Assembly (NCBI GenBank): GCA_031459385.1
Contig: JAVKIP010000014.1
Location: forward strand, 13,717 to 77,716
Length of the DNA: 64,000 bases
Direction: 5' to 3'
Source: Candidatus Fervidifonticultor secundus
Lineage (GTDB): Bacteria; Sysuimicrobiota; Sysuimicrobiia; Sysuimicrobiales; Humicultoraceae
In this document: piece after piece, positions 1 to 64,000 of the stretch
How the letters are laid out: each line of letters opens with the position of its first letter
How positions within the stretch are numbered: the stretch's first letter is position 1
Position numbers and translations under genes: made by a program
The notes under the pieces: model-generated
Database searches by the model: none
Told to the model about the DNA's origin: nothing
Seen by the model: only the letters and a program-made list of their open reading frames with translations

Positions 1-2
1 AG

Positions 3-146
3 GAGTTCAATGCGGTCGTGGCCGCGCTCGACGGCGAGATCGCGGCGCTGCACGAGGCCGCCCCGGGCGCAGGCGAGCTGCCGCAGGAGGGTGCGCCGCG
101 CCTGGCCACCGGCCCGGGGGAGCGTCGGCTGGAGGGCGGTCCGTGA
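3..146 (+). CDS. 3' end of a gene running into the window, probably V/A-type ATPase subunit A
   Basis: Open frame EFNAVVAALDGEIAAL... ends in a TGA overlapping the GTG of subunit B; A-B-D is the usual gene order. Confidence 0.6.
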   Translation, partial: EFNAVVAALDGEIAALHEAAPGAGELPQEGAPRLATGPGERRLEGGP

Positions 147-1534
147 CCGGCCCGGTGCTGACCTACCGCACGGTCTCTCGGCTGTCGGGTCCGCTGGTCT
201 TCGTCCGCGGGGTGCGCCAGGCCACCTACGGCGCGGTGGTGGAGCTGATCCTCGACGATGGCACGCGTCGGCGCGGCCAGATCATCGACGCCTCGGGCGA
301 GCTGTCGTGCGTGCAGGTCTTCGAGACCACCGAGGGGCTCGATGTGCGCACCACGGCCGTGCAGCTCGGCGAGGCGCAGGTGCTGGTGGAGGTGACGCGC
401 CGCTGCCTGGGGCGGGCCTTCACCGGTATCGGTCTGCCGCTGGACGGCCTGCCGCCCGTGGTGCCCGACCGCCTGGTGCCTGCGGCCGGGGCGCCGCTCA
501 ACCCTTACGCACGGGAGGAGCCGGCAGAGTGCATCCAGACCGGCCTGTCGGTCATCGACGGCATGAACACGCTGGTGCGGGGGCAGAAGCTGCCCATCTT
601 CTCGGGGGCCGGGCTGCCGGCGCACGAGGTGGCGGCCCAGATCATCGAGCACGCGCAGTTGCCCGGCGGCGAGCCCTTTGCCGTCATCTTCGCCGGCATC
701 GGCATCACCGGCCGCGAGGCGGAGTTCTTCCTGGAGACCTTCGAGCAGTCCGGTGCCCGCGAGCGCACGGCGCTCTACCTGAACCGTGCCGACGATCCCG
801 CGGTGGAGCGGTTGCTGGTGCCGCGATTCGCGCTGGCGCTGGCGGAGCACCTTGCGTTCGACCTGGAGATGCACGTGCTGGTGGTACTGGCGGATATGAC
901 GGCCTACTGCGAGGCGCTGCGGCAGGTGGCGCTGGCACGGCGCGAGGTGCCAGGCCGGCGCGGCTTTCCCGGGTTCATGTACACCGACCTGGCCACGATC
1001 TACGAGCGGGCCGGCCGCATCAAGGGACGGGGCGGTTCCCTCACCCAGGTGCCAATCCTCACCATGCCCGATGACGACATCACCCACCCCATTCCCGACC
1101 TCACCGGGTATGTCACCGAGGGCCAGATCGTGCTGAGCCGCGATCTGCACCGCCGCGAGATCTTCCCCCCGGTGGACGTGCTGCCATGCCTGTCGCGGCT
1201 GATGCACCTGGGCATCGGGCCCGGCAAGACCCGCGAGGACCACAAGGCCCTCTCCAATCAGCTGTATGCCGCCTATGCCCGTGGGGTCGACGCGCGCCGG
1301 TTGCGCGACATCGTGGGTGCCGATGCCTTGAGCGAGCTCGACCGCACCTACCTGGCCTTCGCCGAGGAGTTCGAGGAGCGCTTCATCGGGCAGGGGCGCC
1401 AGCCACGCACGCTCGTCGAGACCCTGGACCTGGGCTGGGAGCTGCTGCGCCGGCTGCCGCGCGCCGAATTGAGCCGCATCGACCAGCGGCTGCTCCAGCG
1501 CTATCTCGGCTCCGCCGGGCCCGCGGCGCCGTGA
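143..1534 (+). CDS. atpB: V/A-type ATP synthase subunit B
   Basis: Motifs GQKLPIFSGAGLP, REVPGRRGFPGFMYTDLATIYERAGR, DDITHPIPDLTGYVTEGQI. Confidence 0.97.
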   Translation: MTGPVLTYRTVSRLSGPLVFVRGVRQATYGAVVELILDDGTRRRGQIIDASGELSCVQVFETTEGLDVRTTAVQLGEAQVLVEVTRRCLGRAFTGIGLPLDGLPPVVPDRLVPAAGAPLNPYAREEPAECIQTGLSVIDGMNTLVRGQKLPIFSGAGLPAHEVAAQIIEHAQLPGGEPFAVIFAGIGITGREAEFFLETFEQSGARERTALYLNRADDPAVERLLVPRFALALAEHLAFDLEMHVLVVLADMTAYCEALRQVALARREVPGRRGFPGFMYTDLATIYERAGRIKGRGGSLTQVPILTMPDDDITHPIPDLTGYVTEGQIVLSRDLHRREIFPPVDVLPCLSRLMHLGIGPGKTREDHKALSNQLYAAYARGVDARRLRDIVGADALSELDRTYLAFAEEFEERFIGQGRQPRTLVETLDLGWELLRRLPRAELSRIDQRLLQRYLGSAGPAAP

Positions 1535-2157
1535 AGCGGACCCGCACGGCCCTGCTGGCGGCGCGGGCGGCGCACGCGCTGGCTGCCCGCGGCCAGGAGG
1601 TCCTCGCCCGCAAGCGTGACGCGTTGCTGCAGGAGATGCTGCGCAGCGCCCGCGAGGTGCTGGCGGCGCGCCAGGATCTCGCGGCCCTGGCCGCCGAGGC
1701 AGTGACGGCGCTGGCGGCGGCCCGCGGGCACGAGGGTCCGGACGGCCTGCGGTCCGCCGCGGCCGCAGCGACGCGCGAGGTGCTGGTCGATGTGGAGGTG
1801 CGCAACGTCTGGGGCGTCCGGGTGCCGACGGTGCACACGGCGCCCGTGGTCCGGCGGCCGGCCGACCGGGGCTATGGCCTGCTGGGCACGTCGGCCAGCG
1901 TCGACGACGCCGCCGAGGCCTTCGAGCGCCTGGTGGGGGTGGCGCTCGAGCACGCGCCGCGCGAGGTACGGCTGCGCCGTCTGGCTGCCGAGATCCGCAG
2001 GACGGGCCGGAAGGTGAACACGCTGCAATACGTGCTGATCCCCCGCCTGGCGCGGGAGGAACGCACCATCGCAGGCGCGCTGGACGAACAGGAGCGCGAA
2101 GACCTCTTCCGGCTACAGCTCTTAGGGCAGGAGGGCCTGGACCCATCGACGCGGTGA
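1531..2157 (+). CDS. atpD: V/A-type ATP synthase subunit D
   Basis: GTG at 1531 overlaps the B stop; LARKRDAL, NVWGVRVP, EIRRTGRKVNTLQYVLIP, LDEQEREDLFRL. Confidence 0.92.
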   Translation: MKRTRTALLAARAAHALAARGQEVLARKRDALLQEMLRSAREVLAARQDLAALAAEAVTALAAARGHEGPDGLRSAAAAATREVLVDVEVRNVWGVRVPTVHTAPVVRRPADRGYGLLGTSASVDDAAEAFERLVGVALEHAPREVRLRRLAAEIRRTGRKVNTLQYVLIPRLAREERTIAGALDEQEREDLFRLQLLGQEGLDPSTR

Positions 2158-3512
2158 CCCGGTTCCCCGACGATGCCGCGGGCGTCCGCTGGCTGATCCG
2201 CGTACGGTGGCTGGCGGCGGCGGCCGTAGCTCTGGCGGCGGCGGCGCTGCCTGCGGCCGCCGCGCGGGCCGGTGTCCCGCTGGCTGGCAGGACGGGCCCG
2301 ATAGCCGCCCTGGCCGTCGCCATCGCCGCCTACAACGCGGTCTTCTGGCTGCGGTGGCGGCGCCGGCGGGCGGTGACCCGCGCCGACACGCACCCCACCG
2401 TCGTGGCGCAGATCGCCCTGGACCTGGTGGCGCTGTCGGCACTGCTCCACGCCAGCGGCACGGTCGAGAACCCGCTGATCGTCGCCTACGTCTTCCACGT
2501 GGTCATCGCGGCCACGCTGCTCTCGCCGCGCGCCGCGTTCCTGACCGCGGGCGCGGGCCTGCTCCTGGCCGGGAGCCTGAGCCTGGCGGAGATGACCGAC
2601 CTCCTCCCGCACCGGCCGCTGGTGCGCCTGCTCCCCTCCGACCTGTACCGTCGCCCCGCGTACGTGGGCAACATACTGCTGTCGCTGCTGGTGCTGCTGG
2701 CCACCACAGCGTACATCACCGCCACCATCGCGCGGCGGCTGGCCGACCGCGAGCGGGCGCTGGCTGCGGCCACCGACCTGCTGGCCGCGTCCGAGCGGCG
2801 CAAGTCGCAGTACGTGCTCATGCTCGCCCACACCGTCGACACCGCGCTGGGCGATGCGCGCCAGGCGCTGGCGGTGGTCGATGGCCAGATGCGGGGAGAG
2901 GTCTCCGAGCGTGCGCGGGCCATGCTGGCACGCGTGCAGACCTGGCTGGCGGGGCTGGAGACGTTCGTGCGCGACGTGCTGGATCTCTCGAGCCTCAGGG
3001 CGGCCGGCGACCTGCCCCGGTCGCACGTCTACGTGCCGCGGGTGCTGTACGAGGCCGTCAGCGATCTGCGCGACGTCGCGGCGGAGCGCGGGTGCGTTCT
3101 CGATGTGCAGGTCCCCGCCCGCGTGCCCCCGGTCTTCGCCAACGGGCCGGCGCTACTGCAGGCGCTGCGCAACCTGCTGCGCAACGCCGTGGTCTTCGGC
3201 CGCCCCGGCGGGCGGGTGGTGGCCCGCATCGAGGTCGATGCCGACCGCCTGCGCGTGGTCGTGGCCGACGACGGGCCGGGCATCGCGCCCGAGGATCTGC
3301 CCTTCATCTTCGACGAGTTCTACCGCGCCGAGCGCACGCGCCACCTGGTGCCGGGCCGCGGCCTGGGCCTGGCCATCGTGAAGTACGTGGCCGAGATCCA
3401 CGGGGGCGACGTGACGGTCTCCACGCGCGTCGGGGAAGGGAGCACGTTCACCCTGACCCTGCCCGTGGCCCCAGCCGAGGCCGCCGGGAGCGCTGCGGCC
3501 GCGTCCCCGTAG
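2154..3512 (+). CDS. Membrane sensor histidine kinase (HisKA/HATPase_c), no adjacent response regulator
   Basis: Several N-terminal TM helices; N box NLLRNA, G1 DDGPGI, F box FDEFYR, G2 GRGLGLAIV; atypical H box LAHTVDTAL. Confidence 0.88.
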   Translation: MTRFPDDAAGVRWLIRVRWLAAAAVALAAAALPAAAARAGVPLAGRTGPIAALAVAIAAYNAVFWLRWRRRRAVTRADTHPTVVAQIALDLVALSALLHASGTVENPLIVAYVFHVVIAATLLSPRAAFLTAGAGLLLAGSLSLAEMTDLLPHRPLVRLLPSDLYRRPAYVGNILLSLLVLLATTAYITATIARRLADRERALAAATDLLAASERRKSQYVLMLAHTVDTALGDARQALAVVDGQMRGEVSERARAMLARVQTWLAGLETFVRDVLDLSSLRAAGDLPRSHVYVPRVLYEAVSDLRDVAAERGCVLDVQVPARVPPVFANGPALLQALRNLLRNAVVFGRPGGRVVARIEVDADRLRVVVADDGPGIAPEDLPFIFDEFYRAERTRHLVPGRGLGLAIVKYVAEIHGGDVTVSTRVGEGSTFTLTLPVAPAEAAGSAAAASP

Positions 3513-3556
3513 GCGGCACCGCCGGGAGGGCCGCGGCCGCGTCCCCGCAGGCGTCA
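3481..3556. repeat. 38-bp tandem duplication (2 copies, 34/38 identical) at the junction of two convergent genes
   Basis: ccgccgggagcgctgcggccgcgtccccgtaggcggca / ccgccgggagggccgcggccgcgtccccgcaggcgtca. Confidence 0.9.
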
Positions 3557-4039
3557 CCGCTTCCTGCTCAGCAGGTTCTCCAGGAACTCCTCGTGCCGCA
3601 CCTCGTCGGCGAGCAGCTCCGTGGCCAGCTGGTAGGTGACGGGATCCTTGCCGAAGGTCATGGTGGCCAGGCGCTGGTAGGCCTGGATCGCCGCGGCCTC
3701 GGCCTTGAGCTGGTCGGCGACCATGCCGTCGGCGTCGGCCCGGTCCTGGCGCGGCGCGGTCCACGGGCCGTTGGCGCCCTGCTCCCAGGCGGCCGGGGGC
3801 ACGACGGGATCGCCGCCCAGCTCAAGGATGCGGTTGGCCAGCTTCTCCGCGTGGCCCAGTTCGTCGCGGGCTTCGTCCTTGAAGTGCTCGGTCAGCTCCT
3901 CGCCGTGCCACCCTTCGGCCACCAGCGCAGTGATCCAGTAGGAGTAGAACGCCAGCAGCTCATCCAGGTAGGCTTTCCGCAGCTCGGCGATCAGGTCGTC
4001 GACGTCCAGCTCGACGATCGCACGTCCGGTCTGTCCCAT
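3554..4039 (-). CDS. Ferritin-like DPS-like (DPSL) protein
   Basis: ATG 4039 after GGAGGAGG; MGQTGRAIV...KAYLDEL, DELGHAEKLANRILELGG, KDPVTY, DEVRHEE ferroxidase motifs. Confidence 0.88.
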   Translation of the reverse strand: MGQTGRAIVELDVDDLIAELRKAYLDELLAFYSYWITALVAEGWHGEELTEHFKDEARDELGHAEKLANRILELGGDPVVPPAAWEQGANGPWTAPRQDRADADGMVADQLKAEAAAIQAYQRLATMTFGKDPVTYQLATELLADEVRHEEFLENLLSRKR

Positions 4040-4112
4040 CGTTTCCTCCTCCTTGCGGTGGCATTGGACACGCGCGGCGCAGCCTGTATGCCCTGCCCCA
4101 CGCGCGCGATGG

Positions 4113-4466
4113 CTACGCGCCCACGAACCCCTCGACGGGCACCAGGCGCTTCGCGACAGGATCGACTGCCAGGAACAGGCTCTCCAGGGCCACGGCACCC
4201 AGCAGCGGAGGACCACCGGGCGCCACGAAGCAGGGCGTGGTGACTTCCTGCCCGTTCAGTGCCAGCCGGACCTCCGCCACCGGCCACACCTCCCGCCGCC
4301 CGCCGGCCACGACCACCGGCTGCTGCCGGGTGGGGCGCAGGCCCAGTCGGTCTGCCAGGTCGCGTGGGACGACCAGCAGGGTGGCGCCGGTATCCACCAG
4401 CAGGTCCGCGTCTTCGGCGACGCCCGTCGGCCCGGTGAGGCGCGCGGTGACGCGAAAGAGTCCCAT
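4113..4466 (-). CDS. Clan AA (retropepsin-like) aspartic protease
   Basis: LVDTGAT catalytic motif and C-terminal LLGAVALESL. Confidence 0.88.
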   Translation of the reverse strand: MGLFRVTARLTGPTGVAEDADLLVDTGATLLVVPRDLADRLGLRPTRQQPVVVAGGRREVWPVAEVRLALNGQEVTTPCFVAPGGPPLLGAVALESLFLAVDPVAKRLVPVEGFVGA

Positions 4467-4472
4467 ATTTTT

Positions 4473-4481
4473 ATAATAGCA
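4473..4481 (-). promoter_or_regulatory. Extended -10 (TG-C-TATTAT) 6 nt before the ATG; probably a leaderless promoter
   Basis: Minus strand reads TGCTATTATAAAAATATG, with no Shine-Dalgarno. Confidence 0.7.
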
Positions 4482-4538
4482 TCCCGCAACGGCCGCTGAG
4501 CGAGGGCGCTACCAGGGCCTCCAGGATCGCCTCGGGGG

Positions 4539-5513
4539 TCACGCCCGACCTGCGGCCGCAGGCAGCAGGCGTCGGAGCATGATGACCAGGACCAGGATCA
4601 CGCCCCACAGGGCATTGGCCAGGTGGGCGCTGAACCCCATGAGGTTGAAGCCGGTGGCGACCACCTGCAGAATCGCCACCGCCACCACCAGCCCGGTCAC
4701 CGTGCCCGCACCGCCCGAGGGGTCCACGCCGCCGAGCACGGCGATGAGGACCGTCAGCAGCAGGAACGACGATCCGTAGTCGGCCTGAGCGGCGTTGAAT
4801 CGGGCGATGAGCAGCAGACCGGCCACGCCGGCCAGGAAGCCCGAGGCGAGGTACGTGCGGAAGAGCATCGCCGCCACGTCGATGCCGGAGAAACGGGTGG
4901 CCGTGGGATTGGACCCCAGCAGGTACGCCACCACGCCGAACGGGGTGCGGGTCAGCGTCACTGCCAGAACCGCCGCCCCGGTGGCGAAGAGCAGGAAGGG
5001 TACCGGGATCCCCAGCAACGAGCCGCCGCCAAGGAAGAGGAAGGGTTCGGGGAAACCGGCTAGCACCGCCCCGCGCGTGACGGCCAGAGCGAAGCCTTTG
5101 ACGAAGATCATAGACGCCAGCGTGGTGATGATGGGGGGGACCTCCAGGTACGCCACGATGCCGCCGTTGACGGCCCCCACGGCGAGCGCGGCGGCCAGCC
5201 CCAGGACCACGGCCACGGGCGTCGCATGCCAGAAGGCCCCCTGCTTGAGCACGTAGGCGGCCGCGATGCCGGCGAGGTTGGCGGTGGAGATGATGGAGAG
5301 GTCGATGCCGCCGGTGAGCATGGGCAGCAGCTGCGCCAGCGTCAGCATGCCCAGCAGCGGCATCTGGACCGCCATGGATGCCAGGCTGTCCAGCGTCAGG
5401 AGCCGCCCGTCGGTGACGGCTGCCAGGAACACGGTCACCACCGCCAGCACCAGGCCCAGGATGGCCAGCTCGCCGTAGCGGGCCGTCCAGGATGCCGGCG
5501 GGCTACGCCACAT
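4539..5513 (-). CDS. Monosaccharide ABC transporter permease (CUT2/RbsC-like)
   Basis: GGIDLS, IITTLAS, GSNPTATRFSGI, VLGGVDPSGGAG. Confidence 0.92.
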   Translation of the reverse strand: MWRSPPASWTARYGELAILGLVLAVVTVFLAAVTDGRLLTLDSLASMAVQMPLLGMLTLAQLLPMLTGGIDLSIISTANLAGIAAAYVLKQGAFWHATPVAVVLGLAAALAVGAVNGGIVAYLEVPPIITTLASMIFVKGFALAVTRGAVLAGFPEPFLFLGGGSLLGIPVPFLLFATGAAVLAVTLTRTPFGVVAYLLGSNPTATRFSGIDVAAMLFRTYLASGFLAGVAGLLLIARFNAAQADYGSSFLLLTVLIAVLGGVDPSGGAGTVTGLVVAVAILQVVATGFNLMGFSAHLANALWGVILVLVIMLRRLLPAAAGRA

Positions 5514-6513
5514 GGATCCGTACCGCGCGCTCGCGCCGCCGGCGCTCCTGGGCGGCGGTGATCGCCGCCGCGGCGGCGATCAGGAGCCCGATGACCGCAT
5601 CGTGCCAGTAAGAGGAGATCCGCAGCAGAATGAGCCCGTTGCGAATCACGGCGATGAGCAGCACGCCCAGGATCGTGCCGGCCACGGTCCCTGAGCCCCC
5701 GAAGACGCTGGCACCGCCCAGCACCGCGGCGGCTAAGACGTCCAGCTCGCGCCCCACGATGGCGTTGGGCTGGATGATCTGTGCCAGCTGGGCCTGGACG
5801 AAACCGCCCAGCCCCGCCAGCAGGCCCATGTACGCGTAGACGAAGAGCCGCAGGCGGAAGATCGGAAACCCGGCCCGGCGCGCGGCTTCCGCGTTGCCCC
5901 CCAGGGCGTAGATGCGGCGGCCCACGACCAGGAAGTTCAGGACGAGCCAGGTGAGGAGTGCGGCCGCGGCCCAGAAGATGATGGGCGTCGAGAGGCCGTA
6001 CACGGCGCCGTCGGGATTCATGAACCGGACGAGCTTGTACTGCGCGAACTCCTGAAAGGCCATGGGCAGGTCGGTGATCCAGGTGCCGCCGGTGAAGAAG
6101 ATCAGCAGGCCGTAGAAGGTGCTCAGGGTGGCGATGGTGATGATCACGGGATGCACGCGCGCGTAGTGGATCAGCACGCCGTTGGCGGCCCCCAGCGCCA
6201 GCCCGATGGGGAGCGGGATGAGCAGCGCCACCAGCACGGGCTCCGTCGCCCGCGTGGTGATCAACAGCCCCATGAGGTACTGCGCCACCGTCGCCGTGGC
6301 TGTGAACGACACGTCGATCCCGCCGGAGATGAGGACGACCAGCTGGCCCAGCGCCACGATCCCCAGGAACGCGTTGTTCCGCAGCACGTCGAAGGCGTTC
6401 TCGGCCGTGAGGAACTCGGGCCGGCCGGCGGTGACGATCGCCGAGAGCACGACCAGGACGGCCAGCAGGTAAGTCTCGGGACGCCGCCCCAGCCGCCGGA
6501 GCGCGTCGCGCAT
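5503..6513 (-). CDS. Monosaccharide ABC transporter permease (CUT2/RbsC-like)
   Basis: SGGIDVSF, GGNAEAARRAG, ELDVLAAAVLGGAS. Confidence 0.93.
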   Translation of the reverse strand: MRDALRRLGRRPETYLLAVLVVLSAIVTAGRPEFLTAENAFDVLRNNAFLGIVALGQLVVLISGGIDVSFTATATVAQYLMGLLITTRATEPVLVALLIPLPIGLALGAANGVLIHYARVHPVIITIATLSTFYGLLIFFTGGTWITDLPMAFQEFAQYKLVRFMNPDGAVYGLSTPIIFWAAAALLTWLVLNFLVVGRRIYALGGNAEAARRAGFPIFRLRLFVYAYMGLLAGLGGFVQAQLAQIIQPNAIVGRELDVLAAAVLGGASVFGGSGTVAGTILGVLLIAVIRNGLILLRISSYWHDAVIGLLIAAAAAITAAQERRRRERAVRIHVA

Positions 6514-6518
6514 CGCCG

Positions 6519-8009
6519 TCAGGCGGTCAGCTGCCGGTGGAGGTCGGCCTCGCTGGCGGCCTCTCTGCCGACCTCGGCGACGATCCGGCCGTGCTTCATG
6601 ACCAGGATGCGATCACAGACCGCGAGGGCTTCGGCGACTTCCTCCGTGATGAGCAAGATGCCCACGCCGTCTTCGGCCAGCCGGTCGATGATGTCGTAGA
6701 CCACGGCCCTGGCGCCGACATCGATCCCTACCGTCGGGCCGTCGAGGACCAGGATGCGGGGCCGTGTGGACAGCCACTTGGCGATCACCACCTTCTGCTG
6801 GTTGCCGCCGGACAGGGCGCTGACCGGCTGCTCGATGGACGTCGTCCGGATGTCGAAGGCGCGCACGGCGGTGTCGCAGAAGGCGGCGGTCCGGCGCGGT
6901 GCGAGCAGCCGGCCGGGTCCGGTGAGGGCATCCAGGGCGGTGACGATGAGGTTGCTGCGTACCGGCTGCCGGGCCACGACGCCCTGTGCCAGACGGTCCT
7001 CGGGCACGTACGCGATACCCGCCCGGATCGCGTCGGCGTTGGTGCGCAGACGCACCGACCGTCCCTCGACGGCGATCTCTCCCGCGTCCGGCGGATTCAT
7101 GCCGAACAGCGCCAGCGCCAGCTCCGTCTTGCCGGACCCCAAAGGCCCGATCAGGCCCAGCACCTCGCCGCGGTGCAGGGTGAAGGTGACGTCCCTGAAG
7201 TGCCCGCGTCGGCCGAGCCCGCGCACGTCGAGCACGGCGGCGCCGATCGGGTGCCGCCCGGGACGCCGGCGAGCGGCGATCGTGCGTCCGGTCATGTACT
7301 GGACCAGGCGATCCCGGTCCACCTCGGACCGCGCGAAGGTGCCCACCCTGCGGCCGTCACGCAGGACGGTGATCCGTTGCGCGATCTCCAGCACCTCGTG
7401 CAGTTTGTGGCTGACGAACAGCGTGGCGATGCCGTGGGCCTGCAGATCCCGGAGGATGCCGACCAGACGGTCGACCTCTCGCTGCGTGAGGGACGCCGTG
7501 GGTTCGTCGGTGATCACCAGCCGGGCGTCGCTGGCCAGGGCCCGGCAGATCGCCACCAGCTGCTGGTCCGCGATCGGCAGCGTGCCCACCGGCGTCTCCA
7601 GCGGCAACGTGACCCCGACCCGCTCCAGGGCCGCCTGCGCGACGGCCGTGATCGCCCGCCAGTCGACGAGCCGGCGCCCGCCGGCGGCGACCCGGAGCAT
7701 GGCGATGTTCTCGGCGACGGACAGGTTGGGGAACAGCGCGAGGTCCTGGTGCACGACCTGGATCCCGCGGCGCAGCGCGTCGGCCGGGGTGAGCCCGCGC
7801 ACGCGCTCCCCGCCGATCTCCAGTTCGGCGCCCGGATCGGGAGACACCACACCCGTAATGATCTTGATCAGCGTGCTCTTGCCCGACCCGTTTTCCCCCA
7901 CCAGGCAGTGGATCTCCCCGGTGCGGATCTCCAGGTCCACGTCTTGAAGCGCCACGACCCCGCCGTAGCGCTTGCTGATGTGGCGCGCGTGGAGGAAGAC
8001 GTCCGTCAT
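6519..8009 (-). CDS. Monosaccharide ABC transporter ATP-binding protein (two NBDs, RbsA-like)
   Basis: Start MTDVFL at 8009; GENGSGKST, PEDR, LSGGNQQKV. Confidence 0.93.
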   Translation of the reverse strand: MTDVFLHARHISKRYGGVVALQDVDLEIRTGEIHCLVGENGSGKSTLIKIITGVVSPDPGAELEIGGERVRGLTPADALRRGIQVVHQDLALFPNLSVAENIAMLRVAAGGRRLVDWRAITAVAQAALERVGVTLPLETPVGTLPIADQQLVAICRALASDARLVITDEPTASLTQREVDRLVGILRDLQAHGIATLFVSHKLHEVLEIAQRITVLRDGRRVGTFARSEVDRDRLVQYMTGRTIAARRRPGRHPIGAAVLDVRGLGRRGHFRDVTFTLHRGEVLGLIGPLGSGKTELALALFGMNPPDAGEIAVEGRSVRLRTNADAIRAGIAYVPEDRLAQGVVARQPVRSNLIVTALDALTGPGRLLAPRRTAAFCDTAVRAFDIRTTSIEQPVSALSGGNQQKVVIAKWLSTRPRILVLDGPTVGIDVGARAVVYDIIDRLAEDGVGILLITEEVAEALAVCDRILVMKHGRIVAEVGREAASEADLHRQLTA

Positions 8010-8017
8010 CGAGAACG

Positions 8018-8046
8018 GAGGGGATGGGACCCGGGCCCATCCCCTC
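8018..8046. other. 11-bp perfect stem-loop between the SBP and ATPase genes
   Basis: gaggggatggg-acccggg-cccatcccctc. Confidence 0.6.
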
Positions 8047-8098
8047 GTCCATGCGCGATCGACACCGGCCGCGGTGCGGCGGACCCGGACCGACGGGC

Positions 8099-9133
8099 TC
8101 AGAAGCCCATCTTCCGTGCGTCGTCGGCGCTGCGCATCAGCAGGATCTTGTTGAAGCTGATGACCTTGCCCTTGATCGCCAGCTTGCCGAGGCCCGACAG
8201 CTCCAGGCCCGTGGCGAGCTTCGTCCCCTTGAGCATCTCGCTGGCCACCGCCACCATGCCGTAGCCGGCGTCCCGCGGGTCCCACAGCTGCGCCCACTTC
8301 ATGGACCCGTCGGCCAGGTACGCGACCGCCGACGAGGGAATGGCGCTGCCGCCCACGACCACCTTGTTCCTGAGTCCCTTCTCGCGGACCGCGGCCGCGG
8401 CGCCCAGCGGGCCCAGGCTGCCCCAGCCGATGACGGCGTGGAGCCTGTCACCGTAGGTCTTGGTCAGGTCCAGCACGGCCTTGCGCGAGTCGTCCACGCT
8501 CTCGGCGGTGGGGAGTCGCGAGGTCAGCTCCTTGAGGTACGGGTACTTTTCCCGGGCGTACTTCAACGCGACGTCGGCCCAGTAGTTGTGCAGGGGTACC
8601 GTCAGGCCGCCGACGAGCATGACGAACCCGCAGGGCGATGCCGTGGTGCACCGCACGCCAAGCTGCTTGAGACTGCGGTCCACCTCGTCGATGGCCAGCC
8701 GCCCATAGGCATCGCTGTCGATCATCTCGATATCGTAGTCGATGGCGGCCGTCTCGAAGGGTGACTCGTGGGTGAGGACCACGATCTTCTTCTCGCGAGC
8801 CCGGGTGAAGACCGGCGTCAGGGCCTTGGCGTCGGTGGGCACGACGGCGACGGCCCCGACGCCGCGGTTGACCATGTCTTCTACCATGGAGACCTGCGCC
8901 GCCGCGTCCGCGGTCGACGGCCCGACCTGCGACGCCTTCACGTTGAACTTGGGACCGGCTTCCTCGACCCCCTTGGCCATGCGATTGAACCAGGGGATGC
9001 CAGTGATCTTCACGACCACGACCACCTCTTTCTGAGGCTGGCCGACGGCCCGATAGACGGCAGTGGGGAGCACCAGTGCTGCGGTGAGGAGTACCGGCAG
9101 GACGACCGTGACGAGCGCCATCCGCACCTTCAT
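8099..9133 (-). CDS. Sugar ABC transporter substrate-binding protein (LsrB/RhaS-like)
   Basis: Signal peptide; VVKITGIPWFNRMAKGV, VLTHE, LWDPRDAGY. Confidence 0.9.
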   Translation of the reverse strand: MKVRMALVTVVLPVLLTAALVLPTAVYRAVGQPQKEVVVVVKITGIPWFNRMAKGVEEAGPKFNVKASQVGPSTADAAAQVSMVEDMVNRGVGAVAVVPTDAKALTPVFTRAREKKIVVLTHESPFETAAIDYDIEMIDSDAYGRLAIDEVDRSLKQLGVRCTTASPCGFVMLVGGLTVPLHNYWADVALKYAREKYPYLKELTSRLPTAESVDDSRKAVLDLTKTYGDRLHAVIGWGSLGPLGAAAAVREKGLRNKVVVGGSAIPSSAVAYLADGSMKWAQLWDPRDAGYGMVAVASEMLKGTKLATGLELSGLGKLAIKGKVISFNKILLMRSADDARKMGF

Positions 9134-9243
9134 CTGCCCTTCCTCCTTTCCCGGCGGTGTCCGCACCCCGGGGGTTCGATGACGGCGACGAGAAACTCCT
9201 CCCCGTCACGTCCTCAGCGTAGGCGCCGCCGCGCGGCCGGACC

Positions 9244-9261
9244 ATCCGGCGCGGGCCCGAT
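9244..9261. promoter_or_regulatory. Palindromic regulon box upstream of the sugar ABC operon
   Basis: ATCCGG-cgcggg-CCCGAT; minus-strand -10 TACGCT (9221-9216) 22 nt away. Confidence 0.75.
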
Positions 9262-9425
9262 TCGGGGGCGTCCGCCGCGCGGCCGGCCACGGGACGGCGC
9301 CAACGCCAGCGGCGCCTGGTGACTGCCGGATGTCCAAAGCGCGGCGGGGGGCGCCGGGCCCGGGTCCCACCTTGGGGGCCGGCCCGGTCGGCGGGAGCGC
9401 CGCAGCCCGGCGCCCAGCGTCGGGC

Positions 9426-9875
9426 CTACTTGACCACGGGCAGGTTCGCCGCTTTCCAGCCGCCCAGGCCGCCGCGCAGGTTGCGCACGTTGGTGTAGCC
9501 CCACATGCGCAGGACCGTGGTCGCCATCGCCCCCCGCACGCCGACGGCGCAGTAGACGACGATGGGCGCGCCGCGGCTATCGGGCAGCTTGTCCAGCGCC
9601 TTGGGCAGCTCGCGGATCGGCACGTGCACGGCGCCGGCGATGCGTTCGGCGTCCCACTCGGCCTTCTCGCGCACGTCGAGCACCAGCGGCCTGGCCGTTT
9701 CCATCAGGCGTTCGGCCGCCAGAGGGTCGATCTGGTAGAAGTCCGCCGGCATGGTGGTCAGCACCCGCTCGGCAGCCGCCAGCAGCGGCTTCTCGATCCA
9801 CTCCTTGGTGACGACCGGCCCGACGAGCGTCAGGGCCAGAGCCACGGTCAGGACTGCGATCAAAGGTTTCCTCAT
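9426..9875 (-). CDS. Exported/membrane-anchored rhodanese (sulfurtransferase), Sud-like
   Basis: Signal-like N-terminus; LDVRE, active loop CAVGVRG, NLRGGLGGW; last gene of the psr operon. Confidence 0.88.
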   Translation of the reverse strand: MRKPLIAVLTVALALTLVGPVVTKEWIEKPLLAAAERVLTTMPADFYQIDPLAAERLMETARPLVLDVREKAEWDAERIAGAVHVPIRELPKALDKLPDSRGAPIVVYCAVGVRGAMATTVLRMWGYTNVRNLRGGLGGWKAANLPVVK

Positions 9876-10001
9876 CGATGTGTCCTCCTTTCGTGTGTTG
9901 GTGGGGTCCGTCACCTGCGACGGAACCCGCCGTTTGATGCCTCTGGCCGCGGCGCGCCGCTTCCGCCCCGCGGCGGTGCACCGCGGCCACGCCGTGCACT
10001 C

Positions 10002-11012
10002 CTACAACCCGCGCTGGCCGGCATACACCAACACCACCCGCAGCGCCAGGCCGCCGGCCAGCGTCAGCGCGCACGAGGCGACGGCCAGCGGCCGCGGGCA
10101 GCGATGGACGACAACCTCCCGCAGCGCCGCGCCCAGGGGCACCAGCATGCCTGCCCCGACCACCAGCGTCCAGAACGGCACCGCCCACGATCCCCGGACG
10201 AGCATGGCAGCCGCCGCCTGCGGCCCGGTGCCGGCGGTAGCCAGACCCGCGAGGTAGAGGCCGACCAGCGCCAGCTTGCTCACGTGCAGCCCTGCTTCCG
10301 CCCGCACCAGCAGGGGCACCCACGGGCCCCGCGGGACCAGCAGCATCAGCACCGCCCCCGCCGCCGACAACCCCGAGGCCAGGAACAGTGGTCCGAGGAC
10401 CGGGCTGTTCCACACCGGCCGTGCCACCATGGTGCCCAGCAGGATGCCGGTGTACAGGCCCAAGCCGATCCCCAGGGCGAGGTTGGTCCATGCCAGCGCG
10501 CGCCCGCGGCGGCCGGCCCACCGGCCGGTCTGTTCCGGCATGCGGTGCAGCCACGGCCAGCGCCGGCACAGCCCGCTGCGGACGCCGGTGGCGAGGAGGG
10601 CAGGGACCGCTGCCAGGGAGGAGGTGAGCAGAACCGCCAGCAGGATCCATGCCCCCCACGACATCGGGCTGGTCGGCCGCAGCGTGACGTAGAGCCAGAA
10701 CGGCGTCCACCTGCTGCCCAGGTCGAGCCACAGCAGCACCAGGCCCGCCACGATCAGCGGCGGGACCAGCAGCGACGCCACCCGCACTGCCGGCAGGAAC
10801 TGGCGTCGCCGCCCGGCCAAGTGGGCCCACGACGCGAAGATCAGCAGCCCTGCCGCCACACCGCCCAGGAACAGGTAGGTCGCGACCTCCCACCCCCACA
10901 GGTGCAGGCGCGGGTTGAGCACCGCGTCGACCCGCTCCACCACCGGCGTGGGTACCGCGGCGACGCTACCAGCGGTGAAGGCTGTCACTGCGACCACCGC
11001 CGGGCCGATCAT
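10002..11012 (-). CDS. psrC: Polysulfide reductase membrane anchor (NrfD/PsrC)
   Basis: WGWEVATYLFLGG, DLG, TSPMSWGAW, YTGILL; ATG overlaps the psrB stop. Confidence 0.9.
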   Translation of the reverse strand: MIGPAVVAVTAFTAGSVAAVPTPVVERVDAVLNPRLHLWGWEVATYLFLGGVAAGLLIFASWAHLAGRRRQFLPAVRVASLLVPPLIVAGLVLLWLDLGSRWTPFWLYVTLRPTSPMSWGAWILLAVLLTSSLAAVPALLATGVRSGLCRRWPWLHRMPEQTGRWAGRRGRALAWTNLALGIGLGLYTGILLGTMVARPVWNSPVLGPLFLASGLSAAGAVLMLLVPRGPWVPLLVRAEAGLHVSKLALVGLYLAGLATAGTGPQAAAAMLVRGSWAVPFWTLVVGAGMLVPLGAALREVVVHRCPRPLAVASCALTLAGGLALRVVLVYAGQRGL

Positions 11013-11635
11013 CGACGCACCGCCGTCGCGCGGTCGCGGCCGGCCGCCGGCGTGGGGATGACCTCGCCGCGGGCCTCGGGTAGGCTCACCGCGCTGTTGA
11101 GGAAGAAGAACTTGGGCCGCGTGCCCGCTTCCGGCCGGTCGACCTCCACTCGCCGCGCGGCGGCCAGGGCGCGGCTGATGGTGCTTTGCGGATCGTCCAG
11201 GTCGCCGAAGACCAGCGCCTGTGTGGGGCACGTCTCGACGCAGGCCGGCTCGCGCCCCGCGGCGATGCGGTGATCGCACAGGGTGCACTTGTCGACGAAA
11301 CCCCGCGGGTGCGGGTAGCGCATCCCGTACGGGCAGGCCGCCACGCACGCCCGACACCCGATGCAGGTATCGTAGTTGACCAGACACAGGCCGTCCTGCG
11401 TCACGTACGTGGCGCCGGTGGGGCAAACGGGAACGCACGGCGGGCGTTCGCAGTGGTAGCACTGCATGTGAAGGAACGCCAGGCGCAGCGTAAGTGGGTC
11501 GTCGCCCAGGGCGACCTCGCCGATCCGGCGCCGGAAGAAGCCCTCGGGCACCTCGTGCTCCACCGCGCACGCCACGGCGCACGCCTGACAGCCCAGGCAC
11601 CGGTCGAGGTCGACGGCCATGCCGTAGCGGGCCAC
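11009..11635 (-). CDS. psrB: Polysulfide reductase Fe-S subunit (4x[4Fe-4S])
   Basis: CLGCQACAVAC, CYHCERPPCVPVCP, CIGCRACVAACPY, KCTLC...CVETCP. Confidence 0.93.
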   Translation of the reverse strand: MARYGMAVDLDRCLGCQACAVACAVEHEVPEGFFRRRIGEVALGDDPLTLRLAFLHMQCYHCERPPCVPVCPTGATYVTQDGLCLVNYDTCIGCRACVAACPYGMRYPHPRGFVDKCTLCDHRIAAGREPACVETCPTQALVFGDLDDPQSTISRALAAARRVEVDRPEAGTRPKFFFLNSAVSLPEARGEVIPTPAAGRDRATAVRR

Positions 11636-11637
11636 CG

Positions 11638-13887
11638 TCAGACCCTCTCCAGCCGCACGAAGTTCACCCGCAGCCCCGCGCCGCCGCTGACGGGGTCCAG
11701 GGCGTAGCGCGTCTGCAGGGCGGCGTCGCTGGCGCCCCTGGTGTGGGCGCGGCGCAGGCCCGGGGCGCGGTGGCCGAACCCGTGTACGATGTAGACGCAG
11801 TCGGGGCGGATGCGGGCCGTGGCGCGCACGGTCACCGGGCCGCTGCGGGCGCCGTCCTGGTTGACCAGCATCACCCGGTCACCGGTGCGCAGGCCCAGCG
11901 CCGCCGCGGCGCGCCGGTTCACCCATACGTCGTTGGTGGCCATGAAGCGTGTCAGGACCGGGTTGTTCTGCGTGCGGGCGAAGGTGTGCACCGGCGCTCG
12001 ACCGTAGAGCAACCGGAAGAAGCCCTGGGGAGGGTCCGCCGTGGGCTCGTAGCGCGGCAGCGGGTCCAGCCCCGCCTCGGCCAGATCATCACAGTAGAGC
12101 CGGATCTTCCCGCTGGGGGTAGGGAAGGGGGAGCGCGTCTTCCACTCCTCCAGGTAGGGCCTCCCCTTCTGGATGCTCACGCCGGTCTTCTTCATCTCCT
12201 CCAGCGTCAGGCCAGCCGAGTTGAGCCGCTGCTCCAGGTACTCCTCGATGGTGGTCCAGGGGAAGTACTGCGCCAGGCCCAGGCGCAGGCCCAGTTCGCG
12301 GGCGATCCACCAGCCGGGTTTCGTCTCATAGAGGGGCGCAACCACCGGCTGACGCAGCGCGATGAACGGCCGCTTGTGCGCCACCGCGATCAGGTCGTCG
12401 TAGCGCTCCAGGTAGGTGCACTCGGGCAGGACGACGTCGGCCCACGCCACGTGGTCCTGGGGCAGGATGTCGATGACGACGTGGAAGTCCAGGGCCGCCA
12501 GCGCCCGCCGCGTACGCTCGGGGTCGGGCAGCGAGTGGAACAGGTTGACCGCGTAGGTCACCAGCCCCTTGATCGGATACGGCTCGCCGGTGATCATCGG
12601 TTTCAGCAGTTCCTGGATCGCGACGCCGCCCCGCAGGAACCTGTGCCGTACGCCATCGGCCCGGGGTCTGCGGCCATGGGTGGGCTCCGGCGCGGGGCCG
12701 CCGGGTCCCGCACAGCCGCCTGCCTCGGACCCGATGGGGAAGGGCGGCAGCGGGTACTCCTCGATATACGGCGCCTCGGCGATGTAGAAGCCGCCCGGCC
12801 GCCCCCAGTTTCCCAACAGCACGTTGACCAGGTACAGCGCCCGCAGCCGCTGGGTGTCGTTGCCGTACCAGACCACGTGCCGGCTGGGCACCACCACGGC
12901 CTGCGGGCGGTAGCGGGCTAGGTCGCGCGCGACCTCGACGATGCTCTCGGCCGGGAGCTCGGTGATGGCCGCCGCCCACTGCGGCGTGAACGCCCGCACG
13001 TGGGCCGCGAGCTGGTCGAACCCCTCGGTCCAGCGCTCGACGTAGGCGCGGTCGTAGAGGCCCTCGGTGACCAGCACGTGCATCCACGCCAGCAGCAGCG
13101 CCGTGTCGGTGCCGGGCTTGATGGGCAGGTACCGGTCGGCCTTGCTGGCGGCGGTCGAGAAGCGGGGGTCCACGACCACGACCTGCGCGCCCCGGGCGCG
13201 GGCAGCGGCGAACTCCTGCATCGGGGTGTTGTGGGCGTTCTCGCCGATGTGCGTTCCAAGCAGCACGATGTAGCGCGTCTGCTCCCAGTCCACCGGCTCG
13301 TGGCCACCCAGCGGCCGGCCGAAGGTCAGCATCGCCGCCACCTCGCGAGGCGCGGTGCACATGCTGACCGAGGGCCTAGCGGCGTTGGGCGACCCCCATG
13401 CGGGCGCCAGGTAGTCCACGAACCACTTGTCGCCGGCGTAGTGCCCGAAGAACGCCACGGCCTCGGGTCCATACTGCTCCTTGATCCGCAGCAGCGCCTT
13501 CGCCGTGACGTCGAGGGCTTCGTCCCAGGTCGCCTCGCGGAACTTCCCCTCGCCGCGGGCGCCCGTGCGAATCAGGGGCCGCCGCAGCCGGTCGGGGTCG
13601 TACAGTTCGCCGATACCGCCCAGGCCCCGGGCGCACAGCCGGCCGTTCGACTTCGGGTTGTCGGGGTGCCCGTCCAGTTTCCAGACCCGGCCGCCGGCCA
13701 CGTGGGCCACGGCGCCGCAGCGCCACAGGCACATCTCGCACACGGTAGGGATCTGCGTCGTCGCCTGCTGGTACCAGACCCGCCGCGGGGACAGCAGCAG
13801 GCGCCGCAGCGCCGGGGCCGAGGCGGCTGTCGCCACCAGAGCGGTGCTGCCGCCGACGATCAGGAACTCACGCCGCGACAGCTTCAC
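11638..13887 (-). CDS. psrA: Polysulfide/thiosulfate reductase Mo-bisPGD catalytic subunit, Tat-exported
   Basis: GTG 13887, Tat motif SRREFL, CEMCLWRC...LC FS0 cluster, SVSMCTAPRE Mo ligand; resembles Thermus thermophilus PsrA as I recall it. Confidence 0.9.
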   Translation of the reverse strand: MKLSRREFLIVGGSTALVATAASAPALRRLLLSPRRVWYQQATTQIPTVCEMCLWRCGAVAHVAGGRVWKLDGHPDNPKSNGRLCARGLGGIGELYDPDRLRRPLIRTGARGEGKFREATWDEALDVTAKALLRIKEQYGPEAVAFFGHYAGDKWFVDYLAPAWGSPNAARPSVSMCTAPREVAAMLTFGRPLGGHEPVDWEQTRYIVLLGTHIGENAHNTPMQEFAAARARGAQVVVVDPRFSTAASKADRYLPIKPGTDTALLLAWMHVLVTEGLYDRAYVERWTEGFDQLAAHVRAFTPQWAAAITELPAESIVEVARDLARYRPQAVVVPSRHVVWYGNDTQRLRALYLVNVLLGNWGRPGGFYIAEAPYIEEYPLPPFPIGSEAGGCAGPGGPAPEPTHGRRPRADGVRHRFLRGGVAIQELLKPMITGEPYPIKGLVTYAVNLFHSLPDPERTRRALAALDFHVVIDILPQDHVAWADVVLPECTYLERYDDLIAVAHKRPFIALRQPVVAPLYETKPGWWIARELGLRLGLAQYFPWTTIEEYLEQRLNSAGLTLEEMKKTGVSIQKGRPYLEEWKTRSPFPTPSGKIRLYCDDLAEAGLDPLPRYEPTADPPQGFFRLLYGRAPVHTFARTQNNPVLTRFMATNDVWVNRRAAAALGLRTGDRVMLVNQDGARSGPVTVRATARIRPDCVYIVHGFGHRAPGLRRAHTRGASDAALQTRYALDPVSGGAGLRVNFVRLERV

Positions 13888-14363
13888 CGCATGGCCACCT
13901 CCGGGTCGGTGCCCGCGTGCGCCTCGTGCAGCACGGGGCACCGCGCGACAGCGCGCTGCCACAGGTGTGCCTCGCGCTCCATCGCCCGCCGCACGAGGCA
14001 GACCGCCGTGGCCAGCCACTCGCCATCCAGACGGTCGCGCGGGATGCCGGCGCACGCCCCTGCGGTCCAGACCGCCGCGCGGTACTGCGGGGCGCCGCCT
14101 GGGAGCATCACCAGCACGCGGAGGCCCGGGGTGTCGTGCTGCAGCGCATTCAGGAGCAGCGGCGTGGCATCGGCGGCGATGTCCCAGTCCAGCAGCAAGG
14201 CATGGGGCCGCCAGCCGGCCAAGCGGGCGTGGGTGTCCGCCAGCGTGGCGGCCTCGGCCACCTCCAGGTCGACCGGGAGCAGCGGGCGCGTGGCCTCCAC
14301 GACCTCGCGGACGGTCTGTCGGAACTCGACGTGGGGTTCGGCGATCAAGAGACGGAAGGCCAC
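13884..14363 (-). CDS. Stand-alone atypical receiver (REC) protein with a C-terminal RCPVLH motif
   Basis: RLLIAEPH, LLLDWDI, VLVML, AGACAGIPR; stop overlaps the psrA start (GTGA). Confidence 0.75.
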   Translation of the reverse strand: MAFRLLIAEPHVEFRQTVREVVEATRPLLPVDLEVAEAATLADTHARLAGWRPHALLLDWDIAADATPLLLNALQHDTPGLRVLVMLPGGAPQYRAAVWTAGACAGIPRDRLDGEWLATAVCLVRRAMEREAHLWQRAVARCPVLHEAHAGTDPEVAMR

Positions 14364-14409
14364 GGTCGCATCACCATCCCCATGGTGCGGCGGCGGCGCG
14401 GGAGGGAGA

Positions 14410-14477
14410 ATCGGGGTTTCCCGGAGAGTTCGAAGGGAGTTTTCCCGACAGGGGGTCGAATCGGGCAGAGACCTGAT
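14410..14477. promoter_or_regulatory. Cluster of regulon boxes in the divergent psr/gltA promoter
   Basis: ATCGGG half-site 14410 (minus -10 CACCAT 22 nt away); GAAGGG-N6-CCCGAC 14432; ATCGGG-cagaga-CCTGAT 14460-14477 (-10 TAGACT 14501, 23 nt). Confidence 0.72.
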
Positions 14478-14568
14478 GGCCGGCTGTCGCGCGGGCGTTC
14501 TAGACTGACCTCGGACGTCGGCCTGAGCAGCCAGCAGCAAACCGTGGGCCGAGGGGGTGCGCGCAGTC

Positions 14569-15894
14569 ATGGGCAAGGACACGTTGACCATCATCGACAA
14601 CCGCACCGGGAGGACGTACGAGCTTCCCATCCTCTACGGGACCTATCCCCGGTACGGTGCGGCCATCCGGGCCATCGACCTGCGCCAGATCAAGGTGGAC
14701 GACCAGGACTTCGGGCTCATGAGCTACGATCCGGCGTTTCTCAACACGGCGTCGACCCGCAGCACCATCACGTTCATCGACGGCGAGCGAGGCATCCTGC
14801 GGTATCGCGGGTACCCGATCGAGGTGCTGGCGGAACGGGCGTCGTACCTGGAGGTCGCCTACCTCCTGCTGCACGGCGAGCTGCCTACCCGGGCGGAGCT
14901 GGACGCCTGGGTGCACGAGATTACCCACCACACGTTCATCCACGAGTCCATCAAGAAGTTCCTGGACGGGTTCCACTACGACGCGCACCCGATGGGCATG
15001 CTCATTGGCACCGTCGCCGCGCTGTCCACCTTCTACCCCGAGGCCAAGCAGATCCACGACCCGACGGTGCGGCGGCGGCAGATCGTACGCCTGCTGGCCA
15101 AGATGCCGACCATCGCGGCGTTTGCGTACCGGCACAGCCGTGGGCTGCCCTACGCGTATCCCGACAACGACCTCTCGTACACCGGCAACTTCCTCAACAT
15201 GCTCTTCAAGACCACCGAGGTGAAGTACGCGCCGCACCCGGTGCTGGAGCGGGCGCTGGATCGCCTCTTCATCCTGCACGCCGACCATGAGCAGAACTGC
15301 AGCACGAACGCCATGCGCGGCATCGGGAGCAGCCACGCCGACCCCTACTCGGCCCTGGCCGGCGCCGCCGCCGCCCTCTACGGGCCCCTGCACGGGGGCG
15401 CCAACGAGCAGGTGCTGCGCATGCTGCGGGAGATCGGCAGCAAGGACCGGGTGGGCAGCTACATCAAGCGGGTCAAGGCCGGCGAGGTCCTGCTCATGGG
15501 CTTCGGCCACCGCGTCTACAAGCACTACGACCCGCGGGCCCGGATTATCAAGCGGGTCGCAGACGAGGTGTTCACGGTGACCGGGGTCAACCCGCTGCTG
15601 GAGATTGCCCTGGAGCTGGAGCGCATCGCGCTGGAGGATGACTACTTCGTCACGCGCCGGCTCTACCCCAACGTCGACTTCTACTCAGGGATCATCTACC
15701 AGGCCATGGGGTTCCCGGTAGAGATGTTCCCGGTCCTGTTCGCCATTCCGCGCACCGCGGGCTGGCTGGCCCAGTGGGAGGAGCTGCTGGGGGATCCTGA
15801 GCAGAAGATCAGCCGGCCGCGCCAGCTCTACGTCGGGGCCGACCTACGCGACTACGTGTCCCTCGAGGCGCGGGGGGCGGGGCGGGCGGCTTAG
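14569..15894 (+). CDS. gltA: Citrate synthase (type II-like)
   Basis: LHADHEQNCST, GPLHGGAN, GFGHRVYK, YPNVDFYSG. Confidence 0.97.
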   Translation: MGKDTLTIIDNRTGRTYELPILYGTYPRYGAAIRAIDLRQIKVDDQDFGLMSYDPAFLNTASTRSTITFIDGERGILRYRGYPIEVLAERASYLEVAYLLLHGELPTRAELDAWVHEITHHTFIHESIKKFLDGFHYDAHPMGMLIGTVAALSTFYPEAKQIHDPTVRRRQIVRLLAKMPTIAAFAYRHSRGLPYAYPDNDLSYTGNFLNMLFKTTEVKYAPHPVLERALDRLFILHADHEQNCSTNAMRGIGSSHADPYSALAGAAAALYGPLHGGANEQVLRMLREIGSKDRVGSYIKRVKAGEVLLMGFGHRVYKHYDPRARIIKRVADEVFTVTGVNPLLEIALELERIALEDDYFVTRRLYPNVDFYSGIIYQAMGFPVEMFPVLFAIPRTAGWLAQWEELLGDPEQKISRPRQLYVGADLRDYVSLEARGAGRAA

Positions 15895-15911
15895 CTGGGG
15901 GCGATGCCGGG

Positions 15912-16343
15912 CTATGGCCACGTCCCGCGCAGGCCCCGGAGGAAGATGCGCGCGGTGACCGGGCCGACGCCTTTGAACTGTTGCAGGCGGCGCGCCAGGT
16001 CGCGCTCGCTGGTGGCCTGCGCCAGCAGGCCGGTCACGCTCCCGTACTGGGCTTCGAGCGCCGCGCACACCTCCAGCAGCTTGGTGGCGGTGGAGAAGTC
16101 GTAGCGCACGTAGTGCCCGCGGTCCAGCGCCGCCACCAGCCTGTCCCAGCCAGCGGCGAGGATCGCCTCGGGACTGGTCAGTCCCTCCCGCACGAACTCC
16201 TCATACGCGCGTCGGGCGACGGTCTGCTGAATGGGCTTGCCGAAGAGCAGGCAGGCCAGGAACCACTTGAACCGTTCTTCTTCCCGCCGGGACGCCAGAT
16301 CGATACCCAAGTCGGTGGCCGAGATGCGCCGGCGGCCGGCCAT
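15912..16343 (-). CDS. Small helix-hairpin-helix (HhH-GPD-like) protein
   Basis: FKWFLACLLFGKPI, YVRYD, FKGVGPVTARIFLR HhH motif. Confidence 0.75.
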   Translation of the reverse strand: MAGRRRISATDLGIDLASRREEERFKWFLACLLFGKPIQQTVARRAYEEFVREGLTSPEAILAAGWDRLVAALDRGHYVRYDFSTATKLLEVCAALEAQYGSVTGLLAQATSERDLARRLQQFKGVGPVTARIFLRGLRGTWP

Positions 16344-16352
16344 GGGAGGGGG

Positions 16353-16568
16353 TCAGGTGGGTTGCGGTGGCGTTGGCGGGACCCCGGAGATCTCCATGCG
16401 GGTCAGCGCCGGAACGCGTCGTTCACCGTCAGGACGGGGACAGAGGTGATAGACTGCGACGATCTCGCCGACAGCGGGCGTCACCAGGGCCTCGGCACCG
16501 CAGGCGGGACACCTGGCAACCACTGGTGCCGGCCGGGTCTTCGTCGTCTCCTGGGTCGTGACCACCAC
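16353..16568 (-). CDS. Small hypothetical protein, possible zinc ribbon
   Basis: GGGAGG RBS, TATAAT on the minus strand at 16612-16607; CPACG...HLCP. Confidence 0.55.
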   Translation of the reverse strand: MVVTTQETTKTRPAPVVARCPACGAEALVTPAVGEIVAVYHLCPRPDGERRVPALTRMEISGVPPTPPQPT

Positions 16569-16647
16569 GTGCCTCCCTGGCGTCCACCGGCCCGCCTCTT
16601 GAAACCATTATACCTCCACCGTCATCTCGTCCGGTGTGCGACCGCCC

Positions 16648-17127
16648 TCAGTGCCGGGGCCCTGTCTCGGCTGCGGGCTCGCGCATCGCCCGCAGCACCG
16701 CCATCAGCAGCTGCAGCAGGCCGGCGACCTCGGGGCTACGCATCAGGGCCAGCACCTCCCGCAGGCGTAGCGGCTCGCGACGGGCGACGGCCTGCGGGTA
16801 GGCGGCGTTGACGGCCGCGGGTACCTTCATCGCCGCCGTGAAGAACGGCCCGTAGGCGATCTGCCCTACCGCTCCCAGCAGCATCATCAGGTTGGCCACC
16901 ATGGTCATCAGTTCGGGGCGCGTCGAAGCGCTGAACGCCTCGTCGAACTCCTCCAGCACCGCCTCACCCGCCGCCAGCAGACCTGAGTCCGCCAGCCGCC
17001 CGACCACCCGCACGGCCTGCTCGATGGCGCCGGCGCGGCGGGCCACCTCGCGCAGCACGCGCTCCAGCGCCTGGCGGTCCTCCGCACTGAGACCGGTCAG
17101 TACAGGGAGAGCCTGTGCGTCGGACAT
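16648..17127 (-). CDS. DUF1641-like protein (commonly next to SQR)
   Basis: RLADSGLL, LRLREVLALMRSPEV; directly downstream of sqr. Confidence 0.7.
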   Translation of the reverse strand: MSDAQALPVLTGLSAEDRQALERVLREVARRAGAIEQAVRVVGRLADSGLLAAGEAVLEEFDEAFSASTRPELMTMVANLMMLLGAVGQIAYGPFFTAAMKVPAAVNAAYPQAVARREPLRLREVLALMRSPEVAGLLQLLMAVLRAMREPAAETGPRH

Positions 17128-17141
17128 CTGGGGTTCCCTCC

Positions 17142-18296
17142 TCACGCGCCGAAGAGATGCGCAAACCAGAAGCGCTCGAACCCGGTCTTGACGGCCCGGA
17201 ACAGGCGCATCCCGCCCAGCAGGCGACAGTCCGGGTACGGTGCCCGACCGTAGAGCTTCTCGGTGAAGTCGCACCACACGGCCGCGCCCATGTAGCCCGT
17301 ATCCATGACGCAGACACCGACCATGTTGTAGAGCTCGCCGACGAAGACGCCGCGGATGCGGTCAAGGATCTGCGTGACGACGTGGTCGGCCTGCAGGTGC
17401 GCGAACACCCCGGCCATGCCCAGGCCGATGGTCGGGGCCACCACGTCGCCGACCCCATAGACCTCCGGGTAGCGGGGGGAGACCATCGACGGCAGGCTGA
17501 CGTCCATGTACCCGTCGGCGGTGGCCAGCGGCGAGGTGCGCACCGGGGGCGGGGCGTCATGGGGCGGGACGATGATCGCCAGATCATACTCCAGCGTACG
17601 GCCGTCGGCGGCCCGCAGCACCCGGCGGTCGCGGTCATGTGCCGCCAGGACGAACCCGCCTTCGAACCCCACGCGGAACTGTCGCATGAACTGCGTGAAG
17701 CCGTCCACCATGAGCAGGCCGAACGTCTCCATGGGCCGCTGCCAGGGGTGGAAGACGGTGATCTCCGTCCGGTCGGACAAGTGGCGCTGGTCGGCCAGGT
17801 ACCGGAGCATGAACGCCATCTCGAACGGCGCGGGGGGACAGCGGTACGGCCAGGCCACCGGCCCCACCACCACCCGCCCGCCGGCAAACGCCCCCAGGCG
17901 CCGATGCAGGGCGACCGCGTGGCCCAGCTCCCACGGCGCCTCCAGGCCCTGCAGCGTCGGGTCGTCCCGCAACACCGCGCCCAGGGCCACGATGAGGAAG
18001 TCGTAGTCGATCGGCCCCTGATCGGTCCGGACCCGACGGGCCTCGGGCTCGATGGCGTCCACCGTGGCCTGGAGGACCCGGGTCCCGTAGCGGTCGGCGA
18101 GCAGACGCAGCGGCCGGCGCACCTCGTCGGGCTGACGTCGGCCGGTCATCACCCAGAGGTAGCTGGGACGGTATTCGTGCCAGGAGCTGCGGTCGATCAG
18201 CGCCACCTCGACCTCCCCTGGCCGGGCCCACTGTGCGAAGCGGCGAGCGGCGATGACCCCACCGCTCCCCCCGCCGAGGATCACGACACGGTGCAT
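17142..18296 (-). CDS. sqr: Sulfide:quinone oxidoreductase-like flavoprotein (type III-like)
   Basis: GGGSGG FAD motif, YRCPPAPFE, YGVGD, GVCVMDTG second Cys. Confidence 0.82.
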   Translation of the reverse strand: MHRVVILGGGSGGVIAARRFAQWARPGEVEVALIDRSSWHEYRPSYLWVMTGRRQPDEVRRPLRLLADRYGTRVLQATVDAIEPEARRVRTDQGPIDYDFLIVALGAVLRDDPTLQGLEAPWELGHAVALHRRLGAFAGGRVVVGPVAWPYRCPPAPFEMAFMLRYLADQRHLSDRTEITVFHPWQRPMETFGLLMVDGFTQFMRQFRVGFEGGFVLAAHDRDRRVLRAADGRTLEYDLAIIVPPHDAPPPVRTSPLATADGYMDVSLPSMVSPRYPEVYGVGDVVAPTIGLGMAGVFAHLQADHVVTQILDRIRGVFVGELYNMVGVCVMDTGYMGAAVWCDFTEKLYGRAPYPDCRLLGGMRLFRAVKTGFERFWFAHLFGA

Positions 18297-18371
18297 GGCA
18301 GCCTCCTCTCCGCGGACCTGGCCGCAGGCGATCCCGTGTCACACGCTGCCGGCGTCCGCGCTCACGGCGTC

Positions 18372-18575
18372 CTACGCGTCTTTGCGCGTGGAGATCCCGA
18401 ACGGGACATATAGCGGACACCGGCCCGCCAGGCTCGTGGCAAGGAAGACGACGGCCACCGCGCCCAGCACGGCGGCGGCTGTGCCGCTGATCCGGCCGGT
18501 GGCGTACAGGTACGCGATCACCACCGCTACGAGGACACGGACCACACGGTCGGCGGTTCCCATATTCGGCTTCAC
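18372..18575 (-). CDS. DUF2892/YgaP-like membrane protein
   Basis: NMGTADRVVR...RCPLYVPFGIST. Confidence 0.88.
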   Translation of the reverse strand: MKPNMGTADRVVRVLVAVVIAYLYATGRISGTAAAVLGAVAVVFLATSLAGRCPLYVPFGISTRKDA

Positions 18576-18747
18576 CGTCGCTCACCTCTCCTGCTGACGG
18601 TTACCACACATCGCTCGCATCACCCGAATCGGCACGACGTCCTTACCGGATCCCTTGTGCTACCCCGCTGGCGTGCATATGCACCTCGGAGCACCCGTTC
18701 CTCCTGCCCCGTTGCCGCTCCGCGCCGCCCTGCCCCCCCCGGGGTGG

Positions 18748-19410
18748 TCAGACGTCGGCGCCCAGCAGTCCCCGCCGCAGCGCGTAGCGCACCAGCTCGG
18801 CGCGCGTGCGCAGCTCCAGCTTCTCGAGGATGCGCGCGCGGTAGGTCTCGACGCTCTTGGGGCTCAGGTAGAGCCGTTTGGCGATCTCGCGCGCCGTGTA
18901 GCCTGCGGCGACCAGCTTCAGGACCTCGCGTTCCCGCTCGGAGAGCCGGTCGTAGCCGTCCTGTTCCTCCCCGACCTGCACACGCGCCACGAAGTCCTCC
19001 AGCAGGGCGCGCGTGGCAGTGGGGTGGAGGTAGGCGCCCCCTGCCGCCACGGTGCGGATGGCGGCGATGAGCTCAACGTCGGCCGCGGTCTTGTTGACGT
19101 ATCCCGCGGCACCGGCCTTCAGCACGGGGAACAGGTAGCGCTCCTGGGCGTGCACGGTGAGGATCAGGACGTGGGTGTTGACGCCGAGGTCGCGGATCTG
19201 TCGCGTCGCCTCCAGGCCGTCCATCTCCGGCATGCCGATGTCCATCACCACCACGTCCGGGCGCACCTGGGCGGCCATCGCCACGGCCTCGCGGCCCGTG
19301 GAGGCTTCGCCGACTACCGCCATGTCGGGTTCGTGCTCGAGCAGTGCCCGCAGTCCGGCGCGCAGCACCGGGTGGTCGTCGGCCAGCAGCACCCGAATCC
19401 GGTCAGTCAC
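18748..19410 (-). CDS. NarL/LuxR-family (NreC-like) response regulator
   Basis: LADDH, MDIGMP, GYVNK, LSEREREVL...LSPKSVETYRARILEKL; GTG 19410 with GGAGG. Confidence 0.95.
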   Translation of the reverse strand: MTDRIRVLLADDHPVLRAGLRALLEHEPDMAVVGEASTGREAVAMAAQVRPDVVVMDIGMPEMDGLEATRQIRDLGVNTHVLILTVHAQERYLFPVLKAGAAGYVNKTAADVELIAAIRTVAAGGAYLHPTATRALLEDFVARVQVGEEQDGYDRLSEREREVLKLVAAGYTAREIAKRLYLSPKSVETYRARILEKLELRTRAELVRYALRRGLLGADV

Positions 19411-20524
19411 GGCCGGTGCCTCCTGCGCCACCGTCGTGCACCGGGGCCCAGGCCGTGATGGTGGTGCCGGTGCCCGGCGCCGAGCGCACCTCGAGGCGTC
19501 CCCCGACCAGCGCGATGCGCTCGGCCATCCCGGCCAGCCCCAGCCCGCCGGCGTTCCCGTTGCCCGCGGCTGGCGTCGCGGGCAGCCCCCGCGTGGGCCC
19601 GGCGCGGGCTGGATCGAAGCCGATGCCGTCGTCGGAGACTTCCAGGGACACGCCGTCCGGCCCGCGGCGCAGACATACGTCGGCCCGCGTCGCCTGGCCG
19701 TGGCGGCGTGCGTTGGTCAGGGCCTCCTGGGCGATGCGGTAGAGCGCCAGCTCGATCTCTGCCGGCAGCCGCCGGTCGAGGCCCGTCGCCGCCACCGTGA
19801 CGCGCATGCCGCCGGCAGCGTTGATCTCGTCCGCGTGAGCCGCCAGCGCCGCGGCCAGCCCCAGGTCGTCTAGCACCGACGGGCGCAGCTCCACCGCGAT
19901 GCGGCGCACGTCGTCCAGCGCGCGGGCGGTCAGCGCGCGCAGCTCGCGCACCCGCGCCCGGACCTGCGCTGGCTCACTCGCCTGGTCCAGCAGCCGCAGC
20001 CGCACCAGGAGCGAGGTGAGCGCCTGCGCCGCCTCGTCGTGCAGCTCGCGTGCGATGCGCCGTCGCTCCTCTTCCTGCGCGCGGAGGATCTGCCCCGGCA
20101 GGCGGCGGAGCTGCTCGGTGTGCTCGTCCAATGCGGCCACCATGTGGTCGAAGGTATCGGCCAGGTGTTCCAGGCGCTCGTCCCACAGGCCGTCGCGCGC
20201 GACGCGCACCCCGGTGGCGCCGGCGCGCACCGCGTCCACCGCGCGCTGCAGGTGCTCGAGCGGGCGCAACACCGCCCGCAGCACCAGGAAGTTGGCCAGG
20301 ACGCTGGCCGCCACGCCGGCCAAGAGGAAGCCAGCGATCAGCTCGTAGTGCGGCGACGACGGGTGGGTGGCGCCGTGCCGCACCGCAACCAGGGTGCCGC
20401 CGACGGCGCCGATCACGATGATGGCGGCATTGGCGCCCAGGATCCTGTGCAGAATGGGCACGCGCCGCCACAGCCCGGGCCACCAGCCCGTCCGCCTCAC
20501 GCGCGCGTCCCCCTGCAGGCCCAC
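19403..20524 (-). CDS. HisKA_3 sensor histidine kinase (2 TM, HAMP)
   Basis: EEERRRIARELHDE, RPSVLDDLGL, QEALTNARRH, DDGIGF, GLGLAGMAER. Confidence 0.93.
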   Translation of the reverse strand: MGLQGDARVRRTGWWPGLWRRVPILHRILGANAAIIVIGAVGGTLVAVRHGATHPSSPHYELIAGFLLAGVAASVLANFLVLRAVLRPLEHLQRAVDAVRAGATGVRVARDGLWDERLEHLADTFDHMVAALDEHTEQLRRLPGQILRAQEEERRRIARELHDEAAQALTSLLVRLRLLDQASEPAQVRARVRELRALTARALDDVRRIAVELRPSVLDDLGLAAALAAHADEINAAGGMRVTVAATGLDRRLPAEIELALYRIAQEALTNARRHGQATRADVCLRRGPDGVSLEVSDDGIGFDPARAGPTRGLPATPAAGNGNAGGLGLAGMAERIALVGGRLEVRSAPGTGTTITAWAPVHDGGAGGTGRD

Positions 20525-20533
20525 TGCCCGCGT

Positions 20534-21838
20534 CTACCCCGTGGCGGCCAGGCCGCCCGGTGCGATGCGCCGGTGCGCCTGCGCCACGAGCTGTTGCCGA
20601 TAGGCCTGCAGGTCGATGGGATACCGGGCGACGCCGTCGGCGATGGCCGCCTCGGCCACGGCCGGCGCCACCCAGACCAGGACCCGCGGGTCCAGGGGCT
20701 TGGGGAGGAAGTAGTCGGGGCCGAACGTCAGGCTCGCGAGCCCGTAGGCCTCGAGCACCGACAGCGGCACGTCCTCCTTCGCCAGCGCGGCCAGCGCCCG
20801 GGCCGCGGCGATCTTCATGCGCTCGGTGATGGCTCGCGCCCGCACGTCCAGGGCGCCGCGGAAGACGAAGGGAAACGCCAGCACGTTGTTCACCTGGTTG
20901 GGATCGTCGGACCGCCCTGTGGCCATGAGGACGTCGGGGCGCGCGGCCCGGGCCTCGGCGTACGAGATCTCCGGGTCCGGGTTGGCCATGGCGAAGATGA
21001 TGGGGCGGGCCGCCATGCGCTGCACCATCTCGGGCGAGACGATTCCGCCCACCGACAGGCCGACGAAGACGTCGGCGCCGTCCAGGGCCTCGGCCAGGGT
21101 GCGCGCGCGCGTCTCCACCGCGAATCGTTGCTTGTACGGGTTCATGTTGGTGGCGCGCCCGGCGTAGACCACGCCGGTGGTGTCCACCAGCATGGTGTGC
21201 TCGCGCGGCATGCCCAGCTCGACGAAGAACGCCGCCGTGGCGATGGCGGAGGCGCCGGCGCCGCTGATGACCGCGCGGACGCCGTGGAGGGGCTTGTCGG
21301 CCAGCTCCAGGGCGTTGAGCAGCGCGGCGCCGGTGACGATGGCGGTGCCGTGCTGGTCATCGTGGAACACGGGGATGTCCAGCAGGGCGCGCAGCCGTTC
21401 CTCGATGATGAAGCAGTCGGGGGCCTTGATGTCCTCCAGGTTGATGCCGCCGAACGTGGGGGTCAGCGCCCGCACGGTGCGGACCACGTCGTCGGGATCG
21501 GCGGCGTCGAGCTCCAGATCGAACACGTCGATGTCGGCGAAGGTCTTGAACAGCAGGGCCTTGCCTTCCATGACGGGCTTGGCTGCCAGGGGGCCGACGT
21601 TCCCTAGCCCGAGCACGGCCGTGCCGTTGCTGACCACGGCCACCAGGTTGCCCCGGGCCGTGTACCGGTACGCGGCGGCGGGGTCCAGATGGATCTCGCG
21701 GACCGCCTCGGCCACCCCGGGTGTGTACGCCAGGCTCAGGTCTCGCTGCCCGGCACAGGGCTTGGTGATGGAGATGGCCAACTTCCCCGGTCGTCCCCGG
21801 GCGTGATACTCCAGGGCTTCCTCACGGGTGATCTGCAC
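20534..21838 (-). CDS. NAD(P)-dependent malic enzyme (MaeB-type ME domain, no PTA domain)
   Basis: [44 protein letters not shown] 21838 with GGAGG. Confidence 0.93.
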
Positions 21839-21901
21839 GGATGCGCCTCCAGGGCAACAGATTGCTCCTGTTTCAGCGTAGCGAGGGCGCGCCCGCGCTC
21901 C

Positions 21902-21976
21902 ATCGGGCAGGAGCCCGATTTTCCCCGGCGCCGGGACCACGGCGCGCGCCCGGCGTGGATCGGCTCGGCACCCGAT
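21902..21976. promoter_or_regulatory. Two regulon boxes in the divergent malic enzyme-TCS / usp promoter
   Basis: ATCGGG-caggag-CCCGAT 21902-21919 (minus -10 TACGCT, 21 nt); ATCGGC-tcggca-CCCGAT 21959-21976 (-10 TATCGT, 22 nt). Confidence 0.85.
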
Positions 21977-22041
21977 GGCCGACCGCGCCCGTCCAGCCTA
22001 TCGTCAAGATGGGTGGATGCACAAAGGATGGGGTGAGACCC

Positions 22042-22554
22042 ATGATGAAGCTGCAGCGCATTCTCGTGGGCACGGATATGTCAGAGGTCTCGCCGGCGCT
22101 GTATACGCTGGCGCAGACGCTGGCCCGCCAGTCCGGTGCGCATCTCGTCGTGGCGTATATCGCCGACCCCGAGGAGTACGACGAGATCCGCCGGGAACGG
22201 CCCATGGGCATCGACGAATTCGTTGATCGCTTCCGCACCAGCATCCTGGCGGACTTCGAGGACGCCACCGGCGGCCGCAAGCAGCCCGTCCAGGTCGAGG
22301 TGCGCATGCGGCAGCGGGGCGTGGCCGAGGATCTGCTGCAGGTCGCAGCCGACGTGCAGGCCGATCTGATCGTCGTCGGCACGCACGGCCGCACCGGCCT
22401 GCGGCGCGTCCTGCTGGGCAGCGTTGCCGAAGCGGTGGTGCGCCACGCCACCATGCCGGTGCTGGTGGTGCCGCAGGCGGCGGCGGTGCAGGCCGCGGTG
22501 CCCGCGGCGACGACCGCCGTGCCGGCGGGGACGGCGGGGAACCAGGGAGGCTAG
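22042..22554 (+). CDS. Universal stress protein
   Basis: RILVGTD, ADLIVVGTHGRTG, LLGSVAEAVVRHA. Confidence 0.93.
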   Translation: MMKLQRILVGTDMSEVSPALYTLAQTLARQSGAHLVVAYIADPEEYDEIRRERPMGIDEFVDRFRTSILADFEDATGGRKQPVQVEVRMRQRGVAEDLLQVAADVQADLIVVGTHGRTGLRRVLLGSVAEAVVRHATMPVLVVPQAAAVQAAVPAATTAVPAGTAGNQGG

Positions 22555-24200
22555 TCAAGCCCCCGGACGGTTCCGTCCCCGTCCAGGTCGATCTCCCATG
22601 CTCGCGGCCGTGCCGGGAGGGCGGGCATGGTCATGACGTCGCCCACCAGCACCAGGACGAACCCGGCGCCGCCTCGCACAGCGACCTCCCGTACCGGTAG
22701 CGTGAAGCCTTCGGGCACGCCGCGGATGTGGGGCCGGTCGGTGAGGGAGTACTGTGTCTTGGCAATGCACACCGGCAGGCGGCCGAATCCTCGGCGCTCG
22801 GCGTCCTCCAGCTGTCGCGCGGCTGTCTCCGCGAAGGCCACGCCTGCGGCACCGTAGATCTGCCGGGCCACGGCCTCGACCTTCGCGCGCAGCGGGGTGT
22901 CGGGACCGTAGAGCCGGCCGCCCTCCGGCAGCGGGCCGCGCGCCGCCGCCTCCTGCACCAGGCGCGCCAGGTCTTCGGCCCCGGCCCCGCCGGTGTGGTA
23001 CGCGTCACAGACGGCCGCCGGGACACCCTGCGCCCTGGCGGCGGCCAGGATGGCGTCGATCTCCCCGGCGGTGTCGGAGGCAAACCGGTTGACGCACACG
23101 ACCGGGCGCATCCCGAGCCGCTGCACGATCTGCACGTGGTGGCGCAGCTGCGGCAGGCCGGCCGTCACCGCCTCGAGGTCGGGAACGCTCAGGCGATCCG
23201 CCGCGGCGCCGCCGTGGTGTCGCAGCGCCCGGACGGTGACCACTACCACCGCAGCTGCGGGCTGCGGGCCGCCACAGGCGCCGACGACGTTTGCGAACTT
23301 CTCCGCCCCCAGATCGGCGCCGAAGCCCGCCTCGACCACGGCGAACTCCGCGAGGGCACGCGCCAGGCGCAGCGAGAGGAGCGAGCTCGTGCCGTGGGCG
23401 ATGTTCCCGAAGGGGCCGGCGTGGACCAGGGCGGGCCCGCCCTCCTGCGTTTGCACCAGGTTGGGCTGCAGCGCATCGCGCAGCAGGACGGCCATGGCGC
23501 CGGCGGCGCGCAGATCGTCGGCGGTGACTGGCGTTCCGTCCCGGGTCGTCCCCACGATGATGCGGCCCAGCCGCCGGCGCAGGTCGGCGTAGTCAGCGGC
23601 CAGCGCCAGCACGGCCATTACCTCGGAGGCGGCCGTAATGTCGAAGTGCTCCTCCCGCACTACGCCGCCCAGCCCGACCACGGCGTGGCGCAGGGCCCGG
23701 TCGTTCACGTCGAGCACGCGGCGGTGCGTCACCTGCCGGGGGTCCAGCAGCGGGTCGCGCCTGCGGTGGAGGTGATCGTCGAGCATGGCGGCCAGCAGGT
23801 TGTTGGCCGCGGTGACGGCGTGGAAGTCGCCGGTGAAGTGCAGGTTGATCGCGACGGCCGGCTCCACCGTGCATCGGCCGCCCCCGGTGGCGCCGCCCTT
23901 CATGCCGAAGACCGGACCCAGGGAGGGCTGCCGGAGACACAGCACGGTGCGCGCGCCCAGACGCCGCAGGCCCTGGGCCAGCCCGATGGCCGTCACGGTC
24001 TTGCCCTCGCCCGGCGGGGTCGGGGTGATCGCCGTGACCAGCACGACGTGGCCCCCGGGGCGGCTTGTGCGCCGCGCCAGGGCCTCCAGACGCACCTTGG
24101 CCGCGTGGAGGCCGTACGGGACGATCTCCGCCGGCTCGAGGCCAGCCTCGGCCGCGACTTCTGCGATCGGGCGCAGGACCCGCGGTAGTGTGGTGGACAC
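22551..24200 (-). CDS. fhs: Formate--tetrahydrofolate ligase
   Basis: TPPGEGKT, RQPSLGPVFGMKGGATGGG, INLHFTGD, HAGPFGNIAHG, CIAKTQYS; start approximate. Confidence 0.95.
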   Translation of the reverse strand: MSTTLPRVLRPIAEVAAEAGLEPAEIVPYGLHAAKVRLEALARRTSRPGGHVVLVTAITPTPPGEGKTVTAIGLAQGLRRLGARTVLCLRQPSLGPVFGMKGGATGGGRCTVEPAVAINLHFTGDFHAVTAANNLLAAMLDDHLHRRRDPLLDPRQVTHRRVLDVNDRALRHAVVGLGGVVREEHFDITAASEVMAVLALAADYADLRRRLGRIIVGTTRDGTPVTADDLRAAGAMAVLLRDALQPNLVQTQEGGPALVHAGPFGNIAHGTSSLLSLRLARALAEFAVVEAGFGADLGAEKFANVVGACGGPQPAAAVVVVTVRALRHHGGAAADRLSVPDLEAVTAGLPQLRHHVQIVQRLGMRPVVCVNRFASDTAGEIDAILAAARAQGVPAAVCDAYHTGGAGAEDLARLVQEAAARGPLPEGGRLYGPDTPLRAKVEAVARQIYGAAGVAFAETAARQLEDAERRGFGRLPVCIAKTQYSLTDRPHIRGVPEGFTLPVREVAVRGGAGFVLVLVGDVMTMPALPARPRAWEIDLDGDGTVRGLD

Positions 24201-24360
24201 CAGAGGCCCTCCTTCCGGTCGGCGCGCGTACCGGCGCCCTGTCGTGCGTGCGACGACTGCCCTCCGCCGCGCTCCGACGTCGGCTGGCCGGGCCCGCGCC
24301 GACTGGTGCGCCGTCAGGACCGCGTCGCGTTCAGGGTACGGAGCGCCCGCCCGTGGCGCC

Positions 24361-24378
24361 ATCGGGCGCGAGCCCGAT
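24361..24378. promoter_or_regulatory. Perfect regulon box centred between two divergent -10 elements
   Basis: ATCGGG-cgcgag-CCCGAT; TACCCT (minus, 24338-24333) and CATGCT (plus, 24401-24406) each 22 nt away. Confidence 0.85.
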
Positions 24379-24444
24379 TGGACACCGTCGGGGCCCGTGG
24401 CATGCTGGAGCCGACGAGCTCATCGTCCGGGAGGAGGGACGGGC

Positions 24445-24939
24445 ATGCAGTGCCGGGAGCGTCTCGAACGGATGCTCGTCGAAGCGGGAGTGCCGTTCCG
24501 GGTGCAGCCGCACCCCCTGGCCTACACGGCGCAAGAGGTGGCCGCCGCCACAGGCATGAGCGGGTACGACGTCGCCAAGGTGGTCATGGCCAGGGTTGAC
24601 GAGCGCCTGATCATGCTGGTCCTGCCGGCGGTCTACCGGGTGGATCTCGTGCGGCTCAAAGAGCAACTCCGCGCCGCCTCCGTCCGGTTGGCGGAGGAGA
24701 GCGAGTTCGCCTACATCTTTCCTGACTGCGAGGTGGGGGCGATGCCGCCCTTCGGGCAGCTGTATGGCGTTCCCGTCTATGTGGACTCGACGCTGACCGT
24801 GGACCGGGAGATCATGTTCAACGCGGGCACGCACCGCGAGACCATAATCATCGCCTACCAGGACTACGCGCGCCTGGTCCAGCCGCAGGTGCTGGACTTC
24901 ATCGTGCAGCCGGCGCGGACCGGGGGCCGGGCGGCCTGA
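24445..24939 (+). CDS. YbaK/EbsC-family aminoacyl-tRNA deacylase (paralog 1)
   Basis: AKVVM, FPDCEVGAMPPFG, FNAGTH; GGAGGAGG RBS. Confidence 0.9.
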   Translation: MQCRERLERMLVEAGVPFRVQPHPLAYTAQEVAAATGMSGYDVAKVVMARVDERLIMLVLPAVYRVDLVRLKEQLRAASVRLAEESEFAYIFPDCEVGAMPPFGQLYGVPVYVDSTLTVDREIMFNAGTHRETIIIAYQDYARLVQPQVLDFIVQPARTGGRAA

Positions 24940-25014
24940 CCACCGAGCGGTGGTCGGTCGGCCGAGCGGGTCGCCGATCCGTCCCTCACCCTGGGCGTCG
25001 GCCTACCTTCCGCC

Positions 25015-25989
25015 ATGCATCTCGCGCTGCTCGGCGACGTGATGCTCGGGCGGCTCGTCAACGAGGCGCTGGCCAGGGTGCCGCCCGACTACCCGTGGGG
25101 CGATGTGCTGCCTGTGCTGCGGGCGGCCGATGCCGTCATCGTCAATCTCGAGTGCGTGCTGGCTGACCGGGGCCGGCCGCAGCCCGGGAAGACGTTCACC
25201 TTCCGCTCCGATGCCAGGAACGTCGCCGTGCTGGCTGCGGCCGGCGTGCGAGCGGTGTCGCTGGCGAACAACCACACGCTCGACTACGGCGAGGCGGCGC
25301 TGCTGGAGTGCCTGACGGTACTGGACCGTGCGGGCATCGCCCATGCCGGTGCCGGCCGCACCCTGGAGGAAGCCCAGGCGCCGGCCACCATCCAGGTCGG
25401 CGGCGCGACGCTGGCACTGGTGGCCTGTACCGACAACGAGCCCGGCTGGGCGGCTGCGGCCGACCGGCCCGGCGTCTTCCACGTGCCCGTCGACGATCCC
25501 GACGGCCCCGCGTTTCGCGGGCTCCTGGCGCTGGTGGCGCAGGCGCGCGCCGCGGCCGACCTCGTCGTGGTGTCTGTGCACTGGGGGCCCAACTGGGGCG
25601 TGGCCCCGCCACCCGCGCACACAGAGGCCGGCAGGCGATTGATCGAGGCCGGCGCCGGCGTCGTCTACGGGCACTCGGCTCACATCGTGCGCGGTGCCGC
25701 GTGGTGGGGCGGCGGCCTCATCCTGTACAGCTGCGGCGACTTCATCGACGACTACGCCGTGGACCCGGTGGAGCGCAACGACTGGTCGTTCGTCTTCCTC
25801 CTGGACGCGGCCGGCGGCCGCGTACGCCGCGCGCGGCTCGTGCCGACCGTGATCCGTGACTTCCAGGCGCGTATGGCTCGCCCGCCGGAGCGAGAGGCGA
25901 TCCTGGCGCGGATGCACCGGCTGTGCGCCGACCTGGGCACCGAGACGCGCCGCAGCCGGGAGGGTCTCGAGCTCCCCGCGCCAGCATGA
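25015..25989 (+). CDS. CapA/PGA_cap-family metallophosphoesterase
   Basis: GDVMLGR, NLEC, LANNHTLDYG, VHWG, GHSAH, YSCGDF. Confidence 0.9.
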   Translation: MHLALLGDVMLGRLVNEALARVPPDYPWGDVLPVLRAADAVIVNLECVLADRGRPQPGKTFTFRSDARNVAVLAAAGVRAVSLANNHTLDYGEAALLECLTVLDRAGIAHAGAGRTLEEAQAPATIQVGGATLALVACTDNEPGWAAAADRPGVFHVPVDDPDGPAFRGLLALVAQARAAADLVVVSVHWGPNWGVAPPPAHTEAGRRLIEAGAGVVYGHSAHIVRGAAWWGGGLILYSCGDFIDDYAVDPVERNDWSFVFLLDAAGGRVRRARLVPTVIRDFQARMARPPEREAILARMHRLCADLGTETRRSREGLELPAPA

Positions 25990-26007
25990 CGGCGAATACA
26001 TTCCCCG

Positions 26008-26040
26008 CCCGATGGCGTGCTCCGGCGGATGCGCTATAGT
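26008..26040 (+). promoter_or_regulatory. Promoter of the ncRNA: CCCGAT half-box plus -10 TATAGT
   Basis: CCCGAT 26008-26013, 21-nt spacer, TATAGT 26035-26040, RNA 5' stem starts 7 nt later. Confidence 0.7.
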
Positions 26041-26047
26041 ATCATCT

Positions 26048-26216
26048 AGAGGAGCGCAGATCCGGCGGCGAAGTAGCCGAGTCAAACGCTCCGTACGTGG
26101 ACGCCGAGAGTCTGCGAAGTGTTCTTCGGGGGTAACTCCGGAGAACGGCTGGCGGACGGTAGGCGCCGGCGGCGGGGGCCGAAGACGGTGAAAAGTCACC
26201 GGACGAGCGCTCCTCT
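26048..26216 (+). ncRNA. Structured ~169-nt RNA, probable 6S RNA
   Basis: 5' AGAGGAGCGC pairs with 3' GCGCTCCTCT; second helix TCCGGCGGC/GTCACCGGA; purine-rich central bubble; long apical stem capped by a GTAA tetraloop (26121-26146). Confidence 0.7.
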
Positions 26217-26299
26217 TCCGTCTCGTCCGCGTCTGTCAGCGTGTGCCCTCGGATGTCGAGCTCTCGTCGGGCGCCGGGTAGAGGGGGGAGGGCAGGGCC

Positions 26300-26968
26300 A
26301 TGGCCCAGGAGCAGATGGTCAGTATCCCGGCCGACGGTGAGGTCCTGGAGGGTGGGCTGGCCCTACCCGTGCGGAGGGCGGGTCTGGTGCTCTTCGCCCA
26401 CGGCAGCGGCAGTAGCCGGCACAGCCCCCGCAATCGGCACGTCGCTCGCGCCCTGCAGCAGGCCGGGCTGGGGACGCTGCTCTTCGACCTGCTGACCGCT
26501 GCCGAGGAGGTCGAGGACGCCCGCACTGCGCGCCTGCGCTTCGACATTCCGTTGCTGGCGCAGCGGCTGATCGCGGCCACGGCGTGGGCGCAGACCGACC
26601 CGCGGACCCGCCACCTGCCCATCGGCTATTTCGGGGCCAGCACGGGCGCGGCGGCCGCGCTGGTCGCCGCTGCCGAACGGCCCGAGGGCGTCGGCGCCAT
26701 CGTCTCCCGGGGCGGCCGGCCCGATCTGGCAGGGGCGGCGCTGGGCCGCGTCCGCGCGCCGACGTTGCTGGTGGTCGGCGGACGCGACCTGGTGGTGCTG
26801 GACCTGAACCGGCAGGCCCTGGCGGCGTTGCAGGCGCCAGCCGAGCTGGCCATCGTGCCGGGTGCCGGACACCTGTTCGAGGAACCAGGCACCCTCGATG
26901 AGGTAGCGCGACTGGCGGCCGCGTGGTTCCGCCGTCACCTGGAAGGCCTACCCCGTCAGGTCGCGTAG
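26300..26968 (+). CDS. Dienelactone-hydrolase-like alpha/beta hydrolase (Rv0571c C-domain-like)
   Basis: FAHGSGSSRHSPRN, YFGASTG, VSRGGRPDLA, GAGHLFEEPG. Confidence 0.88.
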   Translation: MAQEQMVSIPADGEVLEGGLALPVRRAGLVLFAHGSGSSRHSPRNRHVARALQQAGLGTLLFDLLTAAEEVEDARTARLRFDIPLLAQRLIAATAWAQTDPRTRHLPIGYFGASTGAAAALVAAAERPEGVGAIVSRGGRPDLAGAALGRVRAPTLLVVGGRDLVVLDLNRQALAALQAPAELAIVPGAGHLFEEPGTLDEVARLAAAWFRRHLEGLPRQVA

Positions 26969-28299
26969 GACCTCCAGCCGGTTGGGCCGCCGCAGCTGAT
27001 GGGCGCGAGCGGCATCTCCTGCATCGGGATGCGCTCCGCCTCGTGGAAGGCCTTCATCCGCGCCGCCTGGTCGGCCGTCTTCGTCGTAGCCTCGATCAGC
27101 CGGTCATAGGCCGGATTGGACCACCGCCCTTCGTTGAAGGACGATCCGGTGAAGAACATGTCCAGGAAGGTCTTGGGGTCGCGGTAGTCGCCGATCCACC
27201 CCGCCCGTGCGATGTCGAAGTTGCTTTGCTGGCGGCTCTGCAGGTAGACCTTCCACTCCTGGTTGGTCAGGTTGACCTGGATGCCCAGCGTCTGGCGCCA
27301 CATCTCCTGGATCGCCTCGGCGATGGTCTTGTGACGCTGGGAGGTGTTGTAGAGGATCGTCAGGGTGGGGAAGCCGCGGCCAGCCGGGAACCCGGCCTCG
27401 GCCAGCAGCTTCCTGGCCGTCGCCGGATCGTAGACCGGCGCCAGGGCCCCGCCCGCCTGGCGGAAGTCCGTCCCGGCCACGACGATGCCCGGCGGCACGA
27501 ACGCCGTCGCTGGCTTCTCACCCGCTCGGGTGATGCGCGCGGTGATCAGCGTGCGGTTGATGGCGTAGGCCAGCGCCTTGCGGACCCGCACGTCGTCCAG
27601 CGGCTTCCGCGTCGTGTTGAAGAGGTAGTAGTAGGTACCGATGTAGGGCATGGCTTTGAAGTCGCCGGTCTTCTGCGGCCGCGGGATGTCCGCCACGGGC
27701 ACGTTGGACGAGCCGTCGAGCTGCCCGGCCTCGTACTGGGCCAGCGCCGTGCTCTCGGCCTCGATCATCGCGAACTCGATGCGCTGCAGCTTGATCCTGG
27801 CCGCGTCCCAGTAGCGGGGGTTCTTCTCCACCACGATCCGGTTCTGGCGCGTCCACTCCTTGAGGACGAACGGCCCGTTGCCTACGAAGGTGTCGGCCCG
27901 GCTGGCCCAGGTGGGCGTGGCGGCGACTACGGCCCGCGGGACCGGCATGAGCGTGTGGAAGGAGAGCAGGTCGCCGAAGAATGGCGTGGGGCTCTCCAGA
28001 GTGACGACCAGGGTTCGCGCATCGCGGGCCTTCACGCCGACCTGGGCGGGGTCGGCGATCTTGCCGGTGTTGTAGGCCTTGCCGTTCTTGATGTAGTAGA
28101 GCTGGTACGCGTACTCCGACGCCAGCTTGGGATCCAGTACGCGCTTCCAGGCGTACTCGAAGTCCGCGGCGGTGACCGGCTGTCCGTTCGACCACCGGGC
28201 CGCCCGCAGGAAGAAGGTCCACGTCAGGCCGTCCCGCGAGACCTCCCACCGCTCCGCCATGCCGGGCACCAGCCGTCCGCGGGCATTGCGCTGCGTGAT
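26956..28299 (-). pseudogene. Internal fragment of an OppA-like peptide-binding protein
   Basis: Homology starts at ITQRNARGRLVPGMAERW with no signal peptide or start, and ends at MPLAPIS; WSNGQPVTAADF, NGPFVL, RAGWIGDY present. Confidence 0.8.
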
Positions 28300-28323
28300 A
28301 GGGAGCCGGGCACAGGGGATGAC

Positions 28324-28341
28324 ATCGGGCGCCGACCCGAT
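28324..28341. promoter_or_regulatory. Perfect regulon box next to the oppA fragment
   Basis: ATCGGG-cgccga-CCCGAT. Confidence 0.75.
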
Positions 28342-28383
28342 TCGGCCCGGGGCTCATCGGGCGGGACCGCGCCGGTCGGGGGG

Positions 28384-28749
28384 CTACGCCGCGAACCGGC
28401 GGAGGGTCCGCACCAGGTCGAAGGCCAGGCGCCCCTTCGGCAGCCAGGCGTCGGCGCGCAGGCGCAGCGCCGCCTCCCCGTAGTGGGGTTCGGCCTCGCT
28501 GGTGGTGACGACCACGCGGGGCCGGTGCTGGTCCCGCAGGCGCTCCAGCAGGCCCCGCTCTGCGCCCAGGCAGGTCTTCAGGTCGATGACCAGGACATCG
28601 GCGGGCTCCTCCGCTGACGCCGCGTACTCCCGGAGGGACCGGGCGTGCCCGACGACGCGGACGCCCGCGACGTCCCCCAGGAGCTCGGCGACCGCGGCGT
28701 GGATCTCCGGCAGGGGGTCGATGATAGCCACGCGCAGCGCATCCCTCAT
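28384..28749 (-). CDS. Stand-alone atypical receiver (REC) protein
   Basis: RVAIIDP, VRVVGHA, DVLVIDL, VVVTT, ADAWLPK; no output domain. Confidence 0.75.
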   Translation of the reverse strand: MRDALRVAIIDPLPEIHAAVAELLGDVAGVRVVGHARSLREYAASAEEPADVLVIDLKTCLGAERGLLERLRDQHRPRVVVTTSEAEPHYGEAALRLRADAWLPKGRLAFDLVRTLRRFAA

Positions 28750-28790
28750 GACCGTTGGCTTCACCATACGCGCAGGGCGTGCCCACGTGA

Positions 28791-28895
28791 ATCGGGCTGT
28801 CGCCTGATGGGCGACCGCGGTGTGCCCCGCCTCGGCCTCGTGGCCGAGCGGGAAATCGGGCCGCCGCCTGATGCGGATTCGGCGGCGCGGCCGAT
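28791..28895. promoter_or_regulatory. Array of four regulon boxes in the divergent REC/CBS-ACT promoter
   Basis: ATCGGG-N6-CCTGAT 28791; CTCGGC-N6-GCCGAG 28831; ATCGGG-N6-CCTGAT 28855; TTCGGC-N6-GCCGAT 28878; -10 TATGGT (minus, 22 nt) and TACACT (plus, 23 nt). Confidence 0.82.
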
Positions 28896-28956
28896 GGCGA
28901 CCGCGGGTGCTGCGGGACTACACTGCCCGCGTAGACCGAGCGAGGGGCGGTGCACC

Positions 28957-29631
28957 ATGCTGGTCCGCGACTCCATGATCCCTGACCCCCGGACCATCGA
29001 ACCCGAGGCGACGCTGGCAGACGCCATCGACCTCATGCGCGCGCTGCGCGTCCGCCACCTGCCCGTGATGAGCGGGCGCCGGCTGGCGGGGATCGTGACC
29101 TGGACCGACCTGATGCGGGCCGCGCCGCCCGTGGAGGCAAGCCTGGCCGGCCGGCGGCTGGCCGCGCTCTTCCAGCAGACCCACGTGCGCGACGTGATGA
29201 CGAAAGATCCGATCACGGTTGGTCCCGACGTGCCGGTGGAAGCCGCCGCGCGCCTGCTCCGGGATCGCAAGATCGGGTGTCTCCCCGTGGTCGAGCGGGG
29301 GATGCTGGTGGGCATCGTCACCGAGAGTGACCTCTTCGACGCGTTGATCCACATGCTGGGCGGAGACCTGGCGGGCCTGCGCGTCTCGGTCGAGCTCCCG
29401 GCGGGGCTCGCCGACCTGGCGGGCCTGGCGGCAGCGCTGCAGCAGCGGGTCGGTGCTGGCGAGCCGGTGGCGATCAACGCGCGCATCGACGCCACCGGGC
29501 GCCGCGCGCATGTCCGCGTGGCGACCCAGGCGCCCCTCGTAGTCGCCGAGCATCTGGCCGCAGCCGGCTACGAGGTCTCTACGCTGCGCATCGATCGGCC
29601 GGTCAAGGCGGCGCGCGCCCACGTCGGCTGA
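28957..29631 (+). CDS. CBS-pair protein with a degenerate ACT-like C-terminus (AcuB-like)
   Basis: RHLPV, GIVTWTDL, KIGCLPVV, GIVTESDLF. Confidence 0.85.
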   Translation: MLVRDSMIPDPRTIEPEATLADAIDLMRALRVRHLPVMSGRRLAGIVTWTDLMRAAPPVEASLAGRRLAALFQQTHVRDVMTKDPITVGPDVPVEAAARLLRDRKIGCLPVVERGMLVGIVTESDLFDALIHMLGGDLAGLRVSVELPAGLADLAGLAAALQQRVGAGEPVAINARIDATGRRAHVRVATQAPLVVAEHLAAAGYEVSTLRIDRPVKAARAHVG

Positions 29632-29730
29632 GGGCTCAGCCGGCACTGCCAGCTCCATGTTGCCCGGTTGCCACACGGGCGGCCGTAGGTCTCCTTGGGT
29701 TGACGCCTCCCCGCATTTGTGTCGACCATC

Positions 29731-29806
29731 TTGGTGAGCGTGAAGGGTATATGGTAGGATTGCAGATTCATCGAATGGTGATATATTCATCTAAAGATAT
29801 CAGAAT
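29731..29806 (+). promoter_or_regulatory. Promoter and probable ArsR operator
   Basis: TTGGTG-18-TAGGAT (with TG extension), then an AT-rich tract with two ATTCATC...GATAT repeats. Confidence 0.6.
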
Positions 29807-29811
29807 CGAGG

Positions 29812-30171
29812 ATGGTGCGCTCCATGCTCCTCGTAGCCGAACCCGAGGCCGTTGCCCTGAAGGCCAAGCTGTTCCGCGGCTTTGCGGACCCCTCCCGACT
29901 GTCGATCCTGGAGACGCTCCGGCCGGGACCTCGCACCGTGGGCGAGATCGTGGCGGCCACCGGCCTGGGGCAGTCCAACGTCTCGAACCATCTCGCCTGC
30001 CTGCGCGATTGCGGTCTCGTCGTCGCCGAAACCCGCGGCCGCCACGTCCACTACCGGCTCAGTGACCCGCGCGTCGAGATGTTCCTGCGTCTCGCCGGGG
30101 AACTGCTAGCCGATGTCGCGCGGGGCGTCTACGAGTGCATGCGGTACGCGGCGCCCCGCGCCGGGCAGTGA
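29812..30171 (+). CDS. ArsR/SmtB metal-sensing repressor
   Basis: LFRGFADPSRLSIL, QSNVSNHLACLRDCGLV, C-terminal Cys (ECMRY). Confidence 0.92.
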   Translation: MVRSMLLVAEPEAVALKAKLFRGFADPSRLSILETLRPGPRTVGEIVAATGLGQSNVSNHLACLRDCGLVVAETRGRHVHYRLSDPRVEMFLRLAGELLADVARGVYECMRYAAPRAGQ

Positions 30172-32306
30172 TGGCTCCGTGCACGCTCGAAGTCCCCGTG
30201 CAGAGCATGGACTGCGCCGCGTGCGCCGCGCACGTCCGGCAGGCGGTTGCCCGGGTGCCGGGCGTGGTCAGCGTCCACGTCCCGCTGGGCGCCGGGCAGG
30301 TCGTCGTACAGCTGGATCCCACGCGGGCCGACCGCGAGGCGGTCGTGAAGGCCGTGGAGGCCGCGGGATACCAGGTGCCGGCCGGGCAGCCGGGCGCGCG
30401 GCAGCGCGCTGCCGGCGGGGACCGGGCGGGGGTGACAGTCACCGCCGTCGCAGGCGCGCGCCGCGTGCTCGGCCTGCTCGGCGCCCTGGTCGGTGCCGTC
30501 CTGTTCGCCGTCATCGTAGGCGAGTGGCTGGGGGTCTTCGAGGCCGTCTCGCGACGGCTGCCATGGCCGCTGGGCCTCGCGGCGGTCGCAGTCGGCGGCT
30601 TCCCGGTCTTCCGCACCGTGGTGCGCGCCGCTTGGCGGGGGCGGGTGACCGCGCATGCGCTGATGACCCTGGGCGTGCTGGCGGCGATGGCCCTGGGCGA
30701 GTGGGCTACGGCGGCGGTCGTCGTGTTCTTCATGCGGGTGGGCGACTACGCCGAGCGGTTCACCGTCGGGCGCGCCCGCCACGCTGTGCGGGACCTGCTG
30801 GCACTGGCCCCGCGCATCGCCCGGGTCGAGCGCGGGGACTTCCAGATCGAGACACCGGTCGAGGACGTCCGCCCGGGTGACGTCGTCGTCGTGCGGCCGG
30901 GCGAGGCGGTGCCCGTGGACGGTGAGGTGGTCGCGGGCCGGGCGACCGTGGATCAGGCCGCGATCACCGGCGAGGCGATGCCCGTGGAGGTGGGCCCCGG
31001 TGCGCGCGTCTTCGCCGCGGCCCTGGTGCGGATGGGCAGCCTGCGCGTCCGCACGACGCACGTGGGTCCCGACAGCACCTTCGGCCGCGTGATCCGGCTG
31101 GTGCAGGACGCCGAGACGCATCGGGCCGACCTGCAGCGTGCGGCCGACCGTTTCGCGGCCTTCTACCTCCCGGTGGTCGCAGCCATCGCGGGCCTGACGC
31201 TGCTGGTCCGCCGAGATCCGCTAGCCGCAGCCGCGGTGCTGGTCGTGGCGTGCTCGTGTGGGTTCGCCTTGGCGACGCCCATCGCCGTGCTGGCGTCGAT
31301 CGGCGCGGCCGCCCGGCGCGGCATCCTGGTGAAGGGCGGGCGCGTGCTGGAAGCGCTGGCCCGCGCCGACGTCCTGCTCATCGACAAGACCGGCACACTC
31401 ACCCTGGGCAGGCCGCAGATCACTGCCGTCGTGCCGCTCAACGGCGCGACGGCCGAGGAGGTCCTGGCCCTGGCCGCGGCCGCCGAGCGCGACTCCGAGC
31501 ACCCGCTGGCCGAGGCGGTGCGCGCGGCGGCGCGCGCCCGTGGGCTGGTCGCGCGCGCGCCGGATCACGTCGAGATGATCCCGGGCGTGGGCGTGCGGGC
31601 GGTGCTCGACGGCGCGCTGGTAACCGTCGGCCGCTGTGATGCGGCAGACGCGGGCATGCTGCCCGGCGAGGTCGACGCGTTGCAGGCCGACGGGCGTACC
31701 CTGATGGTCGTGCGTCGCGATGATGCGCCTGTGGGCGTGCTGGCGGCCGCCGACGCCACCCGCGCAGAGGTGCCGGCCGCGCTGGCCGACCTGCGGGCCC
31801 TGGGCTTCCGTCACATCGAGATCCTGACCGGCGACCACGAGGGTGCTGCCGCGGCGGTGGCCGGCGAGCTGGGCGTCGCGTACCGTGCCCGGCTGCTCCC
31901 CGAGGAGAAAATCGCCGTCGTCCGCGACTACCAGGCGCGCGGGCATACGGTCGTCATGGTGGGCGATGGGGTGAACGACGCGCCTGCGCTGGCCCAGGCG
32001 GATGTGGGGATCGCCATGGGTGCCGCCGGCAGCGCCATCGCGCTGGAGGCCGGGCACGCCGGCCTCATGCGCGACGACTGGCGGCTGCTCCCTGACATGG
32101 TGCGCATCGCCCGCCGGACCCTGCGCGTCGTCTGGAGCAACCTGAGCGTCACGGCCGCGTACAACGTAGGGGGGTTGGTGCTGGCGGCCCTGGGCTACCT
32201 GCCGCTGGCCCTGGCCGCGGCCGCGCAGGCCCTGCCCGACCTGGGGATCCTGGCCAACTCGACGCGCCTGTTACGGTGGCAGACGCCGCGCCGCTCGAGA
32301 CCGTAA
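30171..32306 (+). CDS. Heavy-metal P1B-type ATPase with a CSC transmembrane motif
   Basis: HMA MDCAAC, TGE, VACSCGFALATP, DKTGT, SEHP, GDGVND. Confidence 0.93.
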   Translation: MAPCTLEVPVQSMDCAACAAHVRQAVARVPGVVSVHVPLGAGQVVVQLDPTRADREAVVKAVEAAGYQVPAGQPGARQRAAGGDRAGVTVTAVAGARRVLGLLGALVGAVLFAVIVGEWLGVFEAVSRRLPWPLGLAAVAVGGFPVFRTVVRAAWRGRVTAHALMTLGVLAAMALGEWATAAVVVFFMRVGDYAERFTVGRARHAVRDLLALAPRIARVERGDFQIETPVEDVRPGDVVVVRPGEAVPVDGEVVAGRATVDQAAITGEAMPVEVGPGARVFAAALVRMGSLRVRTTHVGPDSTFGRVIRLVQDAETHRADLQRAADRFAAFYLPVVAAIAGLTLLVRRDPLAAAAVLVVACSCGFALATPIAVLASIGAAARRGILVKGGRVLEALARADVLLIDKTGTLTLGRPQITAVVPLNGATAEEVLALAAAAERDSEHPLAEAVRAAARARGLVARAPDHVEMIPGVGVRAVLDGALVTVGRCDAADAGMLPGEVDALQADGRTLMVVRRDDAPVGVLAAADATRAEVPAALADLRALGFRHIEILTGDHEGAAAAVAGELGVAYRARLLPEEKIAVVRDYQARGHTVVMVGDGVNDAPALAQADVGIAMGAAGSAIALEAGHAGLMRDDWRLLPDMVRIARRTLRVVWSNLSVTAAYNVGGLVLAALGYLPLALAAAAQALPDLGILANSTRLLRWQTPRRSRP

Positions 32307-32349
32307 GGAGCGCGCGGCGTCTCTGGCTGCGGGCCTCCCGGGTCGCGGC

Positions 32350-33018
32350 TCAGGCAGCCCTGGCCTCGGCCTCGCGCAGGATCGCGTCGGTGTGACTGGT
32401 GCCCACGAGGTCGGCGCCGGCCTCGAGCAGCGCCACCGCCTCGGCGTGGGTGCGGATTCCCCCGGCGGCCTTGATGCCCAGCCGCCGGCCGACGACGCGG
32501 CGCATCAACGCCACATCGGCCACCGTCGCCCCCTTCGGCCCGAAGCCCGTGCTGGTCTTCACGTACGCCGCGCCGGCTCGAGCGGCCAGCCGGCAGGCCA
32601 GGCGCTTCTCGACGTCGGTGAGGTAGGCGGTCTCGAGGATCACCTTCACCGGCCGGCCGCGCACGGCGTCGACGACGCTGCGGATCTCGTAGAAGACATC
32701 GGCCAAGTTGCGGTCGCGCAGCGGGCCGATGTTGAGGACCAGGTCCACCTCGTCGGCGCCGTGGGCGATCGCCTCGCGAGCCTCCGCCACCTTGGTGGCG
32801 ACCGTCTGCCCGCCGTGCGGAAACCCGATCACGGTCACGACCTTCACGGAGGTCTCGGCGAGCTCGCGCGCCGCCAGCGCGACGTGGCACGGCTTCACCA
32901 CCAGGGCCCGCACGCCCCAGCGTACCGCCGTCTGGACGCCGATCAGCACGTCCTGTGCGGTGGCCTGGGGCTGCAGCACCGCGTGCTCGATGCGCTTCGC
33001 CAGCGCGATGGCCTCCAT
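32350..33018 (-). CDS. deoC: Deoxyribose-phosphate aldolase
   Basis: VIGFPHG, GADEVD, KVILET, YVKTSTGF, IKAAGGIR. Confidence 0.93.
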   Translation of the reverse strand: MEAIALAKRIEHAVLQPQATAQDVLIGVQTAVRWGVRALVVKPCHVALAARELAETSVKVVTVIGFPHGGQTVATKVAEAREAIAHGADEVDLVLNIGPLRDRNLADVFYEIRSVVDAVRGRPVKVILETAYLTDVEKRLACRLAARAGAAYVKTSTGFGPKGATVADVALMRRVVGRRLGIKAAGGIRTHAEAVALLEAGADLVGTSHTDAILREAEARAA

Positions 33019-33027
33019 GGCGCCTCC

Positions 33028-33507
33028 TCACCGCCGCGCGCGTCGCCCGGGCCGCCCACGCCGGGCTGGCGCGGCCTGCGCCCGTGCCGGGCCTGTCGCA
33101 GTGGCCGCCGCTGCCGGCGCCGCAGTGGCCGCCGCGGCTGGCGCCGCCTCGTGCAGGTTGAGGAACACGCGGATCAGGTCGCTGGCGCTCACAATGCCCA
33201 CCACGCGGTTCCCCTCCACGATGGGAATCCTGCGCACCATCTGCTCGAGCATCATGCCCGCGATCTCGTCCACCGGCGTGTCCTCCGTGGCGGTGACCGG
33301 CTCCGGGGACATGACGTCGCGCGCCGTCTCGCCCACGCGCCCGACCAGGTCCACCAGGCTGATCATCCCCACGAGCTGGCCGTCCTTGTCGACGACCGGG
33401 GCCCCATGGATGCGGTAGCGCGTCAGCAGGTCGCCCACTTCCTCGACCAGCATGTCGGGCGTAACGACTACCAGGTCGCGGGTCATGATGTCGCCGGCGG
33501 TAATCAT
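33028..33507 (-). CDS. CBS-pair protein with an Ala-rich/basic tail
   Basis: MITAGDIMT, IHGAPVV, RRIPIV, GIVSASDL. Confidence 0.88.
   Translation of the reverse strand: MITAGDIMTRDLVVVTPDMLVEEVGDLLTRYRIHGAPVVDKDGQLVGMISLVDLVGRVGETARDVMSPEPVTATEDTPVDEIAGMMLEQMVRRIPIVEGNRVVGIVSASDLIRVFLNLHEAAPAAAATAAPAAAATATGPARAQAAPARRGRPGRRARR
33097..33144. repeat. 24-bp tandem repeat (2 copies) encoding APAAAATA
   Basis: cgcagtggccgccgctgccggcgc / cgcagtggccgccgcggctggcgc. Confidence 0.75.
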
Positions 33508-33591
33508 GTCCCTTCCCTCCATGTTCCCCCACGCGGACGGTCCTGCGCCACCCTGTCGAGTCCAGCGTATCCCCCGCGCGCGGCTTGCGGC

Positions 33592-33634
33592 ATCGGGCGC
33601 CTGCCCGATTCGGCCGCTCGGGCGCGCGCCGGAG
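33592..33634. promoter_or_regulatory. Regulon boxes in the divergent CBS-deoC / usp promoter
   Basis: ATCGGG-cgcctg-CCCGAT 33592-33609 (minus -10 TACGCT, 22 nt); CTCGGG-N6-CCGGAG 33617-33634. Confidence 0.82.
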
Positions 33635-33696
33635 GACAGCGGGGGGACGATGTGCAATCATGGGGCGAAGTCATCTGAGGCTCACGAGGTGACGCG

Positions 33697-34176
33697 ATGA
33701 CGTCCAGCCCGCCAGGTGGGACGCCGCTGCGCGTCCAGCGCATCCTGGCACCCACCGACTTTTCGCCCGGCGCGGAGCCGGCCCTGCAGTGGGCGATGGG
33801 GCTCGCCGACCGCTTCGGCGCCCGCGTTACGCTGCTCCACGTCCTCGATCTGAGCCTGGGGGCGCTGGCGGGCCTGTCGCCCGACGTGGCGGCCATGCCG
33901 GCCACCATCGAGCTCGCCGAACGGGTGCGCGCCGACGCTCAGGAACAGATGCGCCGGCTGGCCGCGCGCTTCCCCGACGCCACGCCCGTGCTGCGGGAGG
34001 GCACCGCCCGGGCGGCGATCATCGACGTCGCGAAGGAGATCGGGGCGGACCTGATCGTGATGGGCACCCACGGCCGCACCGGGCTGGCCAAGGTGTTCTT
34101 CGGCAGCGTGGCCGAGCACGTCGTGCGACACAGCCCGGTGCCGGTGCTGACCGTCCGGCAGACCAGCGCCTCGTAG
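33697..34176 (+). CDS. Universal stress protein
   Basis: RILAPTDFS, ADLIVMGTHGRTG, FGSVAEHVVRHSPVPVL. Confidence 0.95.
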   Translation: MTSSPPGGTPLRVQRILAPTDFSPGAEPALQWAMGLADRFGARVTLLHVLDLSLGALAGLSPDVAAMPATIELAERVRADAQEQMRRLAARFPDATPVLREGTARAAIIDVAKEIGADLIVMGTHGRTGLAKVFFGSVAEHVVRHSPVPVLTVRQTSAS

Positions 34177-34218
34177 CGCATCGGCCAGGCGGTGCAGCGT
34201 CCGCGCAGGGCCGCTCGA

Positions 34219-34980
34219 TCAGGGCTTGCTCCCGCGCTCGCCCGGGAGCCTGGGTGCCTCCGGCGGGACCTTCCGGTCGTCCAGGTCGTAGAGCAGCCGG
34301 TTCTCGACGCGCACCACGCCGTCCGCCAGCGCCGCCCACTTCCCGGCCAGCTCCTTCTCCGACCACCGCTCCACGCGGCCGTCCAGCGCCACCACGCCCT
34401 GGTGCGCGGTGACCTGGATCCGGGAGATGTCGATCCACAGGTCGTGGAGCAGCGCTTCCCGGATGGCCGCGGCGAGTTCCTCGTCGGAGCGGGTGAACGC
34501 CTTGAGGACGTCGTTGCGACTCACAATCCCCACCACCCGGCCGTCCCGCACCACGGGGACCCGGTTGATGCCGTGGCGGGTCATCAGGGCGGCGATCTCG
34601 TGGACCGGGGCGTCCTCGGCTACGGTGACGACAGGCGACGTCATCAACTCCGAGGCGCGTACGGCCTCGGCCTTGCGCGCGCGGTCGGCCGCGGCGGCGA
34701 TGCCGGGGAAGGGGAGCAGGCGCTGGACGAGCCCGGGCGGCTCCTCGGGGCGCGGCGCGAGCTCCTTGTAGAGCAGATCGCCTTCGGTGACGATGCCGAG
34801 CAGCTCGCCGGCGGCCGAGACGATGGGCACGCCGCTGATGCGCCGCGCCGTCATCAGTTCCACCAGCTCGCGAATCGTCGCATCGGGCGGGGCGGTGATC
34901 ACGGGAGCCGTCATGATGTCCCGGGCCCGCAGCTGCATCAGGCGGCGGCCCGTGCGGGGTGGTTCTGCCGATGTGCTCAT
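34219..34980 (-). CDS. CBS-pair plus BON domain protein
   Basis: ISGVPIV, GIVTEGDL, INRVPVV, then SDEEL...GVVALDGRV...GVVRVENRL BON. Confidence 0.9.
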   Translation of the reverse strand: MSTSAEPPRTGRRLMQLRARDIMTAPVITAPPDATIRELVELMTARRISGVPIVSAAGELLGIVTEGDLLYKELAPRPEEPPGLVQRLLPFPGIAAAADRARKAEAVRASELMTSPVVTVAEDAPVHEIAALMTRHGINRVPVVRDGRVVGIVSRNDVLKAFTRSDEELAAAIREALLHDLWIDISRIQVTAHQGVVALDGRVERWSEKELAGKWAALADGVVRVENRLLYDLDDRKVPPEAPRLPGERGSKP

Positions 34981-34995
34981 GGGGTGCCTCCTCCC

Positions 34996-35748
34996 TCAGT
35001 CGTGCAGTCCGGCGCGCCGCATCAGGCGCGCGAACTGGCGCCGCCGGCGCCAGCGGCGAATGCGTTCCAAGGGGTTCCACCCGGCCGGGCGGTCCTCCAG
35101 ACGCCGCCCTGCCGTGCGCCGGACGCGACGCGGGGGCACGAGGCGGAAGAGCCGAAAGCGACCGCCCGTCGCGTACCACCACGCGGCACCGCACCCGGCC
35201 AGCGCGAAGACTCCCAGCGGGAACGGCACCGAGAAGAACGCCAGCACGGCGGCCAGCGCGCCGAGCCACCGCGCCTGCACCGGGACGACGAAGTAGACCA
35301 GGAGCCGCTCGGAAGGGTTGACGGCGGCCCACGCCACGACCGCGGCAGCCAGCACCAGCCACGGCCCCGCGAGCGTGGCCGTCCGCCCGGTCGCGAGACT
35401 GCCCGTCCACAGAGCCGCTGCCGGCACCGCGGTCACCACGACCAGGAAGACGAGGAAGTCGCGTCGCCCCCACGCGCGCTCGAGGCTGCCGCCGAACGCC
35501 CAGAGCATGTACCCCCCGAGCAGCAGCCAGATGACCCCGCCGGTGCCCAGCAGGGGATAGGTGAGGAATGTCCACGGCGCCTGGAGCGCCCGGGGCGCGA
35601 AGAAGGCCAGCGGGGGCAGCACGGCCAGGCCGCCGACAAATTCCAGCAGGAACGTTGCCGCGTTAGCCCCGATCAGCGTCCAGGTCACCGGGCAGTCACC
35701 GGGCAGCGCCGGTGGCCGCCGGGGCAGGGCGAATCCAGCCCGCGCCAT
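34996..35748 (-). CDS. Rhomboid-superfamily membrane protein, probably without catalytic residues
   Basis: PVTWTLI, PWTFLTYPL, FGGSLERAWG; no GxSG; start uncertain. Confidence 0.65.
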   Translation of the reverse strand: MARAGFALPRRPPALPGDCPVTWTLIGANAATFLLEFVGGLAVLPPLAFFAPRALQAPWTFLTYPLLGTGGVIWLLLGGYMLWAFGGSLERAWGRRDFLVFLVVVTAVPAAALWTGSLATGRTATLAGPWLVLAAAVVAWAAVNPSERLLVYFVVPVQARWLGALAAVLAFFSVPFPLGVFALAGCGAAWWYATGGRFRLFRLVPPRRVRRTAGRRLEDRPAGWNPLERIRRWRRRRQFARLMRRAGLHD

Positions 35749-35756
35749 GCCGTCGG

Positions 35757-38483
35757 CTAGCGCCGCCGGGCGCCCAGCGGCACGGCTGGCTCCGGGCGCG
35801 CGATCCGCACGCGCACATCCACGATGGTGGCGCCCCGCTCGTGCACGATGACGGGGTTGCAGTCGAGCTCCGCCACGGCAGGCAGGTCCTCCGCCAGCGC
35901 ACCGAGCCGGAGGAGCACATCCTCCAGCGCGGCGACATCCGCCGGCGGCTGTCCCCGGAACCCGGTGAGCAGCCGGTAGGTCTTGAGGCCCTCGAGCATC
36001 TCGCGGGTGTCCTCGCGGCTGAGCGGTGCCAGGCGGATGGCGACGTCGCCCATCAGTTCCACCAGCACGCCGCCCGCGCCGCAGGCGACCACCGGGCCGA
36101 ACTGCGGGTCGTGCACCACCCCGGCGATCATCTCGACGCCGGGGGCGGCCATCTTCTGGACGACGAACCCGGTGGGCGCCGCGCCGGCCGCCTGCAGCCG
36201 GGCCGTGATCTCGACCGCGGCGCGGGCCACCGCCTCCCGGCCCTCCAGGTTCAGGCGGACCGCGCCCACCTCGGTGCGGTGCACGACGCCTGGCACGATG
36301 GCCTTCAGGGCCACGGACCCGCCGAACTCCTCGGCCGCCAGCGCCGCGGCGTCTGCGGTGGGCACGATGCGCTGCTCGACCATGCGCAGGCCGTAGCATT
36401 CCAGCAGCGCCTGCACGTCACCGGGCTCCAGCCACCCCTCGCCGCGCGCCAGCGCCGCGTCCACGAGCGTGGCGGCGTCGTCGCGGCGCAGGCCCTCGAA
36501 GCGCACCGGCGCCGGCAACGGCCGGGCCCGCCACTGGCCGTAGCGGGCGACCCGCGCCAGGGCGATCGCGGCCGCCTCGGGGAACAGGTACGAGGGCACG
36601 CGCACGTCCGAGGCCCGGAGCACCTCGGGGGTGCCCCGGGAGGACATGAAGACCGACAGCACGGGCTTGGTCCCACCTAGCTCCCGGACGGCGTCGACGA
36701 TGGCTGCGGCCACCTCGTCGGCGCGGGTCACCAGCGGCGGGATGAAGATAACCACCAGCGCGTCGATGCCGGGATCCCGGCCCACCACGCGGATCGCCTG
36801 GCGGTAGTGTTCCGCTGTCGCCGAGGCGATCATGTCCACGGGGTTGCTCACCGCCGCCTCGCCGGGCAGGAAGGCGCGCAGCGCCCGCCGGGTCTCTTCC
36901 GACAGCACCGGCACCTCCAGCCCCTCGGCCTCGCACGTGTCGGCGCACAGGATGCCCGGACCGCCCGAGTTGGTGATGATGCCCACGCGGGGACCCGCCG
37001 GCACCGGCTGGTGCGCCAGCAGCGCGGCCACGTCGAACATCTCCTCGAGGGTGTCGGTGCGGATGACGCCCGCCTGTCGGAACAGGGCGTCCACGGTGAT
37101 GTCGGAGGCCGCCAGCAGCGCGCCGGTGTGCGACGAAGTGGCGCGGACCCCGGCACGGGTGCGGCCGCTCTTGACCGCCACGATCGGCTTGCGCCGCCCC
37201 ACGCGCCGCGCGATGCGCGAGAACTTCCGGGGGTTGCCGAACGACTCCAGGTAGAGCAGGATCACGTCGGTGCGCGGGTCCTGCTCCCAGTAGGCCAGCA
37301 GGTCGTTGCCGGAGATATCGGCCTTGTTGCCCACCGAGACGAACGTGGAGACGCCCAGTCCCAGCATCCGCGCGTAGTCCAGGATCGCCAGGCCCAGGGC
37401 GCCGCTCTGGGACATGAAGCCGATGCGGCCTTCCGGCGGTTCGACCGGCGCGAACGTGGCGTTGAGCCGCACCGTGGGGTCGGTGTTGATGATGCCCATG
37501 CAGTTGGGACCGATGAGGCGCATCCCGGCCGCGCGGCAGACGCGGAGCAGGTCGGCCTGGCGCGCGCGGCCCGCCTCGCCCACCTCGGCGAAGCCGGCCG
37601 AGATCACCACCAGCGCGCGCACGCCCTTGCGGGCGCAGGCCTGCGCGGTCTCGACCACGTGTTCGGCGGGCACCACGACGACCGCCAGGTCCACCGGACC
37701 CGGGATGGCTTCGACGGTGGGGTAGGCCACCACCGACTGCACCACGTCGGCGCGGGGGTTCACGGGGTAGACGGGGCCGGCGAACCCGTACGCCAGCAGG
37801 TTGTGGAACAACTCCCCGCCGATACTCCCCCGCTGCCGGGAAGCACCGACCACTGCGACCGCCCGAGGGGAGAAGAACGTTCGCAGCGCGCTGGCCGCGG
37901 CGATCATCTCGCGCTCGTCGAACCGGGCCAGCGCTTCCGGGGTGAGCGCCGTGGGGAACCGCTCGTGCACCTCGCCGGCCTGGACCTGCACTTCGGTGGG
38001 GAACCCCGCGTTGCGGAAGACTTCCAGCATCCTGAGGTTGGTGGGCAGGACCTCCGCCTCGAAGAGGCGGATGCCGCACTCGGCGGCGTGCTCGGCCAGG
38101 TGGCCGAGCATCAGCGTACCCAGGCCCCGCCCCTGGTAGTCGTCGGCGACCGCGAAGGCTACCTCCGCGCGGTCACCGTCCAGCGTGGCGTACATGGCGT
38201 GTCCGATGATGCGTTCGGGCGTGCCCACCGTGGCCACGATGCCGTAGCGCCGCCGGTAGTCCACGGCGACCATCTTGTTGACCAGCGGCCCCAGCGCCTC
38301 GTCGCTGGTCCGGGTGAAGAATCGCAGGGCCCGGGCCTGCTCGGAGAGCGCACGGAAGAAGGTCAGCAACGCCGCTTCGTCTGTGCGCCGGACCGGGCGG
38401 AGGTGTACGGTGGAGCCGTCGCGGAGGACGACATCGCCCTCACGGTGCCCGGGGTACTGGCCCTCGTCGACCTGCCGTGCCAT
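35757..38483 (-). CDS. GNAT plus NDP-forming acyl-CoA synthetase fusion (Pat-type lysine acetyltransferase)
   Basis: AEVAF...QGRGLG GNAT; VVGAS, GPNCMG, SQSG, LYLESFGNP, SSHTGAL, NPVD, ATP-grasp C-terminus. Confidence 0.92.
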   Translation of the reverse strand: MARQVDEGQYPGHREGDVVLRDGSTVHLRPVRRTDEAALLTFFRALSEQARALRFFTRTSDEALGPLVNKMVAVDYRRRYGIVATVGTPERIIGHAMYATLDGDRAEVAFAVADDYQGRGLGTLMLGHLAEHAAECGIRLFEAEVLPTNLRMLEVFRNAGFPTEVQVQAGEVHERFPTALTPEALARFDEREMIAAASALRTFFSPRAVAVVGASRQRGSIGGELFHNLLAYGFAGPVYPVNPRADVVQSVVAYPTVEAIPGPVDLAVVVVPAEHVVETAQACARKGVRALVVISAGFAEVGEAGRARQADLLRVCRAAGMRLIGPNCMGIINTDPTVRLNATFAPVEPPEGRIGFMSQSGALGLAILDYARMLGLGVSTFVSVGNKADISGNDLLAYWEQDPRTDVILLYLESFGNPRKFSRIARRVGRRKPIVAVKSGRTRAGVRATSSHTGALLAASDITVDALFRQAGVIRTDTLEEMFDVAALLAHQPVPAGPRVGIITNSGGPGILCADTCEAEGLEVPVLSEETRRALRAFLPGEAAVSNPVDMIASATAEHYRQAIRVVGRDPGIDALVVIFIPPLVTRADEVAAAIVDAVRELGGTKPVLSVFMSSRGTPEVLRASDVRVPSYLFPEAAAIALARVARYGQWRARPLPAPVRFEGLRRDDAATLVDAALARGEGWLEPGDVQALLECYGLRMVEQRIVPTADAAALAAEEFGGSVALKAIVPGVVHRTEVGAVRLNLEGREAVARAAVEITARLQAAGAAPTGFVVQKMAAPGVEMIAGVVHDPQFGPVVACGAGGVLVELMGDVAIRLAPLSREDTREMLEGLKTYRLLTGFRGQPPADVAALEDVLLRLGALAEDLPAVAELDCNPVIVHERGATIVDVRVRIARPEPAVPLGARRR

Positions 38484-38570
38484 GGAGCGCCTCCGGGACC
38501 TGCGCCGTCTGCGCCCTATTGTGCCCGATGTGCGCGTCCGACGCCATCCGCCCCGGGGTGGAGGAGACGG

Positions 38571-38616
38571 GTCCGGCGGTGGCCCGATGCCGGCCGCCTC
38601 ACCCGCGGGCTAGAAT
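38571..38616 (+). promoter_or_regulatory. Regulon box plus -10 of the aeRF1-like gene
   Basis: GTCCGG-cggtgg-CCCGAT 38571-38588, 22 nt, TAGAAT 38611-38616. Confidence 0.75.
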
Positions 38617-38673
38617 CAAGGTAGACCGGATTGAACGCATGGGACTCACGGTGGCGCACGGAGGAGGGGTGCC

Positions 38674-39780
38674 ATGGTGGTAGAGGCGGCGCAGGTGATG
38701 CGGCCCACGGACCTCGACGACCTGCTGGCCATGGATCGGGACGACGTCCTGTCCGTGGCGCTGAACACCGATCCCGCTCGGCCGGAGAATCAGGCCGCGC
38801 ATCCTGCCTACCAGATCTGGCTGACCAACGCCCTGCGCGACCTGCTGGCGGAGCTGCCGGCCCGCCGGCGCAGACAGGCCCGCCCGACGGTGGAGCGCGT
38901 GACGCACTACGTGGCGACATGGAAGCCCGCAGGCCGCGGGATAGCGCTCTTCGCCGCCCGGGGCCTGTGGCGCACGCTGACGCTCCAGGTTCCGCTGCCC
39001 CATCGCGTGCGGTACGGGCAGCCCGACGTGACCGCGGTCCTGGAGGCGCTCGACGAGCACCGGCCGTACGCGATCCTGGCGGTCGACCACCGGCGGGCCC
39101 GGCTGGCGCTGGGCTATCTCGGGAACGCGACCCTGCTGGCGGAGGAGAAGTTGGACCTGCACACCGAGTACTGGCGCCGGACCACCGGCCGGCGTCCCAC
39201 CGCCGCACGCCGGCTCGGCGAGGGCGCCGGGCGTGGCAACCAGCACGACGAGTTCGACGCGCGGCTGGAGGCGCACTACCGTGCCTTCTGGGAGCACGTC
39301 GCGCATGAGGCTGAGCGCGCCATGGCCGCGCGCGGCCTCGACCGCCTGGTGATCGGCGGGCCGGCGGAGGCTGCCAGCGCCGTGGCGCGCCTGCTGCCCC
39401 CGGATCGCCGGCGCACCGTGGTCGCCACCGTGCCGCTGCCGCTGTACCGCGGGCTGCCGGAGATGCTGCGCCGCACCCTGCAGGTGGCGGTGGAGGCCGA
39501 GCGGCGCCGGGACCGCGCGCTGGTGGCCGACGCGCTGGAGGCCGCGGGTAGCCAGCGCGCCGTGCTGGGGTGGCCCGCCGTGCACGAGGCACTGCGGGTA
39601 GGGCAGGTGCACGCGCTGGTGGTGGACCGCACCGTGCTGGCCCGCCACCCGGAGCTCCCCCGGAGCGCGCGCGCGGCCGGCGCGCGCCTGGAGCTGGTAG
39701 ACGCCGACGCTGCGGCGCCACTGCACGCCCACGGCGGGATCGCCGCCCTGCTCAGGCATCCGACGTCGCGGGGCGGGTGA
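38674..39780 (+). CDS. Bacterial aeRF1-superfamily (baeRF) protein, Balon/Rv2629-like candidate hibernation factor
   Basis: VLSVALNTDP, GIALFA, AILAVDHRRARL, LVIGGP, AVLG...EALRVGQVHALVV, HGGIAALLRH; no GGQ. Confidence 0.75.
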   Translation: MVVEAAQVMRPTDLDDLLAMDRDDVLSVALNTDPARPENQAAHPAYQIWLTNALRDLLAELPARRRRQARPTVERVTHYVATWKPAGRGIALFAARGLWRTLTLQVPLPHRVRYGQPDVTAVLEALDEHRPYAILAVDHRRARLALGYLGNATLLAEEKLDLHTEYWRRTTGRRPTAARRLGEGAGRGNQHDEFDARLEAHYRAFWEHVAHEAERAMAARGLDRLVIGGPAEAASAVARLLPPDRRRTVVATVPLPLYRGLPEMLRRTLQVAVEAERRRDRALVADALEAAGSQRAVLGWPAVHEALRVGQVHALVVDRTVLARHPELPRSARAAGARLELVDADAAAPLHAHGGIAALLRHPTSRGG

Positions 39781-41137
39781 GCGGCGGCCATTGCACCGCC
39801 CACGCGGCCAGCAGGTCGGCCAGCGCACGGGTGGTCGCGTCGTCCAGGTCGTAGGTAACGCGCACGGCGGGCTTGTCCAGCACGAGCACGCGCCGCAGGT
39901 CCACCGGCGTGCCGATCACGACGGCGTCGGCGGGCACCCGCCGCAGCGTCTCCTCCAGGTCGCGGCGCTGGGCGTCGCCGTACCCCAGGGCCGGCACGAC
40001 GCGCGCCAGGTGCGGGTAGGCAGCATATGCCGCCTGCAGGCTCCCCACCGCGTAGGGCCGGGGGTCCACCACCCGGGCGCCCAGACGCTCGGCCGCGATG
40101 AGACCCGCGCCGTAGGCCATCTCGCCGTGAGTTGTGGTCGGGCCGTCTTCCACCACCACGACGTTCCGTCCGGCCACCAGGTCGGGGCGGTCCACGGCGA
40201 TGGGTGAGGCGGCTTCCATCACCACCGCCCGCGGGTTGGCGGCCGCCACGGCACGCCGGAGTGTGGCCACGGCGCCCGGGGGGGCCGAGTCCACCTTATT
40301 GATGACCACCACGTCCGCCATGCGCAGATTGGTCTCGCCCGGGTGGTAGCGCAGCTCGTGGCCGGCGCGGTGGGGGTCGGCGACCACGATGTGACGGTCG
40401 GGCCAGAAAAAGGGGAAGTCGTTGTTGCCGCCGTCCCACACCAGGACGTCGGCTTCTGCCTGGGCGCGCTGCAGGACCTCGGCGTAGTCCACCCCGGCGT
40501 AGACCACGATGCCGCGGGCTATGTGCGGCTCGTACTCCTCGCGCTCCTCGACGGTGAGTCCCGCGGCGTCCAGGTCGTCGGGTGTGGCGAACCGCTGTAC
40601 GGCCTGTGCCGCCAGGTCCCCGTAGGCCATGGGGTGCCGCACCACGACCACGCGCCGGCCCTGCGCCTGCAGCAGGCGCGCCACCACCCGTGCGGTCTGG
40701 CTCTTGCCGCTGCCCGTGCGGACCGCGCCCACCGACACGACCGGCACGCGGGCTCGTAGCATGGTTTCCTTCGGGCCCAGCAGGCGGAACCCCGCACCGG
40801 CCGCCAGCGCCCGTGACGCCAGATGCATCACGTGCTCGTGGGAGACGTCGCTGTAGGCGAAGACCACCTGGTCCACCTGCGCGTCGCGCACGAGGTCGTC
40901 GAGGGCCTCTTCCGACACGATGGGGATGCCCTCGGGATACTCCTCCCCCGCCAGGACGGGTGGGTAGCGGCGGTCTGCGATGTTGGGGATCTGGGCTGCC
41001 GTGAACGCCACCACGCGGTAGCCGGGCCGCCCGCGGAAGTACACGTTGAAGTTGTGGAAGTCGCGCCCGCCCGCGCCCAGGATGACCACGCGGATCGGGA
41101 GCGACGACGTCTGCGCCACCTGCTCGCCGGACGGCAC
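39752..41137 (-). CDS. COG2403 P-loop protein (cDPGS-like; probably arginine synthetase ArcE type)
   Basis: RVVILGAGGRDFHNFN, AFTAAQIP, VRTGSGKSQ, RHPM, EEREEYE, WDGGNND, EDGPT; start approximate. Confidence 0.8.
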   Translation of the reverse strand: MPSGEQVAQTSSLPIRVVILGAGGRDFHNFNVYFRGRPGYRVVAFTAAQIPNIADRRYPPVLAGEEYPEGIPIVSEEALDDLVRDAQVDQVVFAYSDVSHEHVMHLASRALAAGAGFRLLGPKETMLRARVPVVSVGAVRTGSGKSQTARVVARLLQAQGRRVVVVRHPMAYGDLAAQAVQRFATPDDLDAAGLTVEEREEYEPHIARGIVVYAGVDYAEVLQRAQAEADVLVWDGGNNDFPFFWPDRHIVVADPHRAGHELRYHPGETNLRMADVVVINKVDSAPPGAVATLRRAVAAANPRAVVMEAASPIAVDRPDLVAGRNVVVVEDGPTTTHGEMAYGAGLIAAERLGARVVDPRPYAVGSLQAAYAAYPHLARVVPALGYGDAQRRDLEETLRRVPADAVVIGTPVDLRRVLVLDKPAVRVTYDLDDATTRALADLLAAWAVQWPPLTRPATSDA

Positions 41138-41312
41138 GCCCCTCACCCCCGTTGCCCGCAGAGTTCGGGGTGCCAGGGACGGCCTCCTGGAACGCTGCCG
41201 CGGCGGCCGATGTCGCCTGCGCCCGGCCGGCTCGTGGCTGCCATCCGGAGCAGGTGCTACCATGGCGGTACCGGCGTATTGCCCGCAGGGCGGGCACTCC
41301 AGGGGGAGGCAG

Positions 41313-42383
41313 ATGCTCACCGCTGCTGACGTGATGACGACGCGGCCGGTGGTCGTTGCCGTGTCGACGACCGTGGCCGAGGCCATCCGGCTCATGCACG
41401 AGCGGGGGATCTCCAGCGTGCTGGTCGCGCCCGCGGTTGGGGCCGCTGACCACGGCATCGTGACCATGCGGGACGTGGTCACGAAGATCGTCACGGAAGG
41501 GTTCGACCCGGATACCCTGACCGTCGGCGATATCATGACGTGGCGCCTGGTCACGGCCCGGCCCGCATGGCCGCTCCGCCGGATCGCGGAGGTCATGGCG
41601 CAGGCCCGGGTCCGCCGCCTGCCGGTGGTGGACGGGGGCGCATTGGTCGGCGTGGTGAGCGACACCGACCTGTTCACCGCACTGGTGCCGCGCCACGACT
41701 GGGAGCACGTGCGGCGGGTGCGCAAGGAACGGGCCCGCCACCGGACCCGCCGCTCCGACCCCGCCAGGACGGTAGGCGACATCATGTCGGCGCCGGTGCT
41801 CACCATCGACCGCGAGGCCACCGTGGCGGCCGCCGTGCGCAAGATGGTGGCGGCCGGCATCAGCAGCCTGCTGGTGACTGACGTGCCCGGCGGCGGCATT
41901 CTCACCAAGCGCGACGTCGTCCTCAAGGTGGTGGCCGCCGGCGGCGACCCGGAGCGGATCACCGTGGGTACCCTGATGTCCGCGCCGGTCCGCGCTGTGG
42001 AGGTCGAGACCACCATCGAGGAATGCTCGCGGCGGATGGGCGACCTGCGCGTGCGCCGTTTCCCCGTCACCCGGGCCGGGGAGACCGCGGGCATCGTCAG
42101 CGACTCCGACATCCTGGCAGCCGTCGCCGGCGCCCGGTGGATGGGCCGCCGGCGGGGGCCCACGGCCGCCATCGCCGCCGACGTGATGCGCCCGTCGGCG
42201 GCCGTCCCGCTCTCCGCTGGCGCGGAGGCGCTGAGCCCGGAGCTCTCGATCTGGGAGTGTGCGGCGCGGCTGGCCCGCGCCGGCGCCCGCGAACTGCCCG
42301 TGGTCCAGCAGGGACGGGTCATCGGTGTCGTCGGCGAAGCCGACATCGTCCGGGCTCTGGCGGAGCGTGGCGGACCTGACTGA
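41313..42383 (+). CDS. Multi-CBS protein (two CBS pairs plus one extra CBS)
   Basis: Repeated ISSVLV/GIVTMRDVV/RRLPVV/GVVSDTDL units. Confidence 0.9.
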   Translation: MLTAADVMTTRPVVVAVSTTVAEAIRLMHERGISSVLVAPAVGAADHGIVTMRDVVTKIVTEGFDPDTLTVGDIMTWRLVTARPAWPLRRIAEVMAQARVRRLPVVDGGALVGVVSDTDLFTALVPRHDWEHVRRVRKERARHRTRRSDPARTVGDIMSAPVLTIDREATVAAAVRKMVAAGISSLLVTDVPGGGILTKRDVVLKVVAAGGDPERITVGTLMSAPVRAVEVETTIEECSRRMGDLRVRRFPVTRAGETAGIVSDSDILAAVAGARWMGRRRGPTAAIAADVMRPSAAVPLSAGAEALSPELSIWECAARLARAGARELPVVQQGRVIGVVGEADIVRALAERGGPD

Positions 42384-42519
42384 CGGGGCAAGATCGTCGA
42401 CGCGCCCTACGCCTCTTGCCGGGAGATGATCCGCCGAAGCGGTCCCGGGGTCCGTTCAAGGGCCCACACCGGCGCGCGCGGCGGGCGGGCGTCCGTCGGC
42501 GTGCGTCCGCCGCCCGCAG

Positions 42520-45417
42520 CTACACGTCCCTGCCCACCTGGGTCGTCTCCCGCAGCGCCACCTGCGCGGCCGCCAGCCGCGCCACGGGCACGCGGAACGG
42601 GGAGCAGCTGACGTAGTTCAGCCCCAGCTCGTGGCAGAAGGCGATCGACGCCGGGTCGCCGCCGTGCTCGCCGCAGATGCCCACCTCGAGGTCGGGGCGG
42701 ACGGCGCGGCCTCGCTCCACGGCGATCCGCATCGCCTCGCCCACGCCGGCGCGGTCCAGCGTCTGGAACGGGTTCTCCGGCAGGATGCCGCGCTCGACGT
42801 AGCGCAGCAGGAACTTCCCCTCGGCGTCGTCGCGGGAGATGCCGAAGATCGTCTGGGTCAGGTCGTTGGTGCCAAAGGAGAAGAACTCCGCGATCTGGGC
42901 GATCTCGCCGGCCACCAGGCACGCCCGCGGGATCTCGATCATCGTGCCGAACTTGTACGGCACGGTGACGCCCTGCCGCTCCATCACCGCCCGGGCGGCC
43001 GCTTCCAGCTCGCGGTGCGTCTCACGCAGTTCGTTCACGTGGCTGGTCAGCGGGATCATGATCTCGGGCAGGGCCGTGATCCCTCGCTTGGTCGCCCGGC
43101 ACGCCGCCTCGATGATGGCCCGCACCTGCATGACGGTGATCGCCGGGTAGGTCAGTCCCAGCCGGATGCCCCGGAGGCCCAGCATGGGGTTGGCCTCGCG
43201 CATGGCGCGGACCAGGCGCAGCTCGGCTTCCTTCTCTGCCAGCCGCGCCCGCAGGGCCGCCAGCGACAGCTGGCCCTTCCGCGGCCGCCCGCGGCGGCGC
43301 AGGACCTGCAGCGTCTCGACGCGGGCCCGCAGGCCCGCCACCTCCTCCAGCAGCTCGTCGTGGGACGGCAGGAACTCGTGCAGCGGCGGGTCGATGAGCC
43401 TGATGATCACCGGCAGGCCATCCATGGCCTCGAACAGACCCTCGAAGTCGCGCCGCTGCAGCCGCTCCAGCTTCCGCAGTGCACCCTCGTAGGCGCGTAC
43501 CGCCGGCGAGGCGCGCACGGCCCGGCGTGCCTCGGCCAGCGCGGTCCGCGCCCGCGGGTCATCGGGCTGCTGGACCAGGGCCTGCTCGGCGGCTCGCACG
43601 CGGTCGTAGGCGGCCTGGGCCTCGGCCGCGTGGAGGATCATCTGGCGCACGATCGGCAGGCGATCGGTCTCGAAGAACATGTGCTCGGTCCGGGTCAGCC
43701 CGATGCCCTCGGCGCCGAACGCCCGGGCCCGACGGGCGTCGCGAGGGTAGTCGGCGTTGGCCCACACGCCCAGGCGCCGGAACCCGTCCGCCCACCCCAG
43801 CAGTATCATCAGCTCGCGCTGCTCCTCCAGGGTGGGCTCGGTCACCGCCACCTGCCCGGCGAACACCTCGCCCGTGGTGCCGTCGATGGACAGGTACTCA
43901 CCTTCCCGGACCGTGATGCCGTTCACCGACAGCCGCCGGCGCTCGGGATCCACGTCGATCGCCTCGCATCCGGCCACGCACGGCACGCCCAGGCCCCGCG
44001 CCACCACCGCCGCGTGGCTGGTGGCGCCGCCGCGGCTAGTGAGGATGCCCCGGGCCCGCAGCATGCCGTGCACGTCGTCGGGGTTGGTCTCCGGCCGCAC
44101 CAGGATCACCGGCTTGCCTGCCCGGCCCCACGCTTCGGCGAGGGCGGCGTCGAACGCGGCCAGCCCTACCGCGGCGCCGGGCGAGGCGTTGAGCCCGCGG
44201 GCCAGGAACCGGCCGTCCCGCTGCGCGGCCTCCTTGGCCTTGGGGTCGAACCGCGGGTGCAGCAGCTGGTCGATTTGCCCGGGCTCCACGCGCAGCACCG
44301 CCTCCTCCCGCGAGATGAGCCCTTCGTCGGCCATGTCCACGGCGATCTTCACCGCTGCCTGCGCCGTGCGCTTGCCGGTGCGTGTCTGCAGCATCCACAG
44401 CCGCCCGCGCTCGATGGTGAACTCCACGTCCTGCACGTCGCGGTAGTGCCGTTCCAGCAGCTGGCAGATCCGCAGGAACTCCTGGTAGACGTCGGGGAGG
44501 TCGTGGGCCAGCTCGCTGATGGGCTTGGGCGTGCGGATGCCGGCCACGACGTCCTCGCCCTGGGCGTTGACCAGGTACTCGCCGTAGACCTGTTTCTCGC
44601 CCGTGGCCGGATTGCGCGTGAACGCCACGCCGGTGGCCGAGTCCGGGCCCATGTTGCCGAAGACCATGGTCTGGACGTTGGCGGCGGTCCCCAGGTCGTG
44701 GGCGATGCCGTGGAAGGTCCGGTAGTCGACGGCGCGCTTGCCCCACCATGAGTCGAAGACGGCCTGGATCGCCATGCGCAGCTGCTCATGGGGGTCCTGC
44801 GGGAACTCCACGCCGCGCTCCTTCTTGATGAGCGCTCGGAAGGCGGCCACCAGCGCTTTGAGGTCGTCGGCGTCCAGGGCGGTGTCCTCAGTCACGCCCT
44901 TGCGCCGCTTCGCCTGTCGGATCAGGTGTTCGAACCGGTCGCCCGGGATGTCGAGGACGATCTTCCCGAACATCTGCACGAGCCGGCGGTAGGCGTCCCA
45001 GCCGAAGCGCGGATTGCCGGTGAGCCGGATCAGGCCTTCCAGCGTCCGATCGTTCAGCCCCAGGTTCAGCACGGTGTCCATCATCCCCGGCATGCTGAAC
45101 TTGGCGCCCGAGCGTACCGACAGGAGCAGCGGGTTGGCCGGGTCGCCGAAGCGCTTGCCGGTCTTGGTTTCCACAGCCCGCAGCCGCTCGCCGACCTCGT
45201 CCATCAGGCCGTCGGGGAACCGACGGCCGGCGCGCATGTACTCGACGCAGGCCCGGGTCGTGATGGTGAAGCCCGGCGGCACCGGCAGGCCGATGCGGCT
45301 CATCTCCGCCAGGCCGGCGCCCTTGCCGCCCAGCAGGTCTCGCATCGAGGCGTCGCCTTCTTCGAAGAGCAGGGTCCAGCGGAACTGCGTACGGGGTGCT
45401 TCTGCGGTAGTCGTCAT
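42520..45417 (-). CDS. ppdK: Pyruvate, phosphate dikinase
   Basis: LGGKGAGL, SVRSGA, GGATSHAAVVAR, EANPMLGLRG, GTNDLTQ, GICGEHGG. Confidence 0.97.
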   Translation of the reverse strand: MTTTAEAPRTQFRWTLLFEEGDASMRDLLGGKGAGLAEMSRIGLPVPPGFTITTRACVEYMRAGRRFPDGLMDEVGERLRAVETKTGKRFGDPANPLLLSVRSGAKFSMPGMMDTVLNLGLNDRTLEGLIRLTGNPRFGWDAYRRLVQMFGKIVLDIPGDRFEHLIRQAKRRKGVTEDTALDADDLKALVAAFRALIKKERGVEFPQDPHEQLRMAIQAVFDSWWGKRAVDYRTFHGIAHDLGTAANVQTMVFGNMGPDSATGVAFTRNPATGEKQVYGEYLVNAQGEDVVAGIRTPKPISELAHDLPDVYQEFLRICQLLERHYRDVQDVEFTIERGRLWMLQTRTGKRTAQAAVKIAVDMADEGLISREEAVLRVEPGQIDQLLHPRFDPKAKEAAQRDGRFLARGLNASPGAAVGLAAFDAALAEAWGRAGKPVILVRPETNPDDVHGMLRARGILTSRGGATSHAAVVARGLGVPCVAGCEAIDVDPERRRLSVNGITVREGEYLSIDGTTGEVFAGQVAVTEPTLEEQRELMILLGWADGFRRLGVWANADYPRDARRARAFGAEGIGLTRTEHMFFETDRLPIVRQMILHAAEAQAAYDRVRAAEQALVQQPDDPRARTALAEARRAVRASPAVRAYEGALRKLERLQRRDFEGLFEAMDGLPVIIRLIDPPLHEFLPSHDELLEEVAGLRARVETLQVLRRRGRPRKGQLSLAALRARLAEKEAELRLVRAMREANPMLGLRGIRLGLTYPAITVMQVRAIIEAACRATKRGITALPEIMIPLTSHVNELRETHRELEAAARAVMERQGVTVPYKFGTMIEIPRACLVAGEIAQIAEFFSFGTNDLTQTIFGISRDDAEGKFLLRYVERGILPENPFQTLDRAGVGEAMRIAVERGRAVRPDLEVGICGEHGGDPASIAFCHELGLNYVSCSPFRVPVARLAAAQVALRETTQVGRDV

Positions 45418-45455
45418 GCGTCTGCCTCCAGCCAGCCCGTGGCATACACGATGGC

Positions 45456-45461
45456 ATTATA
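45456..45461 (-). promoter_or_regulatory. Consensus -10 (TATAAT) upstream of ppdK
   Basis: attata on the + strand, 38 nt before the ATG; GGAGG RBS. Confidence 0.6.
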
Positions 45462-45557
45462 CGACACGGGGCGGCGGCCGCCGGACGACGGCCGCCACCC
45501 CGGAGAGCATCTGCGTCGCTGTCCGTCCCTGCGCCCGCCTCCCTGGGCGCGGACGCC

Positions 45558-46145
45558 TCAGGCCTGCTGGCGTGCCGGCGCCGCGGTCCTCTTGAAGACC
45601 CGCCCGGGCCGCCACGGCGTGCCCAGTAGCGGCAGCAGGTAGTAGTCCAGACCGATGTACCCGGCGACCTTCCAGGCCAGGATCAGCAGGATCGCCAGGA
45701 GGAACATGACCGGATTGGTGCTGGCGGTGCCTGCCATCATGAAGTTCCAGTTCATGAACGCGCCGAAGAAGGCCGCGATCCCGGTGAAGATCCCCAGCAC
45801 CAGCGCGATCCCGACCAGCAGCTCGCCCCAGGCCACCAGCTTGGCGAACCAGGTATGCGTCTCGGTGGCCAGCAGGTAGTTGATGAAGTCGCGATACCAG
45901 TCGAACGCGATGGGCGGACGGCCCCGCGCCGGAATCTGGACGGCGCGCTCCCAGAAGCCCTTGACCGCGGCACCGGTGACCACCCAGTCGGGGTCGTTCA
46001 CCTTGTGCAGCGCCGCATCGATCCACTGCCAGCCCACCCAGACGCGCACGATCAGCCACAGCCAGACCACCCTGGTGCTGCTGAAGAGGAACGTGGCCAG
46101 CGGGGGATCCTGGATCTCCGTCCGGCCGACGTTGACTTTCGCCAT
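45558..46145 (-). CDS. DoxX/DoxD-family membrane protein
   Basis: RVWVGWQWI, WYRDF, GELLVGIALVLG, MNWNFMMAGTASTNP, GLD. Confidence 0.88.
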   Translation of the reverse strand: MAKVNVGRTEIQDPPLATFLFSSTRVVWLWLIVRVWVGWQWIDAALHKVNDPDWVVTGAAVKGFWERAVQIPARGRPPIAFDWYRDFINYLLATETHTWFAKLVAWGELLVGIALVLGIFTGIAAFFGAFMNWNFMMAGTASTNPVMFLLAILLILAWKVAGYIGLDYYLLPLLGTPWRPGRVFKRTAAPARQQA

Positions 46146-46195
46146 CGTTCCTCACCTCCCGTCTTGCAGGCTACGGGCAGACCGATAGCGTCGGT

Positions 46196-46248
46196 ATCGG
46201 GCGCAAGTTCGATTTTTGGCCCGGGCCCCCCTCCGGCGGGGGCCCGAT
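46196..46248. promoter_or_regulatory. Two regulon boxes in the divergent doxX / ytfJ-like promoter
   Basis: ATCGGG-cgcaag-TTCGAT 46196 (minus -10 TAGCCT, 22 nt); CTCCGG-N6-CCCGAT 46231-46248 (-10 TATCCT, 21 nt). Confidence 0.75.
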
Positions 46249-46316
46249 GTCCGCCCCGGGGCGAGACGGTATCCTGGAGCCGGGATCGGTTGTCGGCTCC
46301 CGAGGAGGCGAGGGGC

Positions 46317-46697
46317 ATGCTGGAGGATCTGATCGGGCGCATCGCGCGCATCGACGAACAGGCCACGGTCAAGACGGTCTTTGGCGATCCCATCCGGGCC
46401 GATGGCCGCACCCTTGTGCCGGTCGCCAGAGTAGCCTACGGGTTCGGCTTCGGCCTGGGCCGCAATCAGGAGAAGGAGCAGGGGACCGAGGAGACCGGCG
46501 AGGGTGGCGGGGGCGGGGGCGGCGCCTGGGTGCGGCCGATGGCGGTCCTGGAGATCACCGACGCCGGCACCAGGGTCCGGCCGATCGTGGACGTGACGCG
46601 GCTCGTGCTGGCCGGCCTGGCGCTGGTAGCGTGGAACGTCTTCTGGGTCGCCTACACCGTGCGGGCGGTCGAGCGCGCCCGCGCGCGGCGGGCGTAG
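46317..46697 (+). CDS. YtfJ/GerW-family protein
   Basis: TVFGDPI, TLVPVARVAYGFGFG, GGGGGGG..VRPMAVL. Confidence 0.85.
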   Translation: MLEDLIGRIARIDEQATVKTVFGDPIRADGRTLVPVARVAYGFGFGLGRNQEKEQGTEETGEGGGGGGGAWVRPMAVLEITDAGTRVRPIVDVTRLVLAGLALVAWNVFWVAYTVRAVERARARRA

Positions 46698-46725
46698 CGC
46701 CCGGGGTGCTGGGGTGTGGCTTCAT

Positions 46726-48000
46726 TCAAAGCAGCAGGGCCGCCAGTGCCACCGTCCCGGCCACCACGGCCGCGCCCTGCACGACCACGAGCGTGCGACG
46801 GAACGGGGCGCTGCCCAGCCAGAGGGCATACGCGGCCTTGGCTGCAGTGTTGGCGAGAACGGCCAGCGCAATTGCGCTCGCCGCCACCTCTGGGCGGAGA
46901 TGGCGGCCAGCTGCGCTGGCCAGCGCCAGCGTGATCGCGTCCACGTCGGTCAGGCCGGCGAGCACTGCGGCAGCTACCACGCCCCACGCGCCCGTGTAGC
47001 GCGACGCCGCTTCTACGGCCAGCAGCACCAGCGCGTAGAGCGCGGTGAAGCGGATGGCCTGCGACAGCCGGAACGGGCTGGCCACACCCGGCGCTGCCTC
47101 GCGCGCTGGTGCGCCCCGCCGGGCCAGCACCGCCACGGTTGCCACACCACCGGCCAGCGCGGCGCCGAGGAACGGCGCGAGTCCGGGCAGTACCGCCGGC
47201 CCCGCGATAGCCGTCAGCGTGCCGACGCGCACCAGCATGACCAGCGACGCCAGACCCGCAGCGACGGCCAGCGGGGTGGCCCGCGCCGGTTCCTCCCGGG
47301 AGCGCGTCGCGAACGACACGGTGACCGCCGTGCTGGAGACCAGGCCGCCCAGCAGCCCGCTGACGTACAGCCCGCGCGCTTCCCCCCAGATTCGCATCCC
47401 GATGAACGCCAGGAACGAGAAACCGCAGACCAGCACGACTATGCCCCAGAGGTGGCGCGGGTTCCACACGCCCCAGGGACCGTAGCGCGCGTCGGGGAGG
47501 AGGGGGAGCACGACCGCCGCGATCACCGCCAGCACCAGCGCTGCCCGGACCTCGTCGCGGCTCAGCCCGCGCGGGAACGCCTCCAGGCGCTCTTTGGACG
47601 CCAGCAGCACCGTCATGCCGATGCCCAGGACGGCCGCCGGCAGCAGTGCGCCGGCGCCAGCCAGCACCCCGACCCAGTACGTAGCCAGCGCCGCGGTCTC
47701 GGTGGTCGTGCCGATGTCGCTGCGGCTGCTGCGGAAATACGAGACGGTGACCAGTGCGGCCACGGCCACGAACCCGGTGATCACGGCCACACCGATCTGC
47801 CCCGATGCCAGGACCAGGACCGCTCCGAGGACGCAGAACAGGGGAAACGTCCTGACGCCTGCGAACTGGGGCGTGCCCGCACCCTCGGCGCGCTCCCGCT
47901 CGATGCCGATCAGGCCGCCGAGCGCCGCCGCCACCATCAGCCGCAGGAGGATGGACTCGGTCGCCTCGGCAGGCTGGAAGAGGTCGAGCCCGCCAGTCAT
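46726..48000 (-). CDS. MgtC/SapB plus DUF4010 membrane protein
   Basis: GGLIGIERE, AGVRTF, GTTTE, GGLVSSTA, GLTDVDAI. Confidence 0.9.
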   Translation of the reverse strand: MTGGLDLFQPAEATESILLRLMVAAALGGLIGIERERAEGAGTPQFAGVRTFPLFCVLGAVLVLASGQIGVAVITGFVAVAALVTVSYFRSSRSDIGTTTETAALATYWVGVLAGAGALLPAAVLGIGMTVLLASKERLEAFPRGLSRDEVRAALVLAVIAAVVLPLLPDARYGPWGVWNPRHLWGIVVLVCGFSFLAFIGMRIWGEARGLYVSGLLGGLVSSTAVTVSFATRSREEPARATPLAVAAGLASLVMLVRVGTLTAIAGPAVLPGLAPFLGAALAGGVATVAVLARRGAPAREAAPGVASPFRLSQAIRFTALYALVLLAVEAASRYTGAWGVVAAAVLAGLTDVDAITLALASAAGRHLRPEVAASAIALAVLANTAAKAAYALWLGSAPFRRTLVVVQGAAVVAGTVALAALLL

Positions 48001-48072
48001 GGCTCGTACTCCGCGGTCAGTGCCACGCGGCCCGCGAGGGTACGGGCGGACAGCGCCATGCCGGCCCGGCGT

Positions 48073-48204
48073 CTAGGCTTCCGCCGCCCGGTGCCAGCGC
48101 CAGGCGAAGTAGAGGATATACGTGGCCAGTGCGGCGAGCGCCAGGCCGGTCAGCAGGCCCGCGCCCAGCAGCGTCCAGCGCACCACCCGCGCGGTCTCTG
48201 TCAT
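48073..48204 (-). CDS. 43-aa single-pass small membrane protein
   Basis: MTETARVVRWTLLGAGLLTGLALAALATYILYFAWRWHRAAEA; regulon box upstream. Confidence 0.5.
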   Translation of the reverse strand: MTETARVVRWTLLGAGLLTGLALAALATYILYFAWRWHRAAEA

Positions 48205-48239
48205 GTTCCCATTACACCACAGCCCGGTCGCCCAATTCC

Positions 48240-48384
48240 CTCGGCCGGCCGCCCGATTTCTCCCCTCGGGCCGGCAGCCGACCGGCGGTGGGGGGTGCGC
48301 GGTACGACGGGAGCGCGGGCGCGGCCGGCCCCGGGCGGGCCGGGTGGGCACCCGATGGCGCGCTGCCGCCGGTCGTGCCATGCT
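48240..48384. promoter_or_regulatory. Three regulon boxes plus the -10 of ybaK paralog 2
   Basis: CTCGGC-N6-CCCGAT 48240; CTCGGG-N6-GCCGAC 48265; GCCGGG-N6-CCCGAT 48339-48356, 22 nt, TG-C-CATGCT 48379. Confidence 0.75.
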
Positions 48385-48430
48385 GGAGGCAAACCCTCAC
48401 TATATATAGGCGCAGAGAGGGGGATGCCCA

Positions 48431-48904
48431 GTGACCTGCCGCGAGCGCCTGGAGCAGATGTTCAGGAACGCACAGGTAGCCTACCGCGTCACGCCCCACC
48501 CGCCCGCCTTCACCGCGCAGGAGATCGCCGCCGCCGAGCACGTAAGCGGCTACGAGGTCGCCAAGGTCGTAATGGCCCTGGCCGACGACCGCTTGGTGAT
48601 GCTCGTGCTGCCCGCCCCGTACCGCGTGGACCTGGTGCGGCTGAAGCAGCAGCTCGGCGCGGCGGCTGTGCGTCTGGCGCACGAGCGCGAGTTCGCCAAC
48701 GTCTTCCCCGACTGCGAGGTCGGCGCCATGCCGCCGTTCGGCAACCTCTACAACATTCCCGTGTACGTCGACCGCGCGCTGACGGCCGACCGGGAGATTA
48801 CGTTCAACGCCGGCTCGCACCGCGAGACCATGACCGTCGCCTACGCGGATTTCGAGCGGCTGGCGCAACCCACAGTGCTGGAGTTCGCCCGCGGCCCCCG
48901 GTGA
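48431..48904 (+). CDS. YbaK/EbsC-family aminoacyl-tRNA deacylase (paralog 2)
   Basis: AKVVM, FPDCEVGAMPPFG, FNAGSH. Confidence 0.9.
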   Translation: MTCRERLEQMFRNAQVAYRVTPHPPAFTAQEIAAAEHVSGYEVAKVVMALADDRLVMLVLPAPYRVDLVRLKQQLGAAAVRLAHEREFANVFPDCEVGAMPPFGNLYNIPVYVDRALTADREITFNAGSHRETMTVAYADFERLAQPTVLEFARGPR

Positions 48905-48940
48905 GCTGCGCGGCCCGCGCTGCGCCGTGGGCTTCGACCC

Positions 48941-50683
48941 TCAGCGGCGCGCCGCGCGATAGTACCGCCAGGCCAGCAAGCTCGTGGCGCCCTGCAGGCC
49001 CAGCCGGGTGTTGCCCAGCGTGTTGCGCACCACCGGCTGGGTCTTCGGATTGGTGAAGTACATGGTCGGGACCTGGTCGGCGACGATCTCCTGCCACCGG
49101 AAGTAGAGCGCCCGGCGCTTCGCCTGGTCCACCTCGCGGGCCACCTGCTCGAAGATGCGGTCGATCTCGGCCTCCCAGTCGGTGGCAGGTGTGGGCTGGC
49201 GCGGGTTCCAGTCGTGCAGCGCGCCCGAGGACAGCCAGTAGGTGCGGGCCACGCCGGGCTCGATGTCGCCGGTGAGGCCGATGATGATGGCGTCCCAGCG
49301 GAACGTGTTGTCGAGTTTCGTCACCAGGTTCGCAAAGGGCTCCGGGGCGAAGACGACCGCGATGCCCAGGCGCTCGAAGTCCTGCCGCACCAGGTTCCCG
49401 ATGGCGACGCCGTCCGGGCTCTCCGCGCTCACCGAGAGCGTGAACGCCACCGGGTTGCCCCCGGCGTCGCGCAGCCGGCCGTCGGGCCCCGTGCGGAAGC
49501 CCGCCTCCTCCAGCAGCCGCCCGGCGCGGGGCAGGTCATACGGGTAGCGCCGGACGTTTGGGTTGTAGTAGAGGCGGTTGGCGATGCTGACTGGGCTCCA
49601 CGCCGGCGTGGCCCGACCCAGGTACACCTGCCGGACGATCGTGTCGCGGTCGATGGCGTGGTTGAGGGCGCGGCGGAAGCGCACGTCCTGGAACCACGTG
49701 AGCTTCGGCGGGGCCAGGCCCCGCGGATTCTGGTTGAACACCAGGTACTGGGACGAGAACGTCTCCGGCCCGTCGTAAACCGTGTAGTTCCCCGCGCGCT
49801 CGCCCGCCTTCAACTCGGCGTACTCGCGCGGCCGGGCGTCGTAGAGGTCGATCTCGCCGGCGAGGAACTTGAGGCGCTCGGCGTCCTGGTTGCGTACGAA
49901 CAGCAGCACGTACCGGTCGAGGTAGGGCAGCCGCGTCCCGGCGCGGTCCACCTGCCAGTAATAGGGGTTGCGCCGGTAGGTGGCGCGCTGGCCGAAGACG
50001 TAGGTCTGCATCACGAACGGCCCGCTGCCGACGAGTTCGCGCGGCGGGGTGTTGATGCCCCAGGTGGTGTTGAAGGCCGCGGCGCCCCGCGCCAGGGCGG
50101 CCTGCAGCCTGTGCTTCGGGATGATCGTGACGCTGCTCAGCAGCCGGAGGAAGAAGCCCACTGGCTCGGGCGTGGTCAGCGCGACGCGTCGCGCATCCAG
50201 CACGCGCCAGCGCACCGGCTGCCCCTTGAAGGTGAGCAGGTCGGCCGCGGTGCTCTGCACGCCCTTCGTGAAGATCACCTGCAGGCTGAAGGCCACGTCG
50301 TCGGCCGTCAGGGGCCGGCCGTCGGACCACCGGAGCCCGGCGCGCAGCACGAACGTCCAGGTGCGCCGGTCGGGCGACAGCGTCCACGACTCGGCCAGCG
50401 CGGGCTCCATCTCGCCGGTGAGGTAGTTGCTCTCGACGAGCGCGTCGAAGAGTGGCCCGACGACCGCGCCCGACGACGTGTCGGTGATGACGACGGGGTT
50501 GAACGTGCGCGGCTCGCCGCTCTGCGCGTCGACCAGCGTGCCACCGGCCCGGCCGATCTCCGGCGCGTCGACGGCGACCTTGGGGTTCGGCAGGTCGGGC
50601 AGCGCCGGCGCTGCCCAGCCCGGTGGGGGGGCGGTCGCCAGGGCTGCCGCCAGGGCCAGGCGGAGCGCGCCGCCGCGCGCCAT
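48941..50683 (-). CDS. Family-5 (peptide/nickel) ABC substrate-binding protein, orphan
   Basis: EPRTFNP, PALAESW, WSDGRPLTADDV, GSGPF, RNPYYW, LPYLD; start could be GTG 50755. Confidence 0.9.
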   Translation of the reverse strand: MARGGALRLALAAALATAPPPGWAAPALPDLPNPKVAVDAPEIGRAGGTLVDAQSGEPRTFNPVVITDTSSGAVVGPLFDALVESNYLTGEMEPALAESWTLSPDRRTWTFVLRAGLRWSDGRPLTADDVAFSLQVIFTKGVQSTAADLLTFKGQPVRWRVLDARRVALTTPEPVGFFLRLLSSVTIIPKHRLQAALARGAAAFNTTWGINTPPRELVGSGPFVMQTYVFGQRATYRRNPYYWQVDRAGTRLPYLDRYVLLFVRNQDAERLKFLAGEIDLYDARPREYAELKAGERAGNYTVYDGPETFSSQYLVFNQNPRGLAPPKLTWFQDVRFRRALNHAIDRDTIVRQVYLGRATPAWSPVSIANRLYYNPNVRRYPYDLPRAGRLLEEAGFRTGPDGRLRDAGGNPVAFTLSVSAESPDGVAIGNLVRQDFERLGIAVVFAPEPFANLVTKLDNTFRWDAIIIGLTGDIEPGVARTYWLSSGALHDWNPRQPTPATDWEAEIDRIFEQVAREVDQAKRRALYFRWQEIVADQVPTMYFTNPKTQPVVRNTLGNTRLGLQGATSLLAWRYYRAARR

Positions 50684-50757
50684 GCGCCCGAGGGATGTGC
50701 CGCGGAGATCGCGCGCCACGCGCAGCCGGCATGGCCCTGCCAGGCCTCCAGCCACGT

Positions 50758-51201
50758 TCAGTGCGTGTGCGCCGCCTCGGCTTGGCGCAGGCGCTGCGAC
50801 AGCGTGCGCATCACCTTCGCGGCCAGCGTGGGTGCCTCGGACACCAGCGTCCAGAACTCGCGGTGCCCGATCACGAGGAGCCGCATGGGGGTCGCGGCGT
50901 CCACCGTGGCCGAGCGCGGGCCGCCGTCTATCAGGCTCATCTCACCGAAGAACTCGCCGGGACCCAGGCGCACCGTGCGGCCGTTGGGGAGGCGCACGGT
51001 CGCCTGGCCTTCGACGATGACGTACAGCTCGTGCCCGGGCTGGCCGACGGCAGCCAGGCGCTTCCCCTGCGGGACCTCCACCTCATCGGCCAGACGCGCC
51101 ACCCGCTGCAGCTGGGCCGCCGAGAGGGCGGCGAACAGGGGAACCTTCTGGAGCAGCGCAACCTTACCCGACGCCGACCGCCAGATCCGCACAGCGCTCA
51201 C
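50758..51201 (-). CDS. Stand-alone cyclic nucleotide-binding domain protein
   Basis: LQKVPLFAALS, GEFFGEMSLIDGGPRSATV; no HTH. Confidence 0.9.
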   Translation of the reverse strand: MSAVRIWRSASGKVALLQKVPLFAALSAAQLQRVARLADEVEVPQGKRLAAVGQPGHELYVIVEGQATVRLPNGRTVRLGPGEFFGEMSLIDGGPRSATVDAATPMRLLVIGHREFWTLVSEAPTLAAKVMRTLSQRLRQAEAAHTH

Positions 51202-51538
51202 CTCCCGGAGATCGGTCCAGTGATTCCCGGCGGCGTCGTGGCCTCCTGCCGCTGCCGGTCACCGTCAGCTTGCTGGCTGCGCACTTGAGCCGGTGACCGC
51301 CGGCCAGCAGGTCGGCGCCCAGCCAGACGTTCTGCTGGCCGAGCGGCGAGGCGTACGTGTAGGCTACGGTGACCCGCAGCCGCGCGCCCCAGGCGCTCGA
51401 CGGCGCAGTTGGCCACATCGTCGGTGGTGGCCGAAGGCTGCTCGTCACCCGATCCGGTCCCCACGCGCAGACGCCCAGGTGCACCTCCATGCGTTGCTCC
51501 CTGTGGGGCGGCCTCCATACGGCCGCCCACTTGCCCGG

Positions 51539-52486
51539 CTATCCAGCCACCGCCCGCCGCAGCACCTCGGGCGCGATGTTGGCGCCGGTGACCAGCAGCA
51601 CCACCGGCCCGGCGGGCGGCCTGTCCTCGGCCAGCAGCGCCGCGGTCGCCGCAGCCCCGGCCGGTTCGGCCACGACGTGCTCGTCCAGCAGCAGCACCCG
51701 GATCGCAGCCAGCATGGCCTCGTCGCTCACCAGCCGCACGTCGTCCACCAGGCGCCGGATGGCTGCGACGTTGGCGGCCACTGGCGTGCGCGTGGCCAGG
51801 CCGTCGGCGATCGTCTGGCAGGTGGGGGTGGGCACCGGCCGGCCCGCGCGCCACGACAGCGCGTAGGCCGGCGCGCCCTCGGCCTGCACGCCGACGATGC
51901 GAATCCCGGGCCGCAGATGTCGCGCTGCCAGCGCCACCCCGCGGATGAGCGCCGTGTCCCCCACGGGCACGTAGAGGGCGGCGGTGTCCTGGGTCTGTTC
52001 GACGATCTCGCACGCGATGGTGGCCGCGCCCGCCGGGAGGTCGGGGTCGGTGGCATCGTCCAGGAAGTACGCGCCGGTGGCCGCCGCGTGCGCGCGCGCC
52101 GCCTGCGCGGCCTCGGCCAGGTCGGCGCCGCCCTCGATGACCCGCGCGCCCTGCGCTGCGATGCGCGCGCGCTTGACCGGGTTCGGGTTGCGCGGCAGGA
52201 AGATGGTGGCCGGGAGGCCCAGCAGCCGCGCGGCGTAGGCCACGGCCGCGCCGTGGTTGCCGGTGCTGGCGGCGACCACCTCGGCCACGGGCCCGCGCTG
52301 GCGGCACGCCCAGAGCGCGTAGAGGGCCCCGCGCGGCTTGAACGACCCGGTGGGCAGGTCGGTCTCGAGCTTGAGGTAGACCCGCCCGCCGACCCGCCGC
52401 GCGAGCGCCTCGGCCGGCACCAGCCGCGTCGGTGCCAGGTGGGCGTGCAGCACGCGGCGGGCGTCTTCCACCTGCGCGAACGTCAC
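51539..52486 (-). CDS. PLP-dependent serine/threonine dehydratase family protein
   Basis: LKLE...GSFKPRG, STGNHG, EPAGA, TGAN. Confidence 0.9.
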   Translation of the reverse strand: MTFAQVEDARRVLHAHLAPTRLVPAEALARRVGGRVYLKLETDLPTGSFKPRGALYALWACRQRGPVAEVVAASTGNHGAAVAYAARLLGLPATIFLPRNPNPVKRARIAAQGARVIEGGADLAEAAQAARAHAAATGAYFLDDATDPDLPAGAATIACEIVEQTQDTAALYVPVGDTALIRGVALAARHLRPGIRIVGVQAEGAPAYALSWRAGRPVPTPTCQTIADGLATRTPVAANVAAIRRLVDDVRLVSDEAMLAAIRVLLLDEHVVAEPAGAAATAALLAEDRPPAGPVVLLVTGANIAPEVLRRAVAG

Positions 52487-52489
52487 GGC

Positions 52490-53314
52490 CTACCCCTTCA
52501 CCGCGCCGGCCGTCAGCCCGTGGATGAAGTGCTGCGCGAGCAGCACGTACAGGCCCACGATGGGCACCGCGGCCAGCGTCAGGCCCGCGAACAGGGTGGC
52601 GTAGTCGGTGTAGTACTGGCCGAAGAAGACGGTCATGCCCTGCGGCAGCGTCTTGCGCGCGTCGGACTGGATGAAGACCAGCGGGAAGAAGAAGTCGTTC
52701 CAGATGGGGATGGCGTTATAGATCGTCACGATGACCAGCGCGGGTCGCACCAGCGGCAGCATGATGCGCGTGAAGATCGTCCACTCGCTGGCCCCGTCGA
52801 TGCGCGCCGCCCCCTCCAGGTCGGCGGGCAGCGTGCGGAAGAAGCCCGTGAGGATGAAGATGGCGCTGGGCAGGCCCGAGGCCGCGTAGACCAGGATCAG
52901 CGACCACAGCGAGTCCAGCAGGCCCAGGTTGCGCATGAGGATGAAGAGCGGCACAATCCCCAGGCGCACGGGCAGCATGAGCCCGCTGAGGAAGTAGAGG
53001 TAGAGGACGTCCCCGCCGCGGAAGGCGAACCGCCCCAGCGCGTAGCCGGCCATGGCGCCCAGGGCCACCAGCACCACGACCGACGCGACGGTGACGATCA
53101 CGCTGTTCTGGAAGTACGCGCCGAAGCGCGCCTCCACCCAGACCCGCTGGAAGTTGTCCGCGCGCCAGACCGCCGGCAGGCCGAAGGGATTCTGGAAGAT
53201 CTCCCGCGTCGACTTGAACGCCGACAGCACCATGATACCCACAGGCGCCAGGACCAGCAGGGCGTTGGCCGCCAGCACCGCCTGGACGACGGGCGTCCAC
53301 CCCGACCGGCGCAT
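52490..53314 (-). CDS. Carbohydrate ABC permease (MalG-like)
   Basis: AGYALGR, LEGAARIDGA EAA loop, WNDFFFPL. Confidence 0.93.
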   Translation of the reverse strand: MRRSGWTPVVQAVLAANALLVLAPVGIMVLSAFKSTREIFQNPFGLPAVWRADNFQRVWVEARFGAYFQNSVIVTVASVVVLVALGAMAGYALGRFAFRGGDVLYLYFLSGLMLPVRLGIVPLFILMRNLGLLDSLWSLILVYAASGLPSAIFILTGFFRTLPADLEGAARIDGASEWTIFTRIMLPLVRPALVIVTIYNAIPIWNDFFFPLVFIQSDARKTLPQGMTVFFGQYYTDYATLFAGLTLAAVPIVGLYVLLAQHFIHGLTAGAVKG

Positions 53315-54056
53315 CAGACGCCGCCTCGGCTGCGCGGTTAAACGAGCCGATGAAGGTCAAAATGACGATGATCGTCACCGCAGGCGCCAGCAGCGGCAGG
53401 ATGATCCGCCGCGTTACCTCCCACTCCGAGGCGCCGTCGATGCGCGCGGCCTCCAGGTAGTCGTCGGGCACGGCGTGGATCCCGGCCAGGAAGACCAGGG
53501 TGGGGAAGCCCAACCACCGCCACGCGTTCACCAGCACCAGCGTCACCAACGCCGTGGCCGGGTCGCCCAGCCACGGCCGGGCTAGGTGGCCGAGGCCGGC
53601 CAGCGCCAGCGCCTTGTTGACGACGCCGAAGATCGGATTGAGGAAGAGCGCCCACAGGAAGCCCACGATCACCAGCGACAGGGTCACGGGCAGGAAGAAG
53701 ATGACCCGGTAGGCTCGGGCGCCCCACGGGCCGCGGGCCAGCAGCAGGGCCAGGCCCAGCGCGGTCAGGTTCTGGATCCCCATGGTGAGGACGAACACCA
53801 CCACGTTGTGCCAGAAGGCGTTCCACAGCAGCCGCGGGTAGGGGAATGTCGCGACCAGCCGGGCGAAGTTGCCGAGCCCGATGAACTCCCGCCGGCCGAT
53901 CCCCTCCCAGCGGAAGAGGCTGTAGGCCAGCGCCGACAGGATCGGGTAGGTGATGAAGGTCGCGAAGAGCAGGCCGGCCGGCGCCAGGAAGATCAGCAGC
54001 CACAGGCGCCGGCCGGTCCGGAGGCTCAGGCGCGGGCGCCTACCGCCTGAAGGCAT
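53313..54056 (-). pseudogene. Carbohydrate ABC permease (MalF-like), 3' end deleted/frameshifted
   Basis: EAARIDGA present; homology stops at TFIGSFN, the last loop and TM helix are missing and the frame runs into the next gene. Confidence 0.8.
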
Positions 54057-55293
54057 CCACCCAGGAGGCCAGTCCCCGCGTAACCTCCTCGCCCACCTGT
54101 TGCGGCGTCATCTGGCCGGCCAGCATGGCCTGCAGGGCGCTCTGCAGCAGGGTCGACCCCGTCGGCGTCTGCCAGCGGAACCCGACCAGCATGATATAGG
54201 GCGTGGCCTTGCGGTTCATCTCCTGCACGCGCTTCAACACCGGATCCTTGATGACGACCCCGGGCACCGCCGACATCTGGGCCAGCAGATCGGTGAACAT
54301 CTGCCCGAACTCGGTGGTGGCCGTGAAGCGGATGAACTTCAGCGCCGCGTCCATGTGCGCCGTCCTGGCATTGATGCCGTAGTTGCCGTCGGCGAACGAC
54401 GAGACCCACGGGAGCTGGTCCGCCCGGGGCGGCGGGCCGGGGAAGACATCGAAGTCCAGGTTCTTGTTCTGCTGCTTGAAGAACCCGATCTCCCATGCGC
54501 CGCCGATGAACATGGCAGCCTGCTCGTTCAGGAAGAGCTGCTGCATCGTGGCGTAGTCGACGCCCATGAAGCCCTGCGGCATGTAGGGCCGCAGGTCCAG
54601 CAGCCTGGCCAGGGCGCCGGTGTACGTCGGGTCGCGGAACGTGGTCTGGCCGCGCGTGACGGCCTCGAAGAACGTCGTGCCGCCGTAGAAGTTGGGCGCG
54701 ATCACGCCCGAGACGACCTCCAGCGTCCAGCCGTCCTTGCCGCCGTTGGCCAGTGGGGTGATCCCCTTGTCTTTCAGGGTCTTCATCAGGCCCAGGAAGC
54801 CGTCCCAGTCGCGCGGCACCGAGACGCCGGCTTCCCGGAAGATGCTCTTGTTGTAGAAGATGACCAGCGTCTGGGTCGCGAACGGCACGCCGTAGATCTT
54901 GCCGTCCTTGCGGCTGCGGGCGCCGACCATCGTCTGCAGCGGGAAGCGCCGCAGTTCGGGCACCTGGTCGTAGCTCAGGGGCGCCAGGAACCCCGGAGCC
55001 GCGAACTGCTCCAGGCCGCCGTACGCCCGCAGGTGGATGATGTCAGGCCCCCGGCCCGCCTGCAGGGCCGACGAGAGGATCGTGTTGTACTCCACCTGCC
55101 GGAACGGGACGAACTCCACGCTGATCCCGAGGTTGCGCTGCTCGAAGACCCGGATCATCCGGTCGTAGGCCTACTTGTCCTCGGTCCGCCAGCTCCAGAA
55201 CGTGAGCTTCACGGGCGCCTGCGCCTGCACCACCGATGTGGTGGTCGCCACCAGCAGGGCGCCCAGGACGAGTGCCAGCACACGTCGCCTCAC
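54040..55293 (-). pseudogene. Carbohydrate ABC substrate-binding protein interrupted by an in-frame TAG at codon 41
   Basis: GGAGGAGG + GTG 55293, signal peptide, LTFWSWRTEDK*AYDRMI; TAG at 55173-55171. Confidence 0.85.
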
Positions 55294-55352
55294 GGCGGGG
55301 TCCCTCCTCCTCGGCTGCGCCGCGGCCCGCCTTCTGCGGCCGCGCACCCTTG

Positions 55353-55385
55353 AGTATGCCAGATGCGCCTGTCGGCGCGATCGGG
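55353..55385 (-). promoter_or_regulatory. Regulon-type half box plus -10 upstream of the carbohydrate ABC locus
   Basis: ATCGGG 55380-55385; minus -10 CATACT 55358-55353, 21 nt. Confidence 0.45.
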
Positions 55386-55413
55386 CGGCGATCCGCGCAC
55401 CGTTGCGCCCCGC

Positions 55414-56097
55414 TCACCCGTGCAGCGCCGCCACGAACCGGCGCGTGATCTCCCGGGGGTTCGTGATGGCCGTGCCCACGACCACCGCGAACGCCCCCCG
55501 CGCCATGGCCATCCGCGCCTCCTCGGGCGTCCGGATGCGCCCCTCGGCGATGACCGGCACCTGCAGGCGCCGTGCCAGGGCTTCGACGAGGTCCAGGTCG
55601 GGCTCCTCCGGGGGCGGCTGCGTGGCGTCCAGATACCCCGACAGGGTGGTGGCGACGGCATCGGCCCCGGCGGCGGCCGCGGCCAGGCCGTCGGCCAGAT
55701 CGCCCACGTCGGCCAGCACGGGCCGGTCCAGCTCGGCATGGATGCGCCGGATGAGCGTCTCGAGCGTCACACCGCCCGGGCGCGGCCGGCTAGTGCCGTC
55801 CACCGCGATGATGTCCGCGCCGGCTTCCGCCACGGCGGCGGCATCGGCGAACGTGGGCGTGATGACCACCGGCGAGACCCCGGCGGGACGCTTGGAGAGA
55901 CCGACGATGGGGACCGCCACGGCGGTCCGGACGGCGCGCACGTCGTCGGGGCCGTCGACGCGCACGCCGACCGCCCCGCCCGCCGCTGCCGCGCGGGCCA
56001 TCGCGGCCATGAAGGCCGGGCCGTGGAGCGGGTTGTCGGGGCGGGCCTGGCACGAGACGACCAGGCCACCGGCCAGGCGGGCGAGGGAAGGGTGCAC
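55414..56097 (-). CDS. nanE: N-acetylmannosamine-6-phosphate 2-epimerase
   Basis: LVVSCQA, IVGLSK, VITPT, ATTLSGY, IAEGRI, VGTAITNP. Confidence 0.92.
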   Translation of the reverse strand: MHPSLARLAGGLVVSCQARPDNPLHGPAFMAAMARAAAAGGAVGVRVDGPDDVRAVRTAVAVPIVGLSKRPAGVSPVVITPTFADAAAVAEAGADIIAVDGTSRPRPGGVTLETLIRRIHAELDRPVLADVGDLADGLAAAAAGADAVATTLSGYLDATQPPPEEPDLDLVEALARRLQVPVIAEGRIRTPEEARMAMARGAFAVVVGTAITNPREITRRFVAALHG

Positions 56098-56113
56098 CCT
56101 CGTGACTGCAGGT

Positions 56114-56674
56114 TCAGTCGCCGTGCCGGGCCCGCAGCCGCGGCGACAGCCGCAGCATGAGCTGCACCCGCTCCACTTCGTTCAGCCAGTCGGCGACGAC
56201 CGCCGGGAGGTACTGGTCGTCGGGAGGCACGATGCCGGTGGGACAGGACGGCCCCAGGCGGTCGCGCGCCAGCCGCCGGTAGACCGACAGCGTCCGGTCG
56301 CCGTAGCGGCCGCACTCCTCGAAGTCCTCGGCCAGGAAGACGACCACGGGAATCCGCCGGCCGGCGTTGAGCACCAGGGCGTCCTGCACGTCGGCGTGCG
56401 CGTCGCGGTCCAGGAAGCGCAGGGCGATCGCCGGCGACGCCTCGGCGATGCGCTGGAGGACGGGACCCTGCAGCACGCAGTCGCCGCACCAGACGCCCGC
56501 CACGCACAGCAGGTGCATCCTGCGGGTGAACCCTGCCAGGAGGGCCTGCTGGGAGCCATCGAGGGCCACCTGGTCGTAGATGCGCTGCCACCGCTCCCGG
56601 TGACGCTCCTCACCGTGCCGGACCAGGAACTCCGCGTACGGGAGCCCGCGGTCCCATGCCTGCTGCCAGTTCAT
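56114..56674 (-). CDS. Thioredoxin-family protein
   Basis: WCGDC active site, RIP cis-Pro motif. Confidence 0.88.
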   Translation of the reverse strand: MNWQQAWDRGLPYAEFLVRHGEERHRERWQRIYDQVALDGSQQALLAGFTRRMHLLCVAGVWCGDCVLQGPVLQRIAEASPAIALRFLDRDAHADVQDALVLNAGRRIPVVVFLAEDFEECGRYGDRTLSVYRRLARDRLGPSCPTGIVPPDDQYLPAVVADWLNEVERVQLMLRLSPRLRARHGD

Positions 56675-56707
56675 GCCGTCCTCCCCCTACGGTACAATCG
56701 AGGCGCC

Positions 56708-57031
56708 ATGGCCACCTCCGAAGCCGATGCGTACCGCCGGTTGCGCGAGGCCGCACGGGCGGTCGATCCGGCGCTCGTCGTCGAGCGCGGCTCGGTCCAC
56801 TGGGTCGACGCGCCGTACGCCGGCGTCTACTACAACCTGGTCCTGGGCGACGCGCACGCGCTCCTGTTCCTGCCGGCTGACGACCTGGAGGCGCCGGACG
56901 CCGGCGCACGTCTTCTGGAACGCCTCAGGGCCGCGCGCCGCTACCTGGGCGAGTTTACGACTGCGCCCGGCTCGTCTATTCCCGCGGGACCGGCCCGCGC
57001 ATCGCACGGCACGGCGGAGCCGCGGCCATGA
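56708..57031 (+). CDS. Hypothetical protein
   Basis: TACAAT -10 at 56693; MATSEADAYRRL...; stop overlaps the next ATG. Confidence 0.65.
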   Translation: MATSEADAYRRLREAARAVDPALVVERGSVHWVDAPYAGVYYNLVLGDAHALLFLPADDLEAPDAGARLLERLRAARRYLGEFTTAPGSSIPAGPARASHGTAEPRP

Positions 57032-57675
57032 TCCTCGAGACCCTGCAGGTGGGCCCGGTCGGGACCAACGCCTACGTCATCGGTGACGAGGCGACGCATG
57101 CCGGGGCGATCATCGACCCCGGTGACGAGCCGGCGCGCGTGCTCGCGGTCGTGGCCCGCCACCAGCTCACGGTGGAGGCGATCGTCGCTACCCACGCCCA
57201 CTTCGACCACGTCGGCGCCGTGCGGCCACTGGTCGAGGCCACCGGTGCGCCGTTCCTGCTCCACGAAGCCGAACTGCCGGTCCTGGAGGTGGCGGCCGAG
57301 CGCGCCCTACTCCTGTTCGGCGTCTCGGTCCCGCCGCCGCCGCCGCCGACGCGGTTGCTGCGGGAGGGAGAGACGCTGACGCTGGCTGGCCGGCCGTTTC
57401 GCGTGGTGCACGCGCCCGGGCACAGCCCGGGGCACCTGTGCCTGCTCGGCGAGGGCCTGGCTTTCGTCGGCGACGTTATCTTCCGCGGCAGCATCGGCCG
57501 CACCGACCTGCCCGGCGGCGACTACGAGGTGCTGTTGCGATCGATCGCGCGCCACATCCTGACGCTTCCGGACGACACCGTGCTCTACAACGGTCACGGC
57601 CCGGCCACCACGGTGGAGTGGGAGCGCCGCACGAATCCGTTCCTGGCGGGGCTGTCGCCGGCTGCCGACGCCTAG
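57028..57675 (+). CDS. MBL-fold metallo-hydrolase (glyoxalase II-like)
   Basis: THAHFDH, PGHSPG, GDVIF...GRTDLPGG, GHG. Confidence 0.93.
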   Translation: MILETLQVGPVGTNAYVIGDEATHAGAIIDPGDEPARVLAVVARHQLTVEAIVATHAHFDHVGAVRPLVEATGAPFLLHEAELPVLEVAAERALLLFGVSVPPPPPPTRLLREGETLTLAGRPFRVVHAPGHSPGHLCLLGEGLAFVGDVIFRGSIGRTDLPGGDYEVLLRSIARHILTLPDDTVLYNGHGPATTVEWERRTNPFLAGLSPAADA

Positions 57676-57682
57676 CGCGCCC

Positions 57683-58411
57683 GTGCCTCGCCTGCCGTTG
57701 CTCTTCCTGCACGGGGCCGGGGGTGTGAGCCAGGTCTGGCAGCACCAGCTCCTGGCCTTTCCGACGGCCAAAGCCGCCGACCTGCCGGGCCGCGGCGGCC
57801 CGCCGCTACCTGCCGGGCGGAGCACGGTGGATGCCTACCTGGCGGCGGTGCGCGCGCGCGCTGTGGGGCGCGCGCCTCGGGTGCTCGTCGGCCATTCGCT
57901 GGGCGCGGCCATTGCGCTGGCCTGGGCGGCCGCAGCGCCCGACGAGGTGCGGGGGCTCGCGCTCCTCGGGTTGTGCGAGCGCCTCCCCGTGCCCGCCGCA
58001 GTCTGGGAGGCCCTGCGGTCGGGCGACCCGCGCCAGCGGGAACGGCTCACCCGGTGGTGGTTCGGGCCGACGGCGAGCGCACGGCTCCGCGAGAAGGCGC
58101 GCGCCGCGCTGGCCGCGATGCCGCGCGAGGTGCTGCTGGCCGACTTCGGGGCGGCCGCGCGCTTCGACGCTTCGGCGGCGCTGGACCGCCTGGCCACCCT
58201 GCCGGCAGCCAGCCGCATCCCCGCGCTGCTCCTGATAGGCGAGGCCGACGCGCTGACCCCGCCCGACTGCGCCCGCCGTCTCCACGCGCGCCTGCCCGCG
58301 TCGTCGCTGGTGGTCGTGCAGGATGCCGGGCACCTGGCGATGCTGGAGCAGCCGCGCGCTGTCAACGCGGCGCTCCGCGCGTTCGTCGACGGCCTCGAGG
58401 CCGCAGCATGA
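57683..58411 (+). CDS. Alpha/beta hydrolase
   Basis: FLHGAGG, DLPG, GHSLG, GEAD, AGHL. Confidence 0.9.
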   Translation: MPRLPLLFLHGAGGVSQVWQHQLLAFPTAKAADLPGRGGPPLPAGRSTVDAYLAAVRARAVGRAPRVLVGHSLGAAIALAWAAAAPDEVRGLALLGLCERLPVPAAVWEALRSGDPRQRERLTRWWFGPTASARLREKARAALAAMPREVLLADFGAAARFDASAALDRLATLPAASRIPALLLIGEADALTPPDCARRLHARLPASSLVVVQDAGHLAMLEQPRAVNAALRAFVDGLEAAA

Positions 58412-58526
58412 GCGCGCGCGGCCCGAAAGCGCGCACTGCGGGGGGAGGACCGCGCCAAAGAGACCCAGGGCCCCAGGGCGAAGAGCGCGGCGGAGAGGAG
58501 CAGCGGGTCTTGAGGAGGCAGGAGCC

Positions 58527-59288
58527 GTGTCTGCGATCATCGATCTGAACGCCGACGGCGGCGAGGGCTTCGGCGCCTACACCATCGGCGCCGACGAGGC
58601 GCTGCTGGCGTCGGTGACGTCCCTCAACGTCGCGTGCGGCTACCACGGCGGCGATCCGGTGGTGATCCGGCGAACGATCCGGGCCGCGGCGGCGCGCGGT
58701 GTCTCGGTCGGCGCGCATCCGGGCTTCCCCGACCTCCAGGGCTTCGGCCGGCGGGCCATGCAGATTCCGCCGGGCGACCTGACCGACATGCTGATCTACC
58801 AGATCGGCGCGGTGGCGGCGCTGGCGGCGGCGGAGGGTGCGCGCCTGCGCCACGTGAAGGCGCACGGCGCCCTCTACAACCTCGCCGAGCGCGACGACGC
58901 GGTCGCCGGCGCCATCGCCGCAGCGGCGGCCGCGTTTCCCGGACTCTGGCTCTACGCGCCGCCCGGCTCGCCGATGGCGCGGGCCGCCCAGGCCAGGGGG
59001 GTGCGCGTGGCGCCCGAGGGGTTCCTGGACCGGGGCTATCGCGCCGACGGCACCCTCGTGCCGCGCTCGCACCCCGACGCGCTGCTCACCGACCCGGCGC
59101 GCGTGGCGGTAAAGGCCGTGCGCTTGGCCGCCGAGGGCGTCGTGGAGGCTACCGACGGCACCCTGGTGGCGCTGCGGCCGCGCACGCTGTGCGTCCACAG
59201 CGACACCCCGGGGGCGCCGGCGCTGGCCGCGGCGGCTCGGGCCGCGCTGGAGCGCGCGGGGGTGCGCCTAGCCCCGCCGGAAGACTGA
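58527..59288 (+). CDS. pxpA: 5-oxoprolinase subunit A (LamB/YcsF)
   Basis: DLNADGGEGFG, NVACGYHGGDP, GAHP, HVKAHGALYN, CVHSD. Confidence 0.92.
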   Translation: MSAIIDLNADGGEGFGAYTIGADEALLASVTSLNVACGYHGGDPVVIRRTIRAAAARGVSVGAHPGFPDLQGFGRRAMQIPPGDLTDMLIYQIGAVAALAAAEGARLRHVKAHGALYNLAERDDAVAGAIAAAAAAFPGLWLYAPPGSPMARAAQARGVRVAPEGFLDRGYRADGTLVPRSHPDALLTDPARVAVKAVRLAAEGVVEATDGTLVALRPRTLCVHSDTPGAPALAAAARAALERAGVRLAPPED

Positions 59289-59315
59289 CCGCAGGCGCCG
59301 CCCGGCGCCCGTGAT

Positions 59316-59323
59316 GCTATAAT
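59316..59323 (+). promoter_or_regulatory. Extended -10 (TG-C-TATAAT) of the ABC exporter operon
   Basis: gatgctataat upstream of the GTG/ATG starts at 59340/59349. Confidence 0.65.
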
Positions 59324-59348
59324 CACAACGTTTCGGCCCGTGCGTCCC

Positions 59349-61256
59349 ATGGACACCAGCGTCCGGCGCCTGCGCGCCTACCTCCTGCGCCACCGGCGCG
59401 CCTACCTCGCCGGGTTCGCCCTCAGCCTGGTGAGCACCGCCCTGTCGCTGATGCACCCCTGGGTGCTCCGCCTGGCCGTGGACGGCATCCGGGGCGGGGT
59501 GACCTCGCGCCAGCTGGTCGGGCTGGCGCTGGCGTACGTCGGTGTCGCCGTCGCCGGCGGCGCCGTGCGCTTCTTCTGGCGCATGCGCCTGCTGGGCGCG
59601 GGGCGCACCATCGAGTACGAGATCCGCAACGACTACTTCGCGCACCTGCAGCGGCTGCCCGTCGCGTTCTTCCAGCTCGCGCGCACCGGCGACCTGATGG
59701 CCCGGGCCACCAACGACCTGAATGCCGTGAGCCGTCTGGTCGGCGTCGGCGTCATGTACGGGTTCCACACCGTGGTGATGTTCGCGGCGGCCGGGGCGTT
59801 CATGTTCACCATCGACACGCCGCTGGCGCTGATGGTGGTGGCGGTCCTCCCCCTGGTCAGCGTGGTCTTCCTGGTGCTGGGCCGGCGGGTCCACCACCAC
59901 TCGGAGCGGCTGCAGGCGCAGTTCTCGACACTCTCGGCGCTGGCGCAGGAAAACTTCTCCGGCATCCGCGTGGTCAAGGCGTTCGCTCAGGAGCAGGCGC
60001 AGCTCCACGCCTTCGCCGCCGCTGGCCGCGAGTACGTGGCGCGCGCGTTGCGGCTGTCGCGGACGTCGGGGGCGCTGTGGCCCGCCATGACCCTCATCCT
60101 TGGGATCGCGGCCGCCCTGGTGCTCTGGCAGGGCGGTGTCGCGGTGGTCGTCGGCCGCATCACCCTGGGCCAGATGGTGCAGTTCTTCGGCTACCTGATG
60201 ATGCTGTCGTGGCCGATGATCGCCCTGGGCTGGGTCGCCAACATCGTCCAGCAGGGCCTGGCCTCGATGCGCCGCATCGACGAGATCTTGAGCCTCCGGC
60301 CGGCCATCACCTCGCCGCCGGCGGCGCGGACCCCCGAGGTGCGGCGGGGCGAGGTGGAGTTCCGCAAGGTGTCGTTCGCCTACGACGGCCGTGCCCCCGT
60401 GCTCCGGGACATCTCGCTGGTGATCCCCGCGGGTGCCACCGTCGCCGTCGTGGGGCCCACCGGCGCCGGGAAGAGCACGTTGGTGTCGCTGATCCCCCGG
60501 CTGTGGGATCCGACCGACGGCGCTGTCCTGGTGGACGGGGTCGACGCACGGGCCTGGGACCTGCAGGCCCTGCGGCGGGCCATCGGGTTCGTGCCGCAGG
60601 ATCCCTTCCTCTTCTCTGACACGCTGGAGGAGAACCTGCGCTTCGGGCTCGACGGCGATCCTCCCGGATCTGCAGGGGCCGGCGCCAGCGCAGGAACCGG
60701 CGACGACGCAGGCGGCGGCGACGGCGCAGGGACGGGCGGCGGACCAGGGGCCGGCAACGGCGCGGGGGTGCGCCGTGCCGCGGAGATCGCAGGCCTGGCG
60801 CAGGAGATCGCGGGCTTTCCCCACGGGTATGCCACCATGGTCGGCGAGCGCGGTGTCACCCTGTCGGGCGGCCAGAAACAGCGCGCGACCCTCGCGCGGG
60901 CCCTGGCCCGCGATCCGGCCATCCTCATCCTCGACGACGCCCTCTCCAGCGTCGATGCCGCCACCGAAGAGCAGATCCTCCGCGCCCTGCGCGACTTCGC
61001 CGCGGGCCGCACGACCCTGATCATCTCCCATCGGATCTCGACCGTCCGCCATGCAGACCTGATCGTGGTCATGGACGACGGTACCATCGTCGAGCAGGGC
61101 ACCCACGAGAACCTGCTGGCCCGCGGTGGCCTCTACGCCGACCTCTACCGGCGCCAGCTGCTGCGCGAGGCGCTGGAGGCCGCAGGCGAGACAGTGGAGG
61201 CCTCAGGCGCCACGGCGGAGGGACCGCCGGGCGGCGGGCGGCCGGAGCGGCCATGA
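59349..61256 (+). CDS. Heterodimeric ABC exporter half 1 (YheI/MdlA-like, degenerate Walker B)
   Basis: TMD plus NBD; GPTGAGKS, LSGGQKQR, ILILDDA; Gly-rich insert. Confidence 0.93.
   Translation: MDTSVRRLRAYLLRHRRAYLAGFALSLVSTALSLMHPWVLRLAVDGIRGGVTSRQLVGLALAYVGVAVAGGAVRFFWRMRLLGAGRTIEYEIRNDYFAHLQRLPVAFFQLARTGDLMARATNDLNAVSRLVGVGVMYGFHTVVMFAAAGAFMFTIDTPLALMVVAVLPLVSVVFLVLGRRVHHHSERLQAQFSTLSALAQENFSGIRVVKAFAQEQAQLHAFAAAGREYVARALRLSRTSGALWPAMTLILGIAAALVLWQGGVAVVVGRITLGQMVQFFGYLMMLSWPMIALGWVANIVQQGLASMRRIDEILSLRPAITSPPAARTPEVRRGEVEFRKVSFAYDGRAPVLRDISLVIPAGATVAVVGPTGAGKSTLVSLIPRLWDPTDGAVLVDGVDARAWDLQALRRAIGFVPQDPFLFSDTLEENLRFGLDGDPPGSAGAGASAGTGDDAGGGDGAGTGGGPGAGNGAGVRRAAEIAGLAQEIAGFPHGYATMVGERGVTLSGGQKQRATLARALARDPAILILDDALSSVDAATEEQILRALRDFAAGRTTLIISHRISTVRHADLIVVMDDGTIVEQGTHENLLARGGLYADLYRRQLLREALEAAGETVEASGATAEGPPGGGRPERP
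60672..60768. repeat. Degenerate 18-bp tandem repeat (~5.4 units) inside the NBD
   Basis: gcaggggccggcgccagc / gcaggaaccggcgacgac / gcaggcggcggcgacggc / gcagggacgggcggcgga / ccaggggccggcaacggc. Confidence 0.8.
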
Positions 61257-63076
61257 GCGTCCACATCCCCGAAGAGGAGTTCGTGGGCGCCGCCTACGAC
61301 GGCCGCCTGCTGCGCCGGCTGCTGCGGTACGTCCGGCCGTACCGGGGCGCCGTGCTGGCCGCTGTGGTGCTGCTGTTGCTGACGTCGGCGGCTGGGCTGG
61401 TGGGGCCGTATCTGGTGCGGGTGGCCATCGACGCCCACATCGCCCCCGGCCGGCTAGCCGGGCTGGGGTGGGTCGTCGCGGCGTACGTGGGCGCGCTGGT
61501 GGCGGGGTTCGTCCTGCGGTACGCGCAGTCGTACGTCATGGCCTGGGTCGGCCAGCGCGCGATGCACGACCTGCGGGAGGAACTGTTCGCGCACCTGCAG
61601 CGCCTGTCCATCGGCTTCTACACGCGGCAGCCCGTCGGCCGGTTGGTGACGCGCATCACCAACGACATCGACGCGCTGAACGAGCTGATCACCCAGGGCG
61701 TGGTGGCCGTCTTCGGCGACCTGGTCACTCTGGTCGGCATCGTGGCCATCCTGCTCTACCTCGACTGGCAACTGGCCCTGGCGACGCTGGCGGTGCTGCC
61801 GGTGATCGTGGCGGTCACCATGCGGTTCCGCGTTCGGGCCCGGGAGTCGTACCGCCAGGTCCGTGTGCGCCTGGCGCGCATCAACGCCTTCCTCAACGAA
61901 CATCTGATGGGTATGGGTGTCGTGCAGCTGTTCGGCCGCGAGCACCGCGAGCAGGCGCGGTTCGACGGGCTGAACCGGGCGCACCTGACGGCCACCCTGG
62001 CCGGGCTGCGGTCGTTCGCCCTGTTCCACCCCATGATCGGCGCGCTGTCGGCGGCGGCCGTGGCGGTGATCCTGGCCTACGGGGGGATCCAGGCGCTGGC
62101 CGGCGGCGTGACGGTGGGGCTGGTGGTGGCGTTCATCCAGTACGCGCAGCGCTTCTTCGAGCCCATCGAAGACCTGGCCGAGAAGTACAATATCCTGCAG
62201 GCGGCCATGGCGTCGTCCGAGCGCATCTTCCGACTCCTGGACGAGCCGGTCGAGGTGGACGATCCCCCGGAGCCGGCACGCGTGACAGTGGTGCGCGGCG
62301 AGATCGAGTTCCGCCACGTCTGGTTCGCCTACGAGGCCGACGACTGGGTCCTGCGCGACGTGTCGTTCCGCGTCCGCCCGGGCGAGCGCGTGGCGCTGGT
62401 CGGGCACACCGGCGCCGGGAAGTCGTCGATCATCAACCTGCTCATGCGCTTCTACGACCCCCAGCGCGGCCAGGTGCTGGTGGACGGTATCGACGTGCGC
62501 GCCTGGCGCCAGCAGGACCTCCGGCGGTGCCTGGGCTTGGTGCTGCAGGATGTCTTCCTGTTCTCGGGGACTATCGCCGACAACATTCGGTTGGGCACGG
62601 CGGGGATCGGCGACGACGCCGTGCGCCGCGCGGCCGAGTTCGTGAACGCGGCGCCGTTCATCGCGCGGCTGCCCGGCGGCTTCCAGGCCGCGGTGCACGA
62701 GCGCGGCGCGACGCTGTCGGGCGGGCAGAAGCAGCTGATCGCGCTGGCCCGGGCGCTGGCCCACAACCCACAGGTCCTGCTCATCCTCGACGAGGCCACG
62801 AGCAGCGTGGACGTGGAGACCGAGCACCTGATCCAGGAGGCGCTGCGCCGGGTGCTGCGCGGGCGGACGGCGATCGTCATCGCCCACCGCCTGTCCACGA
62901 TCCAGGACGCCGACCGGATTCTGGTGCTCCACAGGGGCCGGATCGTCGAGGAAGGGACGCATCACGCCCTGCTGGCGCGCGGCGGCATCTACGCGCGCCT
63001 GTACGAGCTGCAGTACCGCCAGCAGGAAGTTGGGGCGCGCTGGCCGGGTGCGGCCGGCAAGGCCGGGAGAGGGTGA
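61253..63076 (+). CDS. Heterodimeric ABC exporter half 2 (YheH/MdlB-like)
   Basis: GHTGAGKS, LSGGQKQL, LILDEATS, IAHRLST. Confidence 0.94.
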   Translation: MSVHIPEEEFVGAAYDGRLLRRLLRYVRPYRGAVLAAVVLLLLTSAAGLVGPYLVRVAIDAHIAPGRLAGLGWVVAAYVGALVAGFVLRYAQSYVMAWVGQRAMHDLREELFAHLQRLSIGFYTRQPVGRLVTRITNDIDALNELITQGVVAVFGDLVTLVGIVAILLYLDWQLALATLAVLPVIVAVTMRFRVRARESYRQVRVRLARINAFLNEHLMGMGVVQLFGREHREQARFDGLNRAHLTATLAGLRSFALFHPMIGALSAAAVAVILAYGGIQALAGGVTVGLVVAFIQYAQRFFEPIEDLAEKYNILQAAMASSERIFRLLDEPVEVDDPPEPARVTVVRGEIEFRHVWFAYEADDWVLRDVSFRVRPGERVALVGHTGAGKSSIINLLMRFYDPQRGQVLVDGIDVRAWRQQDLRRCLGLVLQDVFLFSGTIADNIRLGTAGIGDDAVRRAAEFVNAAPFIARLPGGFQAAVHERGATLSGGQKQLIALARALAHNPQVLLILDEATSSVDVETEHLIQEALRRVLRGRTAIVIAHRLSTIQDADRILVLHRGRIVEEGTHHALLARGGIYARLYELQYRQQEVGARWPGAAGKAGRG

Positions 63077-63078
63077 GC

Positions 63079-63426
63079 ATGCCGGGTGCGAGCCATCCTG
63101 TGCTGAAGCTGCTGCGCGAGACCGCCCTCGCCGCGCTGGAGGAGCGCCGCGGCCTGGTGATCTACTCGCGCATCGACGCCCAGGAGATGGACCGCATGGC
63201 CCGTCAGATCGAGCGCGACGCCATCGAGAAGATCCGGGCGGCCCTGCCCGAGGCGCTTGACCTGCCCGAGCTGGCCGGCGTACGCAACCGGCTCAGCCGC
63301 ATGGACGAGCAACTCCGCGAGCTCGACGCCCGGACCGAGATCTCCGACCGCTCCCGCGCGCTCGAGCGCGACGACATCACCTGGCGGGCGTTCGAGGACG
63401 TGGTGTGGCTGCTGGGGATCGACTGA
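63079..63426 (+). CDS. Hypothetical helical protein
   Basis: ATG 2 nt after the ABC stop with GGAGAGG; GC3-rich codons; ends ITWRAFEDVVWLLGID. Confidence 0.75.
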   Translation: MPGASHPVLKLLRETALAALEERRGLVIYSRIDAQEMDRMARQIERDAIEKIRAALPEALDLPELAGVRNRLSRMDEQLRELDARTEISDRSRALERDDITWRAFEDVVWLLGID

Positions 63427-63479
63427 CTCCCCGGGCCGCCGCCCAGCGTCGGTCGCGACGGCAGGACCCCGGGCCGGCC

Positions 63480-63941
63480 GTGGTGGCGCTGGCGGTGGTG
63501 CTGGTCAGCGCGTGGGCGGCGGTGCGCGTTCTTCCGCGGCCTGCCCACTGGGACCCGGCACACGCGCACGTCGTGGTGGGCGGCACGCTCGAAGAGCGGG
63601 CCCGGGCACTGGCCGCGCACTTGGCAGATCGGCGCAGCCACGTCGCCGTCATTCCCCTGACGTACAACAACGCCGGGCTCCGTGCCGGTGCGCTGCGCCA
63701 CCAGACCGCGACCTGCGACCAGCGTGCGTTCGCCGCTGACCCCGGCGATGCGCGGGTGCTCGTCGTCCGGGCCGACGCCGGCGGCGCGCTGGTCGCCGCG
63801 ATCGAGACCGGTGTCGCAACCGAGACCGACTCTGGGCTTATGCCCTCTGTGCCGGTTGGCCCGCGGCTGGGCCATGCCGTCGAGGTCGTCAGCGCCGGGA
63901 CCTCTCCGCCGGTGCCCGACCCACCTCCCCGGCGTGTCTGA
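63480..63941 (+). CDS. Hypothetical protein with an N-terminal hydrophobic segment
   Basis: VVALAVVLVSAWAAV...; start and integrity uncertain. Confidence 0.4.
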   Translation: MVALAVVLVSAWAAVRVLPRPAHWDPAHAHVVVGGTLEERARALAAHLADRRSHVAVIPLTYNNAGLRAGALRHQTATCDQRAFAADPGDARVLVVRADAGGALVAAIETGVATETDSGLMPSVPVGPRLGHAVEVVSAGTSPPVPDPPPRRV

Positions 63942-63987
63942 ACGCTTCTTTACGCGTCAGCACGCTCAGTGACAGGGAGGTGCGGTT

Positions 63988-64000
63988 ATGCTACAGAAGG
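63988..64000 (+). CDS. Start of a gene running out of the window
   Basis: GGGAGG RBS followed by ATG CTA CAG AAG. Confidence 0.5.

Follow-up and report, generated by a model that had tools for sequence, protein, structure and literature searches.

A conserved ATCGGG-N6-CCCGAT box at a fixed distance from -10 elements suggests a phylum-wide low-oxygen or redox regulon in Sysuimicrobiota

The staphylococcal regulator NreC binds a GC-rich TAGGG-N4-CCCTA palindrome, the PAS-LuxR regulator PimM recognizes CTVGGGAWWTCCCBAG boxes overlapping the -35 element, and class II sites of FNR and CRP are centred at -41.5. The DosR/DevR site, the Dev box, is described as an 18-20-bp palindrome with GGGAC(T) in each half and a GGG-N8-CCC arrangement, occurring in tandem and in helical phase (PMC3177182), with a box centre at -43.5 adjoining a suboptimal -35 element (PMC13486717). 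For OsdR of Streptomyces coelicolor, the site is given as AGGGCCGATCGGCCCT, and universal stress proteins (USPs), PPDK, enoyl-CoA hydratase and nitrate reductase are listed in the regulon (PMC5069765). Here, a different palindrome, ATCGGG-N6-CCCGAT, was analysed in a 64,000-nucleotide stretch (the window) of the uncultured hot-spring bacterium Candidatus Fervidifonticultor secundus (genome G000; other G-numbers denote genomes of relatives). The data support the box as a genuine, previously unrecorded regulatory motif. It is most likely the site of one LuxR/NarL-type class II activator of a phylum-wide low-oxygen or redox regulon, with the C13-type regulator described below as the best candidate, a reading to which we give about an even chance.

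The four perfect copies named in the original prediction (21902, 24361, 28324 and 33592) were present in the window, and none was found in 100 dinucleotide shuffles. When up to two mismatches were allowed, 17 matches were detected, where shuffles averaged 5.7 and peaked at 15. Under a weight matrix, trained partly on the same window sites that it scores, 12 sites in the window reached 12 bits or more; 50 shuffles averaged 0.44 such sites and never exceeded 2. Genome-wide, the perfect box occurred 12 times in G000, while the best of 119 permuted half-sites otherwise occurred five times. The extended consensus was a-ATCGGG-Y-N4-R-CCCGAT-t, with the information restricted to 18-20 bp in a 6-6-6 layout. 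Half-site spacings from N2 to N10 were compared in G000, and enrichment outside called genes was observed for N6 only. Box-to-box distances clustered at 22-25 bp (17 pairs), 31-35 bp (7), 43-44 bp (3) and 53-57 bp (9). The original prediction had listed 21 places, all said to be intergenic. Fourteen scored at least 6.9 bits (every row of Table 1 except 33617, with only the strong member of the tandem pair counted), and these were all intergenic after over-extended ORF starts were trimmed. The remaining seven (14410 at -12 bits, 26008, 28831, 28878, 33617, 48265 and 55380) were no better than chance by box score alone; 28878 and 33617, 23-25 bp from a strong box, may be secondary sites.

Table 1. 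Boxes in the window with their -10 hexamers (distance from the box edge) and predicted target genes; strand in brackets.
Box	Match	-10 hexamer and distance	Predicted target
9244..9261	1 mismatch, 21.5 bits	TACGCT 9216-9221(-), 22 nt	sugar-type periplasmic binding protein 8099-9166(-); ABC transporter genes 4539-8297(-)
14460..14477	1 mismatch, 22.2 bits	TAGACT 14501-14506(+), 23 nt	citrate synthase 14557-15894(+)
21902..21919	perfect, 26.3 bits	TACGCT 21875-21880(-), 21 nt	operon: malic enzyme 20534-21838(-), HisKA_3 kinase 19403-20524(-), NarL-type regulator 18748-19431(-)
21959..21976	1 mismatch, 18.0 bits; 57 bp from 21902 box	TATCGT 21999-22004(+), 22 nt	universal stress protein 22009-22554(+)
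24361..24378	perfect, bidirectional	TACCCT 24333-24338(-), 22 nt; CATGCT 24401-24406(+), 22 nt	formate-tetrahydrofolate ligase 22551-24200(-) via TACCCT; YbaK-like editing protein 24445-24939(+) via CATGCT
28324..28341	perfect, 25.8 bits	TATCAC (imperfect) 28295-28300(-), 23 nt	family-5 solute-binding protein 26956-28269(-)
28791..28808	1 mismatch, 21.1 bits	TATGGT 28763-28768(-), 22 nt	stand-alone receiver-like protein 28384-28749(-)
28855..28895 (tandem)	strong 28855-28872 (24.3 bits) and weak 28878-28895 (5.5 bits), 23 bp apart	TACACT 28919-28924(+), 23 nt from weak box	CBS-pair protein 28957-29631(+)
33592..33609	perfect, 24.3 bits	TACGCT 33564-33569(-), 22 nt	CBS protein 33028-33522(-); DeoC-type aldolase 32350-33018(-)
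33617	weak, 3.3 bits	poor	faces USP 33697-34176(+)
38571..38588	2 mismatches, 9.4 bits; promoter-proximal half perfect	TAGAAT 38611-38616(+), 22 nt	baeRF-type ribosome hibernation factor 38674-39780(+)
46196..46213	2 mismatches, 14.9 bits	TAGCCT 46168-46173(-), 22 nt	DoxX-family protein 45558-46145(-)
46231..46248	2 mismatches, 14.3 bits; 35 bp from 46196 box	TATCCT 46270-46275(+), 21 nt	YtfJ-like protein 46290-46697(+)
48240..48257	2 mismatches, 17.3 bits	clean -10 hexamer lacking at 21-23 nt on both sides	putative: MgtC/DUF4010 protein 46726-48000(-), box upstream
48339..48356	weak, 2 mismatches, 6.9 bits; proximal half perfect	CATGCT 48379-48384(+), 22 nt	second YbaK-like protein 48431-48904(+)

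The fixed distance of 21-23 nt to the -10 element, proposed for the window, held genome-wide: of the 39 sites of at least 14 bits, 25 had TANNNT at 21-23 nt beyond the edge of the box, and in 18 of these the distance was exactly 22 nt; among random non-coding positions the rate was 1.0% (P about 1e-40). CCCGAT-N22-TANNNT occurred 18 times, whereas the other spacings between 10 and 40, outside 21-23, gave 0-5 occurrences each, and promoters with only a half-site were found at the background rate (seven in three spacings). The 22-nt spacing recurred at the loci of relatives, where TANNNT lay at 21-23 nt for 42 of 76 boxes and at 22 nt for 30. In all, about a dozen window promoters, and dozens more in the rest of the genome and the phylum, carry this arrangement. 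The spacer between box and -10 was GC-rich and without a -35 consensus, and the distal flank of the box was A-rich. Because the box edge lies 22 nt from the -10 hexamer, the box centre falls near -43.5 if transcription starts about 7 nt past that hexamer, in agreement with the position near -43/-44, without a good -35, that had been predicted. Such a layout is consistent with class II activation, of which M. tuberculosis DosR is an example. Of 94 genomes of the phylum CSP1-3/Sysuimicrobiota, 82 carried a perfect box (reversed-pattern control, 0 of 94), as did 28 of 31 relatives (control, 0 in all); like every cross-genome statistic given here, these numbers are inflated by kinship among the genomes.

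Membership in one regulon was supported for the sugar ABC transporter, gltA, the malic enzyme operon, fhs, USPs, CBS proteins, both YbaK-like genes and the aeRF1-like factor, which belongs to the MSMEG_1130/Rv2629 family of ribosome hibernation factors. Two proposed members were not supported. The polysulfide-type Mo-oxidoreductase operon had a half-site only (14410, -12 bits) with a CACCAT hexamer, and the promoter of the 6S-like RNA was a half-site of the kind found at the background rate; in an Rfam search of the window, nothing reached the gathering score, and the 6S model gave no match with E up to 1. Boxes preceded nosZ and nirK in G022, CBS, Rrf2 and hemerythrin genes in G000, and genes for USPs, CBS proteins and MSMEG_1130/Rv2629-family factors; no box was assigned to the nitroreductase on contig C14, a gene type that also belongs to the DosR regulon. 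Regulator genes behind boxes comprised three two-component systems, two Rrf2 genes, a PAS-LuxR, a MerR, an AsnC, a sigma factor and a lone receiver. Because so many regulator genes sit behind boxes, box adjacency is not specific evidence for autoregulation.

The best single candidate for the activator is the response regulator G000:C13:19637-20290, paired with a soluble GAF-HisKA_3 kinase. C13-type regulators were found in 69 of 94 genomes (E 1e-85 or better), which carried a mean of 4.7 perfect boxes versus 1.6 in the other 25; in a hand tally of genomes at least 92% complete, the means were 5.5 with the C13 type (n = 43) and 1.2 without it (n = 12). This NarL-type gene also stood directly behind a box in many genomes: a box of at least 12 bits lay within 250 nt upstream in 10 of 20 sampled genomes, plus G004 and G084, and on metagenome contigs encoding a regulator at least 67% identical, a box lay at most 450 nt upstream in 14 of 18 (P = 1.6e-8 at local box density). 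The kinase-regulator operon had no upstream box in G000, G002, G009, G007, G003 and G022, and among 62 loci with more distant homologues just 9 held any box. In the partner kinase, G[ED]CRC-x20-C and RH[AV][ST] were invariant across 11 sequences with identities as low as 41%. At least one perfect box was also present in 19 of the 25 genomes that lack a C13-type orthologue. In the well-assembled genomes G098 and G096, no LuxR-type protein with a C13-type recognition helix was found among 15 GerE frames inspected from G098, G096 and G010, and boxes with at most one mismatch numbered 11 versus 2 for the control and 7 versus 0, respectively, including promoters orthologous to those of G097 with a TA(C/G)GAT hexamer at 24 nt. 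Among the LuxR-type orthologue groups examined, none was as widespread as the box.

The mismatch between these groups and the box spread of 82 of 94 genomes, the boxes kept by G098 and G096 without a C13-type helix, and the many regulators among the targets would fit an activator of another family or an unrecognized phylum-universal DNA-binding protein, with the LuxR-type regulators behind boxes being only members; several box-driven CBS proteins carry about 75 uncharacterized N-terminal residues, which also points that way. We consider this possible but unlikely. No such candidate was found. LuxR/NarL/FixJ-type activators act as dimers on inverted repeats of 16-20 bp overlapping the -35, a geometry that the box shares, and their genes are frequently autoregulated; a palindrome of 18-20 bp centred near -43 is typical of LuxR/NarL-type activators, as DosR illustrates (PMC13486717). 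An Rrf2 (NsrR/IscR/RsrR) operator was rejected because the information spans 18-20 bp as 6-6-6, not the 25 bp of 11-3-11 given for full sites (PMC5015018). Two Rrf2 genes are box targets. In G000, no CRP/FNR-type protein combining a cNMP-binding domain with a CRP-type helix-turn-helix was found: the five cNMP_binding matches lay in frames of 99-254 aa, the two frames read (window 50758-51201 and C58:18095) had no helix-turn-helix, and the three of 12 HTH_Crp_2 hits examined were GntR/FCD or other winged-helix proteins. A CRP/FNR class II site was rejected on this ground and because the half-sites differ from TGTGA-N6-TCACA and TTGAT-N4-ATCAA. A site spanning -52 to -35 could also block polymerase, and palindromes of the same 18-bp 6-N6-6 form serve Rex-type repressors in the control of similar sets of genes. 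The operator of a repressor, for example a redox-sensing one, would however not have to keep a set distance to the -10, whereas exactly 22 nt separated the box from 18 of 25 hexamers; these promoters lack any -35, and the Rex site sequence is unlike the half-site of the box. We therefore regard repression as very improbable.

Within the LuxR family, the original prediction had the phosphorylated response regulator of the window (18748-19431) binding the box. This protein is NarL-type and predicted to be co-transcribed with its kinase from the perfect 21902 box promoter, and in close relatives (L014, L015, L016, L018 and L069) the operon is likewise preceded by a box or a weak one. However, only 12 of 94 genomes encode an orthologue of at least 74% identity, a perfect box persists in 71 of the 82 that do not, and Chloroflexota homologues (65-70% identical) have no nearby box, in genomes without box enrichment (box versus control 26 vs 14, 33 vs 9, 9 vs 5 and 19 vs 24). 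The proposal thus seems quite improbable, and the window regulator is a member of the regulon, in the malic enzyme-kinase-regulator operon. Alternatively, several paralogous regulators (the C13-type GAF system, the window system and the Cys-rich PAS-LuxR protein G000:C58:56199-56870) might share the box and feed different signals into a single regulon. Each of these genes lies in a box-led operon in G000 or relatives, their union covers more genomes than any single group, and the PAS-LuxR, with five conserved cysteines in its PAS domain, occurs in G096 and G098, both without the C13 type. Such sharing is nevertheless doubtful, since the recognition helices KTVQTHR, KSVETYR and VTVRTHV differ at the base-contact positions described for DosR (PMC13486717), the PAS-LuxR was found in only 34 of 94 genomes (E up to 1e-30; at least 59% identity in 11), and in many-box genomes, G009 and G022 among them, the C13 type is the only one of the three present. 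Binding by the DosR/DevR orthologue on contig C30 is hardly credible. Its best solved relative is DevR (3c3w, E = 5e-55), it shares the EKTVKNY recognition helix (K179/K182/N183), its kinase-regulator operon lies behind a box, and G000 has no canonical Dev boxes outside genes; but the search recovered it from just 10 of 94 genomes, versus 82 for the box, and not from the two same-genus genomes, and DosR/OsdR sites are GGG-N8-CCC (PMC3177182, PMC5069765). With its GGG-N6-CCC layout, the box does not qualify as a Dev box: GGGAC-N4-GTCCC occurred twice in G000, both times inside called genes, and N6 was the only enriched spacing.

Under the reading we prefer, a dimeric activator, most likely a LuxR/NarL-type helix-turn-helix protein and best represented by the C13 regulator rather than the window regulator, would bind the 18-bp palindrome 22 nt upstream of TANNNT and replace the missing -35. 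Located at about -52 to -35, with its centre at -43.5, it would recruit RNA polymerase as a class II activator; the symmetric box could serve two divergent promoters, and extra boxes lie about 23-25, 32-35, 43-44 or 53-57 bp away. The predicted regulon would have an anaerobic respiration arm (nosZ, nirK, Mo-oxidoreductases and hydrogenase maturation), a fermentative and anaplerotic carbon arm (PFOR, ADP-forming acetyl-CoA synthetase, malic enzyme, PPDK, GAPDH, citrate synthase and fhs) and a dormancy-type arm (USPs, CBS and CBS-BON proteins and the ribosome hibernation factor), plus several regulators. If this is true, one activator switches on anaerobic respiration, fermentation and dormancy-type genes across a whole candidate phylum.

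Compared with known systems, the predicted activator resembles FNR/CRP in being a dimer on a palindrome that overlaps the -35 of anaerobic-metabolism promoters and can serve divergent promoters, but the half-sites are unrelated to TTGAT or TGTGA and the inferred centre is -43.5. PimM likewise pairs a LuxR-type helix-turn-helix with a GGG...CCC palindrome at the -35 region; it differs in its N4 rather than N6 spacing and in serving a biosynthetic cluster rather than a global regulon. The Cys-rich PAS-LuxR protein of the present genome is itself a box target. In the staphylococcal NreBC and AirSR systems, with Fe-S kinases, a cytoplasmic kinase that senses oxygen or redox state through cysteines works with a NarL-family regulator to activate genes of nitrate/nitrite respiration or redox functions (PMC8774646), as the candidate pair here may do. 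NreB, however, senses through a PAS domain, whereas CxC-x20-C lies in a GAF domain in the kinase described here; the boxes also differ in sequence and spacing, and the regulon here is much broader. The likeness to DosR/DevR includes a GC-rich palindrome with invariant GGG/CCC in each half, tandem phased sites (PMC3177182), a genome-clustered regulon, a proximal site centred at -43.5 by a weak or absent -35 (PMC13486717; a predicted position for the present box), and a soluble GAF-type kinase with a NarL-family regulator as the best candidate. The targets also resemble the DosR/OsdR regulon: USPs, CBS proteins, the Rv2629-type hibernation factor, PPDK, enoyl-CoA hydratase and anaerobic respiration genes are shared (PMC5069765), and nosZ, nirK, PFOR and fhs are of similar kind. 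In contrast, the half-sites here lie one base nearer the dyad on each side (GGG-N6-CCC versus GGG-N8-CCC), the further conserved bases stand outside the GGG (ATC) rather than inside it (AC), a true DevR orthologue is present in only 10 of 94 genomes, the candidate's recognition helix differs, and its kinase has a single Cys-rich GAF domain without sequence match to the GAF domains of DevS/DosT.

The palindrome ATCGGG-N6-CCCGAT was predicted at four places in the window as a perfect 18-mer. All four copies are present, while 100 shuffles of the window yielded none. Matches with at most two mismatches numbered 17, compared to a shuffle mean of 5.7, and a weight matrix detected 12 sites of at least 12 bits versus 0.44 in shuffles. 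Of the 21 places listed in the original prediction, seven could not be told from chance on the box alone; the other 14 scored at least 6.9 bits. The draft genome holding the window (G000; 3.3 Mb, 72% GC) contained 12 perfect copies, compared to 5 for the best other half-site permutation and a median of 0 over all 120 permuted palindromes. Eight of these copies lay outside gene calls, a placement shared by at most two copies of any other permutation. The gene calls are crude, and the remaining four copies fall in over-extended ORF starts. Enrichment outside called genes was observed with the N6 spacing only. The extended consensus was a-ATCGGG-Y-N4-R-CCCGAT-t, and the G000 sites were concentrated on a few contigs, namely C6 (the window), C14, C58, C30, and C45. 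Features located during the analysis are collected in the table.

Locations of boxes, genes, and other features (plain coordinates refer to the window)
Feature	Location	Strand	Remark
Window within genome	G000:C6:13717-77716		
Perfect boxes	21902; 24361; 28324; 33592		
Predicted places not above chance by box alone	14410; 26008; 28831; 28878; 33617; 48265; 55380		
Promoters with a short gap to the start	21999-22011; G000 C45:110387; G000 C58:58552		
Window regulator (NarL-type response regulator)	18748-19431	-	behind box 21902; homologous loci L022-L066
aeRF1-like factor	38674-39780	+	
ORF without family match	39752-42391	-	879 aa
Sub-threshold Rfam match M23	57756-57805		
Sub-threshold Mg riboswitch match	7939-8057	-	
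cNMP-binding frames	50758-51201 (-); G000 C3:2358; G000 C58:18095		short
C13-type regulator (NarL-type response regulator)	G000:C13:19637-20290		
C13-type GAF-HisKA_3 kinase	G000:C13:20266-21465		outside window; orthologues L128-L146
C30 regulator locus	G000:C30:2273-5222		L007; outside window
C58 operon	G000:C58:56199-58569		L005; outside window

A -10 hexamer at a fixed distance from the box and the lack of a good -35 had also been proposed, and both held on the G000 sites. The hexamer TANNNT lay 21-23 nt from the box edge in 25 of 39 sites of at least 14 bits (exactly 22 nt in 18), whereas its rate at random non-coding positions was 1.0%. Since training of the matrix used only the box, this spacing is an independent signal. 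CCCGAT-N22-TANNNT occurred 18 times, and each spacing from 10 to 40 outside 21-23 occurred 0-5 times. A distal half with at most two mismatches accompanied 22 of the 29 CCCGAT-TANNNT cases at 21-23 nt; promoters with a half-site only therefore occur at background rate. The spacer of 22 nt is rich in GC and has no -35 consensus, and the start codon lies 4-130 nt downstream of the hexamer. If the hexamer occupies -12 to -7, the box would extend from about -52 to about -35 and be centred at -43.5. Box-to-box distances were 22-25, 31-35, 43-44, and 53-57 bp, the last class representing divergent promoters arranged back to back. Judged from sequence, this putative activator-type operator is very probably genuine.

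Across oriented box promoters of this 72% GC genome, an A-rich promoter-distal flank (aaaa, caaa, gaaa) was noticed, which may extend the site or act as a UP-like element. In several promoters, the hexamer is separated from the first in-frame start by only 4-8 nt; these likely give leaderless mRNAs, or their start codons are mis-set.

The closest named relatives of G000 are MAGs labelled Armatimonadota and 'Candidatus Fervidifonticultor'. The available text of PMC11604079 uses this genus name and, under the name Sysuimicrobiota, describes candidate phylum CSP1-3, whose members are uncultured, facultatively anaerobic bacteria of hot springs and soil. The phylum sample consisted of 94 species genomes of one order in the genome collection; phylum-wide tallies include the unpublished genomes G010 and G044, and G010 was also included in the per-genome box counts and the GerE-helix comparison. 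A perfect box was found in 28 of 31 relatives and in 82 of the 94 phylum genomes, and the reversed pattern in none. Among 76 boxes of loci fetched from relatives, 42 had TANNNT at 21-23 nt (30 at 22 nt). Box enrichment was not found in four Chloroflexota genomes.

As originally predicted, boxes in the window face genes for sugar uptake (a sugar-type ABC system), citrate synthase (gltA), the malic enzyme-kinase-regulator operon, fhs, two USPs, two CBS proteins, two YbaK-like proteins, and the aeRF1-like factor; a peptide-type binding protein, a lone receiver, DoxX, and a YtfJ-like protein were further targets. Two proposed targets were not supported: the polysulfide-type operon had no scoring box, and the 6S-like RNA had no Rfam match in the window and only a half-site at its promoter. 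The aeRF1-like factor matched baeRF family 10 and the NCBIfam MSMEG_1130 and Rv2629 hibernation-factor models, below cut-offs, and is listed here as an MSMEG_1130/Rv2629-family hibernation factor. In M. tuberculosis, Rv2629 belongs to the DosR regulon. Elsewhere in G000, boxes were found at a cupredoxin gene adjoining a Mo-oxidoreductase cluster, at hemerythrin, CBS, and GAPDH genes, at two Rrf2 regulator genes (one just upstream of nosZ, the other just upstream of a nirK-like copper oxidase), at an enoyl-CoA hydratase with two Cys-rich PAS regulators, at a branched-chain amino-acid ABC system, and at a DevR-like two-component system. In other families of the phylum, the targets were nosZ, nirK, PFOR, ADP-forming acetyl-CoA synthetase, malic enzyme-PTA, CBS-BON, a radical SAM enzyme, a sigma-70 factor, MerR and AsnC regulators, GAF kinases, and NarL-type regulators. 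Both nirK and nosZ carry the box despite their horizontal acquisition in this phylum, as reported in the available text of PMC11604079. The predicted targets form a low-oxygen, fermentation, and dormancy gene set.

At gathering score, Rfam gave no matches in the window. Two sub-threshold matches, M23 and a Mg riboswitch near the 5' end of an ABC ATPase gene (28.5 bits, below the gathering score of 40; E = 0.15), have no relation to the boxes, and the latter is probably due to chance. An 879-aa ORF with coding-like GC3 (0.90) had no Pfam or NCBIfam match; a 445-aa ORF with similar statistics overlaps it on the opposite strand.

The protein that binds the box is likely of the LuxR/NarL type. The recognition helices of the four paralogous NarL-type response regulators encoded by G000 differ. 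The window regulator, placed at 18748-19410 in the original prediction, has orthologues of at least 74% identity in only 12 of the 94 genomes, and its Chloroflexota homologues of 65-70% identity have no box nearby; it was rejected on this phyletic spread and on the Chloroflexota genomes without box enrichment. Homologues 62-71% identical to it occur in many Chloroflexota MAGs (Anaerolineae, Caldilineaceae), an unusually high cross-phylum identity that points to either transfer or strong constraint. The C30 regulator is a DevR/DosR orthologue (best solved match 3c3w, E = 5e-55) whose recognition helix, EKTVKNY, is identical to that of DevR; its partner is a dCache-HAMP-GAF kinase, and the operon lies behind a 1-mismatch box. 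It is present in only 10 of the 94 genomes and therefore looks horizontally acquired; this spread and the box spacing led to its rejection as the binder. The C58 operon, behind a perfect box, encodes enoyl-CoA hydratase along with a pair of one-component regulators. The first is a winged-helix protein whose PAS domain is rich in Cys, and the second is a Cys-rich PAS-LuxR protein with five cysteines (C-x15-CC-x2-C...C) conserved in G096 and G098. By sequence, both may be Fe-S or redox sensors joined directly to a DNA-binding domain. The PAS-LuxR protein was an attractive candidate, given the cysteines of its PAS domain and the fact that G096 and G098 encode it, but only 34 of the 94 genomes have it. 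No CRP/FNR-type protein was found in G000, where the two cNMP-binding frames inspected were stand-alone, about 150 aa long, and without a DNA-binding domain. Rrf2 proteins were set aside because their site layout differs from the box.

The C13-type regulator, paired with a soluble GAF kinase, is the main candidate, at somewhat below an even chance. It is present in 69 of the 94 genomes, which average 4.7 perfect boxes versus 1.6 in the rest; against the assignment, 19 of the 25 genomes lacking it still carry one or more perfect boxes. A box was found directly upstream of the C13-type gene in 10 of 20 sampled genomes, and additionally in G004 and G084. A box lay upstream in 14 of 18 metagenome contigs with the regulator (P = 1.6e-8 at local box density), and loci of more distant homologues rarely hold any box. 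Many regulators are box targets, and adjacency is therefore weak evidence of autoregulation; moreover, the C13-type operon has no box in G000 and five other genomes. A different binder is also favored by G098 and G096, which lack the C13 helix type altogether, yet boxes stay at orthologous promoters. The loci around boxes in five genomes without the regulator contained none of the four regulator types. We asked if boxes lose the -10 hexamer when the C13-type regulator is absent: TANNNT at 21-23 nt was found in 4 of 22 sites in G097, 0 of 11 in G098, and 0 of 7 in G096, which was not significant, and the genus of G096-G098 uses other hexamers and a 24-nt spacing.

With the C13-type pair as the candidate, we tentatively propose, at odds a little lower still, a phylum-wide aerobic/anaerobic switch run by one new regulator-operator pair, independent in origin of DosRST, FNR, and NreBC. 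The Cys motif in the GAF domain of the soluble kinase (G[ED]CRC-x20-C), invariant in 11 sequences down to 41% identity together with a conserved RH[AV][ST], would sense oxygen or redox state, perhaps as a metal or Fe-S site, and the NarL-type partner would bind ATCGGG-N6-CCCGAT at -43.5. The horizontally acquired nirK and nosZ and the reductive-glycine-pathway gene fhs would be wired into this system. In sequence, the GAF domain matched none of the solved GAF sensor domains, DevS/DosT included; only the ATPase domain gave a match.

CSP1-3 has no cultured member, and a defined operator with fixed geometry offers a sequence-only way to see the co-switched genes of facultative anaerobes, including N2O and nitrite reductases relevant to nitrogen cycling, as well as a testable candidate for an oxygen/redox sensor. 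In metagenome genomes of 72% GC, ORF calling makes genes too long, and the box also helps to locate promoters and correct start codons there. Regulation is not discussed in the available text of the phylum's genomic surveys PMC11604079 (0 words beginning 'regulat') and PMC11962464, in which the terms regulon, response regulator, DosR, promoter, two-component, and universal stress each had 0 occurrences.

In content, the predicted regulon overlaps those of DosR and OsdR as described in the available part of PMC5069765, which gives the OsdR consensus as AGGGCCGATCGGCCCT. The predicted architecture of the box promoters is also the same as that of DosR, whose box is centred at -43.5 beside a suboptimal -35 and whose residues K179, K182, and N183 read GGGACT (PMC13486717, available text). 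Dev boxes are described in the accessible part of PMC3177182 as 18-20 bp palindromes with G4G5G6A7C8T9 per half, in tandem and in phase. This predicted architecture is shared with DosR and the operator is not: the box here is GGG-N6-CCC with its strongest positions outside GGG, and the non-coding DNA of G000 lacks canonical Dev boxes. The predicted regulon resembles a DosR-like dormancy and anaerobiosis programme on a different operator; the mechanism class is familiar, and what is new is the operator, the phylum-wide regulon, and the candidate Cys-GAF sensor.

Follow-up and report, generated by a model that had tools for sequence, protein, structure and literature searches.

The 6S RNAs 6S-1 and 6S-2 are known to be under stress control and to occur as paralogs, and Ms1 is an RNA of about 300 nt. 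Ms1 of actinobacteria is described as a structured, 6S-like sRNA that binds the core of RNA polymerase and lies outside the 6S family (PMC4191392, PMC9130861), and DrrS is described as a DosR-regulated sRNA of Mycobacterium tuberculosis (PMC5360333). Here we report an RNA gene in a window of 64,000 nucleotides, the whole stretch of DNA that was analysed, from a genome of candidate phylum CSP1-3. This phylum is widespread and, to our knowledge, has no pure culture. Its published name is Sysuimicrobiota (PMC11604079), and the available text of the phylum genome papers (PMC11604079, PMC11962464) mentions neither ncRNA, sRNA, 6S RNA nor dormancy.

The RNA gene, with its ends as predicted, is 171 nt long, occupies positions 26048-26218 of the + strand of the window, and folds into a rod-like, irregular hairpin with paired ends. 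It lies where 310 nt separate a PGA_cap-family gene from an alpha/beta hydrolase gene, both on the + strand. The + strand of region 26040-26225 folds with an energy of -94.3 kcal/mol and a z-score of -4.53, and none of 200 shuffled sequences is as good; the - strand of the same region has a z-score of -1.82, which 10 of 200 shuffled sequences equal. In addition, many G-U pairs in the alignment mark the + strand as the RNA strand. The covariance model built for the family, R1, scores the window copy at 156.7 bits (G000:C6:39764-39934, corresponding to the same window positions). A sequence-only reading of this DNA had proposed a hidden, independently promoted structured RNA of ~170 nt here, and the fold, the covariation and the -10 hexamer TATAGT bear this out; all of the sequence features that it named are present, at or within one base of where it put them.

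The fold is supported by covariation in two alignments. A DNA search gave matches in 33 of 41 related genomes, their identity ranging from 72-88% across families, and also a second copy in the window's own genome. When 31 homolog copies were aligned with MAFFT (A1), RNAalifold yielded a rod with 46 pairs, 17 of which are compensatory. In A1, 97.5% of cells are paired compared with 92.1% after shuffling, and the value falls to 35-54% when the partners are slid by 1-3 columns. In a second alignment (A4), in which 68 copies were aligned to R1 and which is biased towards that model, 32 of the 46 pairs are compensatory, and 95.0% of cells are paired compared with 85.7% after shuffling. Two copies, L020 (genome G010) and L024 (genome G019), are unpublished; they make up two of the 31 and of the 68 rows, and no conclusion hangs on them alone. 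In the family, the helices covary and several internal loops are invariant. Window 26048-26218 is a real, conserved, structured RNA gene with a fold backed by covariation. A small open reading frame was rejected by inspection, since the variable arm has indels whose lengths are not divisible by three and substitutions are of the compensatory kind.

The rod is closed by pairing of AGAGGAGCGC (26048-26057) with GCGCTCCTCT (26207-26216), and its helices are separated by internal loops of conserved sequence (Table). Specifically, the core loop A-N-UCAAAC/GAAGA is kept more widely than any other sequence element of the family and is present in most of the diverged paralogs as well. The GAAGUA/GAAAA loop, which we take to be similar to a loop-E/bulged-G motif (AGUA/GAA), is swapped for Watson-Crick pairs in several diverged paralogs. 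Further invariant internal loops are ACGUGGAC, which faces ACCGGCG, and GAGAG, which faces GGUAGG. The apical hairpin is capped by a GNRA-type tetraloop, GUAA (26132-26135), which is kept in close homologs and is varied or expanded in paralogs.

Table. Window positions of the RNA gene's elements, its neighbouring genes and the predicted regulon sites
Feature	Position	Strand	Remarks
Box and -10, malic enzyme/histidine kinase/response regulator operon	21906-21875	-	Back-to-back with the Usp box
Box and -10, Usp gene (22009-22551)	21972-22004	+	Back-to-back with the operon box
Box and -10, formate-tetrahydrofolate ligase gene	24333-24365	-	
PGA_cap-family gene	25015-25989	+	Upstream of the RNA; Pfam
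Predicted operator AATAC-N9-CCGATGG	25995-26017	+	Ends 17 nt before the -10; CCCGAT at 26008-26013 is its right half
-10 hexamer TATAGT	26035-26040	+	First base of the RNA 7 nt downstream
Closing stem P1, 5' strand	26050-26057	+	Partner 26207-26214; 5/8 pairs compensatory, 97.9% of cells pair (68 copies)
Internal loop GAAGUA	26070-26075	+	Faces GAAAA 26190-26194; invariant or nearly so in 31 close homologs
P3 helix GCCG	26076-26079	+	Pairs with CGGU 26186-26189; in the middle of the 'bubble' of the sequence-only reading
Core internal loop A-N-UCAAAC	26080-26087	+	Faces GAAGA 26181-26185
Apical hairpin GTTCTTCGGGG-GTAA-CTCCGGAGAAC	26121-26146	+	6/8 pairs compensatory, 98.7% of cells pair (68 copies)
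P1 3' strand and CUUC tail	26207-26218	+	Predicted 3' end
Alpha/beta (dienelactone-type) hydrolase gene	26300-26968	+	81 nt downstream of the RNA; Pfam
Box and -10, CBS-domain gene	28891-28924	+	

The RNA had been proposed to be a divergent 6S RNA, and the family models do not support this. With the 6S model RF00013, region 25900-26400 gives no match even when E<=10 is allowed, and the window as a whole gives none at the gathering score. Elsewhere in the window's own genome, the 6S model matches a different locus (G000:C12:198426-198617) with 40.2 bits and an E-value of 1.4e-6, below the cut-off of 46.4 bits, and among the relatives a canonical 6S RNA scores above the Rfam cut-off in 28 of 41 genomes, at loci distinct from those of the RNA family described here. 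A canonical 6S RNA is probably encoded in the window's own genome at this separate locus. Furthermore, the conservation of loop sequences in the family is presumably much stronger than is usual for 6S. The window RNA is not the 6S RNA of these bacteria.

The two structural features that had suggested a 6S RNA also fare differently once homologs are considered. The opposing purine-rich strands, which had been read as the single strands of an open bubble, hold a 4-bp helix, GCCG/CGGU, together with UC/GA, and this arrangement is invariant in close homologs and 98% paired in the 68 copies; the largest loops left in the RNA measure ~6x5 and 4x4 nt. Covariation of GCCG/CGGU is limited: C-G changes to U-A in three of the 68 copies and G-U to G-C in 13, with overall counts of CG:64, UA:3 and UG:1 at one pair and GU:44, GC:13 and AU:4 at the other. 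In addition, L144 and L148 have GCUG/CAGC in place of this helix, and L157, L159, L160 and L162 a longer version, GUGCCG/CGGCAC. The predicted 3' refolding stands for the window copy, where CGGTGA-AAAG-TCACCG (26186-26201) can form a 6-bp alternative hairpin of -8.4 kcal/mol, the strongest of 61 copies tested; it does not stand for the family, as at least five pairs form in only 14 of the 61 copies and none at all in the genome's main copy (0.0 kcal/mol). The hairpin potential arises because the GC-rich strands of two neighbouring helices are self-complementary.

These observations also bear on the wider proposal that the RNA is a second, non-canonical RNA-polymerase-binding RNA of the 6S or Ms1 kind, which would sequester polymerase in dormancy and in which conserved loops would replace the open-promoter mimic. 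The size of ~170 nt, the paired ends and the long irregular rod are in accordance with such a role, as are the control by a predicted stress regulon and the paralogs described below, and Ms1 provides a precedent for a polymerase binder outside the 6S family (PMC4191392, PMC9130861). The RNA family and canonical 6S are, moreover, both unfound in families f5 and f3, which is a single coincidence at the level of families. We nevertheless regard this proposal as unlikely: 28 of 41 relatives have a canonical 6S RNA elsewhere, as the genome of the window probably does (40.2 bits), RF00013 does not match the region, a helix lies inside the 'bubble' and the 3' hairpin is poorly conserved. Of what was tested, only the rod shape and the stress regulation speak for polymerase binding.

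The RNA belongs to a family that has not been described previously and is not in Rfam. At the gathering score, Rfam 15 gives no match in the whole window, and in E-value mode the only matches at the locus are mir-1224 (E=2) and a viral element (E=5.9), which were rejected as biologically implausible chance matches. R1 finds the family in 74 of 94 genomes of the phylum, at 1-8 copies per genome; these genomes are all that are available for the class and the phylum and belong to a single order. With the window's own genome left out, the family is found in 31/33 genomes of family f1, 17/22 of f2, 23/23 of f4, 1/1 of f6 and 1/1 of f7, compared with 0/12 of f5 and 0/1 of f3. In five genomes of f5 and f3, R1 run with filters off over the nnr loci gives no real match, with a best score of 12.8 bits. 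Tandem pairs of the RNA occur in two genomes, and tandem copies are seen in L170 and L171.

Reaching beyond the phylum, an exact-pattern scan of one genome per species (~185,000 species) returned 68 loci, 65 of which match R1, and all 65 carry titles of candidate phylum CSP1-3 or inconsistent high-level labels. The remaining three loci, under titles of Pseudomonadota, Clostridia and Thiohalomonadaceae, do not match R1 and are attributed to chance, and the lone pattern match in a viral contig likewise fails R1. As far as was searched, with an exact pattern that is blind to diverged relatives, the family is not found outside the phylum. A mobile element or phage as its carrier was also considered and rejected, as an IS66 transposase gene lies near just one of 40 paralog loci.

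Other known RNAs were compared with the window RNA. An SRP RNA is found elsewhere, with matches of 75.4 and 181.9 bits, of which the latter is the large SRP RNA, and the window RNA was therefore not taken for one. A bacterial Y RNA, the partner of Ro, or another known ribonucleoprotein RNA missed by Rfam would also have paired 5' and 3' ends, several copies and a link to stress; the window's own genome, at 97.6% completeness, yields no TROVE/Ro gene (PF05731), however, while a control search recovered PF05731 in Deinococcus. Together with the placement of the SRP RNA at another locus (181.9 bits) and the lack of an Rfam match, this makes such an identity extremely improbable. A gene of the L7Ae family is present in the genome; it says nothing either way on a Y RNA. 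A resemblance to the 3' end of 16S rRNA was considered as well and dropped, a short motif of that end having no match in the assembly.

The copy in the window is an additional paralog; in the same genome, the main copy lies at G000:C17:17364-17534 and scores 186.7 bits with R1, with a fold z-score of -4.27. It is located between nnr (YjeF_N and Carb_kinase domains) and acpS, which in turn lies on the opposite strand between the RNA and glmS (two SIS domains), and nnr and/or glmS adjoin the RNA in 21 of 30 other loci. With acpS convergent and nnr divergent to it, the main copy does not lead any gene. The window copy has a different setting: the order PGA_cap gene, RNA is common to the other two species of the genus (L002, L003) and occurs in another genus of the same family (L142), and the order RNA, hydrolase gene is seen in L003.

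The setting of the window copy raises the question of whether it is a structured 5' leader of the hydrolase mRNA, a module for stabilisation or processing instead of a free RNA. The hydrolase gene begins on the same strand, 81 nt further downstream; pattern searches find no regulon box for it, there is no T-run between RNA and gene, and the two may be transcribed together. Of the paralogs driven by the box, about half likewise have a same-strand gene directly downstream, such as formate-THF ligase (L137, L176), CBS (L146) or Usp (L166), and some copies may work as, or be cut from, 5' leaders. A constant same-strand position before related genes, as in a cis-leader or riboswitch, is not found: the genes downstream of the paralogs are mutually unrelated or convergent, many paralogs, like the main copy, converge with the genes next to them, and the element retains a closing stem of its own and also, in many genomes, a T-run. 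We therefore consider a leader function, even for the window copy alone, very unlikely.

The RNA has a predicted promoter of its own. TAnnnT is found 9-16 nt before the first base of the RNA in 49 of 68 copies, and in 28 of these 49 a TG lies one base upstream. According to the elements further upstream, the 68 copies divide into 41 of class B, 21 of class A and six unclassed; two more look like class A by eye. Class A, which includes the window copy, carries AAT(A/C)(C/G)-N8-10-CCGAT(G/A)G ending 17-21 nt before the -10. All three species of the genus keep the 23-nt operator motif found at the window RNA; within the window it occurs only once. A simple sigma-70 scan finds no -35/-10 pair at the window RNA promoter, which fits an activator-dependent promoter.

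The putative operator is shared with other genes of the window. CCGATRG-N16-21-TANNNT occurs five times in the window compared with 0.17 expected, and none of 100 shuffled sequences reaches five. The five sites precede the malic-enzyme/kinase/regulator operon, the Usp gene, the formate-THF ligase gene, the RNA and the CBS gene (Table), and at the best of them the left half joins the right to give a palindrome, ATCGGG-N6-CCCGAT. This agrees with the earlier suggestion of a regulon-type promoter, which had been founded on CCCGAT 21 nt before the -10, a hexamer that now appears as the right half of the operator. Across the genome, box and -10 together occur at 17 sites compared with seven in a backwards control, and the sites precede GNAT-CBS-Usp, Nramp, cupredoxin, hemerythrin-CBS, CBS, GAF-HisKA_3 kinase and enoyl-CoA hydratase genes; a site with one mismatch precedes hypA and a NiFe-hydrogenase subunit gene.

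Other patterns were of little use. CCCGAT by itself occurs 34 times on the + strand, and the 12-mer CGCCCGATGGCG with up to two mismatches occurs 57 times compared with 50 expected; both were set aside as uninformative. The full bipartite box with one mismatch is not enriched genome-wide, with 10 matches compared with eight in the control, and one exact bipartite match falls inside the 23S rRNA by chance. The case for a regulon, as predicted from these sites, rests on the right half of the operator, its geometry relative to the -10 and the kind of genes downstream. On these grounds, the window RNA shares its predicted operator with the two-component, hypoxia/dormancy-type stress regulon of the island, and the regulator would most simply be the LuxR-type response regulator of the island itself.

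The stress-gene surroundings of the RNA recur. In the window, the cluster comprises an operon of malic enzyme, HisKA_3 kinase and LuxR-type response regulator, together with genes for formate-tetrahydrofolate ligase, CBS, CBS+BON and Usp proteins, an E1-E2 ATPase and a DeoC aldolase; the description of the locus as a dormancy island is thus upheld, with the RNA sitting among Usp, CBS and kinase/regulator genes. We examined the neighbours of 40 further loci; those that follow were recorded for diverged paralogs driven by the box, from families f4, f2 and f1. Usp genes lie beside L137, L162 and L166, and formate-THF ligase genes directly downstream of L137 and L176. HisKA_3 kinase genes, divergent from the RNA, are found at L147, L151, L152, L158 and L163, with a GAF domain scored in L151 and L152. 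Furthermore, E1-E2 ATPase genes lie beside L147 and L153, DeoC beside L143, L146 and L153, CBS or CBS+BON beside L146 and L169, HSP20 beside L148 and L159, a LonB-like protease beside L144 and L148, PFK beside L159, L160 and L166, and PGA_cap beside L142, L165 and L168; the last two, L165 and L168, were left out of the promoter classification and have class B-type upstream motifs by eye. High-scoring f4 copies, some in tandem, lie between a gene for an M20 peptidase or DUF1844 protein and a DUF255 gene. The placement of the RNA in stress-gene islands is conserved and old.

The main copies have a different promoter. Class B, to which they belong, has a TTGAC-type -35, an extended -10 and GAAC-N4-nTT(C/G) just upstream. 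At least one CCACA box lies upstream in 37 of the 41 class B copies and at least two in 32, typically in the form TTGCCCACA-CTATCCACA. In the main copy of the window genome, the TTGAC -35 is accompanied by repeats that resemble DnaA boxes and by a GAAC-N4-GTT element that resembles an SOS box. In the same genome, two imuA'-imuB cassettes and ruvC have canonical CGAACATNTGTTCG boxes in front of them, indicating that GAAC-N4-GTTC behaves as the SOS box of this organism, and the densest clusters of T(A/G)TCCACA flank dnaA, indicating that these are DnaA-type boxes. From these motifs we infer that LexA and DnaA would bind the class B promoter of the RNA.

The 3' end is marked to different degrees among copies. 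At least five T follow within 12 nt of the closing stem in 36 of 68 copies, in relatives of lower GC content; the window copy has only three T there, and its predicted 3' end is accordingly tentative. The -10 at a fixed distance, the T-run after the stem and the main copy that leads no gene together argue for a standalone gene. Among the contigs of one metatranscriptome from the same study, screened at 80% likeness, a 1044-nt contig (depth 26) carries the RNA copy of a relative. The contig stops 2 nt past ...CCCCUCUUC, the predicted 3' end, although contigs cannot prove transcript ends and the library may contain DNA, and it gives no more than a hint of expression.

How might such an RNA act? 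Conserved loops together with covarying stems are the pattern of RNAs that contact proteins or ligands. In the present family, invariance is concentrated in the internal loops and covariation in the helices, and we infer on this basis that the RNA may act in trans by binding a protein through its invariant loops, with the paralogs supplying the same RNA under different stresses, an explanation that we give about an even chance of being correct. The rod-shaped RNA would serve as a trans-acting scaffold or decoy that contacts the protein via invariant, purine-rich internal loops; the window copy would be made under a regulon of the hypoxia- or energy-limitation type, and the main copy according to replication or DNA-damage status. 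No candidate protein partner was seen to co-occur with the RNA or to be encoded consistently near it.

An alternative mode of action in trans would be base pairing, with the RNA repressing or activating mRNAs via a conserved segment. Genes for base-pairing sRNAs are typically multi-copy, partly tandem and driven by stress promoters, and the present family also has multiple copies, some of them in tandem (L170, L171). The conserved segments, however, lie within the internal loops of a stable rod and not in an exposed 5' end or hairpin loop, the sole hairpin loop is a GNRA-type cap that varies among paralogs, and 171 nt with 46 pairs would be unusually structured for a seed-type sRNA. Base pairing thus appears to us an improbable function.

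Protein binding leaves room for a bolder, and rather unlikely, version, in which the RNA is a phylum-wide riboregulator that would join replication and damage status, through the DnaA-/SOS-like promoter of the main copy, to hypoxic dormancy, through the regulon box of the paralogs. The rod would then be a nucleic-acid mimic that sequesters, via its invariant loops, a global DNA- or RNA-binding protein, for example RNA polymerase. If true, it would represent a third class of such RNAs beside 6S and Ms1. Independently of this idea, strong conservation and the presence of 1-8 copies per genome make it likely that the RNA is an important component of the cell, and its two interchangeable promoter types suggest hypotheses on entry into and exit from non-growing states. 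The covariance model can now be used for annotation, and a by-product of the analysis is a candidate operator motif for a DosR-like regulon outside Actinobacteria.

Taken as a whole, this is a new family of a generally familiar type of RNA, the stable and rod-shaped bacterial sRNA that has paralogs under stress control, and its likeness to described systems is partial. With 6S RNA (RF00013), it shares the length (171 nt, within ~150-200 nt), the paired ends, the long irregular hairpin, an own promoter and the link to non-growth, whereas a match to the family model, a large open central bubble and a conserved 3' rearrangement are all without support here. Like Ms1, it is a lineage-restricted structured sRNA, Ms1 being tied to stationary phase and the present family to stress genes; Ms1 differs in being actinobacterial, and no homology to the window RNA was detected, in that no Rfam family of any kind matched, the presence of an Ms1 model in that Rfam being unconfirmed. 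DrrS resembles the window copy as an sRNA gene within a hypoxia/dormancy two-component regulon, beside Usp-type genes. It differs in being unrelated in sequence and lineage, the window copy being a regulon paralog of a differently regulated, phylum-wide RNA, and we take the window operator to differ from the DosR box. 'Orphan' Rfam motifs, the raiA motif among them, are similarly known by conservation and covariation in one lineage, with invariant loops, covarying stems and no assigned function; in contrast to these, the present family is absent from Rfam 15, has two promoter classes and recurs in stress-gene clusters.

In the window, two back-to-back regulon boxes occupy a single intergenic region, one oriented toward the operon encoding malic enzyme, a HisKA_3 kinase and a response regulator, and the other toward a Usp gene. 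Because a regulon box faces the operon that encodes the response regulator, the sequence suggests that this operon is autoregulated. Elsewhere in the genome, a box with one mismatch and a TGGTAATTC −10 element precede hypA and the gene for the NiFe-hydrogenase small subunit (locus L190), so hydrogen metabolism may be part of the regulon. The bipartite box pattern is by itself unspecific, as illustrated by an exact match within 23S rRNA (L184, G000:C20:18856-18876), which is a chance hit.

Copies of the RNA also occur in other arrangements. In related genomes G067 and G068, the RNA genes are duplicated in tandem, each with a separate DnaA-box-like/SOS-box-like promoter, and are flanked by a DUF1844 or M20-peptidase gene and by a DUF255 gene. 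In two genomes from a family other than the window's (L137 and L176), a box-driven paralog lies directly 5′ of the formate-tetrahydrofolate ligase gene on the same strand, where the two are possibly co-transcribed. The ligase gene in the window is on the opposite strand, 1.7 kb from the RNA, and has its own box.

In the window's genome (G000), canonical SOS boxes CGAACATNTGTTCG are located directly 5′ of two imuA'-imuB cassettes, which encode a RecA-like protein and an IMS polymerase, and GAAC-N4-GTTC boxes are additionally present upstream of ruvC and of dnaB (loci L194 and L195 on C20 and C35, L197 on C2, L198 on C7). Across the assembly, T(A/G)TCCACA boxes cluster most densely at two sites, one on each side of dnaA, and this region is likely the replication origin.

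Families f5 (12 genomes) and f3 (1 genome) yielded no copy of the RNA and no 6S RNA recognisable by Rfam, even though several of their genomes are 94-100% complete. The window's genome contains a full-length RF00013 match with a fold z of −3.96, whose score is slightly below the cut-off of 46.4 bits; relatives score 53-104 bits. This locus is probably the canonical 6S RNA. The SRP RNA of the genome belongs to the large bacterial class with an Alu domain, a trait worth noting for the candidate phylum.

Coordinates of regulon boxes, RNA genes and landmark loci (G, genome; C, contig; L, locus)
Feature	Location	Strand	Score
Back-to-back regulon boxes	window 21875-22004		
Usp gene	window 22009-22551		
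Box and the hypA/hydrogenase genes after it, L190	G000:C14:44370-44390 and downstream		
dnaA	G000:C1:3494-3976		
T(A/G)TCCACA clusters	G000:C1:1988-2208, 4369-4663		
Candidate 6S RNA, L032	G000:C12:198426-198617	−	40.2 bits
SRP RNA, L034	G000:C9:4383-4648	−	181.9 bits
Tandem RNA genes, L170 (G067:C21)	2001-2174, 2309-2482		
Tandem RNA genes, L171 (G068:C33)	2001-2173, 2336-2509		
Paralog 5′ of ligase, L137	2001-2167		
Paralog 5′ of ligase, L176	2001-2171
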